A DNA stretch of 33,107 bases from a virus (taxonomy: Duplodnaviria > Caudoviricetes), in the IMG/VR virus record IMGVR_UViG_3300020045_001432, positions 1 through 33,107 of that record. One strand, given 5' to 3'. Below the pieces are notes generated by a model. That model made no database searches. It had not been told where the DNA came from and saw only the letters and a list, made by a program, of their open reading frames with translations. Positions 1 through 33,107 of the stretch are shown one piece after another (position 1 is the stretch's first letter; each line of letters begins with the position of its first letter). The translations under genes and the position numbers were made by a program.

Positions 1-121
1 CTCATCAACAGCAATTGGGCCGTGTTCATCAATGATATGAGCCACACCAGCCATCTTACCAACGTTAAAGTCCATACCAATGTGCAATTGTGGTAGAGCT
101 AAGCTACGACCAAATCCATCA
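1..121. repeat. Terminal direct repeat, copy 1 (circular-assembly overlap)
   Basis: Bases 1-121 are identical to 32987-33107, and the terL frame continues across the junction. Confidence 0.95.
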
Positions 122-888
122 GTACGACCAGTAAACTGTTGAACAATGCCCTCAATGGCTACATCACTGTGATTGAAGCGGCGATCAAACTTGTAGTAGA
201 TCCGTCCAGCAGCCATATTCACAAATTGACCATACAGTAGTGCTTGTTTCTCTTCTTCAGAGTAGTTAAGCTCCAAGTCTGCCAAGAACTCTTCTGGTAG
301 AGTAGGGTTATCGTATGAGGATGCGTGGATCACATGCACTTGGTCCTTCTTCTTTGGGTCCTTATCTGGATCCTGTATGAAGAACTTGTACATGAAGCGG
401 AAACCTTCTGGTGTAGATGTAGTGAACATCTGATACACAGAACCTTTACGCATACGACCTTGTAGCTTCTTCCACATGGCCTCGGCAATGTTAGGCTGGA
501 TTGTGTCTAACTCATCAACACCAACGAAGGCAAGGTTAAGACCAACCAATCGTTGGAAGTTCTCACCACTACGAAGCAGTATCTTGGTCTCACCTTGGGC
601 GAACCGCAATGTGATCTCAGGCATAGGAGCACGTTTCAGTACATATGGAATACCAACAACATCCAATGCTTCTTCCAATGATGGGATCAGCACAGTGTTG
701 ACAAGGTCATTCGTTGGTTCACACAATAGTCCTTGGTGACCTACATTGAGTGATGCAAGGTGGATTGCCTTCATGCAGAACGCAAACGTCTTACCGGCGC
801 CGTATCCGGCACGCAGGCAGACGTAACGGTGAGCTGTATCCGTTACGAATTCATACTGATGAGGGAATAGTTCTATTGTTGGGTTCAT
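1..888 (-). CDS. terL: Terminase large subunit, N-terminal ATPase part (joins 32552..32986; about 440 aa in total)
   Basis: Not in the ORF track; translated by hand from the ATG at 888 (MNPTIELFPHQYEF). It has Walker A RAGYGAGKT, Walker B FVGVDE and coupling motif TSTPEG, and is in frame with the C-terminal part (1323 nt in total). Confidence 0.95.
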   Translation of the reverse strand, partial: MNPTIELFPHQYEFVTDTAHRYVCLRAGYGAGKTFAFCMKAIHLASLNVGHQGLLCEPTNDLVNTVLIPSLEEALDVVGIPYVLKRAPMPEITLRFAQGETKILLRSGENFQRLVGLNLAFVGVDELDTIQPNIAEAMWKKLQGRMRKGSVYQMFTTSTPEGFRFMYKFFIQDPDKDPKKKDQVHVIHASSYDNPTLPEEFLADLELNYSEEEKQALLYGQFVNMAAGRIYYKFDRRFNHSDVAIEGIVQQFTGRTDGFGRSLALPQLHIGMDFNVGKMAGVAHIIDEHGPIAVDE

Positions 889-1103
889 TAGCGGCGACAA
901 GCAGTAGTGAGTTGACGAACTGCCCCATTAAACGATACTGGTTCTACCAAGGCATTGCCCAAGAAGTATTCGTCAATGTGTTCTTTTGCTACATCCGCAA
1001 ATATGAATGTACCTTTGTGGCCTACCAATGTGATGTCTTTGAGTGTATAACCAGCTACCTTGAGGAAAGCGGCCATAACGATGTCTGATGTTTCGTAATC
1101 CAT
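888..1103 (-). CDS. Small DUF5659-like protein, paralog of 28500..28757
   Basis: YETSDIVMAAFLKVAGY...GTFIF...LVEP pattern; TAATG overlap with the terL start. Confidence 0.65.
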   Translation of the reverse strand: MDYETSDIVMAAFLKVAGYTLKDITLVGHKGTFIFADVAKEHIDEYFLGNALVEPVSFNGAVRQLTTACRR

Positions 1104-1291
1104 TATTCTATAACCCTTATAATATCTGTTTCTTTTAGGGTGCTAATACCACCCTCATAGGCAACCTGTGCCCATCTACCATTTGGTGTGTTGTAGAAAC
1201 CAACAATGTGGCCAATGATTTCAGCTTGCCCACCACCTACACAGGCACATCGTTGAATCTTGGCTATGACCTGTTGACCAACCGTGTACAT
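1103..1291 (-). CDS. Hypothetical protein, 62 aa (small beta-rich, possibly SH3-like)
   Basis: Stop/start overlaps with both neighbouring genes. Confidence 0.6.
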   Translation of the reverse strand: MYTVGQQVIAKIQRCACVGGGQAEIIGHIVGFYNTPNGRWAQVAYEGGISTLKETDIIRVIE

Positions 1292-1620
1292 TAGTGAACC
1301 CCAAACGCCAGGTTATAACCATGAGCAACCAATAGCTTCTCTGCTTGGGTTGCTTCTGTTTCATCTTCACCTTGGTAAATGTCAACCAATACCTTGGTGA
1401 TCTTGTTCTGGCTGTTAAGACCAAGTTCAAGGAGCCCTTGGTAGTTACCAACACGGGTGCGTCTAGCACCTGGTTCTGTTTGTAGTTGGAGGAAGATGCG
1501 GGTAAGGCTGTTGCAGTAGATGACCTCACTAGCAGTAAGGACAGCATCAAGACCTTCAATGCCAGTAAGGTTTGGAATGGTTGATTCTTCTTTGCGGTCT
1601 GCTTTCTTGACGTAGGCCAT
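1291..1620 (-). CDS. Hypothetical protein, 109 aa
   Basis: Stop/start overlaps with both neighbouring genes. Confidence 0.7.
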   Translation of the reverse strand: MAYVKKADRKEESTIPNLTGIEGLDAVLTASEVIYCNSLTRIFLQLQTEPGARRTRVGNYQGLLELGLNSQNKITKVLVDIYQGEDETEATQAEKLLVAHGYNLAFGVH

Positions 1621-1898
1621 TATCGTTCACGCTCCCACTTGATCACAGACTCAACAGTTACCATCTGTCCTTCCGTGGTTTGTTCTGATGCCATGAAAGT
1701 CCGGAGGTCCTCATCAGCGAATATAGCTTTAGACGTAGGCTCTGCAATCTTTTGGAGTGTCTCATTATACCATTCCTTCTCCTGAGTATGATCTTCATCA
1801 GGATGGGCAGCCCAATGGGTTTCATAATTGTGCATTAGTTCATGAAAAGCAACCATGACCTGCATTGCTTCAGCTGTTGTTAGTTCCAGTGTTACCAT
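1620..1898 (-). CDS. Hypothetical acidic protein (start at 1898 or 1913)
   Basis: ORF lies within the operon; AAGGAA precedes the ATG at 1898. Confidence 0.65.
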   Translation of the reverse strand: MVTLELTTAEAMQVMVAFHELMHNYETHWAAHPDEDHTQEKEWYNETLQKIAEPTSKAIFADEDLRTFMASEQTTEGQMVTVESVIKWERER

Positions 1899-2082
1899 TT
1901 TCTTTTCCTTCATCTAGTTTTATAGCTTTTGTGGTGTGTAGCAGTACGGTAGAAAGCACATCAACTCTATGCTTGGCATCATCCTTCTCTGGGCCAGATG
2001 AAGACTTACGTATCCACTCCAGCTCCTTGAGTACCTCTTGCAATATCAACGCATGCACAACTACACACTCTTCATGCGTCAT
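1870..2082 (-). CDS. Hypothetical helical protein (MTHEECVVVHAL..., 70 aa)
   Basis: 3' part of track ORF 1870..2181; fills the operon gap. Confidence 0.5.
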   Translation of the reverse strand: MTHEECVVVHALILQEVLKELEWIRKSSSGPEKDDAKHRVDVLSTVLLHTTKAIKLDEGKENGNTGTNNS

Positions 2083-2093
2083 ATTTAACGTAA

Positions 2094-2210
2094 TCAAAGT
2101 AATACCAACCCTGTGTAAACAACTGCAGCCACTTTCAACATAACAATAGTGGTTATTACAGCACCTTCCATTATGTACCAAATTTGATCAGCGATAGGTA
2201 GGTTTTTCAT
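2094..2210 (-). CDS. Small membrane protein, 38 aa
   Basis: Translated by hand as MKNLPIADQIWYIMEGAVITTIVMLKVAAVVYTGLVLL. GGAGAG RBS, ATGA overlap with the terS stop, hydrophobic C-terminal half. Confidence 0.55.
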   Translation of the reverse strand: MKNLPIADQIWYIMEGAVITTIVMLKVAAVVYTGLVLL

Positions 2211-2581
2211 GATTGCTCTCCTTTAGGTGGAGCTGGTTGGAAGTTGACACCGCTCGGAAGACTAGGTTTCTCTTCTTGAGTACCATTGTCGCCCCAACCA
2301 TGTTTAGATTTGAGATAGAACTGAATAGCAGCAAAGTGGTTCTTGTGCTTGCAGTCGCGTAAGACGTTCCACAAATAGCCAACAACCTCATCTTCGCCCA
2401 ATGCGTGGGCTTGACGGATTACTTCCTCTATTTCAGGATATTCTTTCTTCTTGGCACTGAATCCAGTAGGGCTAATGCCTACTATTCGTGCGATGCTTGC
2501 TTCGGTAACACCACGTGTCGCAAGCTCTTTGATTTGTTCTAGGATCTCTGGTGTAGGAACCCATTTCTTGCCATAAGCCAT
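2207..2581 (-). CDS. terS: Terminase small subunit (HTH type)
   Basis: HTH segment GVTEASIARIVGIS, then YPEIEEVI and AAIQFYLKSKHGW, typical of HTH TerS; upstream of terL. Confidence 0.8.
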   Translation of the reverse strand: MAYGKKWVPTPEILEQIKELATRGVTEASIARIVGISPTGFSAKKKEYPEIEEVIRQAHALGEDEVVGYLWNVLRDCKHKNHFAAIQFYLKSKHGWGDNGTQEEKPSLPSGVNFQPAPPKGEQS

Positions 2582-2582
2582 T

Positions 2583-3176
2583 TTACTTATTACCCCCGGT
2601 AATTGTTTTCTTGGATGTATTTATGGTTCTTTCCTTTAATTGGGCAGCTTCAATTATCTTAGGCAGAGTGCTGTTAGGACGTATGTCACCAACATGGCTG
2701 TATAATGCACCTTTGTACATAATTGGTCCCATCCAGGTTGGCTCTCCGTTACGTGGAGTGACCTTTATCTTTAGTTGGTATCCAAACATACGTGCCATTG
2801 CAACGTAGTCTTGTTTCAATACCAGTTCTGCAAATTCAGCAGATAGTGGATATCCTTCTGTGACGCATTCCTTTACCAGAGCGCGCATGCCTCTTGTTGC
2901 GTATGCAGGTGGCATGTTTTGAATGGACATGAAGAAGCGGAGGTCATTGATCCGCTTCTTGTCTTCATTAATGCGGGCAATTATGTCATCAGTTGGATCA
3001 ATTTCAGGAACGATAGATGTCATTGGTTGCTTTCCTTTGTTGCGGTATGCTTTCTTGCGCTCTGATTGCTCTTTAACCCACTCTGGATCTTGGCGTTTCT
3101 TTTCCAGCCATAAGAGTTGGTTCTTGCGACGATTGGCTTTGTACTCATCACTGTACGTCTTCTTTGGGTTGGTCAT
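2583..3176 (-). CDS. Hypothetical protein with basic helical N-terminus (probable start 3176; track start 3257)
   Basis: K/R-rich N-terminus MTNPKKTYSDEYKANRRKNQ followed by a globular region. Confidence 0.65.
   Translation of the reverse strand: MTNPKKTYSDEYKANRRKNQLLWLEKKRQDPEWVKEQSERKKAYRNKGKQPMTSIVPEIDPTDDIIARINEDKKRINDLRFFMSIQNMPPAYATRGMRALVKECVTEGYPLSAEFAELVLKQDYVAMARMFGYQLKIKVTPRNGEPTWMGPIMYKGALYSHVGDIRPNSTLPKIIEAAQLKERTINTSKKTITGGNK
2587..2603 (-). promoter_or_regulatory. 17-nt RBS hairpin ATTACCGGGGGTAATAA, copy 1
   Basis: Identical to 31022..31038; an ATTACC/GGTAAT stem covers the terS Shine-Dalgarno sequence. Confidence 0.65.
2618..2624 (-). promoter_or_regulatory. ATAAATA late-promoter-like motif upstream of terS
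   Basis: One of at least 13 minus-strand copies placed upstream of starts. Confidence 0.65.
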
Positions 3177-3450
3177 TTGGTGTTTGCAACTTATGTTGCT
3201 TCTTTCTCTGGATATGGTCTGCGTATATTTTGGACAGCTTGTCTTGATTGCGCTCACGCCATCTACGTTGATACTCGCGTTGGTAGGCTTTCCATTCTTC
3301 TAGATGGGCCTCTTTATAGCGCTTTACTGCTTCGCGGTTACGGATCTGCACTTCATCTTCTTCGTAGGTGTGTTCGTCTTCAGGTAGGTACTTGCGTGGA
3401 CGGCCTGGCTTTCTCTTTAATTTTGTTTCCATAATTTGCCCCATTGTCAT
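3148..3450 (-). CDS. AT-hook-containing basic helical protein
   Basis: KRKPGRPRKY AT-hook followed by YQREYQRRWRERN helical repeats. Confidence 0.7.
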   Translation of the reverse strand: MTMGQIMETKLKRKPGRPRKYLPEDEHTYEEDEVQIRNREAVKRYKEAHLEEWKAYQREYQRRWRERNQDKLSKIYADHIQRKKQHKLQTPNDQPKEDVQ

Positions 3451-3472
3451 TATGTATTATTTATGCTAAAGT
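3444..3472 (+). promoter_or_regulatory. Sigma70-like promoter for the plus-strand operon
   Basis: TTGTCA (3444-3449), 17-nt spacer, TAAAGT (3467-3472), with an extended -10 TG. Confidence 0.55.
3458..3464 (-). promoter_or_regulatory. ATAAATA late-promoter-like motif
   Basis: 7 nt before the ATG at 3450; overlaps the divergent sigma70-like promoter. Confidence 0.6.
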
Positions 3473-3512
3473 CCCCTCATCAGATGACAAATAGATTAAT
3501 CAGGTGAATTAG

Positions 3513-4046
3513 ATGAAACTTTTTATGAAGCAACTCCGCAGCACCCCTACAATGAAGATGCGCAATGCATTCTTTGGTGACCTCCATGGTCGCGATATTA
3601 TGAAGTGGGTGAACAAGTTCTATGGTTCTGGGATGGACATCATGCAAATTGGTGCTTCCATTAAGGCTGAACTTGGGGATGTTGCTGGGGATGTGATCTA
3701 CAAGATTGCATTCAGCCTTGATTGTCTGTTTACTGATATCAAGAAGATGGGCATTCAGCCTAAATCAAACAAGACCACTTATACCGTTGAAGAGATTGCT
3801 GCAAAGATCCTTGCATGCGATGATCAATTCTTTACTGTTACATTCATCAAGCGTACATCTGGTGAAGTCCGTACAATGAATTGCCGTCGTAATGTAGTCA
3901 AGCATTTGGCAGGCGGTGAGCTCAAGTACATCATGGCTGATAAAGGATTAATCAGCGTATGGGATCGGCAAGCAGATGGGTATCGTGCCATCAATATAGG
4001 TGGGATTGTTAGTGCCACTATTAATGGTACTACATACACAACTTAA
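3513..4046 (+). CDS. Protein with C-terminal WYL_2/SH3 beta-barrel-like domain
   Basis: FFTVTFIKRTSGEVRTMNCRRNV...LISVWDRQADGYRAIN resembles phage WYL_2 (DUF2693-like) proteins; the N-terminal ~90 aa are unrecognised. Confidence 0.65.
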   Translation: MKLFMKQLRSTPTMKMRNAFFGDLHGRDIMKWVNKFYGSGMDIMQIGASIKAELGDVAGDVIYKIAFSLDCLFTDIKKMGIQPKSNKTTYTVEEIAAKILACDDQFFTVTFIKRTSGEVRTMNCRRNVVKHLAGGELKYIMADKGLISVWDRQADGYRAINIGGIVSATINGTTYTT

Positions 4047-4059
4047 TGAGGAAATTCAA

Positions 4060-4254
4060 ATGAAGAAAATCGCAACCGCTCTGTTAATGCTAATTTCGTT
4101 TAGTGCCATAGCTGCCCAGGCGCAGCTGGTGTCATGTGATCTATCTACGTCCGTAACCGGTAGGTTCGTTTACGTAGGTACATACCAATATTATGGTCAA
4201 TATGTGCAAAGGACATTTCCCTCACATTGTCCACACATCATTGAGGTGTATTAA
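4060..4254 (+). CDS. Small secreted protein, 64 aa, with signal peptide
   Basis: GAGGAA RBS; Sec-type signal MKKIATALLMLISFSAIA; two Cys in the mature part. Confidence 0.75.
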   Translation: MKKIATALLMLISFSAIAAQAQLVSCDLSTSVTGRFVYVGTYQYYGQYVQRTFPSHCPHIIEVY

Positions 4255-4257
4255 CAG

Positions 4258-4374
4258 ATAAAGAAAGAGCCATGGAAACCTCACGTAAACATGGCTCTAT
4301 TATTCTCCGGTTGTTAATTGGACCTATTCCAATTAAGTCACCTACTATGGTTCAGACATCGCTACGTGAGCGAC
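4258..4374 (-). ncRNA. Candidate small RNA, about 115 nt
   Basis: Lies between a TTGCCT-N16-TATAAT promoter and a hairpin plus U-tract, with two further internal hairpins and no substantial ORF. Confidence 0.4.
4266..4298. terminator. Probably bidirectional terminator hairpin
   Basis: AGAGCCATG/CATGGCTCT 9-bp stem between convergent units; TTCTTT follows it on the minus strand. Confidence 0.6.
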
Positions 4375-4380
4375 ATTATC

Positions 4381-4408
4381 ATTATACGTCATTGCATTCA
4401 TAAGGCAA
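4381..4408 (-). promoter_or_regulatory. Sigma70-like promoter
   Basis: TTGCCT (4408-4403), 16-nt spacer, TATAAT (4386-4381). Confidence 0.5.
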
Positions 4409-4511
4409 CTGGGTGAAATACCAATCCCAGTATGCCATTTGCATTAATTGAGCTGACATCTAGTTCCTCTAATAAGTTGTGATTGAGGAACGAAGTGACG
4501 AACAACACAAC

Positions 4512-4838
4512 TTATTCCGCAGGCAGCTTTTGTACTTGAGCTAGCAATGCAATCAGCTGGTCAAGTCGCATTACTACCAATGGGTCTTTGTGGTTCTTCT
4601 TGAGAACTAGGTAATCAACTGGATCTAGGAAATCCCACATGTAATCCGCAATGGATTCTCGGTTCTTGCATTCAATGCGACCTAATGGGTGATCAACAGA
4701 ACCAATAACTACATCAGATGAGTACTTACCACCAAGGGAACCAGATAAAGGCACTCTTTCGGACGGTATTCCAGCATCTTCCAGTCGTTTAACGACCATA
4801 TTCTCAAGTCTTCTTCCTTTGTCTTTAGCAGCACTCAT
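4512..4838 (-). CDS. Holliday junction resolvase, Hjc-like PD-(D/E)XK nuclease
   Basis: KGRRLE...RVPLSGS...SDVVI...IECK motif order. Confidence 0.8.
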   Translation of the reverse strand: MSAAKDKGRRLENMVVKRLEDAGIPSERVPLSGSLGGKYSSDVVIGSVDHPLGRIECKNRESIADYMWDFLDPVDYLVLKKNHKDPLVVMRLDQLIALLAQVQKLPAE

Positions 4839-4866
4839 ATTGATCTCCGTTATTTGATATATGAGT

Positions 4867-4873
4867 TATTTAT
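4867..4873 (-). promoter_or_regulatory. ATAAATA late-promoter-like motif upstream of the resolvase
   Basis: About 28 nt before the ATG at 4838. Confidence 0.65.
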
Positions 4874-4879
4874 CATATC

Positions 4880-5310
4880 TCCTTGGCCGGGAGTTTAGGT
4901 TCTACTAGTAAGCAGTCATTCGCTTCGCGAGAGATGCATCGCGCCTGCGGCTGCTCAGCATCTCTGTCTTACTTAACACCTATCGGGAAGTAACTCAGCA
5001 TAACACTCAACACCGTTTCTAAACCAATCCCCCCACATACCACGGGTCAAGCGGTTATTACGGACTGTCGTAGTAGCGAATCATCATGGTCCGGCATTAT
5101 TTTACATCCCACACATGCTCCACTGGGCAACCACCATCTTTGGTTTCTGTACTGAGGTGGGTACCGTACAGACCTTTACCGGAGCGCGCCGGAACCTACA
5201 GCCCATTACTGGGGTAGCAGTCTTCTTGACAATCTATTCAAAATCCAGATCGTGTTTGGTGTGTAGAACCAATCTGGGGAATTTGCCAGGGGATTCAATA
5301 TCCCCACTAC
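4880..5310 (-). ncRNA. Large structured non-coding element (RNA and/or single-stranded DNA origin)
   Basis: Dense inverted repeats, a GTAA tetraloop, a G6 tract and GNA-triloop mini-hairpins; no convincing ORF. Confidence 0.5.
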
Positions 5311-5328
5311 ATTTACGAATTGTTTTTA

Positions 5329-5670
5329 TTACAAAGGACCGTATTTGTTAAAGTAACGATCTATCTGGTCTTCCAAGCGGTCGTTTAATGTATTCAACCG
5401 CTCATTTTCTTTCTTGAGTCTCTCAACATCATCACCAGATGGTGCTGGAAGAACAACTCTCTCTACAACTACCCGCTCAACTACTGATTCAACCACTGCT
5501 GTTCTCTTTGAAACATACACTGGACCGGGCATCTTTTGGTTCTTGCTATCTTTTGCGGCCTGTATTGCTTTTTCTTCTCTGCGCTTTTGTCTTACTTGGC
5601 GCTTCTTTGCTTTTTCAGTTAGTGGCTTATTACCAAGTGCTTCGGAAATCTGCTTTAACTTCTCGTTCAT
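5329..5670 (-). CDS. Basic protein with C-terminal coiled coil (start at 5670 or 5682)
   Basis: K/R-rich N-terminus and a heptad C-terminus VERLKKENERLNTLNDRLEDQI. Confidence 0.65.
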   Translation of the reverse strand: MNEKLKQISEALGNKPLTEKAKKRQVRQKRREEKAIQAAKDSKNQKMPGPVYVSKRTAVVESVVERVVVERVVLPAPSGDDVERLKKENERLNTLNDRLEDQIDRYFNKYGPL

Positions 5671-5723
5671 GTTGTTACCCAATTAAAATTAAAAACATTA
5701 GGGTTACCTAATTCCGTTCAGGC

Positions 5724-5835
5724 AAAAGGAAACTCCTCAAGTTTGGTCGGCCTACCGAAGGCGCACTTGAGGAGTTAATGTAAAAACGTTCAGTTGTACT
5801 TCGGTAGTTTTAGAGAGCTGCGACCAAACAGCTCT
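5724..5835 (-). promoter_or_regulatory. Two-hairpin leader/attenuator with loop complementarity
   Basis: 7-bp hairpin 5814-5835 and 12-bp hairpin 5731-5776 followed by TCCTTTT. 5821-5828 pairs with 5742-5749, and 5799-5807 pairs with 5752-5760. Confidence 0.7.
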
Positions 5836-5842
5836 GTGAATG

Positions 5843-5849
5843 TATTTAT
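5843..5849 (-). promoter_or_regulatory. ATAAATA late-promoter-like motif
   Basis: 7 nt upstream of the first leader hairpin. Confidence 0.65.
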
Positions 5850-5878
5850 GCAATGTTGCAAAAAGTTGACATAAAATG

Positions 5879-5907
5879 ATCATACGACTATTTACAAAAG
5901 ATGTCAA
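5879..5907 (-). promoter_or_regulatory. Near-consensus sigma70 promoter
   Basis: TTGACA (5907-5902), 17-nt spacer, TATGAT (5884-5879). Confidence 0.7.
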
Positions 5908-6221
5908 CTGCCTTGCGTTTCTTTTTCTGCTAACTTCTTTGCACGCCGTTCATTCGCGTATTCACGCATGCGAGCAAGACGTGCTGCATATGCCTCAGGA
6001 TCATTAGCTTTCATGTCTTCCCACTTTGCCTTATTGTAGACCTTCATACGGGCTTGGCATACTTCTTTGTTGGCTTCAAACGAGCGCTTGTTCATTGCAC
6101 GGTACTTCTCAATGTTGTCAAGACGACGCTGACGTTCACGTTCATTGAGGCGATCTCTATTTTCTTGTCTGTATTTGCGGCGGTATTCACGGTCGCGTTC
6201 TTTGCGTTCTTCTGGGGTCAT
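5904..6221 (-). CDS. Basic helical-repeat protein (probable start 6221, 105 aa)
   Basis: MTPEERKERDREYRRKYRQENRDRLNERERQRR; the ATG directly follows the upstream stop at 6223. Confidence 0.7.
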   Translation of the reverse strand: MTPEERKERDREYRRKYRQENRDRLNERERQRRLDNIEKYRAMNKRSFEANKEVCQARMKVYNKAKWEDMKANDPEAYAARLARMREYANERRAKKLAEKETQGS

Positions 6222-6222
6222 G

Positions 6223-6642
6223 TTAAAACTCAAATAGGCCTTCAAGGCGGTCAATATTGATTGTGGGGTGAAGTAGCTCTTCAGCATACTTGATTGTCTC
6301 GCGAATGTCTTGCTTATGTCGCGTAAAGAAGTCATACACCTTGCGGATCTGCTTCTCTGACAACTCCATGCATCCTGTCCAAACCCAGCGGTTGAACGAC
6401 TCTTTGCCTAAATGGTCAACTTCACCAGGCGCTTTGGTAGTCAGTATAATGTAGAAATGATCCACTTGTAGATCATCGTAGCAGTGCGGGTACTTCTTCT
6501 TGTCTGGGCTGAATTCGTGATCATCCGCCTTCCATGTGCGACCTACGTGTTCGTATTCAAAGATGCGCCATGTTTGTTTCTTGTTGGGGACATACCGGTC
6601 ATATATTTTGTTGACACGGAGGAAGAGGAGTTTGTGTTCCAT
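6223..6642 (-). CDS. Hypothetical protein, 139 aa
   Basis: GGAG RBS and TAATG coupling with the upstream gene. Confidence 0.75.
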   Translation of the reverse strand: MEHKLLFLRVNKIYDRYVPNKKQTWRIFEYEHVGRTWKADDHEFSPDKKKYPHCYDDLQVDHFYIILTTKAPGEVDHLGKESFNRWVWTGCMELSEKQIRKVYDFFTRHKQDIRETIKYAEELLHPTINIDRLEGLFEF

Positions 6643-6959
6643 TATTTTGCTCCCTTGCGGTCAAATACGTAAGAGAGTTTGGCTTCAACTGCTAATGAAA
6701 CCCATTTTTGTTCTTGGAGTTGATGAATGTTGGTGATCTTCCAACCTTCTCTAGGTCCGGCAATAAGTGCGGACTCTAGTGGCCAACCTGCTTTAACACG
6801 TTCACGGAGGGTGTGAACGGATACTTCAAAGATACGGGCAAGTTCGGCGATTGTTGTTGTGTATCCGTAGAATTCAAACCAAATGGCTGTTTCACGGGTA
6901 GGTAGCTTCGCACCAACGATTGAGCGTTCAGCTACGACTGGATTTGTTTTGTGTGTCAT
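6642..6959 (-). CDS. HTH DNA-binding protein
   Basis: FYGYTTTIAELARIFEVSVHTLRERVKAGWPLESAL resembles the HTH module at the C-terminus of phage HNH endonucleases; AGGAG RBS. Confidence 0.7.
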   Translation of the reverse strand: MTHKTNPVVAERSIVGAKLPTRETAIWFEFYGYTTTIAELARIFEVSVHTLRERVKAGWPLESALIAGPREGWKITNIHQLQEQKWVSLAVEAKLSYVFDRKGAK

Positions 6960-6988
6960 GTTGACTCCTTTTAATTTACCTGCAACGG

Positions 6989-6995
6989 TATTTAT
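6989..6995 (-). promoter_or_regulatory. ATAAATA late-promoter-like motif
   Basis: About 29 nt before the ATG at 6959. Confidence 0.65.
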
Positions 6996-7032
6996 GGGGA
7001 GTCAACATTTACATGCGATAAATTACAACTTC

Positions 7033-7047
7033 AGGGGAAGTTCCCCT
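7033..7047 (-). terminator. Hairpin at the end of the tail operon
   Basis: AGGGGA/TCCCCT inverted repeat just after the stop at 7050; no clear U-tract. Confidence 0.35.
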
Positions 7048-7049
7048 TG

Positions 7050-7292
7050 TTATGCGGCGTTTGACCAGATAACGGATGGAGTAATTTGTGTCAAACACAC
7101 CAACTTGCTTGTAGCAGTATTGAAATATGTTGAACCAAGTGGGGTGCCTGTCGTTGTGGCTGGGTTAGCAGCAAGACGACCCAAGAACTTTGGAGTAGCA
7201 TCCATTGTGGTGAAGTTTGTGTTGATCGTAACTTCTTTCTCTTTTTGACCAACTTCAAGCAGGGTCAATGCGTAGTTTGTGGTTGTTGCCAT
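7050..7292 (-). CDS. Short tail-associated protein with DUF2793-like N-terminus
   Basis: TTNYALTLLEVGQKEKEVTINTNFTTMD resembles the DUF2793 N-terminal motif. Confidence 0.6.
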   Translation of the reverse strand: MATTTNYALTLLEVGQKEKEVTINTNFTTMDATPKFLGRLAANPATTTGTPLGSTYFNTATSKLVCLTQITPSVIWSNAA

Positions 7293-7302
7293 TTAATTTC
7301 TC

Positions 7303-7716
7303 CTAAGGGTTCACGATTTCTATAGACACTGTATCTTTTTGATTCAATGCCTTGTTAATGATGTCAAACAATTTGCCAAATGCAATACGACTGTTGTAGA
7401 TGGATTGTCCATCAGAGCTAACAGTATCACCAGGAAGGATACAGCCTTCTGTATCACGTTGTGTATTTCCAGGATGGATTCTCACACCTTCAAAGTTCGG
7501 TACATTATTTAGAAGAGGAAGCAATCTACCAAATCGTGGCGATTGTGTCACCGTAACTTGGTAGACGCCTGCTGGTATTGCAGTGCTTCCATGAACTTTT
7601 GGTTCATTAATGCGAACTTGATCTTCCAATGTAAAGCAGATAAAGGTACTACCGTTGAACAATCGTCCAAGAGTAGTACCGTTTAGTGTTTGGTAGCGCT
7701 TCAGTGTTAGCTTCAT
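7303..7716 (-). CDS. DUF5675-family protein, candidate endolysin
   Basis: TLGRLF...CFTLED...TAIPAGVY...SPRFGR...VPNFEGVRIHPGN...DTEGCILPG. Confidence 0.8.
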   Translation of the reverse strand: MKLTLKRYQTLNGTTLGRLFNGSTFICFTLEDQVRINEPKVHGSTAIPAGVYQVTVTQSPRFGRLLPLLNNVPNFEGVRIHPGNTQRDTEGCILPGDTVSSDGQSIYNSRIAFGKLFDIINKALNQKDTVSIEIVNP

Positions 7717-10199
7717 GCTGTCACCACATATGGATAACCACCACCAGCTGATGTGGACATTTGAATCACAGAAGCCTTCAGTGTTGCCTGAGCTGATCCA
7801 AAGTCTGCCTGTTGTTGAGCAACCGTGTATGTGAATGAAGTACTCACAGTGGTTGCTGAACGAACTGCGACATCAGAACTGTTGATGATTGCAACAGCAT
7901 ATCCACCCCAATCGGTATCGTGACTGATTTCGGTGTAGTCACGAAGACCATTGTTGAATCGTGGGCGTTCTACCCATGTGATAGTCCAATCGCCATTGAC
8001 CTCTTTAACAGCCTTTGGTTGTGCTACACGCCATGGACGCATATTAAGACCATATGGTTGTACGTCATCAGATGTAGCTTTGGAGATATCACTACCAATG
8101 GTAACCGTCTTGTACTTGACCGTCTTGCCGATATCAGCAGATTCCAAAGCGATTGGTGTCAGTTGGTCATCTAGAATAACAAACAACTCGTTGGTAACAT
8201 GTGAACCACACTTTACTTCACTACCAGCACGACCACGAAGCAGACGTGACAGCGTGTAAGTGTTTGTGCCTGTCAGTGTTGCGTTGACGAAACCAATCAC
8301 TTCTTCACCAATCATGCACCAGTTTGTACCATTCTGAACAGCAATGTCTGTGCTGTTATTCAACACACCTTGCTTCAGTTGTACAGAAATCGTAGTCGTT
8401 GTATCCCACACGTGGTAGTCAGCAGGAGCATTCAATGCGGAAGCTGCGATACCAAAAGTAGGAGTCTTGTTGGATGTAGTCACATTGCTGTACGTAGCAC
8501 CACCGTCAACTGAACGATACAATGAAGCACCTGGCCAACCACTAGCACCATAACCATGAACAATTGCAAATATACGAGCAACTGACTCATTATCAGATAG
8601 AGGAGGAACTTCAATGAACAACGACTGTGAATAACCAATGGAAGACACAGTGTTGGTTGTCTGAGCTGGAGTTGGAGTTACTGTCACACCGGATGCAGCA
8701 TACGACGACGATGCAAAGTCAGCACGCACTACAGTGAATTCCAATAAGCCATCATCAGTCTCTCTCACCTGAAGGATACGGACGTTAGTAGTGCCGCCAG
8801 AATCAAGTGGAATAGCGATAATATCGCCTGGCTCTAGGTCAATGTTGTAGTAGTCAGTGATGAATGTGTATTGTTGCTGTTCAATATGTGAATTAACCAA
8901 CGATGATTCAGTGATACGCTTAGCTTCGTCATCAGAAAGCGTGAATGGAACTTCCAGCTTTACATCTTGACCAGCAGTGAATGTTTCCAACGTAGACACT
9001 TGTGTGAATATGTTGTGATCCAAAGCAGAAGAGTAGTAGTTCAATGTGACGCTACGTGGTAGGTCAATACCTTGAACACGCTTTGCTGTGTAAGCTGCGG
9101 ATCCAGTCATTGAGTTCTCAGCGCGTGTGTGGCCTAAGTCTTCAGACGTCAAAGTACGAACCACACTAAGAGTACGTGGAATGAACTTAACTGTTGATCC
9201 AGATTGGACGATATCAAACTGATACACTGTAGCCAAATTAGCCAACACATCACGAATTGGCATTGTGCTGCTGATTGTGAAATGAACTTCCTTCGTTGGT
9301 AGCTGAGTAACATCAAAATCCAATGCTGCATAACCAGCAAACGTCATTAGTGAAGCCACAACGTCAGGTAAACTTGGGGCAGTAAAGGTTCCATTATAGC
9401 CAGCAGTGCCGGTGTAACGAGAGTCAGCCTGGCCATCACCCGTTCCGTCTTCGGACATCATATCAGAAATCTTCACACCAGCGTAGATCAGGCCAGCACC
9501 AAGTGCTAATGCCTGTAACCAATCACCAACTGTAGCTGTATCAATCCAGTCAAACACCGAATCCTTCAATGCAGTTAGGAAGTCTTTTTCAGCTGGAGGC
9601 ATTGCGGCAACGGTAACATCAGTCATCGCGTCCCAGTTAACAGCCCAGAATGAGCCAAATCCAGGCTCATCACCACCTGATGAAGTGTGATCTGCAGAAC
9701 ATACGTAAGCATTACCAGTTGCCTGATTGCGTACGACGTCATTCTTTTTGTAGTCAAATGAATCTGACCAATCTCCACGCCAACGCAGGCGATCGGATTC
9801 TCCAAACTTCTCCCAGTTTGTTTCCCAATCAAGACCAGTACCTGGCTCGTTACCTGTATCGGAAGTGTGTGTGGCAATACAGATATACACAATACCATCA
9901 TGGGACACCAAAGATGTACTACATGGGGTGCCACCTTCTTTGTAGTAATTGGTAGTTGCTGCCCATGCATTCTCCCATTTGAGGCCGCAACCAGCCTCAC
10001 CAGAAGGACCAGCTGGTCCTTGGGGTCCTTGAGATGGGCAGCAAACAGTTTGAGTAACAACTTGGCCTGGCTTTGTAACAACAGCAGATGACCCGCCTGA
10101 ACAGAACTCAAACTTTGCATCAGGAGATGATGCTGTCACCGATCCTGGATTAGAGTTGTCTGTTTTACGAGCACGTTTTGGAACTGGACAAATACTCAT
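7713..10199 (-). CDS. Tail tip/host-specificity protein (C-terminal part of a GTA-megatron/gpJ-like protein) with N-terminal CBM-like repeats
   Basis: YQFDIVQSGSTVKFIPR, DLPRSVTLNY, LEPGD, GEEVIGFVNATL and LSRLLRGRAGSE motifs; two Trp/Tyr repeats ending YxC..xHTS near the N-terminus. Confidence 0.85.
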   Translation of the reverse strand: MSICPVPKRARKTDNSNPGSVTASSPDAKFEFCSGGSSAVVTKPGQVVTQTVCCPSQGPQGPAGPSGEAGCGLKWENAWAATTNYYKEGGTPCSTSLVSHDGIVYICIATHTSDTGNEPGTGLDWETNWEKFGESDRLRWRGDWSDSFDYKKNDVVRNQATGNAYVCSADHTSSGGDEPGFGSFWAVNWDAMTDVTVAAMPPAEKDFLTALKDSVFDWIDTATVGDWLQALALGAGLIYAGVKISDMMSEDGTGDGQADSRYTGTAGYNGTFTAPSLPDVVASLMTFAGYAALDFDVTQLPTKEVHFTISSTMPIRDVLANLATVYQFDIVQSGSTVKFIPRTLSVVRTLTSEDLGHTRAENSMTGSAAYTAKRVQGIDLPRSVTLNYYSSALDHNIFTQVSTLETFTAGQDVKLEVPFTLSDDEAKRITESSLVNSHIEQQQYTFITDYYNIDLEPGDIIAIPLDSGGTTNVRILQVRETDDGLLEFTVVRADFASSSYAASGVTVTPTPAQTTNTVSSIGYSQSLFIEVPPLSDNESVARIFAIVHGYGASGWPGASLYRSVDGGATYSNVTTSNKTPTFGIAASALNAPADYHVWDTTTTISVQLKQGVLNNSTDIAVQNGTNWCMIGEEVIGFVNATLTGTNTYTLSRLLRGRAGSEVKCGSHVTNELFVILDDQLTPIALESADIGKTVKYKTVTIGSDISKATSDDVQPYGLNMRPWRVAQPKAVKEVNGDWTITWVERPRFNNGLRDYTEISHDTDWGGYAVAIINSSDVAVRSATTVSTSFTYTVAQQQADFGSAQATLKASVIQMSTSAGGGYPYVVTA

Positions 10200-11383
10200 T
10201 AGAGATCCCCGTAATAATTTTGTGCACCGGTACCGATCATTGCAGTACCCAACACATCCATACTATTTACACAAACCAAAGAGCTCAACCGAACAGCGTA
10301 TAGAGCAGATGCTGTATACACAAACGCATATGGTTTAACAGTCTTTGACACAAACGTGGATCCATCCCATACTTCAAACGTAAGCTGAGGTGTAACACAA
10401 CCTCCTAATACAATACCAACATCAAACAATAGAGCAGCGCCAGGAACAAAATCCTCAGATTCTGGGTCTTGTTGGAACTTGATTTTCTTGTCAGCTTTAG
10501 TAAGTTGGGCAATTGACGATCCGCCTCCTAGATACTGGAGTTTGCCAGACGTCAGAGCTGCTGTGCGTAATGCTGTTGGATCCTCAGGATCGCCTGCGAC
10601 TTGGACCACATCTGCTAGGTTGAGCAATGACCCCCCAGTCGCAGCAAAATTGGTAAACGTAGCAGTAGATGTATCAAAAACTGATAGCATTCCTTTGAGA
10701 GGGTCATCTTGTGCATCACTAGCAATGTATAGCTGTTGATATTGGTTTGTGTGCAGAAGGTACGGGTGTCTATTAATACGGTGCTGGCTTACATACGCAC
10801 CAGATGTCGTAAACTTTGCAATAGCGTGATCATTCAGGCACGTTACGTATATGTGACCATCCAATCCATCCGCTAAGCTACGAGGAATGTATTGTTTCTT
10901 CCCAGGAATGAGAACAGGAGAACTCCACGTGCTTGTAATCAGATCATAGAAACACAAACCTTGACAATCACTGGTTGGAACCCCACCTGGCATTGTAGAA
11001 TGGTCGGAGTCATACGTAACAAACCACAGTTTGTTATTGGCTACGCAAATGGTGAATTGCATCGGTACTGGCAATGCCACAGTAGTCCCAACAATGGCAT
11101 ATGTTGTTTTGTCGTACGCTTTCAATTCCATGCCACTAACCACATACATCTTATCGTCGTGACTGACCATATTGTTGATTGTTGCTCCGTGGTCAATCGT
11201 GGCAACCAACTTCAATTCAAAGAGTCCACGATCAAATTGATACTCTTGAGTGAGGTATTCCTCATCAATGTATGAATACACTTTTATCTGGGTACCCGTA
11301 GATACCCAGATATCGCGACCATCATGTGCAATGTTATTAATGCCTGATTGTGTTGTAACGAGTGTTTGTTCAAATAGCCACAT
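10199..11383 (-). CDS. Probable beta-propeller virion protein
   Basis: Blade-like repeats (DGRDIWVS, DDKMYVV, NNKLWFV, DGHIYVT, QQLYIA). Confidence 0.65.
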   Translation of the reverse strand: MWLFEQTLVTTQSGINNIAHDGRDIWVSTGTQIKVYSYIDEEYLTQEYQFDRGLFELKLVATIDHGATINNMVSHDDKMYVVSGMELKAYDKTTYAIVGTTVALPVPMQFTICVANNKLWFVTYDSDHSTMPGGVPTSDCQGLCFYDLITSTWSSPVLIPGKKQYIPRSLADGLDGHIYVTCLNDHAIAKFTTSGAYVSQHRINRHPYLLHTNQYQQLYIASDAQDDPLKGMLSVFDTSTATFTNFAATGGSLLNLADVVQVAGDPEDPTALRTAALTSGKLQYLGGGSSIAQLTKADKKIKFQQDPESEDFVPGAALLFDVGIVLGGCVTPQLTFEVWDGSTFVSKTVKPYAFVYTASALYAVRLSSLVCVNSMDVLGTAMIGTGAQNYYGDL

Positions 11384-11384
11384 A

Positions 11385-11966
11385 TTAATAATCCGTAGTT
11401 TCGTATTCGTCAGCGAATACCTTCACAACCAATTCCCCAAGATTACCATAATCCAATGCTGTTCCAGGCTCAACTAACAACTGTGTGACCAGATACTGAG
11501 AAAAGTAAGTAGTGTTGCCAGTTAGGTGGTGGACATATGACGAAGCTGCATCTTCCGGCCCCGTTGTGCTTAGTTTTGGATATACTGTAATTCCACCAGG
11601 AGGAACATATATTAATGATCCATCCATGACGTCAGACGATTCGCTGTATTCGTTTGTTAATCTGTAGTACAACTTCACTTTGGTTGTGCCTTCGTACCCC
11701 TGAGGTGGGGAACCTGCAACATTTCCACTTATTTGAATTCGTGGGCGAGCGCCTGCTGGATACGTCCCACTGATTTTCATGAAGTTGTACTTTGTGTAAC
11801 TCCATACCACATCTGTTTCTGAACGAGTGATTGGGTGGTAGATGTAACTATTAGACTCATCGGAGCCAGATTTCTTCCACCCAATATTCTCAACAGCAAT
11901 GCGGGTAGTGCCACGGCCAGAGACCGCAGCACCAGAGTCTTCGTAAAGCTCAACCAACATTGTCAT
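11385..11966 (-). CDS. Probable minor structural protein
   Basis: Beta-rich 193 aa protein coupled to its neighbours in the tail module. Confidence 0.6.
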   Translation of the reverse strand: MTMLVELYEDSGAAVSGRGTTRIAVENIGWKKSGSDESNSYIYHPITRSETDVVWSYTKYNFMKISGTYPAGARPRIQISGNVAGSPPQGYEGTTKVKLYYRLTNEYSESSDVMDGSLIYVPPGGITVYPKLSTTGPEDAASSYVHHLTGNTTYFSQYLVTQLLVEPGTALDYGNLGELVVKVFADEYETTDY

Positions 11967-13000
11967 TATGCAAATCCCTTACGAATTGTGGCATACAAAG
12001 ATGTACCATTACATACACAATCAATGATCGTCACTGAGTTTGCTGTGTATGAGATTAGATTGGTGGCTCCGGATGCAAACTTAAATGCGCTACCAAAAGC
12101 CATGGTAAACCCACCCGTTGCGTTTTGCTTGACGATAAATGTGAACTTCCCAACACCAAGAGACGTAGGGGTTAGCGTTGTGTTGTGTGCTAATGTCAGC
12201 GTGAACACATTGCTTAGCGCTAGGTTTGCTGTGATATTGGCAGAGCTGGTCAGGGCGGTTGAAGCAACCCATTGAGCAGCTGTGTACGTATTCGTTGTAT
12301 TCAACTTTGGGATATTTGTACCAACAGAGATCACACCACCAGCAGAAATAGCAATATTTGTATTATCAGCTGTGGTAACAGCTCCCTTCACACCAACTGT
12401 AGCATCTGGAACAGAGATCACACCACCGGTAACGGCAAGACCGCTCCCTACCTGAACAATACCTTTGGATGATGTAGTAGCATCAGGGATGACACCTGAC
12501 AAATTCACAGAAATTACACCACCGGTAACAGAAAGACCACTACCGATTTGTACAATGCCTTTTGTGCTGGTCGTTGCATCCGCACCAGAGAATGATACGA
12601 CACCACCGGTAACAGAAAGACCGCTGCCTACCTGCATCACGCCCTTGGTTAATGCAGTAGCATCAGAAACCGACACGACACCACCGGTAACAGAAAGACC
12701 ACTACCTACCTGCATGATACCCTTGCTACCAGTTGTAGTGTCTGCACCAGAGAATGATACGACACCACCGGTAACAGAAAGACCGCTGCCTACCTGCATC
12801 ACGCCCTTGACAGAGGTAGAAGCAACAGGTAGGTTTGCAGAGATGTCAGTGATTCGTCCTTTACTGTCAACAGTTATACTGGCAGCAGAGTAATACCCGG
12901 CTGTTACACCAGAGTTAGCTAGAGCTGGTGAAGTGGCTGAACCGGTAAGATCACCAGCTAGTTGGATATCCCCTGCAATTGTTGTTGTAGCATTAGCCAT
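11966..13000 (-). CDS. Tail fibre-like protein with ~26-aa repeats
   Basis: About six DAT..KG(I/V)xQVGSGLxVTGGVxS repeats; paralog of 13013..15139. Confidence 0.8.
   Translation of the reverse strand: MANATTTIAGDIQLAGDLTGSATSPALANSGVTAGYYSAASITVDSKGRITDISANLPVASTSVKGVMQVGSGLSVTGGVVSFSGADTTTGSKGIMQVGSGLSVTGGVVSVSDATALTKGVMQVGSGLSVTGGVVSFSGADATTSTKGIVQIGSGLSVTGGVISVNLSGVIPDATTSSKGIVQVGSGLAVTGGVISVPDATVGVKGAVTTADNTNIAISAGGVISVGTNIPKLNTTNTYTAAQWVASTALTSSANITANLALSNVFTLTLAHNTTLTPTSLGVGKFTFIVKQNATGGFTMAFGSAFKFASGATNLISYTANSVTIIDCVCNGTSLYATIRKGFA
12582..12809. repeat. Identical 66-nt direct repeat (12582-12647 and 12744-12809)
   Basis: Direct comparison; the 162-nt offset equals two peptide repeats. 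Confidence 0.85.
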
Positions 13001-13012
13001 AATATGTCCTTT

Positions 13013-15139
13013 TTAAGAAAATGTGCAGTATGTATCACTGCCAGATGTAACACAGTTAATGGTCGTTGTACCAGTAGCTGGAGCTGAATTGTTGAATTTG
13101 TATGATGATCCGAATGATAGGGACAGTCCTGTCAATGTAAACGTATCCCATATAGATGTAGAGTTTGCTACAACAATGGAAACTCCACCAGATGTTGAAT
13201 TTCCAATTGCATGGATACTGGACATTGTCCATTTTGCCGTAACATCAGATTGTGTAGATGACGAGAAATTATCAGACGAACTAATGACTCTCAGAGTTGT
13301 TGCTGATGTTTTGTCAACAATAAAGTACCGAGTTCCATTATACACTGGATCACACGCAATGTTAGTGCCAGTGTATACCAATGACCAACTGGATCCACCA
13401 GTTGTAGACATATACACACTGGTAGTGTCGTAACAAAATAGTGCATTACCAACAATAACAACTGCTGAGTCAATTGGGGATGACTGGTTACTCCAGGTGG
13501 AACCATCCGATGAAGTAATAAACGACTGTACTCCGGTCTGTGTATTGTTTATTAGGTATACTCCATTCTTGTACGTTGCTACCCATCCGGTTGTTGCTGG
13601 AGCGGCAACAAGATTCCACGTGGTTCCGTTTGCTGATGTGTAGAATGTATTTGAATATCCACCAGATGTCAATACCAACGTTCCATTCAAGTTATAAGCA
13701 ACCTTGTGTGAAGCAGTTGGATAGGAAACATCTGTCCATCCAGATATACCATTTGTACTCCACATATATCCATTGAGACCAAATACAACAAACTTAGACG
13801 CAGCATAAAAACACTTAACCCATGTATCAGATGTTGGGAAGGTAGAAGATGACCACGATGTACCGTTACTGCTGTACGCATAGTTGACCGTTGCGCTACC
13901 GTCGTATGCTAATCCAACATATGACCCACCACCATAACTAATACCTGCGTTGCCCCACTGGGATGATGATGCAAAAGAGAACGATGACCACGAAACGCCA
14001 CCATCCGTAGACACAATACCTGACGACGATGTGTTTCCTGCTAATCCAAAAATCTTAGCGTTGGCGGTTCCAATGTATCGCCAATCAGCTGAACTTGGGA
14101 AGGTTGATGAAACAATACCAGCACCAACACCACCAGACAGATATGTGCCAGATGCTGTATTGTAACTAATACACCAGTATCTATCACCCAAATCAACTAT
14201 GCCGCTTGGACTACCACCTGATGCAGTGAATGTAGCTGTCGCCGGCCACATATACATTGGATCCGTTCCACAATCAGCAACTATATTCCAAACGTTGGTA
14301 GATGCGTTAGTAGGACTAGCTAATGTGACAGACGTCCCAATTCCATCAGCACGATAAAAATCATTGAACAAAGCGAGATCAATTGCATAGTCAGCATTTG
14401 TTATCGTTTTAACTGGAGAGCTGTTATAGCTGGTAAAGGTATTCGTAGCGTTAAGTTTTGGTATGTTAGTACCAATATTCATAGCACCGGCGGTGGCAGT
14501 TAGGTTCGTGCCGATCTGAACAGTACCTTTTGTAGTTGATGTAGCGCCCGTGGCCGCTGCAATCCCTGAAGATACTGTGAGACCATCACCGATTTGAACT
14601 ACGCCTTTTACCGATGTGGTAGCTTGCGTTGGGTTGGATGTGTCTACAGAAACAACACCACCAGTAACAGCAAGACCACTACCAATTTGAACAATACCTT
14701 TAACGCCTGCGGTTGCGTCTGGAATTGATACGACGCCTCCAGTAACAGCAAGGCCACTACCTACCTGAACAATACCCTTGGATGATGTGGTAGCATCGGG
14801 GGCAGAAACAACACCACCAGTAACAGCAAGGCCACTACCTACCTGCATAATGCCTTTTGTACCGGTTGTTGCATTTGGTACAGAAACAACACCATCAGCC
14901 ACTACTAGGCCACTACCTACCTGCATGATGCCAGCAACGGATGTAGTTGCGTCTTCAGGAGGCACGAATACACCATCATGTGCATAAACGACACGACCTT
15001 TTCCATCAACAGCAACGTTGACGTTACTATATGCCCCAGGCACAACACCAGTGATTCGTAGTTGTGGAGAGGCAGCTGTTCCAGTTAGATCACCAGCAAG
15101 AACAATGCTTCCTGGGGTTGAATTTGTTGCTAATGCCAT
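13013..15139 (-). CDS. Tail fibre-like protein with ~26-aa repeats and a BNR/Asp-box propeller-like domain
   Basis: Same repeats as 11966..13000, then STDGGVSW, SSNGTSW, SANGTTW and SSDGSTW Asp-box motifs. Confidence 0.8.
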   Translation of the reverse strand: MALATNSTPGSIVLAGDLTGTAASPQLRITGVVPGAYSNVNVAVDGKGRVVYAHDGVFVPPEDATTSVAGIMQVGSGLVVADGVVSVPNATTGTKGIMQVGSGLAVTGGVVSAPDATTSSKGIVQVGSGLAVTGGVVSIPDATAGVKGIVQIGSGLAVTGGVVSVDTSNPTQATTSVKGVVQIGDGLTVSSGIAAATGATSTTKGTVQIGTNLTATAGAMNIGTNIPKLNATNTFTSYNSSPVKTITNADYAIDLALFNDFYRADGIGTSVTLASPTNASTNVWNIVADCGTDPMYMWPATATFTASGGSPSGIVDLGDRYWCISYNTASGTYLSGGVGAGIVSSTFPSSADWRYIGTANAKIFGLAGNTSSSGIVSTDGGVSWSSFSFASSSQWGNAGISYGGGSYVGLAYDGSATVNYAYSSNGTSWSSSTFPTSDTWVKCFYAASKFVVFGLNGYMWSTNGISGWTDVSYPTASHKVAYNLNGTLVLTSGGYSNTFYTSANGTTWNLVAAPATTGWVATYKNGVYLINNTQTGVQSFITSSDGSTWSNQSSPIDSAVVIVGNALFCYDTTSVYMSTTGGSSWSLVYTGTNIACDPVYNGTRYFIVDKTSATTLRVISSSDNFSSSTQSDVTAKWTMSSIHAIGNSTSGGVSIVVANSTSIWDTFTLTGLSLSFGSSYKFNNSAPATGTTTINCVTSGSDTYCTFS

Positions 15140-15750
15140 TAGAGGCCTCCTTGTTTCAATACTTCAAAGCTAAATTGTGGGATAACACCGCTAGTTCCCA
15201 AGTCAAAATCTGTTAGAACTATGTATGCCAAACCCCGATATCCGGGAACATTACCAGCAGTTAGGTGACTTTCCATTGTTGAGTCTGGATTCTGGGTATT
15301 GCTACCAAGATACAAAGCACCAATCAATGGATTTGCTTCAGTTCTTGCATCAACAATGATCTGACCATTAGCCCAAACACGACTGATACCAAGGATTGGG
15401 CCTTTGCAAATAGCAATAGCCATGCTGACCTTGTATCCAATTGTGATAGTTTCAGTACCACCGCCACCACCTTTACCACCAGATGAACCAGTCTTGGTTT
15501 CATATGTGGTCTTGTCGTTCGCCCAGATAACATTACCAGAGATCCGTTGTTTACCAACTGGAACTGGAATGTTTACACCGTATTGTGATGTTTGAACACG
15601 CAGATCACCAATAGTAGGAGCGGCTGCTGTGTTCTTGTTTTGTGAGCCAGCTGCGTATGAGCCAACCATCCAACCGATTTGAGCACCAGTTGGTCCACCA
15701 ATCATGTAACCTACCGCAGCGCCTGCGGCAGAGATCACTAAGTTAGCCAT
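15139..15750 (-). CDS. Tail tip protein (N-terminal part of a GTA-megatron/gpJ-like protein)
   Basis: DLRVQTSQYGVNIP...GNVIW...AIAICKGPILGISRVWANG...PGYRGLAYIV...PQFSFEV. Confidence 0.8.
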   Translation of the reverse strand: MANLVISAAGAAVGYMIGGPTGAQIGWMVGSYAAGSQNKNTAAAPTIGDLRVQTSQYGVNIPVPVGKQRISGNVIWANDKTTYETKTGSSGGKGGGGGTETITIGYKVSMAIAICKGPILGISRVWANGQIIVDARTEANPLIGALYLGSNTQNPDSTMESHLTAGNVPGYRGLAYIVLTDFDLGTSGVIPQFSFEVLKQGGL

Positions 15751-16183
15751 TGTTTACTCCTGGGAATGTGTACGTATATGTCCAACGATCGTTCCATTCA
15801 GCGTTCAATGTGTTGATAACGACCTTCTTTATGTCGTATCTTGCATGAATAAACTGTGTTTCGTTGATCATAATGCCCAAATGACTCGTTGTACGTCCAA
15901 ATTGGAAGCAAATTATGTCACCTGGAAGCGTATCTTCTTTGTTTTTCTCAACACAACCGTACGAATCTAGCGTTTCAAGCAGCTTTTCTTCGCGATTATG
16001 GAGATGCCACTGAGTTGGGTAGTTTGGAATACGGGCAAGATCATCATCATTCAATAGACCAGTATCATATGCAACACCAACTACCAACTGGGCACAATCC
16101 ACCCCAACACCCTTGATACGGGCGTGGTGGTGATATGGTGTGTCCTGCCATGTGATAGCAGATTGTATAATTTCGTTTCTCAT
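15743..16183 (-). CDS. NlpC/P60 tail-associated peptidase
   Basis: WQDTPYHH...GVDC...PGD...HLGI...FIHA catalytic Cys/His motifs. Confidence 0.92.
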   Translation of the reverse strand: MRNEIIQSAITWQDTPYHHHARIKGVGVDCAQLVVGVAYDTGLLNDDDLARIPNYPTQWHLHNREEKLLETLDSYGCVEKNKEDTLPGDIICFQFGRTTSHLGIMINETQFIHARYDIKKVVINTLNAEWNDRWTYTYTFPGVNNG

Positions 16184-16188
16184 AGGTC

Positions 16189-16195
16189 TATTTAT
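16189..16195 (-). promoter_or_regulatory. ATAAATA motif 5 nt before the NlpC/P60 ATG
   Basis: ATAAATAgacctATG with no Shine-Dalgarno sequence. Confidence 0.5.
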
Positions 16196-17037
16196 CTCGT
16201 AGTGACTTCGGTCTGGATGTGAGGAAATCCACCAAAGTTGACAACATTGTTAAATTTAGCCTTGCATGTAGCCAAGGTCTTATCGCAACCTGCAGTGATG
16301 CTGAATGTGTTACCGATGACGATATCAGCAATCGTAGGCAGGAAGAACTCAACGCTGGTGGTTCCTGTAACGGTATGTGCCTTTACTTCGTAGCTTAGTC
16401 CGTTGTTTGATCCACTTGTCCATGTCAGAATACCATTGGTGCATACACCATTTGCCTGCGACAGACCAGATGTGGTGAACTTTGTACGTTGCGAAGTGAT
16501 TGTGGCTACAGATCCAGTCCATGTGTATGATGCTTTGTTCAATGTGCAAGCACCAATATGAACAGTATCAAACTGGCTAAACAACTGATGACGGCAAGAA
16601 GCAGTGAACACAAAGTTGATGTTCTTTGTCAACTGACGCATGTGGCTTTGCATGTCAGCACGGAAACCATCAGCTGTCCATTGGATGACACCAAGGCGAC
16701 CTTTATCCACAATGAGGCGACCATATGCTGGATTCTTCCACGAACAGAATGCCACTTCAATGTCAGCATTGTCAAACTTACCAGCCAACAGGTCTGATTC
16801 AGGTGCATCTACCCACGCAGAACCAAACTCTTGGTTTGATACTTGGGAGTCGGTAGTTGCTGTTAGGTTTGTGCGTTTCAGTCCTGGTGCTGGAGTGTAC
16901 AATTGACCGTCTATAGTGATTGCCGAATCCAAATCAGTGTATCCGTAGGTTGATCCACTTGTCAGCGTCATCTTGATGATTACGGTGCGGTATCCAGCTA
17001 TGAAATCATTCTTCAAGTTTGCAGAGATAGTTCTCAT
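16192..17037 (-). CDS. Tail hub protein (DUF2163/BR0599-like)
   Basis: GYTDLD, SCRHQL and GCDKTLATCKAKFNNVVNFGGFPHI, the Cys motifs of this family. Confidence 0.9.
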   Translation of the reverse strand: MRTISANLKNDFIAGYRTVIIKMTLTSGSTYGYTDLDSAITIDGQLYTPAPGLKRTNLTATTDSQVSNQEFGSAWVDAPESDLLAGKFDNADIEVAFCSWKNPAYGRLIVDKGRLGVIQWTADGFRADMQSHMRQLTKNINFVFTASCRHQLFSQFDTVHIGACTLNKASYTWTGSVATITSQRTKFTTSGLSQANGVCTNGILTWTSGSNNGLSYEVKAHTVTGTTSVEFFLPTIADIVIGNTFSITAGCDKTLATCKAKFNNVVNFGGFPHIQTEVTTR

Positions 17038-17054
17038 TTAATTTTCCTTTGGTA

Positions 17055-17687
17055 TTACTCAAACACTTCAATAAGTTGGAAGTCTTCAAGCTGAACAACA
17101 GTTGGGACTACGTTGCATGTACCACCTAATGGTGACTTCTGCATCGCTGCAATGCTGAAACGAAGAGGACCAGCAAAACGTACAGTGCTGTATGTAGGAC
17201 CAGTAACAGTGATTACATCAGCAGGAACGGAACCAGTAATGGTAACATACGGAAGACCATTAGTACCATCAATGCCAGTATATGTAGCAGTGACCGTAAC
17301 GCCGTTCTTCTTGAACACCAGACCACTCATCACTGGGTTGAATACAGGATGGGTACCAGCTGTTGTAGTATCCCAAGGCAACGTCAAGTACCAAGTGTTT
17401 GTGCTACGGCTCGTCAGAGGGGTAGCGTTAAACTCAGGATATGTTGGATCTTGGAACAGGAACGACTTCAGTCCCATGTCTGTTTGACGTAGAAACTTAG
17501 TGATTGCAGTCTTATCTGCTTCAAGTAGGTAACGAGCAGGAATAGTCCACACGAACCGTTCCCACTTGTTTTGCTTACGGCGGACCTCACGAGCACCGTT
17601 TCCAGTGATCATGACTGGGTCCACAATTTCCTTGATAACACCATGCTTGAGTTTCAGTGTTGGGAAGATGATATTGGTAAATGCCAT
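17055..17687 (-). CDS. Distal tail protein (DUF2460-like)
   Basis: GAREVRRKQ, KSFLFQDP and VRF motifs; position directly after the tape measure. Confidence 0.75.
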   Translation of the reverse strand: MAFTNIIFPTLKLKHGVIKEIVDPVMITGNGAREVRRKQNKWERFVWTIPARYLLEADKTAITKFLRQTDMGLKSFLFQDPTYPEFNATPLTSRSTNTWYLTLPWDTTTAGTHPVFNPVMSGLVFKKNGVTVTATYTGIDGTNGLPYVTITGSVPADVITVTGPTYSTVRFAGPLRFSIAAMQKSPLGGTCNVVPTVVQLEDFQLIEVFE

Positions 17688-17692
17688 TTTTG

Positions 17693-20020
17693 TTATCCTA
17701 AGTTGTAAGCACGGTTAGTGCCGTTCATCATTTCTGCTAGTGGTCGCTTGATCTTATCAATTGCAGCGATCACTGATTGACTGTCCATTGCGGTAATGGC
17801 GAAGTTGACATTGTTACCACCAGCCATTGCCAGTGCAGATGTGTCAGGCAGAATTGTGCCACTACGATCAGGAACAAACAACTCAGCACGACGTTCACCA
17901 ACGATGTACGGTTGACCAGCGGAAACAGGGCCACCATCAGCACGCATACCAAACAATCCACCAATGATGGACGTTAATGCTGCGCCACCCGAACCGGATA
18001 CGCTTCCTGTGCGACCAAAGTCACCAAACAAAGTTTTGGCCAACTGAGCAGCCAGTGCTTCAGCTACCATCTTGTCCAACATCTGCTTGAACATTGAGCC
18101 AATATCCTTGAAATTACCTTGCATGATGCTGTAAAACACATCACCAAATGTTGACTGCAGTGTTCCGGCTACACCTGCCACCTTCTTATCAAACTCAGAC
18201 ACTTGGCTCTTCAATAGCTCCATTTTGGAACCATCAATCTTCTGCATTGCAAGAGCAAACTCCTGGGCCGAAATAGATCCTGCAGCCAACCACTTCCAAA
18301 CAAGTTCTTCTTGTGTTGCAAGTTCTGTCGTACGATCTCTAACATCACCAACTAACGAACGCCATGTTCCTACTTCTTCGTTAATCTTGCGTTGTGATTC
18401 TATCGTGTTTGCGTATCGCTTGGCTTCTTCGCTGCCTTGTGCAACAAACGCACTATACTGCTTCTGGCGGACAGCAATCTGTGCTTCAAGTTCTGATGCC
18501 TCTTTTGAGTTACCAGTAGTTAAAGCTACACGGTATGCCTCTTTTAATTGGTCCAGTGTTGCTAGTAATGTGTTCGCCGCTGCTCTGGTTGCAAGGTAAT
18601 TGTCTGCTGCTTGTTTTCCATACTCTTGTTCAATGCCCATAGCTACCCCGAGCTGGGCAGTAGTCATTGATAAGTCTCTATTCAACCGCAACAAGTCATT
18701 CTTTGCAGTAGCTTGTTCGCGCAAAGCCACTGTGTTCAGTCGGATCTTATCAACCTCAGCGGCCAGGTCACGCATTTTGCTTTGATGTTCAGCTGTACGG
18801 AAACCGACCACATTCTTGGCAATGTTGTATTCTACTTGCTGAGCGGCTGTTAGTTCTTTATATCCTTCGGATTCCTTGAGCATTGCAGCATATGCTTTGT
18901 CAAATGCCTTGGTTTCTTCATCCTTGGCATCCTTAGCAGCCTTGGACTTACCGGTGTAGTCACCCTTAGCGTTTGCAGCAGCGGTTGTAGCCTTTGCTTC
19001 TCTTTCCATTGGAGCAATGCCAGCGTCAAGTGATGCGCTAAAATCAGTATATGATGACCCTGCGGATTTTGCATCATCTCCAAAATCCGATATAATTTGC
19101 TTTGCACCCGCGAAGTCCTTGTTCAGTATAGCAACCGCGGCTGCTGCTAATGCACCAATTCCTTTACCGATGACATTAAACACCAGGACTACGCCGCCGC
19201 CAGCCTTAACTACCCACTTGAATACTTCACCAACACCCTTAGCAAAGTCTTTGAATCCTTCGCCTTTGGTAACAGCCTCAACCATTTGAGCAGCTAGGGC
19301 ATTCAATGTTGGTAGAACTTCCTTAGCAATACTCATACCAACACCGGTTGCAGCATTACCTACACGCGTTAGTGAATCGTTGAAGTTCTCAGCAGCCTTT
19401 GCAGTATCGGTAGAGATAATCAGACCAAGTTTTTCTGCTTCAATACGCAGTTCTTCAAGTCCGGCCTTACCGGAATTCAACATTGGGATTAGATCAGCAC
19501 CAGCCTTGCCAAAGATTTCCATGGCAACAGCAGACTTACTGGTTCCATCTGGTAGCTTGGACATGGACTCTGATACGTCCTTGAACACAGCATCAGCTTT
19601 ACGGAATGAACCGTCAGCGTTCTTTGTTTCAACACCAAGGTACTTGAAAGCGGCAGCGGCTGCAGTGGTTGGATCGTTTGCTTCAACGATGGACTTGTTG
19701 AGTTGGTTGAATCCTGTCTTCAGTTGTTCAAGGGAAACGTCACTGAGACCAGCTGCATAGTTTAATGCGGATAGTTCTTCAACAGAAAGACCAATCTTCT
19801 GTGCAGTCTTCCCCATCTCATCGGCGGCATTAATTGCATTCTTGGCCATTGCAGCCAACCCAGCACCGATTGCCATACCAGCGGCGGCACCCAAGGCGCC
19901 TGCGGCAACCGCAAAGCCTTTGATGGATGCACCAACTTGCTGTAGGTTCGTTTGAAACTTTTGTAGTTCAGGGGATGCTTTATCAACAACCTCTAACAGA
20001 ATTTTTACGGAATCACTCAT
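17693..20020 (-). CDS. Tail tape measure protein, 775 aa
   Basis: Ala-rich helical protein with IFGKAGADLIPMLN and C-terminal RADGGPV...YIVGERRAELFVP. Confidence 0.95.
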   Translation of the reverse strand: MSDSVKILLEVVDKASPELQKFQTNLQQVGASIKGFAVAAGALGAAAGMAIGAGLAAMAKNAINAADEMGKTAQKIGLSVEELSALNYAAGLSDVSLEQLKTGFNQLNKSIVEANDPTTAAAAAFKYLGVETKNADGSFRKADAVFKDVSESMSKLPDGTSKSAVAMEIFGKAGADLIPMLNSGKAGLEELRIEAEKLGLIISTDTAKAAENFNDSLTRVGNAATGVGMSIAKEVLPTLNALAAQMVEAVTKGEGFKDFAKGVGEVFKWVVKAGGGVVLVFNVIGKGIGALAAAAVAILNKDFAGAKQIISDFGDDAKSAGSSYTDFSASLDAGIAPMEREAKATTAAANAKGDYTGKSKAAKDAKDEETKAFDKAYAAMLKESEGYKELTAAQQVEYNIAKNVVGFRTAEHQSKMRDLAAEVDKIRLNTVALREQATAKNDLLRLNRDLSMTTAQLGVAMGIEQEYGKQAADNYLATRAAANTLLATLDQLKEAYRVALTTGNSKEASELEAQIAVRQKQYSAFVAQGSEEAKRYANTIESQRKINEEVGTWRSLVGDVRDRTTELATQEELVWKWLAAGSISAQEFALAMQKIDGSKMELLKSQVSEFDKKVAGVAGTLQSTFGDVFYSIMQGNFKDIGSMFKQMLDKMVAEALAAQLAKTLFGDFGRTGSVSGSGGAALTSIIGGLFGMRADGGPVSAGQPYIVGERRAELFVPDRSGTILPDTSALAMAGGNNVNFAITAMDSQSVIAAIDKIKRPLAEMMNGTNRAYNLG

Positions 20021-20289
20021 TTTATCTCTCTTCGTAGGTCACGTGTTTGCTTTTGATAATCTTTTTGGTCAGCATGAAAAGCAAAACGCAACTGATCCAT
20101 TGATAGCAACTGATCAATGGATGTGCGTTTTGAGATAGCAGGGACGAATAGGTTGATTTGGTCAAGGGACATATCGTAAATCTCAGCCATACTAAAGTTG
20201 GCCTTCTTTAACGATATTACGACGTCTGTCCAGCTTGAATCGCTTCCATCTTGCTGTTGAGTGTCGGAAGCACCTTTTGGACGAAAAAA
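20017..20289 (-). CDS. Tail assembly chaperone extension (gpT-like) reached by -1 frameshift
   Basis: The -1 frame is open from the slippery site TTTTTTC (20289-20283) to TGA at 20017, which overlaps the tape measure ATG. Confidence 0.75.
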   Translation of the reverse strand, partial: FFRPKGASDTQQQDGSDSSWTDVVISLKKANFSMAEIYDMSLDQINLFVPAISKRTSIDQLLSMDQLRFAFHADQKDYQKQTRDLRREIK

Positions 20290-20606
20290 CTTGCATTTAC
20301 CTCAACAATAGCTGTAAACAAGTCAATGCCTTCATCCAGTTCCAGGTCTTCAATCCATTCACGAGATTGTTTGGAGCCGATTACCATTAAATCAATAATT
20401 CCATCTCCACCATTTGCTACCAAGCCAGTAATAACCTCAATTTGGTTACCACCGCCACTTAGTGCTTCAAATAGCGCTTTTGAAATTGGATCAATTGCTT
20501 TAAAAACTTTTGGAAGCTCACCAAACTTGAAAGGCTTGATGGTGAGGTTTGCGTCGCGTATATTGAGTTCCTTGCCTTGAGGAATTAGTACATTTAGTTC
20601 AGACAT
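20217..20606 (-). CDS. Tail assembly chaperone (gpG-like)
   Basis: Between tail tube and tape measure; contains IVEVNASFF; GGAG RBS. Confidence 0.8.
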   Translation of the reverse strand: MSELNVLIPQGKELNIRDANLTIKPFKFGELPKVFKAIDPISKALFEALSGGGNQIEVITGLVANGGDGIIDLMVIGSKQSREWIEDLELDEGIDLFTAIVEVNASFFVQKVLPTLNSKMEAIQAGQTS

Positions 20607-20642
20607 TTAATTTAGCTCCTGTATTTGCTGCTGTTTAATTTG

Positions 20643-20711
20643 TGGACCATAAGGGAATCGGACCCTTCGGAGATTGCATGCAAAGCATTCTTGTACCCCA
20701 GTACATAGCCC
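20643..20711 (-). tRNA. Non-canonical tRNA-Ala(TGC)-like gene, 69 nt
   Basis: Acceptor stem GGGCTAT/ATGGTCC with G3:U70 and A73; anticodon loop TT-TGC-AT; T-arm AAGGG-TCCGATT-CCCTT; mini D-arm GTAC-TGGG-GTAC. Confidence 0.7.
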
Positions 20712-20730
20712 AATTCATCGTTACTGGATC

Positions 20731-20737
20731 TATTTAT
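20731..20737 (-). promoter_or_regulatory. ATAAATA motif upstream of the tRNA-like gene
   Basis: 19 nt before the tRNA 5' end and just downstream of a terminator. Confidence 0.65.
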
Positions 20738-20749
20738 GCATCATCCAGA

Positions 20750-20780
20750 TAAAGGGAGAGCCGACATTGCATCGGCTCTC
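20750..20780 (-). terminator. Intrinsic terminator after the tail tube gene
   Basis: GAGAGCCGA/TCGGCTCTC 9-bp stem followed by CCTTTA. Confidence 0.6.
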
Positions 20781-20807
20781 AATCCTCAGAACAGGAGATT
20801 CGTTGGA

Positions 20808-21566
20808 TTAAACTTCTTTGACGATTGTCATGTACTGCGAATCGCCAACACCAGCTGTACCATCAGGAAGAACCATACCCGACATGGTGAACTTGTTGAC
20901 TTCTGTACCGATCAGGCTCAGCGTTTCAGCCATGTTCAGAGAAACACGGTTGATCTTTGCAATAACAGCCTTCTTGGTTGCCAGGTTAATACCTTCAAAG
21001 CGGAATGCGTATTCAGCAACCGTTTGTGTGTTAGCTTCAACCTTCTCGTATGCGGAGAATGTGTAGTCAACGGTCAGATCCCAAGGAGCTGCGCCACCCA
21101 GGTTAGATGCGGAGACCAGAGTGATCGTACCATTCTTTGCATCAACAGTGTAGTCAGTACCAACGGTTAGAGTCGTTGCACCCTTTTGAACCACAACAGC
21201 AGCAATGCCTGGGTTCTTTACAGGGATGATCTGGTTCAGAGCGTAGCCAGTAACAGCTTCGTCAGTAACAGTACCAGAAACAACAGCGGAAGCGGAACCG
21301 TAGAAAGCACGGGCCAGGTTTTCCTTTGTGAAGCTCTTTGCATCTACAGCGAATTCCCAGTCATTGCTGATTGGCACGTGAAGAGCGATGGAGCGGTTAC
21401 CGGAGCATGATTCATAGTCATCAACGAAGTCTTGAGATACGTTGATTTCCAGACGCTCGGTGTCACCAAGTTCAGTCCAACCACCATTGATAGCGCCGTT
21501 AGAAGCGCGTGGTGCTACGAAGACCTTACCTTGGCCAATGAAACGTTCAGTTGTGCAAGTTGCCAT
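20808..21566 (-). CDS. Major tail tube protein
   Basis: FIGQGKVFVA...ELGDTERLEI...ENLARAFYG...FRFEGINLA; position in the tail module. Confidence 0.85.
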   Translation of the reverse strand: MATCTTERFIGQGKVFVAPRASNGAINGGWTELGDTERLEINVSQDFVDDYESCSGNRSIALHVPISNDWEFAVDAKSFTKENLARAFYGSASAVVSGTVTDEAVTGYALNQIIPVKNPGIAAVVVQKGATTLTVGTDYTVDAKNGTITLVSASNLGGAAPWDLTVDYTFSAYEKVEANTQTVAEYAFRFEGINLATKKAVIAKINRVSLNMAETLSLIGTEVNKFTMSGMVLPDGTAGVGDSQYMTIVKEV

Positions 21567-21611
21567 AATTATTCATCCTTTTTTCATGAAATGTGAATTG
21601 TTTAACGTGGG

Positions 21612-21619
21612 TATTTATA
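21612..21619 (-). promoter_or_regulatory. TATAAATA, exact T4 late promoter consensus
   Basis: About 45 nt before the tail tube ATG. Confidence 0.7.
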
Positions 21620-22046
21620 ATATCGTCACGATTGAGTAACGTTGGTCAAATACCATACGTGTACCTGTTAGTTCATCAAGAGTCTGACCTTCATACTTCC
21701 ACCGCTTAGCGCCAAGTGGGCCACCCTGGCCATGTATAGCGTTAATCACTTCTTCAAAAAGTGGGTATTGGTTGGTAAGTAGATCTGATTCAGTTTGGTA
21801 GTCCACAATCAGCTTAACCACAAAGTTAAGTCTAATGTTTGCACCACATGAACCCTCTTGTCCATCTTCAAGGTTTTCGTCACCGACAAAAATTATCCAT
21901 GCAGCTGGGCGGTCAACTTTCTCCATCATCGGGTCCATACCCTTAGCACCAGCAGCCAAACCAACACGCTTAACTGGGGTACCAAATGGATTGGTTGATA
22001 TTGCTTTGATCTTTGTGACCAAATCTTGTGCGATTTCAGAGATCAT
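21615..22046 (-). CDS. Tail terminator/completion protein (Mu gp37-like)
   Basis: Position in the neck module; RPAAWIIFVGD motif. Confidence 0.65.
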   Translation of the reverse strand: MISEIAQDLVTKIKAISTNPFGTPVKRVGLAAGAKGMDPMMEKVDRPAAWIIFVGDENLEDGQEGSCGANIRLNFVVKLIVDYQTESDLLTNQYPLFEEVINAIHGQGGPLGAKRWKYEGQTLDELTGTRMVFDQRYSIVTIL

Positions 22047-22462
22047 TGAGTGTTATCCTGTAATATTTTCTTGATTTTATTTATGTCAGCTTGACTCCAA
22101 CCCAGGAATGGACGAGCAGGCATCTTCGGAGTACCGAATTGAAGGTACTTTGCATATCCAACATTACTGTAGATGGTTAGTGTCTTCTCACTGATTCGGT
22201 ATTCAATGCTGTTGTTCAATGCACCTGTGCGGAATAACAAAGAACCACCCTTACCACGGTTAGCACGAATGGTAGCCATAGACCAAGGAGCCCATGGTTG
22301 ACCATCAGGCCCAGTCTTTGATTGGGTGATACGGTGCTTGGTTGCATCTACCCCCATCTTCGCTACTTCTTCCAGCGTCTTCTGTGGAGCTCGCTGGATT
22401 GTGGTTATGCGATTACGGGTACTTTGCAATCCATCCGTACGGGTGGTTATGTTGAATCTCAT
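22043..22462 (-). CDS. Virion morphogenesis protein (Mu gpG/P2 gpS-like)
   Basis: GPDGQPWAPWS...LFRTGALNNSI...YAKYLQFGT..MPARPFLG. Confidence 0.9.
   Translation of the reverse strand: MRFNITTRTDGLQSTRNRITTIQRAPQKTLEEVAKMGVDATKHRITQSKTGPDGQPWAPWSMATIRANRGKGGSLLFRTGALNNSIEYRISEKTLTIYSNVGYAKYLQFGTPKMPARPFLGWSQADINKIKKILQDNTQ
22078..22084 (-). promoter_or_regulatory. ATAAATA motif
   Basis: About 31 nt before the ATG at 22046. Confidence 0.55.
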
Positions 22463-23106
22463 TGTGCTGTGCTAAATTCCTGAACTTCAATATTCACTGC
22501 ATTACCAACCGTTGAATAATCATAGCTGGTTATGTCACCACGGAAACCATTCTGGTCCGTAACAGTTTGTCCCATTAACATAGACGAAGCTGGCAGTGAT
22601 GTGATGATGGATGCAACACGAATGCCTGATTGTGCAAGGTTACGACCTGGAACCATGCCTGACTTTGACGTGGAACTAAAGCTAACAAGAGCTGGCAAGT
22701 TACGGGCGGTGTATGTGGTTGCATCAGGTGCGAAACCATCACCATCATTTCCATAACCAATTGTTTGGATATCTACACGATCTGGTAGCTCAATAACTAA
22801 TACTGGCTGGTGAGGCTGGCGGGATAGAATCAAGAATGTGCGGCCTTGATCTTCACTGTACATGAAGTCGCCCTCTTGTATCTGAGCAGCATCGGTGTAA
22901 GCTGTGTAAACGGGTGTCTGCCACTCAAGAGCTTTAGTGTATGAGTCGTTCAGTGTCACGGTCAGCTTGATGGCATCAATGAAATTTGCATCATCAAGCA
23001 CATCAACATTGCGGAGTGGGCGATACAGGTTGAATGTGTATCCTAGCTTGTTACCAATCTTCTTGTGGGCAACATCTAACTTACGTTGAATTGATTCGGC
23101 GCTCAT
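22459..23106 (-). CDS. Probable head-closure/neck protein
   Basis: Position before the morphogenesis gene; LGYTFNLYRP N-terminus. Confidence 0.55.
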   Translation of the reverse strand: MSAESIQRKLDVAHKKIGNKLGYTFNLYRPLRNVDVLDDANFIDAIKLTVTLNDSYTKALEWQTPVYTAYTDAAQIQEGDFMYSEDQGRTFLILSRQPHQPVLVIELPDRVDIQTIGYGNDGDGFAPDATTYTARNLPALVSFSSTSKSGMVPGRNLAQSGIRVASIITSLPASSMLMGQTVTDQNGFRGDITSYDYSTVGNAVNIEVQEFSTAQ

Positions 23107-23246
23107 TATAGGTCCTTTTGTTGAGCCATAATGGCCTTTTGTTGTTGGATGGCACGCTTCTTACCATTTTTTCCAATGTATACTTTGCCAGTCTGGCCAA
23201 CTCGCCAACCAACCTTGCCGTTCACTTGTACTCTAACTAGTGGCAT
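23106..23246 (-). CDS. Small basic protein, 46 aa
   Basis: Translated by hand as MPLVRVQVNGKVGWRVGQTGKVYIGKNGKKRAIQQQKAIMAQQKDL. GAGGAA RBS, TAATG coupling, upstream ATAAATA. Confidence 0.75.
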   Translation of the reverse strand: MPLVRVQVNGKVGWRVGQTGKVYIGKNGKKRAIQQQKAIMAQQKDL

Positions 23247-23265
23247 GTGTGTTCCTCATTTGCTG

Positions 23266-23272
23266 TATTTAT
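23266..23272 (-). promoter_or_regulatory. ATAAATA motif
   Basis: 19 nt before the ATG at 23246. Confidence 0.65.
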
Positions 23273-23532
23273 GGTTTAGGAGTTTCATCATCTTGTGATG
23301 TAGTTGGTGCTGATTTATCAAACAACCGGATCAGCGTTCTGTTACCAATCACAACAACACCAAATAGTGCCCAAATCATAACATCAACATTAGTACCATG
23401 CATAACGGCAAACACAAATGTAAAGCATAAGCAACCATACCCAACGTTAGACCAAAACTTAGTATGCGATGGCTTACCTGTTCTTTGGTCTAACATTAGC
23501 ATTGAGAAGATGGTTGCGAACAGCTTCTTCAT
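23269..23532 (-). CDS. Holin-like membrane protein (DUF2644-like)
   Basis: RTGKPSHTKFWSNVG motif plus two hydrophobic segments. Confidence 0.65.
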   Translation of the reverse strand: MKKLFATIFSMLMLDQRTGKPSHTKFWSNVGYGCLCFTFVFAVMHGTNVDVMIWALFGVVVIGNRTLIRLFDKSAPTTSQDDETPKP

Positions 23533-23936
23533 TTCTTTTCCGTTTGTGATTGGTACATTGGAGCGGATCCTTGTTGCACTACATCATGTGTCACATTGTT
23601 CCACGTGGCTACAGCAATGTACATAGCGATTGCCCCTGATATGATTAGGACAGCGTTCTTAATAACCTCAAACTTCATCTTTTTCAAGAACTCGGTGCGG
23701 GCGGTCTCTTCTACGATTTTCATACGTGCCCATGAGTGGTGTTCTTTGTGTTCAACAGGATTAAAGTCACCAAAGTGATCTTTGAATAGCTGTTCAATTC
23801 GTGTATGGAACCCACGATCTTCTGTGATGTATCGGTCAATGTGTGTGCATAGTTTTTCTACTGTGCCTTGTACTTCAATCAGACCATTACGTCGTTCGGA
23901 TTCAGGTAGCTTTTCTGGGGTGTCGTCTTGGTGCAT
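23529..23936 (-). CDS. Single-TM membrane protein (holin/antiholin-like)
   Basis: ERR N-terminus, EHKEHH and one C-terminal TM helix. Confidence 0.55.
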   Translation of the reverse strand: MHQDDTPEKLPESERRNGLIEVQGTVEKLCTHIDRYITEDRGFHTRIEQLFKDHFGDFNPVEHKEHHSWARMKIVEETARTEFLKKMKFEVIKNAVLIISGAIAMYIAVATWNNVTHDVVQQGSAPMYQSQTEKK

Positions 23937-23951
23937 TTGTTTTTCCTTAGG

Positions 23952-23984
23952 TTGGTCTAAATTACGGTTAGGTATTTAGACCAA
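23952..23984. promoter_or_regulatory. 11-bp inverted repeat overlapping a CTAAATA promoter variant
   Basis: TTGGTCTAAAT (23952-23962) and ATTTAGACCAA (23974-23984). Confidence 0.5.
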
Positions 23985-24002
23985 ATCCCTCAAATGATGC
24001 TG

Positions 24003-25424
24003 TTAGAACGTCTTTTCAATGTATAAGCTCATGATGTCAATACCAACAGCTGTGGCTTGAGTAGCACCAGTACTGCGGATTGCCTGTGGAGCTAGCAATG
24101 TTCCTGAGTTTGGTGATAATCCGGTTAATGAGAAAGTTCCTCGTGCAGTATCACCAGTATTGAGACGAATAACTTCATATTCAACATTAGCTGTGTCAAA
24201 TGGGCTAGAAAACAGGCGAACTTCATACACTGACGTCTTATCAACAGGGAAGTTCGCGCCGAGGTCTACATCTGTTCCCAAGGAGCCGCCAGCGCACCGG
24301 ATCTTGAAGTTTGTACCACCTGCATCTTGGATTAGACCAAAACAAGCCGTTGTTGGCAATGCAGTTAATGGCCCAGATTGTGTGGTCATACCCACAAACA
24401 TCCAACGGCCTGTAGACACCAGTGTCACATCAGACACAGCAAATCGGTAGACCATATAAAACCCACCCAACCCAGTACCATCACCCAGTGTCCATTGACG
24501 AACAGTCCACGACTGACCACATTGAGTATTAATGGTAGCTGCAGTAACATAACCAAGGCGACGTGTACGATTGACAGCAGACGTTGATGCAGTTGTGCGG
24601 GCAGTTGCTGTGCCATTTGCAGTCGGAGCTACCAATCCCAACACACCTGGGACGGTGGTTGCATTGCCTGGAGGATTCCACCAACCGATGTCCTTAGAAC
24701 CAAAATGTGGTTGTAGAAGATCATCAGCTGCACCACCAATACCCAAGTCCGGATGCTTCACGGAGATTGATGGATAAGCAGAGTTGCTCTTGTAGATGAC
24801 AATGTTACTATTTGATGATGGTACCGATGGTGATGATGTTTGTACCAGTTCAAGATCGCCAGTTGCAGTAATCTTTGATCCAGATACCCCACCAAATGCG
24901 CCAGCGTTGTTGTATTGAAGCTGGCCAGTTGATCCAGCTGGGGAGGCAGAAACAGTAGCCCACGATGAATCAGTACCGTTGGTTGTAAGGAACTTACCTG
25001 AATTTGAGGTTTGTGATGGAAGGATTGCGTTTGCAGCAGCATTTTGAGTCGTTGCGCCGGTACCACCCTTGTTCAATGCCAATGTGCCAGCCAAATTGCC
25101 GATAGCAACACTGCCTGGTTGGAATGTGACAGTTGGGTTTCCACTAGTACCATCAGCGTTTGTGACAGTAATAGCACCATCACCAGATGCTATGGTGCGA
25201 TATTGTGGCGATCCACCGGCGCCGCAGATAATGCCAGTACCAAGACTGTTTGCATTCGTAAAGTCAGCACGCATCATTTCAATAATGCTATCAGAGCCAG
25301 CATTACGTTTGATGTATAGTTTGCCGTCATATGTGTTGACAGCGATTTCACCTAATGATAGGTCAGTAGTTGCAGGAACTTTTCCTGGAACAGCACTACG
25401 TTTTAGTACTATTGTATTAGCCAT
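24003..25424 (-). CDS. Fibre protein with MANTIxxKRS-type N-terminal anchor
   Basis: MANTIVLKRS...LSLGEIAVNTYDGKLY; G/T/S-rich shaft; lectin-like C-terminus. Confidence 0.75.
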   Translation of the reverse strand: MANTIVLKRSAVPGKVPATTDLSLGEIAVNTYDGKLYIKRNAGSDSIIEMMRADFTNANSLGTGIICGAGGSPQYRTIASGDGAITVTNADGTSGNPTVTFQPGSVAIGNLAGTLALNKGGTGATTQNAAANAILPSQTSNSGKFLTTNGTDSSWATVSASPAGSTGQLQYNNAGAFGGVSGSKITATGDLELVQTSSPSVPSSNSNIVIYKSNSAYPSISVKHPDLGIGGAADDLLQPHFGSKDIGWWNPPGNATTVPGVLGLVAPTANGTATARTTASTSAVNRTRRLGYVTAATINTQCGQSWTVRQWTLGDGTGLGGFYMVYRFAVSDVTLVSTGRWMFVGMTTQSGPLTALPTTACFGLIQDAGGTNFKIRCAGGSLGTDVDLGANFPVDKTSVYEVRLFSSPFDTANVEYEVIRLNTGDTARGTFSLTGLSPNSGTLLAPQAIRSTGATQATAVGIDIMSLYIEKTF

Positions 25425-25442
25425 ATGGCACTCCTGAAAGTA

Positions 25443-25468
25443 AGAAAGGGAGAATATTCTCCCTTTCT
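25443..25468. repeat. Perfect 26-bp palindrome (terminator or operator)
   Basis: AGAAAGGGAGAAT|ATTCTCCCTTTCT. Confidence 0.7.
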
Positions 25469-25487
25469 ATTTACTCGCATTGTTAGG

Positions 25488-26564
25488 TTAGAACGATCCA
25501 CCATCCAATGTTGAAGAGCTGGTCAGGTAACCAGGATCAGCAACAAATTCAAGAGCAGATTCACCAGCATTCACCTTAACAAACTTGCTACCATGTCCTG
25601 TGTATGAACTTGGAGCATCAGACAGAGATGTGAAAGCAGACACGCCTGAGGATGGAGTTGCATTCACCCAGTTGGTACCATTGTATGTCAGAACCTGAGT
25701 GTTAGATGGAGTCGTGATAACAACATCAGATAAGGCATTGATTGACGCTGCAGCAATTTGTGTATTTGCACGTGAATCAGCTGCTGTAGAGAAGTCAGAA
25801 ATGTCAGTACTTGACAAGTTAACAGTTGAGAACGTTGCAGCACCGGTACGCTTAATGAAACCAGTCGTTGACAGAGCAGCGATTGCAGACAGGTCAGCGT
25901 CAAAAGCTTGAACAGACGAACCAACAGCAGCAGTGATGCGGGCATCAGCAGCGGTAGAGAAGTCAGTGATCTGCGAAGCTGTGTGAGTGTGACCTTCAAG
26001 GCTGAATGCAGTGAATGCACCACCGGCAACTTCAACACCCCACTTTGTTTGCGATTCTTTCCAGATCAGACGCATGTTGGTTGACGAACCACGAACTGCT
26101 TCAATACCGATATCTACTGAAGGAGTACCAGTTTGACCAGAAGCTAGTTGTATAATGTTGTCTGCAACGTCAACTGTAGTGCTGTTCACGTGTGTGGTTG
26201 TGCCATTGACCGTCAGGTCACCAGTAATCGTGACGCTGTTACCGAACGTCTTGTCACCGTTGATGGTTTCAGAACCAGTCTTGTGGACATAGTCAGCTTC
26301 TGCAAAGTCAGTGATGTCAGCCTTAACCAGTGTTACAGCTCCGGTCTTACCAGCAACAGAATCCACAGTATTGACTTCAGCGCCAGCTTCAATACCGGCC
26401 AGCTTTAGATGATCAGCGGAACCACCAATGGCAGTAACACCAGCGCCACCGACATCACCAATGAACAGGGTGCTTGAGTTGTATGAATACGCCAGTTCGC
26501 CTTCACTCAATGATACTGGTGTAGCGGTTACCTGGGAACGTTTGATCTTGATTGTATTTGCCAT
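25488..26564 (-). CDS. Fibre protein with MANTIxxKRS-type N-terminal anchor
   Basis: MANTIKIKRS...LSEGELAYS; GDLTVNGTTTHVNSTT; HTH fibre motif; LDGGSF C-terminus. Confidence 0.75.
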   Translation of the reverse strand: MANTIKIKRSQVTATPVSLSEGELAYSYNSSTLFIGDVGGAGVTAIGGSADHLKLAGIEAGAEVNTVDSVAGKTGAVTLVKADITDFAEADYVHKTGSETINGDKTFGNSVTITGDLTVNGTTTHVNSTTVDVADNIIQLASGQTGTPSVDIGIEAVRGSSTNMRLIWKESQTKWGVEVAGGAFTAFSLEGHTHTASQITDFSTAADARITAAVGSSVQAFDADLSAIAALSTTGFIKRTGAATFSTVNLSSTDISDFSTAADSRANTQIAAASINALSDVVITTPSNTQVLTYNGTNWVNATPSSGVSAFTSLSDAPSSYTGHGSKFVKVNAGESALEFVADPGYLTSSSTLDGGSF

Positions 26565-26576
26565 AATAGTCTTTCC

Positions 26577-26981
26577 TTAAAAATATCCAGCGTTAAGTGT
26601 GACGGAACCAAACGTTCCATTCAGTTCTTCTTTCAGTGGAATTGCTTCCCATGATGCGTTACGATACACATTTAATGTATCATCTGTTGTGTTGTACCAA
26701 AGCAGACCTTCGGTTGGTGTCACAGGGGCGGTTGGGCCAGTGTACGTGCCTTCACCAGACGGACCTTGTGGGCCAGTGTCTCCAGTATCACCCTTTGGGC
26801 CTTGTGGTCCGGTGTTACCAATTGGACCCTGCACGCCTTGGATGCCCTGTATCCCTTGTGGGCCTTGAACACCCTGAGGACCTTGAGGACCAACCGGTCC
26901 TTGGATACCTTCAGGGCCTTGACTGCCACCAACCTCAATAATCAGGTTGTCTTTTTCAGTAACTAATGCGTAGTTTGCCAT
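26577..26981 (-). CDS. Short collagen-like fibre protein
   Basis: About 19 Gly-X-Y triplets followed by GLLWYNTT. Confidence 0.85.
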
Positions 26982-26993
26982 GTATTTACCTTT

Positions 26994-28157
26994 TTATCGT
27001 GTCACAGTAATGGAAACTTGAACATAGTCCAAACCAACATACAGTGTGTTACCAGTGCTCATATTTACTAACACTGGGCCTTGGATTGGGTACGCAAGAG
27101 CACTGAATGCACGGCTGTATACCATAACGTCATCAATGTAATACTGGATCAGGTCAGTTGCATTGTCGTAAACAATCTTGAAAGTGTACCATTGAGCAGC
27201 GACTGGAGTGATTGATGTTTCAAATGTTCCCACGTTAGATGCAGCATCATTGTAACGACAGATGAAGTGGTTGCCGTTTGCTCCATTGAGGTATTCAAAA
27301 CCAACCCCAGCTGGTGTGGCTCCACCAAATCCATCAAAGATACCACATTTCATGTGCGCTTGGGTTCCACCGGAAGTCAACGTGTTCATCTTTACGCGCT
27401 GAATAACTGTAAATCCAGTCTGCTGGAACCAACGAATAACGATTGTTGGATACAAATAAGAAGTACCACCGTTGATTGATAGGTTGGCGCCTAGTTGAAA
27501 CCAACCAATTGTGTTCTGTGCATCGGTTGCATTCCATGCTGTTTCATATCCATTAAACGCAAACTTACCATTTGGGGAGTAGGATTCAGCAACTGTAGAT
27601 GCATTTGTTTTAACCCAGTACCAGTCACAGTCATCATTCCAACCATAAGATTGTGATAGAGGAGCGTTTGAACCAGACGGACCTTGTGGGCCGGTAGGAC
27701 CAACATCACCAGTGTCTCCTTTAATACCCTGAATACCTTGAATGCCCTGCGGGCCTGTGTCGCCAGTATCACCTTTTGGTCCGGTAGGACCTACTGGGCC
27801 TTGACTACCTTGTGGGCCAGTATCTCCGGTATCACCTTTAACGCCCTGGATACCCTGAGGACCAGTATTGCCAGTATCACCTTTTGGTCCGGTTGGGCCA
27901 GTGTTGCCAGCAGATCCTTGATCACCCTTTGGACCTACTGTGCCTTGAGGGCCGGTTGGGCCAACAACACCCTGTGGTCCTTGAGGGCCTGGGGCACCAG
28001 TAACACCTTGGATACCATTGGATCCAGCAGGACCAGGGACACCCTGAGCTCCTTGGATACCTTGTGGGCCAGGTTCTCCTTGAGGTCCTTGCAATCCCTG
28101 TGACAACTCAACAGTGATTCCACGATCTTCTTGGATTACAACTTCATAATCAGCCAT
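26994..28157 (-). CDS. Collagen-like fibre protein with C-terminal lectin-like domain
   Basis: About 48 Gly-X-Y triplets; WYTFKIVYD...QYYIDD beta-sandwich pattern. Confidence 0.85.
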
Positions 28158-28498
28158 TATCGGGTCACCTCTTTGCTGAGTACAGCCTTACCTTGCAGTA
28201 AACGATCAACAACACCGCTTGGATACACAATTTCAACGTCATAAACGCCAGTATCAAAGCCAAGAGCGGCCGTAACCACATTGGATAATGAGATTGTGAA
28301 CTCACCATTGGCTGCATCTGTGATGGCTGTAACAAAGGAAGCCACAGGAGAAGCATCTTCAACAGCTGTTCTCACTTGTCCACGCACAGTACAACCAGTA
28401 ATGTCAACGGGTAGCTGACTCACTGACTCTTTAACGGTGATCTTTTGAATGTAATCAGATCCTTGTTGGATCAAAATGTTGTACTTGCCAGCTGCCAT
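28157..28498 (-). CDS. Ig-like/BppU-like fibre adaptor protein
   Basis: [11 protein letters not shown]...VDITGC...GVYDVEI...RLLQG...EVTR. Confidence 0.7.
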
Positions 28499-28499
28499 G

Positions 28500-28757
28500 T
28501 TAGATATCTCCGTGATCTGCGATTACTCGTTTTGCAGTCTGAGTGAGTTGACTCATCTTTTCTGCGAATTCGTTTGGTTCAACCGTGGCTTGCCCATTGT
28601 TGAACTCCATGATGTGCTCTCTGTGAACGAAAGCGAATGTAAAAACACCACGTCTACCTTCACTTGCTACCTTTGTGATCTGGTTGCCCTTGAGTCTCAA
28701 GTAAGCAGCCAGTGGGACATGCGGTGTTTTGTATTCTGTTATCAGATTTGTATCCAT
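28500..28757 (-). CDS. Small DUF5659-like protein, paralog of 888..1103
   Basis: YKTPHVPLAAYLRLKG...GVFTF...TVEP pattern; AAGGA RBS. Confidence 0.65.
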   Translation of the reverse strand: MDTNLITEYKTPHVPLAAYLRLKGNQITKVASEGRRGVFTFAFVHREHIMEFNNGQATVEPNEFAEKMSQLTQTAKRVIADHGDI

Positions 28758-28782
28758 TTAATTTTCCTTTTGTGTTTGGGGT

Positions 28783-29334
28783 TTAGCGGGCGAGGGTTAG
28801 CGTTCCTTCTCCATTCCACGCATTTGAACCAATTGCCTTCAGCAACGTCTTAACCTTTGTTGGGATACGGTCAGCTTTCATGTTGCTCTTGATGCCGATA
28901 TCCAAAGGACCAACCTTGTATGTAGACAATGTTTCCAGATCGTTCTCATCTACAGTGAACTCGCCGGCCTTCATCTTCAAGTAATGCAGTGCTTGTTCAA
29001 ATGCTGCCTGCTTTAGTTGTGCAGGAATGGTTGCATCGTCAAGGTAACCAACTGAGTCACCACTAATGGTTGCTTGTGATTCACGGTTGTAGTCACGAGA
29101 GATCACATAACGACGTGGCCATTGTAGGGATTGTGTGTGAGTTGTACGTTGACCACCAAATAGTTCCACATCAATGCGGTTGGTAGCCATTACCAGTGCT
29201 GCTTGCTTATCTTTTGCTGTAGATGGCCAGAAATCACCATCCAAATGGGCAGCAAAGTAGTCATCTGCTTCAGAAACTGAAACGTAACTATTTGCGGTTG
29301 CACTCTTTGCGGTGCTGTCAAAAACGAATGCCAT
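28783..29334 (-). CDS. Head-tail connector/adaptor (so-called DnaT-like family)
   Basis: ANSYVSVSEADDYF...AALVMAT..ID...QSLQWPR...IPAQLKQA...KVGPL; directly after the capsid gene. Confidence 0.8.
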   Translation of the reverse strand: MAFVFDSTAKSATANSYVSVSEADDYFAAHLDGDFWPSTAKDKQAALVMATNRIDVELFGGQRTTHTQSLQWPRRYVISRDYNRESQATISGDSVGYLDDATIPAQLKQAAFEQALHYLKMKAGEFTVDENDLETLSTYKVGPLDIGIKSNMKADRIPTKVKTLLKAIGSNAWNGEGTLTLAR

Positions 29335-29361
29335 AATTGTTATCCTCGGTAAGGTATGATC

Positions 29362-29368
29362 TATTTAT
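29362..29368 (-). promoter_or_regulatory. ATAAATA motif
   Basis: 27 nt before the ATG at 29334, downstream of the capsid terminator. Confidence 0.65.
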
Positions 29369-29392
29369 GTTTGCTGATGTTTGCTATTGTGC

Positions 29393-29423
29393 AAACAGAA
29401 AAGGCCCCCGAAGGAGCCTTTTT
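29393..29423 (-). terminator. Intrinsic terminator with C(UUCG)G loop after the capsid gene
   Basis: AAAAGGCTCC-TTCG-GGGGCCTTTT then CTGTTT. Confidence 0.85.
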
Positions 29424-29446
29424 CTTGATTACTACTTGTGTTACGA

Positions 29447-30328
29447 TTAAACGAACTCGGTAACAGCAGCCAGACCACGGATGTTGTGGATAGCCAGGGA
29501 ACCGTACATCTTGAGACGGAAGCGAGTTGCATCCTTGCCTTCAAGAACGATAGGAGCGTCAGCACGGAAGATGTCGCCTTGTGGAACAACCAGAGCTAGA
29601 CCTTCGTTACCGCCTTCTTCCCAGTTACCAGCGTACAGGTAGCCGTCAGCAGCGTAGTCGTTACGGATGAAAGGAACACCGTCGTAAGTAGTGAAGTACT
29701 TACCGTTCAGTTCAACGGTCGTAACACCACCAGCAGCGCGCAACAGAGCCTTGATCTTGTTCTCGGTCTTAGCGTTACCCATCAGGAAGTCAACTTGTGA
29801 ACCCTTAGAGATAACCTTTGACTTAGCTTCGTCAATGTGAGCGAAGGTCAATGCAGCACCGTTGGTATCAACCAATTGGTCAGCGAAAGCGCCAGACAGA
29901 ACAGCAGCGTTCAGACCATCAAAGTTGTTTGCGCCAGCTGTACCAGAAATGGTCAGAGCGTTGAACTTACGTGCAATACCCTTAGCAGCGTTTGCGATTG
30001 CAACAGCTTCTGGATCGTTACCAGCGTTTGCGCCAGCGCCTTGAGCCATGGTCAGACCAGTGACGTCAAATTGACCAGAGATACCTTGCAGAGCCAAGGA
30101 AACTTGGGTGATGTCCAGAGCGGACGAATCAGTGATTGTGCCGTCAGCAGCGATCAGTTGGCCATCAATGCCAGTCGTTTCGCGGTTGAAGACATATGCA
30201 TTACCAGCGACTTGCTTAACTGGCAGTTGAGCCAGGAAGTCAGACACGGTAATAACGGTTTCGGCCAGGCCGACTTGCAGGTCGTCAAGACCTAGTTGAG
30301 ATACTTCAGAGAAAGTGAAAAGTGCCAT
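29447..30328 (-). CDS. Major capsid protein (HK97 fold)
   Basis: LPVKQVAGNAYVFNRE, NNFDGL, YDGVPFIRND and RLKMY motifs; follows the scaffold and precedes a terminator. Confidence 0.9.
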   Translation of the reverse strand: MALFTFSEVSQLGLDDLQVGLAETVITVSDFLAQLPVKQVAGNAYVFNRETTGIDGQLIAADGTITDSSALDITQVSLALQGISGQFDVTGLTMAQGAGANAGNDPEAVAIANAAKGIARKFNALTISGTAGANNFDGLNAAVLSGAFADQLVDTNGAALTFAHIDEAKSKVISKGSQVDFLMGNAKTENKIKALLRAAGGVTTVELNGKYFTTYDGVPFIRNDYAADGYLYAGNWEEGGNEGLALVVPQGDIFRADAPIVLEGKDATRFRLKMYGSLAIHNIRGLAAVTEFV

Positions 30329-30361
30329 TTTAGGACTCCAATAAGGTTGTAGATTACAGTG

Positions 30362-31021
30362 TTATTTACGACGGTTTGCCAAACCAGCTGCAATTTTTTC
30401 GCTTGCAGACTTTTCATGTTGGACAGGACCCGCCTTAATTGTTTTTTGTGCTCCAGACCCTCTGGATTGAGCAAATAAATGTGGGGCAGTTTCTGACAAA
30501 GCTTGAATCCAGTTGGTAACACCCATTGGGTTGCCTTCTTTATCAATCAGCTTCGTCTTAGGTACTGGCTTGCCTTCTTTAACAGCAAACGTTTCCTTAG
30601 CTCTTGCCAACACATCTGGTAGCGCGCTTTCCAGTACCCCGTACTTAATTGCTGCTTCCTTGACACCATCCGAAAGAACCACACGCTCAAGGTGTTGCTC
30701 AAGTGCATTCTTCTGTTCGGATAAAGCATTCAGTTGTGACGAATAGTTCGTCTTCAATTCTGCTACATGGGTTTCCAGTAGCGTTTCAATATTTACTCCT
30801 GTGCCAGCTTTTTGTTCCAGCTCTTTGCGCAGGGCGATATTGTTTTCACGGAATTCTTTTAGCTTGCCTTCCGTTTCGGTGAACTTGGTTGTGACCTCTT
30901 GTAGCTTAGCGACTGGAACAACACCTTCCACGTCAAGAACATAGGTACCAGATTCAGATTGTTTGTAGTAAGCCTTTACTTCTTCTGCAGGCTGCTCAGC
31001 AGTTTCATACGGTAGTGCCAT
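30362..31021 (-). CDS. Capsid scaffolding protein
   Basis: YVLDVEG, EFRENN, a coiled coil, APHLFAQSRGSGA and SASEKIAAGL. Confidence 0.85.
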   Translation of the reverse strand: MALPYETAEQPAEEVKAYYKQSESGTYVLDVEGVVPVAKLQEVTTKFTETEGKLKEFRENNIALRKELEQKAGTGVNIETLLETHVAELKTNYSSQLNALSEQKNALEQHLERVVLSDGVKEAAIKYGVLESALPDVLARAKETFAVKEGKPVPKTKLIDKEGNPMGVTNWIQALSETAPHLFAQSRGSGAQKTIKAGPVQHEKSASEKIAAGLANRRK

Positions 31022-31038
31022 TTATTACCCCCGGTAAT
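31022..31038 (-). promoter_or_regulatory. 17-nt RBS hairpin ATTACCGGGGGTAATAA, copy 2
   Basis: Identical to 2587..2603; directly before the scaffold ATG. Confidence 0.65.
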
Positions 31039-31056
31039 GTTATAATTTTCATTTAG

Positions 31057-31087
31057 AGGGTGGGATCAACCATGAAACCCACCCTCA
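31057..31087. promoter_or_regulatory. Hairpin in the scaffold leader
   Basis: GAGGGTGGG/CCCACCCTC 9-bp stem. Confidence 0.5.
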
Positions 31088-31103
31088 TTCAGTTCAACAA
31101 AAG

Positions 31104-31110
31104 TATTTAT
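31104..31110 (-). promoter_or_regulatory. ATAAATA motif upstream of scaffold/capsid
   Basis: Overlaps the portal stop codon; about 82 nt before the ATG at 31021. Confidence 0.65.
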
Positions 31111-32513
31111 GCGTTTGTACTCATTTGTGATCGTAAATTTTGGTCACGATTCAAAGCATCAGCTTCTTCAAATGATTCTTCTGGTTCAGATTCTTGGGCT
31201 TCGCCTGGTTCTTCTTGACCAGTTAGGCCTTCTTTCTCTTCTTCAACAGAGTCAACAATCTCACCTTCATACAAACGTTGCAGCATGGTATCCAATGTGA
31301 TAGCACCTTGCTTGAATGCATCCAACAGAACACGGATTTCATCAGGAGACATCTTGGATGGGCTAAAGTCCTTGTTAAGTTGAAGATCAACTTCTGCTTC
31401 TGGATAGCCAAACCATAGGTTGTACATCTCAAGAATCTCTGTGAGTGCGTTCTCCAAGCTGTTGGCCACTGTGGTCAATGATGCACCCTCAGCACCCAAA
31501 CGCATCTGTAGTGCATCTGAACTTTCAACACCAGCTTTGTACTGAAGCAGACGGCTACCAAGGCTGAACATTTGCTCTTCTTTGGTCTTCTGCAGATCCA
31601 TCAGGAACGACATACCAGATCCTTGGAACTCCCAGAAGCCAACAGTAGAACCTTGTTGCAGTTGGACGACTTCATCAGAACCAATACGAACTACCTGTGC
31701 ATCATTAGCAAGGTTGCCAGATACGTATGGAGTTGGTAGTGCCAAGAAGTGAGCACCGTGGGCAATGTCCACAGCAATCTTGAAGTGCTCAATGTTGATG
31801 TCAGCCAGATTGAACAATGTTGGCTTGTATACGTTCTTGCTTGTATCGTATGGAGTACAGAACACAAATGGTAGGAACTCAAGAGCCTGACCACGATATG
31901 TTGGTTGTACTTCTTCTACCAGCTTGAATTGTGTCTTTGATGTGACTTCAGCGAACTTACCAGTGGAACTAGCTTGTTGTTCCCAGATACGGACAGTGTA
32001 GTAGCCATCTTCATCAAGGAACAGTTCACGATAGCGACACTTCTTCACCGTCATGTAACGGTCAGAAGCATCTTGTGTGTAAAAATGTTCACGAAGAACC
32101 ACAAAATCATCGCCCCAGTTGGTGATGTCTTCACTGCGGTAGACCAACAGATATGGGCTATCCCATTCAGCACTGTAGTCACACATTAGGCCAATACGGC
32201 CACCGGTCATCAGTTCAACATATGCTTGTTGTACGAGTTCCTCAAATGAGCAGTCATCAGCACAAACTGGATCATCTCCAACCACACCTTCAACGGTTAG
32301 TGGCTTGCGCATCAATGCACCAAGCAACGCCATCATTGTGCGGTCTACCACATTGTAGTAGGATGCACGGCTGCGGTAGTTCTCATATTGAACATTTGTT
32401 TGACCAGACAATCGTGGAACATAGTCCTTGACTTCGCCCTCAAATGCGTCTTTGGTTTTCATCACATATCCGATGTGACGTTGGTATTCTGGGTGGGTAC
32501 TATTAATTGGCAT
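31107..32513 (-). CDS. Portal protein (DUF4055-like)
   Basis: HPEY, YENYRSRASYYN, KPTLFNLADINIEHF and HGAHFLALPTP; follows terL. Confidence 0.9.
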   Translation of the reverse strand: MPINSTHPEYQRHIGYVMKTKDAFEGEVKDYVPRLSGQTNVQYENYRSRASYYNVVDRTMMALLGALMRKPLTVEGVVGDDPVCADDCSFEELVQQAYVELMTGGRIGLMCDYSAEWDSPYLLVYRSEDITNWGDDFVVLREHFYTQDASDRYMTVKKCRYRELFLDEDGYYTVRIWEQQASSTGKFAEVTSKTQFKLVEEVQPTYRGQALEFLPFVFCTPYDTSKNVYKPTLFNLADINIEHFKIAVDIAHGAHFLALPTPYVSGNLANDAQVVRIGSDEVVQLQQGSTVGFWEFQGSGMSFLMDLQKTKEEQMFSLGSRLLQYKAGVESSDALQMRLGAEGASLTTVANSLENALTEILEMYNLWFGYPEAEVDLQLNKDFSPSKMSPDEIRVLLDAFKQGAITLDTMLQRLYEGEIVDSVEEEKEGLTGQEEPGEAQESEPEESFEEADALNRDQNLRSQMSTNA

Positions 32514-32538
32514 GGTTATTCCTCAAATATTCTGTTTC

Positions 32539-32545
32539 TATTTAT
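32539..32545 (-). promoter_or_regulatory. ATAAATA motif upstream of the portal gene
   Basis: 25 nt before the ATG at 32513. Confidence 0.65.
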
Positions 32546-32551
32546 CAAACA

Positions 32552-33107
32552 TCAGTAACCGACCATCTTCAGCCCACCAGCCTGGTAGCGTTTGACAGGG
32601 AACTTCTTGTAGATAAAATATCCAGCTGCGTCGTTAGGGTGGTCTTGATCGTGTCTTTTGTCTGGTTGTCCAGTCTTATCGTACACTTGCTGCTCTAATG
32701 CTTGGGTGTATTGAGGACATTTAACCGTGTTTACTCTATATTTACGTACATTTTCAGCATTACAAAATGCTTGGTTCATGGAATTGATGCGATCCTTGAC
32801 AGGAGGGTTGATACTGTCAACAATTACCTGGAAGCCAGCAGAGGTCAGCATGTTCAAATCAGAGGTGGAAGCATCAACTGTGGCTCTACCTTTACCAGAG
32901 CTGTCTGGATACACAATGACCTTGAATTGTGGATACCGTTCCTTGATGATTTGGATGATCGCTTCTGTGTCTTTAGCACCAACAATCTCATCAACAGCAA
33001 TTGGGCCGTGTTCATCAATGATATGAGCCACACCAGCCATCTTACCAACGTTAAAGTCCATACCAATGTGCAATTGTGGTAGAGCTAAGCTACGACCAAA
33101 TCCATCA
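32552..33107 (-). CDS. terL: Terminase large subunit, C-terminal nuclease part
   Basis: HIGMDFNV, VYPDSSG, NPPVKDRIN and DHPNDAAGY RNase H-like motifs. Confidence 0.95.
   Translation of the reverse strand, partial: DGFGRSLALPQLHIGMDFNVGKMAGVAHIIDEHGPIAVDEIVGAKDTEAIIQIIKERYPQFKVIVYPDSSGKGRATVDASTSDLNMLTSAGFQVIVDSINPPVKDRINSMNQAFCNAENVRKYRVNTVKCPQYTQALEQQVYDKTGQPDKRHDQDHPNDAAGYFIYKKFPVKRYQAGGLKMVGY
32987..33107. repeat. Terminal direct repeat, copy 2
   Basis: Identical to 1-121. Confidence 0.95.

Follow-up and report, generated by a model that had tools for sequence, protein, structure and literature searches.

The arrangement of short boxes in this siphovirus genome points to RTAAATA as a gp55-type late promoter that the phage itself would be unable to read, and we put at roughly 60% the chance that the phage is a virophage-like satellite whose helper is a large phage related to T4, possibly a jumbo phage. 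The window, by which we mean the whole stretch of 33,107 nt that was analysed, is a complete circular siphovirus genome (terminal repeat, 100% completeness), and the boxes precede nearly every one of its transcription units. Exact counting over the whole window gave 13 copies of ATAAATA on the minus (coding) strand and none on the plus strand, against an expected count of 1.0-2.7 (Markov order 1-4), and at orders 2-4 no other 7-mer with at least seven occurrences ranks higher. The preliminary description had listed these sites from a manual scan; all 13 of its minus-strand coordinates were recovered, together with its full TATAAATA, which occurs once (21612-21619), and its variants GTAAATA at 30363 and CTAAATA at 23973. 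All 24 copies of the core TAAATA lie on the coding strand, so that scan had missed sites, for example those at 25468, 10264, 27062 and 5889. Boxes are cited below by the low end of the 7-mer.

32539..32545, minus strand: ATAAATA box whose first T lies 31 nt from the ATG of the portal gene; found at this position in 8 of 17 orthologues
31104..31110, minus strand: ATAAATA box before the scaffold gene, overlapping the portal TAA stop; 15 of 18 scaffold orthologues
30363..30369, minus strand: GTAAATA box before the major capsid gene; 6 of 18 orthologues
29362..29368, minus strand: ATAAATA box between a terminator-like hairpin and the head-tail adaptor gene; 6 of 8 orthologues
27062..27068, minus strand: GTAAATA box 86 nt before the collagen fibre gene; same in the relative L083
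25468..25474, minus strand: GTAAATA box before a 473-aa fibre gene
23973..23979, minus strand: CTAAATA box before two small membrane/holin-like genes
23266..23272, minus strand: ATAAATA box before a 46-aa ORF and the neck genes
22078..22084, minus strand: ATAAATA box 37 nt before the tail terminator gene; exactly 37 nt in 4 of 4 orthologues
21612..21619, minus strand: full TATAAATA box before the major tail protein gene; 13 of 13 family major tail genes, at 31-51 nt
20731..20737, minus strand: ATAAATA box between a terminator-like hairpin and the tRNA-like gene with the tail chaperone
16189..16195, minus strand: ATAAATA box separated by exactly 5 nt from the start codon (ATG) of the NlpC/P60 tail gene
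10264..10270, minus strand: GTAAATA box 70 nt before the central tail gene; 70, 73 and 66 nt in relatives G003, G006 and G007
6989..6995, minus strand: ATAAATA box before the non-structural ORF105-ORF139-ORF105 cluster
5843..5849, minus strand: ATAAATA box before a candidate structured RNA
4867..4873, minus strand: ATAAATA box before the Holliday-junction resolvase gene (4512-4838)
3458..3464, minus strand: ATAAATA box before ORF100-ORF197
2618..2624, minus strand: ATAAATA box before the small terminase gene

The position of the boxes is as biased as their strand. Eighteen of the 24 TAAATA sites (p 9e-12) and 12 of the 13 ATAAATA sites (p 3e-10) fall 6-100 nt 5' of a start codon or of the tRNA-like gene, a zone that makes up 13% of the genome, which bears out the siting claimed earlier. 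Distances from box to start are mostly 25-50 nt and reach 88 nt at most, with some boxes 5-7 nt from the ATG; the single box-N5-ATG case, at 16189, would yield a leaderless message for the NlpC/P60 tail gene if transcription started from it. Beyond the box at 2618 no further upstream-positioned box was found ahead of terL. Comparison with shuffled sequence, proposed earlier as the check on enrichment, set the 18 real upstream sites against a mean of 2.5 TAAATA and a maximum of 7 in 1000 dinucleotide shuffles of the upstream 100-mers. AT-richness combined with TAA stop codons was rejected as the cause of the boxes, since the stop codon is used by 4 of the 24 TAAATA sites (4 of 13 for ATAAATA) and outgroups are unenriched. 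Stem-loops lie 5' of the sites at 29362, 20731 and 6989, in keeping with the claim that some boxes follow terminators.

The genome carries its own head, tail, packaging and lysis genes (PHROGs, Pfam), and the following features bear on how it is expressed.

7303..33073, minus strand: complete virion and lysis block of a siphovirus (PHROGs, Pfam) with the 3' part of terL, portal, scaffold, capsid, adaptor, fibres, neck, major tail, tape measure, tail tip and a DUF5675 protein
888..1103, minus strand: DUF5659-like gene, with a paralogue at 28500-28757
3513..4046, plus strand: gene with a WYL-like C-terminal domain, without a box, 99% identical in L083
20642..20711, minus strand: tRNA-Ala(TGC)-like gene, conserved in L083, where the acceptor stem differs in sequence but still pairs
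5720..5837, minus strand: candidate non-coding RNA of ~120 nt with two hairpins
5879..5907, minus strand: sigma-70 promoter TTGACA-17-TATGAT with GTAAATA within its spacer, identical in L083

Six-frame searches with T4 as positive control detected no gp55, gp45, gp33 or sigma-70 region 2 in the window, and neither did 48 selected ORFs and six-frame tests reveal a sigma factor, polymerase, primase or helicase; T4 core genes are not encoded. With capsid and packaging genes of its own, and with no replication or transcription genes detected in a complete genome, the phage has the makeup of a satellite of the MiniFlayer or virophage type. No integrase or partition gene was found in the window, so its waiting for a helper is left without explanation by such genes. 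The promoter at 5879..5907 is the sole near-perfect sense sigma-70 promoter of the genome. The candidate RNA matched no Rfam family; its region (5700-5875) has a fold z of -2.9, loop 1 is complementary to hairpin 2 over 8 nt, and stem substitutions in L083 keep the pairing. An exact scan for this RNA gave 11 unrelated-looking 16-mer matches, 0 with the partner 8-mer, while the tRNA-like gene had no Rfam match at gathering score and 0 matches in the exact scan.

Conservation among relatives indicates that the box is held in place while its surroundings change. Nineteen related phage sequences of 30-37 kb keep it between diverged flanks, with 111 upstream sense TAAATA against 14.7 expected and 18 antisense, and it is unchanged across members of 39-59% GC, including those of 58-59% GC. 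In G007, where the terL-portal block is inverted, the box is retained on the opposite strand. By comparison, 68 capsid-outgroup loci hold 11 upstream TAAATA against 14.6 expected, and 159 terminase relatives hold 80 sense versus 89 antisense, with one of the 159 (L197) enriched. Searches in which T4 scored as positive did not find gp55 in G000-G003, G006 or G007, gp45 or sigma region 2 in G000-G003, or gp33 in G000, G002 or G003. No ORF of G006 or G007 is a replication gene; primase/helicase genes are present in G001 and L088 and a polymerase-like ORF of 376-437 aa in L001, G002 and G003, so replication dependence is not family-wide. Two pattern-limited scans of 185,579 prokaryote genomes found no family member, the capsid scan being saturated by unrelated matches and the terminase scan giving ordinary prophages without the box. 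No RNA run was listed among the sequencing runs that contain the window sequence, and shares were at most 0.13; the contigs of four runs covered the stretch with sequences of relatives and were uninformative on transcription starts and on a helper.

A T4-type late promoter starts transcription 5-6 nt past the box, usually at a purine, requires gp55 and is raised by gp33 and gp45. The family consensus is RTAAATA with a free -2 position: T stands there in 22 of 111 family sites versus 14 of 19 in T4 (p 1.4e-5), and only 1 of the 24 window sites has the full T4 consensus TATAAATA. The base profile of 131 sites is flat from -40 to -3, with no conserved -35 or upstream element, and a purine occupies the T4-type +1 at 38 of 64 sites (p 0.15), compared with 15 of 18 in the T4 late region. 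The earlier claim of a gp55-type box whose reader is not encoded here thus stands on its core, on the missing -35 and on the undetected gp55, gp33, gp45 and sigma-70 region 2; its tie to T4 in particular gives way at -2, and the purine excess at +1 did not reach significance. Box sequence and distance profile match the late-promoter boxes of gp55-bearing phages, and the departure from T4 at -2 makes a T4-related environmental or jumbo phage the likely reader, not T4 itself. The family consensus resembles that of jumbo phage RsoM2USA more than that of T4. This phage, picked as a control because it topped a match search, encodes gp55 (E 6e-33) and gp45 (3.5e-8) and has 97 upstream boxes versus 22 expected, with -2 likewise free. 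Family and RsoM2USA have no DNA-level similarity, and their -1 bases differ (p 0.0006, background not subtracted). RsoM2USA is also the sole cultured match among 50,697 records to the DUF5659-like gene at 888..1103 (48% over 97%). The fibre genes find scattered matches in cyanophages, jumbo phages and Vibrio phages that are not helper-specific. Two other gp55-bearing controls, Cr30 and Riv-10, were not enriched for TAAATA in the same test, so either the box is not universal in gp55 phages or this test has little power on large genomes.

Several known systems share parts of this design. T4-type late promoters have, like the window boxes, a TAAATA core, a -10-only form and a place before virion genes (PMC1524935, PMC7892883, PMC2984593, PMC5259590), and they lack a conserved -35 (PMC7892883); relaxed forms occur in T4 relatives as they do here, namely NATAAATA in S-PM2, ATAAATA in jumbo phage CBB and CTAAATA in Aeh1 (PMC1524935, PMC2984593, PMC5259590). 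Those phages nevertheless encode gp55, whereas none was detected in the window phage; its boxes do not keep the T at -2, and it is a 33-kb siphovirus, unlike a T4-like myovirus. The virophages Sputnik, Mavirus and Guarani likewise have their own capsid and a larger virus's late-promoter motif before their genes, which is read as evidence of borrowed transcription (PMC6723459); they are unrelated, infect eukaryotic hosts and have known, co-cultured helpers, so that the analogy is functional only. The Streptomyces satellites MiniFlayer and MulchRoom also carry packaging and capsid genes without a primase, and MiniFlayer has no integrase and enters together with its helper, according to PMC10690885, in whose main text the word 'promoter' is absent; their helpers are siphoviruses of Actinobacteria, and the window phage encodes a lysis gene and a complete set of long-tail genes. 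YuA/M6-like siphoviruses hold the nearest cultured capsids (~35%; common capsid family phrog_212, DUF4055 portal), but these best matches are 47-62 kb and the 68 outgroup loci are without TAAATA enrichment. The late promoters of P4 respond to Ogr from its helper P2. Expression of PLE in Vibrio cholerae, whose helper is ICP1, is tied to the helper transcription programme (PMC13060381). PLE and P4 are integrated, use helper virion proteins and have their own replication initiators, the opposite of the window phage, which with neither integrase nor primase and with a full head-tail set falls outside the PICI, cf-PICI, P4 and PLE classes. In the openly searchable literature, no account of a siphovirus or satellite with gp55-type promoters was found.

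An autonomous phage, whose late promoters are read by an unrecognised factor from one of its own small ORFs, is in our judgement unlikely. About a dozen small ORFs without any family (PHROGs, Pfam) offer candidates, the nearest sub-clade retains ORF105, ORF139, ORF62 and both DUF5659 genes, and rV5, autonomous and without gp55, gp33 or gp45, is reported with a T4-like late motif (PMC3606486). Yet the candidate ORFs were not found in G001 and the complete G002, which keep boxes in the same places; 18 non-structural or small window proteins had 0 matches in either, and the lack of a non-structural window gene common to G002 argues against an own reader. Six-frame, ESM Atlas (no usable match for ORF139 and ORF197) and PDB profile searches (nothing below E 0.2 for DUF5659 and ORF139) gave no sigma-like signal, ORF105 and ORF139 themselves sit downstream of a box, and the RsoM2USA DUF5659 match adjoins fibre genes. 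As a gp55-less counter-example rV5 was rejected: no gp55 was found in it, yet its TAAATA is unenriched (10 against 7.2 expected, 8 antisense). We give still less credence to reading by a host factor, either a -10-only housekeeping sigma or an alternative sigma, with host enzymes replicating the genome. In its favour, the pattern-limited prokaryote scans returned no family member, and the box also stands ahead of non-structural genes; against this, the separate canonical TTGACA-17-TATGAT promoter suggests that the host uses ordinary sigma-70, the boxes have no -35 and no fixed TG extension, ordinary prophages and YuA-like capsid relatives lack strand-biased TAAATA, and the box stays constant over the GC range of the family.

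Two further elements were discarded. Archaeal TATA boxes place the start ~25 nt downstream, and this identity was rejected, as T seldom stands at -1 and for some boxes the ATG is only 5-7 nt away; a sigma-28-type -35 contains 'TAAA', and the profile shows no downstream element. Improbable as well, and the least favoured of the readings weighed here, is an RNA or DNA binding or processing site (translation enhancer, nuclease site or repressor operator) rather than a promoter. The strict sense orientation and the usual 25-50 nt spacing would suit such a site, and the +1 purine count, short of significance, would leave room for it, but boxes also stand ahead of non-coding RNAs, after terminator-like hairpins and up to 88 nt upstream, and their sequence and distance profile equals that of gp55-phage late boxes (PMC2984593, PMC5259590).

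Taken as a satellite keyed to a foreign gp55, the phage likely relies on a large phage related to T4 for its late transcription and probably also for its replication. In a cell without a helper, expression would be limited to a few units with sigma-70-like promoters: the small RNA together with a single ORF, and perhaps the genes of the plus strand. A helper would turn host RNA polymerase into its gp55 form and all boxes would fire at once, while helper replication proteins would copy the satellite DNA and, by loading the clamp, would activate its promoters; the satellite would then assemble and release its own particles. More tentatively, and at somewhat less than even odds, the widespread 30-37 kb siphovirus family may consist of bacterial virophages keyed to gp55 of T4-related jumbo phages, with the window lineage, devoid of replication genes, riding the helper replisome and sliding clamp, and with shared fibre genes pointing to RsoM2USA-like helpers.

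Known bacterial satellites mostly take capsids or tails from others. If the satellite reading is true, this phage would be a bacterial counterpart of virophages, with its own particle and another phage's late sigma factor, which would explain the absence of cultured family members. It would also provide a natural test of whether gp55/gp45 activation extends to a foreign genome within one cell, and gp55-type boxes without gp55 may offer a simple genomic signature for detecting cryptic parasites of T4-like and jumbo phages, two groups that serve in phage therapy and biocontrol.

The box is a real feature of the window. The minus strand carries 13 copies of ATAAATA and the plus strand none, against a Markov expectation of 1.0–2.7 (orders 1–4), and the word is the first-ranked 7-mer at orders 2–4 among those with at least 7 occurrences; this exact count agrees with every coordinate in the preliminary description, which had proposed genome-wide late promoters of this sequence in a phage lacking a gene for gp55, the T4 late sigma factor. 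The TAAATA core is found 24 times on the minus strand and 0 times on the plus, with 18 of 24 lying 6–100 nt upstream of a start codon or the tRNA-like gene, a zone covering 13% of the genome (p 9e-12), as do 12 of the 13 ATAAATA (p 3e-10). When this placement was compared with shuffled sequence, as had been suggested there, 1000 dinucleotide shuffles of the upstream sequences gave a mean of 2.5 and a maximum of 7 against the 18 observed. Because shuffles reach at most 7 and a TAA stop codon is part of the box at only four sites, AT-richness and stop codons, the alternative raised in that description, are ruled out as its cause.

Capsid searches returned 57 proteins with E values of at most 1e-40, many from 30–37 kb contigs, plus loci in viral and metagenome collections, and similarity of capsid, portal and terminase grouped 19 sequences, including the window, into a family. 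Across these 19, upstream TAAATA occurs 111 times in sense (14.7 expected) and 18 times antisense. The set is not fully independent, because its five most distant members (G003, G004, L091, L092, L093) were added after their motif counts were seen and L083 closely resembles the window. The count was 11 against 14.6 expected in 68 capsid-outgroup loci (L015–L082), and 80 sense versus 89 antisense in 159 terminase relatives, which include many prophages; an extra member, G006, gave 17 versus 0 boxes. Among family orthologues the box keeps its position while flanks diverge, preceding major tail genes in 13/13 cases (at 31–51 nt), tail terminators in 4/4 (every one at 37 nt), scaffold genes in 15/18 (the three misses being a contig end, a wrap-around and a start call), adaptors in 6/8, portals in 8/17 and capsids in 6/18. 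It is retained in members of 58–59% GC. The family consensus is RTAAATA, with a free -2 position and no conserved upstream element. In the relative G007 (L337/L338) the terL–portal block has the opposite orientation to the remaining genome, and the box is inverted along with the portal gene. The 6.3-kb viral contig L197, which has a terminase relative, carries tandem ATAAATA boxes before three genes and no match to the family capsid or portal; it may represent another lineage wired to the box in this way.

The record has a 121-bp terminal repeat (class direct-terminal-repeat, 100% complete) and, on its sequence, is a circle of 32,986 bp. The 48 non-overlapping ORFs scanned, selected out of 261 listed, include terminases, a DUF4055 portal, scaffold, YuA-type capsid, neck, major tail, tape measure, GTA-like tail tip, many fibres, a DUF5675 protein and a Holliday-junction resolvase, and among them no polymerase, primase, helicase, integrase, repressor or sigma factor was found. 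Six-frame profile searches of the window for gp55, its co-activator gp33, the clamp gp45 and sigma-70 region 2 were negative, with T4 positive each time, bearing out the claim that gp55 is missing; unfiltered phmmer with the three T4 proteins gave nothing below E 0.8 in the 19 family sequences. Other features of the window are:

888-1103 and 28500-28757 (-), two DUF5659 paralogues
3444-3472, weak sigma-70 match near the following unit
3513-4254 (+), 177-aa WYL-like gene (99% identical in L083, neighbours 67–97%) and 64-aa ORF with a signal-peptide-like start
4838-5329, ORF-free stretch of ~490 bp separating ORF113 from the resolvase, the last ~100 bp alone kept in L083
5720-5907 (-), candidate ~120-nt structured RNA (L083:1340-1515), downstream of tandem sigma-70 and TAAATA putative promoters
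10199-15139 and 24003-28157, at least seven fibre- or propeller-like genes, above simple siphovirus need
20642-20711 (-), tRNA-Ala(TGC)-like gene within the tail operon, atypical in its short D-loop and TCCGATT T-loop
32592-32619 (+), 11-of-12 sigma-70 match, antisense into the terL 3' end

In the structured RNA, an 8-mer in hairpin 2 is complementary to the 8-nt loop of hairpin 1. Neither element changes in L083, and the second stem is altered there with pairing preserved. The RNA matches no Rfam family and was seen in the window and L083 genomes alone; a switch, an immunity RNA and a replication primer are possible roles. The acceptor stem of the tRNA-like gene likewise differs in sequence in L083 and keeps its pairing.

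Late promoters of T4 are described as consisting of a -10-like element with no -35; gp55 reads them, gp33 and DNA-loaded gp45 activate them (PMC7892883), and the first bases of the box are relaxed in T4 relatives (PMC1524935, PMC2984593, PMC5259590). We favour, at a probability of roughly 0.62, the reading that the family's box is a promoter read by a helper's gp55-type factor. An unrecognised factor of the phage's own is a rather unlikely reader: searches for gp55 in G001, complete G002, G003, G006 and G007 were negative, and none of 147 non-structural ORFs of relatives fell into a sigma-like family. The window's box recurs at matching positions in G001 and G002, and 18 small or non-structural window proteins had no match in either (two-round profile search), so the box is more widespread than any candidate reader encoded by the phage itself. 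A host factor seems less probable still; a near-perfect sense sigma-70 site lies at 5907-5879, identical in L083. Sigma-70-like sites are not commoner in the window than in shuffles (30 vs 35; 17 vs 26). A non-promoter role appears the most improbable. Against the favoured helper reading, a purine stands at the T4-type +1 in only 38/64 anchored family sites (p 0.15), compared with 15/18 in T4, and pattern-limited scans of prokaryote genomes by capsid and terminase found no host or helper.

Among five cultured controls, TAAATA is enriched in gp55-bearing RsoM2USA and Moby and not in gp55-bearing Cr30 and Riv-10, nor in gp55-less rV5, whose published T4-like motif is a different word (PMC3606486). 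At -2 the family differs from T4 (p 1.4e-5) and not clearly from RsoM2USA (p 0.054); at -1 it differs from RsoM2USA (p 0.0006, without background subtraction). This 344-kb jumbo phage (PMC8504454) encodes gp55 and gp45 homologues, with at most a weak gp33 match, and has 97 upstream boxes against 22 expected. It alone of 50,697 records matches window ORF 888-1103 (48% over 97%), and three window proteins are matched within 2.5 kb of its genome, with no DNA-level similarity. RsoM2USA was chosen as a control after topping a similarity search, so this evidence indicates a type of helper without identifying one. Its DUF5659 match has a hairpin and CATAAATA just before the gene and adjoins fibre genes common to the window.

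Dependence for transcription looks family-wide, and dependence for replication looks not to be. No replication gene is recognisable in the window, G006 or G007 (the latter two 86–89% complete), and their non-structural ORFs do not exceed about 200 aa. G001 and L088 carry a primase-helicase pair and L001, G002 and G003 a polymerase-like ORF, genes of which the window shows no trace. The polymerase-like ORF of these three relatives (L001:2537-3667; L098:11919-13232 (-); L099:17615-18856 (-)) encodes a 376–437 aa protein without a PHROGs hit, a candidate minimal DNA or RNA polymerase, with motifs YDI-x-A, K-xx-IN and HDG that we take to be family-A polymerase-like. The stretch at 4838-5329, in which no iterons were found, is a possible origin of replication.

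Under the proposed mechanism the box would be a promoter read by a helper's gp55-RNA polymerase, and both replication of the window genome and clamp loading would fall to the helper's replication proteins. Some of the fibre- or propeller-like proteins could bind a helper virion, and because the window has many fibres, simultaneous entry, as described for MiniFlayer (PMC10690885), would be one option for a phage that has neither integrase nor partition genes. MiniFlayer and the window phage share the absence of replication genes. By gene content the window phage is not a PICI, P4, PLE or T4-like phage. P4 promoters respond to P2 Ogr. PLE is described as following its helper's transcription programme (PMC13060381), like the reading proposed here, and virophage genes as carrying the giant virus's late-promoter motif (PMC6723459), an arrangement the window phage would resemble. 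No closer case emerged from PMC12595487, PMC8096241, PMC5587285, 10.1101/2025.10.10.681744 and 10.1101/406421, and no satellite or siphovirus with gp55-type promoters was found in the literature searched, whose scope left out most subscription journals. If the dependence on a helper holds, the window would represent a new form of helper-dependent satellite virus.

Follow-up and report, generated by a model that had tools for sequence, protein, structure and literature searches.

A phage leader RNA with two pairings to the loop of its own terminator-like hairpin, shared by an uncultured phage clade and mobile endonuclease cassettes, may act as a transcription attenuator

The window analyzed here, the whole stretch of 33,107 nucleotides, is a complete phage genome of 33,107 bases with direct terminal repeats (completeness 100). 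The phage is siphovirus-like and encodes terminase, portal, scaffold, major capsid, tail, and tape-measure proteins from genes that lie almost entirely on the minus strand. Among 51 open reading frames (ORFs) compared with PHROGs, 28 of them also with Pfam, no integrase, repressor, antirepressor, primase, helicase, polymerase, or sigma factor was found, in a scan that small divergent genes could escape. Matches to “DNA polymerase” PHROGs came from collagen repeats of tail fibers and not from a polymerase, and a Pfam DnaT_2 match fell in a gene that PHROGs assigns to a head-tail adaptor. GC skew gave no origin signal. A tRNA-Ala(TGC) gene lies between the major tail and tail chaperone genes (20642-20711, minus strand), with an ATAAATA motif closely upstream. 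Between convergent genes, the stretch 4255-4510 contains several strong hairpins (local z scores of -5.4 at 4401-4520 and -4.2 at 4201-4320); no promoter-like site that could serve the two plus-strand ORFs further left was identified on the plus strand of this stretch.

On the minus strand, a leader of roughly 110 bases ends in a predicted transcription-stop hairpin, the loop of which is complementary to two boxes at the leader start. Behind it come a 113-aa ORF, a noncoding block, and a gene for a Holliday-junction resolvase-like protein (Table 1).

Table 1. Coordinates of the leader, its promoter-like motifs, and the features behind it, numbered along the window
Feature	Coordinates	Strand	Description
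Sigma-70-type promoter	5879..5907	-	-35 box 5907-5902, 17-nt spacer, -10 box 5884-5879; predicted start near 5872
Inverted repeat, 9 bp	5864..5909	.	Arms 5909-5901 and 5872-5864; spans the -35 box and the predicted start
ATAAATA heptamer at the leader	5843..5849	-	Recurrent promoter-like motif; ends 14 nt upstream of box A
All ATAAATA positions	32545, 31110, 29368, 23272, 22084, 21618, 20737, 16195, 6995, 5849, 4873, 3464, 2624	-
Hairpin P1	5814..5835	-	7-bp stem 5835-5829/5820-5814; 8-nt loop is box A (5828-5821)
A-run and box B	5799..5811	-	A-run 5811-5808, then box B 5807-5799
Terminator-like stem P2a	5731..5776	-	Arms 5776-5765/5742-5731; perfect 12 bp
Inner stem P2b	5762-5760/5752-5750	-	Within the 22-nt loop of P2a
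B'	5760-5752	-	Complement of box B
A'	5749-5742	-	Complement of box A
T-rich tail	5724..5732	-	TTTCCTTTT; overlaps the stem base
113-aa ORF	5329..5670	-	First gene behind the leader; basic N-terminal half, coiled-coil-like C terminus
Noncoding block	4839..5328	-	~490 nt; last ~150 nt common to L050 and L051
Holliday-junction resolvase-like gene	4512..4838	-	phrog_244, E 3.9e-14; PF24608

A motif-free homolog search, made with an alignment of 28 resolvase relatives, returned 24 viral and 3 metagenome loci. Three of these 27 loci (L050, L051, and L026) are syntenic with the window, and all three carry the leader. L050 and L051 share 82 to 92% nucleotide identity with the window in the shared stretches, and L026 is distant. 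The resolvase-like gene is syntenic in all of these window-clade relatives and is preceded by the noncoding block in every clade member; the 5' part of the block in the window differs from that in L050 and L051, and L050 (3600-4000) and L026 (3490-4000) share several short motifs there. The initial annotation had described 4850-5335 as a structured block, a description that folding did not bear out (z score of -1.2, with 11 of 100 shuffles as good; local z scores of at least -1.8 across 5320-4841). The block had no Rfam match and, by BLAST, no plasmid match. It is a candidate origin or a candidate second RNA; that it holds an RNA-primed replication origin is a guess, beside which stand the lack of a GC-skew signal and of a plasmid match.

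The first ORF behind the leader varies within the clade (113 aa in the window, 106 aa in L050 and L051, and 53 aa in L026) and is basic in every member. The 113-aa product has one relative cluster, at 55% identity, with no Pfam or informative PHROG match and no Atlas match at ≥0.9. Its N-terminal half carries an arginine/lysine-rich stretch, a run that we take to be reminiscent of the RNA-binding peptides of phage antiterminators. Five tRNA genes (2281-3044) lie just upstream of the leader promoter in L026; tRNA genes are absent from the L050 and L051 loci.

The sigma-70-type promoter before the leader agrees with the consensus at 11 of 12 positions, the best among 11 sites in 3200-7800, and is identical in L050 and L051, where the 9-bp inverted repeat, a possible operator, is also conserved. 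The coding strand contains 13 copies of the ATAAATA heptamer and the opposite strand none, where base composition predicts about 4.5 and 3.3 copies, respectively. Its copies lie mostly shortly upstream of gene starts and recur at matching places in L050 and L026. The heptamer resembles the T4 late promoter TATAAATA, as that is given in PMC3121705. Possibly it is a promoter that depends on a helper or on a phage activator, with no sigma factor gene found among the 51 ORFs scanned. From the copy in front of the leader, transcription would begin at the foot of P1. Because the sigma-70-type -10 box ends 50 nt and the heptamer 14 nt upstream of box A, the window may produce two leader forms, one long and one short.

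Within the leader, boxes A and B are exactly complementary to A' and B', the latter over 9 bp, and the perfect 12-bp stem encloses a 22-nt loop and is followed by TCCTTTT; the initial annotation had each of these elements right, to the base. It had also placed both targets essentially in the terminator loop, which holds for B' and A' as members of the loop region, with the amendment that the base with which the 3' arm of the stem begins also belongs to A'. The A:A' pairing can be extended to 9 bp (5829-5821/5749-5741). Since a short inner stem sits in the 22-nt loop, B' becomes an apical loop and A' a 3' bulge. The two pairings are mutually nested (in the order A, B, B', A'), and each crosses the terminator stem. 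A spacer of 22 nt separates B from the stem. Taken at 161 nt, the window leader has a folding z score of -3.4, and it likely folds with both long-range matches in place. A simple terminator scan misses the stem because such a scan admits loops of 3 to 8 nt only, against the 22-nt loop found here.

How easily such double complementarity arises was gauged in several ways. With the 23-nt loop fixed and the upstream 96 nt dinucleotide-shuffled, two nonoverlapping matches of at least 8 nt appeared in 0 of 20,000 shuffles, and a single 9-nt match appeared in 3 of 20,000. When the test was slid along both genome strands, 3 of 21,984 positions passed, two of them the leader element and one in coding DNA near 20102. 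The homolog evidence weighs more than the shuffle test, because the tested regions were chosen after the fact. A sequence-free descriptor recovers all 11 known copies of the element (see below) and in the window finds the leader only. It gave no match in 612 kb of control sequence (338 kb of distant resolvase loci and 274 kb of unrelated loci) or in five shuffled genomes, and one weak, dissimilar match (L285) among eight HNH loci that lack the element.

We found 11 distinct leader copies, all in phages: four in the window clade and seven of what is here referred to as the endonuclease type, which are carried by Kagunavirus, Jerseyvirus, a Citrobacter phage, and one unclassified contig. A pattern built from A, A', and the stem end matched 15 viral loci, the true copies being L053 (the L026 contig), L054/L060, L056, and L066. 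BLAST with L054 added 10 GenBank records, namely, seven of Kagunavirus type (Schulenburg, K1ind3, and relatives), two of Salmonella phage pink, and one of Citrobacter phage K1M. A structure filter applied to 238 pattern matches gave a bimodal distribution in which 27 rows, representing the 11 distinct elements, scored at least 14 and the other 211 scored at most 11. In GTDB (51 of 64 parts), none of 120 pattern loci passed this filter (best score 11, versus at least 14 for members). Exact-motif scans of viral contigs with B'/A' of the window (13 loci) or with its stem arms (11 loci) returned unrelated matches only, and BLAST found no match to 4840-5930 or to the L056 leader in GenBank phages and none to the L071 leader in E. 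coli genomes. Whole-record searches located one copy each in 4 of 5 records and none in Kagunavirus XY1. Conservation of A and A' is partly built into this set, because three of the scans demanded their sequence; the copies found without that requirement are L050, L051, and L026 only.

All 11 copies sit 5' of an ORF, those of the endonuclease type within about 20 nt of the start codon. A phrog_953-type HNH gene lies directly behind six of the seven nonclade copies (E values of 3e-30 to 6e-77 for the three scanned; the others were assigned by annotation or translation), and a T5orf172-domain gene, inserted against the tail operon, lies behind the remaining one. The flanks of the K1ind3 site match 488 phage records, 7 of which cover at least 80% of the query (1,411 nt); among the 40 listed of these 488, most span about 540 to 720 nt. 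In phage K1G the flanking genes abut, and neither the leader nor the HNH gene was found at this empty site; leader and nuclease thus entered the K1ind3 site together. The element was found in none of eight other loci with related HNH genes, one of which has an int-alpA RNA in its place. The idea that the 113-aa ORF of the window is an endonuclease remnant was rejected, the best tblastn E value of five cassette proteins on the window being 0.33. Two side observations concern these cassettes. In Salmonella phage pink (L070), an intact HNH frame lies behind the leader at 1626-2194, and the record annotates its last 228 bases only, as a hypothetical protein. In Raoultella phage RP180 (L300, about 390-1106), the K1ind3 cassette site instead holds a head-morphogenesis protein with an extra domain that appears ADP-ribosyltransferase-like by eye.

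The consensus order of the element is P1 with loop A, the A-run, B, a linker, P2a, P2b, B' as the apical loop, A' as the 3' bulge, the 3' arm of P2a with its GGRG end, and the T tail. P1, the terminator-like stem, A:A', the A-run after P1, and a T-rich tail are retained in all 11 copies, and C's interrupt the T tract in the window clade. Between B and the stem, the linker measures 21 to 24 nt in the window clade and 5 to 11 nt in the endonuclease-type copies. In four of the latter (L054, L056, L070, and L071), a -10 box detected at the scan threshold ends 16 nt before A, and in the other three (L066, L068, and L069) a weaker 7-of-12 box was read by eye at equal spacing; given this distance of 16 nt, their transcripts would start at the foot of P1.

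Compensatory changes in homologs had been set as the test of the proposed pairings, and they are seen in both pairings and in the terminator stem. For A:A', a U-A to C-G double change occurs in L026 and L056, and the P1 loop and A' are unchanged in L050 and L051. For B:B', the window clade holds four different, fully matched sequences (9 bp in the window and 7 bp each in L050, L051, and L026), with the cognate partner the best in each. Outside the clade this pairing is shorter, at 3 to 6 bp (about 4 bp in L068, L070, and L056 and about 3 bp in L054), and in L054 noncognate loops beat its own B' (-10.9 versus -3.9 kcal/mol). Cognate B:B' duplex energies compared with permuted ones give a P value of 7e-5 (7 of 100,000 permutations) over 11 related sequences, a signal driven by the window clade. 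Both B:B' and the inner stem were counted by script, because MAFFT misregisters them between clades; where the longest helix found by the script ran into the inner stem (L068, L070, and L054), the pairing confined to the loop was determined by eye. Among the matches listed are further relatives that vary at and near B and B'; these were excluded from the covariation counts.

The stems covary as well. In the window clade, 6 of 12 terminator-stem pairs changed on both sides with 100% of cells paired, and among homologs 4 of the 7 P1 pairs show changes on both sides. An alignment of the four window-clade sequences (A7) has 96% of cells paired and 9 of 26 pairs double-changed. In the alignment of the seven endonuclease-type copies (A3), 95% of cells are paired and 10 of 34 pairs are double-changed, compared with 22 to 46% for slid controls; no shuffle of 500 scored as high, a count that is not a probability because the sequences are related. 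One G-U pair in P1 is invariant in all seven. A covariance model built from the endonuclease-type copies scores the window clade at 24 to 27 bits (E 2e-4 to 9e-4), with antisense hairpin matches reaching 23.7 bits, and the probable homology of the two groups is argued from their shared A/A' sequence, order, and spacing. The leader is a real, covariation-supported, and uncatalogued phage RNA, the function of which we infer.

Our preferred reading, held with moderate confidence, is that the leader is a cis-acting attenuator in which a clamp formed by the two pairings is the read-through state. A kissing-loop or pseudoknot attenuator had been proposed at the outset and remains the best reading, in view of a conserved leader between promoter and ORF and of the compensatory changes; the suggested membership in the C4/CI immunity RNAs did not survive. 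In the nascent RNA, both pairings, B:B' and that of the P1 loop A with A', would form ahead of synthesis of the terminator 3' arm. This A/B clamp would hinder the zipping of the 12- to 13-bp stem, and RNA polymerase would read through; failure of the clamp would let the terminator form and release an RNA of about 105 to 150 nt. The leader would in this way dose whatever follows it: a mobile endonuclease in the seven endonuclease-type copies and, in the window, the small basic protein together with the block and the resolvase. The complementarities, their covariation, the restriction to phages in the searches made, and the joint insertion with the HNH gene at one site are observations; pairing at the RNA level, termination at the T tail, read-through by the clamped form, and whatever tips the balance are putative components.

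Folding with ViennaRNA, which excludes pseudoknots, agrees with a contest of this kind. For a nascent RNA that ends at A', A:A' is part of the best fold in 8 of 11 copies; the remaining three (the window, L050, and L051) instead form P1 and B:B', about 3.5 kcal/mol below their nested A:A' form. In the complete leader, the fold of P1 plus terminator is the most stable in all 11, by 2.3 to 16.6 kcal/mol. The shift from nascent folds with A:A' or B:B' to a full-length fold with the terminator suggests kinetic competition. Geometrically, the pairings would close loops around the 5' arm of the terminator, around which the polymerase-bound 3' arm must wind more than one helical turn. The linker of 5 to 11 nt in the endonuclease-type copies would leave little slack for a helix of about 18 bp and looks strained; the steric argument is weak for the window copy, because a linker of 21 to 24 nt lets all helices coexist. 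Both parts of the proposal have precedents: in the guanidine-IV riboswitch, a kissing loop hinders terminator completion and competes with the lengthening P2 stem (PMC11611296, PMC10907184), and in T-even phages, 5' terminators and RNA hairpins restrain the expression of homing endonucleases (PMC2988022).

The attenuator would need an input, for which released RNA acting in trans is the most economical, if tentative, candidate. In this possible though unlikely alternative to a purely cis-acting device, the terminated RNA, with its A' and B', would capture A and B of new transcripts, block the cis clamp, and bring about termination, a self-repressing feedback in which B is an immunity or incompatibility code. 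Each of the four window-clade phages has its own B/B'. Between L050 and L051, 4 of 14 B/B' positions are changed, each time with compensation, compared with 63 of 3,283 columns overall; these four changes lie in a 52-nt patch with 9 differences, however, and may be a single recombined tract. The position of the element before unrelated ORFs fits an RNA-only trigger, and P4 CI RNA induces termination when it base-pairs to sites in the nascent RNA (PMC4825925). Against feedback, B:B' is nearly identical in four Guernseyvirinae copies and weak in others, and cis pairing usually outruns trans pairing. More doubtfully still, the element would be a portable, protein-free negative-feedback device with B as its exchangeable address, which would allow one pulse of nuclease in homing cassettes, gate the early block of the window clade and possibly an origin, and make B a superinfection or incompatibility code.

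It is rather improbable, a little below the feedback proposals, that the helices coexist in a single stable fold, a double pseudoknot that assists a large-loop terminator or protects a short RNA, with fixed leak-through or an RNA task of its own. All helices are conserved together, and the full-length best fold always includes the terminator. In most copies the inner stem and B:B' together come to about 8 to 11 bp; the A-run that follows P1 does not vary, and P1 of the endonuclease-type copies has a 3-by-3 purine-rich internal loop, features that would suit tertiary packing. Against this reading, fixed leak-through could be had from a simple short-loop terminator with no need for a pair of conserved long-range pairings, the terminator arm is overlapped by A', and each copy directly precedes an ORF.

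We regard sensing as quite unlikely, that is, a small molecule, the basic ORF product, or the 3' end of an uncharged tRNA shifting A:A'. A:A' is conserved in sequence while the other helices covary, and loop A has complementarity to a tRNA-type NCCA end, a sequence mimicked by A'; NCCA pairing is the logic of the T-box. The arginine/lysine-rich stretch of the window ORF and the tRNA genes just upstream in L026 point the same way. Few conserved unpaired bases exist beyond A/A' and the A-run, however, and the L050 and L051 loci are without tRNA. No protein is common to all copies (HNH, T5orf172-type, and unrelated basic ORFs), and there is no Rfam riboswitch or T-box match, riboswitch models giving none at E ≤ 10 in 4200-5920 and none at E ≤ 2 in six homolog loci. 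A DNA-level structure (a single-strand origin or recombination signal) or a by-product of inverted duplication, which the lack of a recognizable replication gene among the 51 ORFs and the nearness of the noncoding block and resolvase might suggest, is highly improbable given the promoter directly 5', the T tail and ORF directly 3', the constant strand, the invariant P1 G-U pair of the endonuclease-type copies, the occurrence in endonuclease cassettes within structural-gene operons, and the repeated compensatory change.

The leader thus represents a covariation-supported phage RNA family absent from Rfam, and our search of the literature, in which few subscription journals were covered, found no description of it. 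It connects mobile endonuclease cassettes in cultured E. coli, Salmonella, and Citrobacter phages with an uncultured phage clade that has it in its early region. Terminators directly obstructed by a pseudoknot formed on their own loop are described as rare, with guanidine-IV as the example (PMC10907184), and a ligand-free version with two pairings would, if true, mean that selfish nuclease genes carry their own dosing device. The copies in the E. coli phages K1ind3 and Schulenburg are amenable to assays with E. coli RNA polymerase, and the exchangeable B:B' pairs could become orthogonal parts for synthetic attenuators.

Among known systems, P1 C4 and P4 CI were the family first proposed for the leader, and an Rfam search that included C4 (RF01695) gave no C4 or CI match at E ≤ 10 in the genome. 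More broadly, Rfam had no match at gathering level in the window and three chance-level matches at E ≤ 10 in 4200-5920. The leader resembles these RNAs in its short bipartite pairings with a downstream structured element, in the control of premature termination, and in pairing sequences that vary between phages (PMC4825925, PMC2864571; the latter lists C4 and c4-a1b1 as motifs). It differs in that its partner boxes lie in the terminator hairpin itself with no second downstream target: B and B' each occur once in the genome, there is no further A/A' within 1.5 kb in the window, and stray single A or A' copies in 3 of 11 loci are all upstream, at unrelated positions. Nor were antirepressor, repressor, integrase, or replication genes found among the 51 ORFs of the window. 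Antisense control of the plasmid type does not fit, since there is no conserved antisense promoter across the element; scattered weak sites (8 or 9 of 12) occur at differing positions, with none in 3 of 11 copies.

With int-alpA RNA (RF02996), the endonuclease-type P1 shares, by eye, a short CUAG...GAA frame around a small hairpin, whereas int-alpA RNA is a three-way-junction fold without terminator-loop pairings; its model gave no match at E ≤ 10 in the window and none in the six endonuclease-type loci scanned. An int-alpA RNA is present in Shewanella phage X14 (L289, 360-429; 45 bits, above the gathering score) before an HNH gene and inside the 5' end of an annotated coding sequence, and a similar-looking set of hairpins in Vibrio phage 34E29.1 (L287, about 400-470) has no Rfam match at E ≤ 2. 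T-boxes combine a Stem I with a specifier loop and a downstream antiterminator bulge. A T-box was rejected for lack of an Rfam match and because the loop complementary to the tRNA 3' end lies at the 5' end of the leader and not in an antiterminator, and the helix orders of Pistol, HDV-like, and hammerhead ribozymes do not fit. Other motifs with 3' terminators appear in PMC5737381.

Intrinsic terminators are matched more closely, by stems of 12 to 14 bp ending in GGRG and followed by 3 to 5 T's and further pyrimidines in all 11 copies. Like the 5' RNA elements of T-even mobE, segF, I-TevI, and segB, which limit expression of mobile endonucleases (PMC2988022), the leader stands before such genes in the cassettes. 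The T-even elements are single hairpins or terminators, whereas here a portable promoter and double-pairing leader move with the gene, and in the window the leader fronts nonendonuclease genes. The nearest layout is that of guanidine-IV, a two-hairpin leader of about 100 nt whose 5' loop pairs with the terminator loop region and competes with terminator completion (PMC11611296, PMC10907184). The corresponding pairing of 5' loop and terminator loop, A:A', is present in all 11 copies, with a compensatory change in two. The leader differs from guanidine-IV in having two pairings and not one, in lacking an Rfam match, in having no known ligand, and in standing before HNH, T5orf172-type, or other ORFs and not guanidine exporters. 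The leader is most likely a terminator-obstructing attenuator of guanidine-IV layout without a known ligand.
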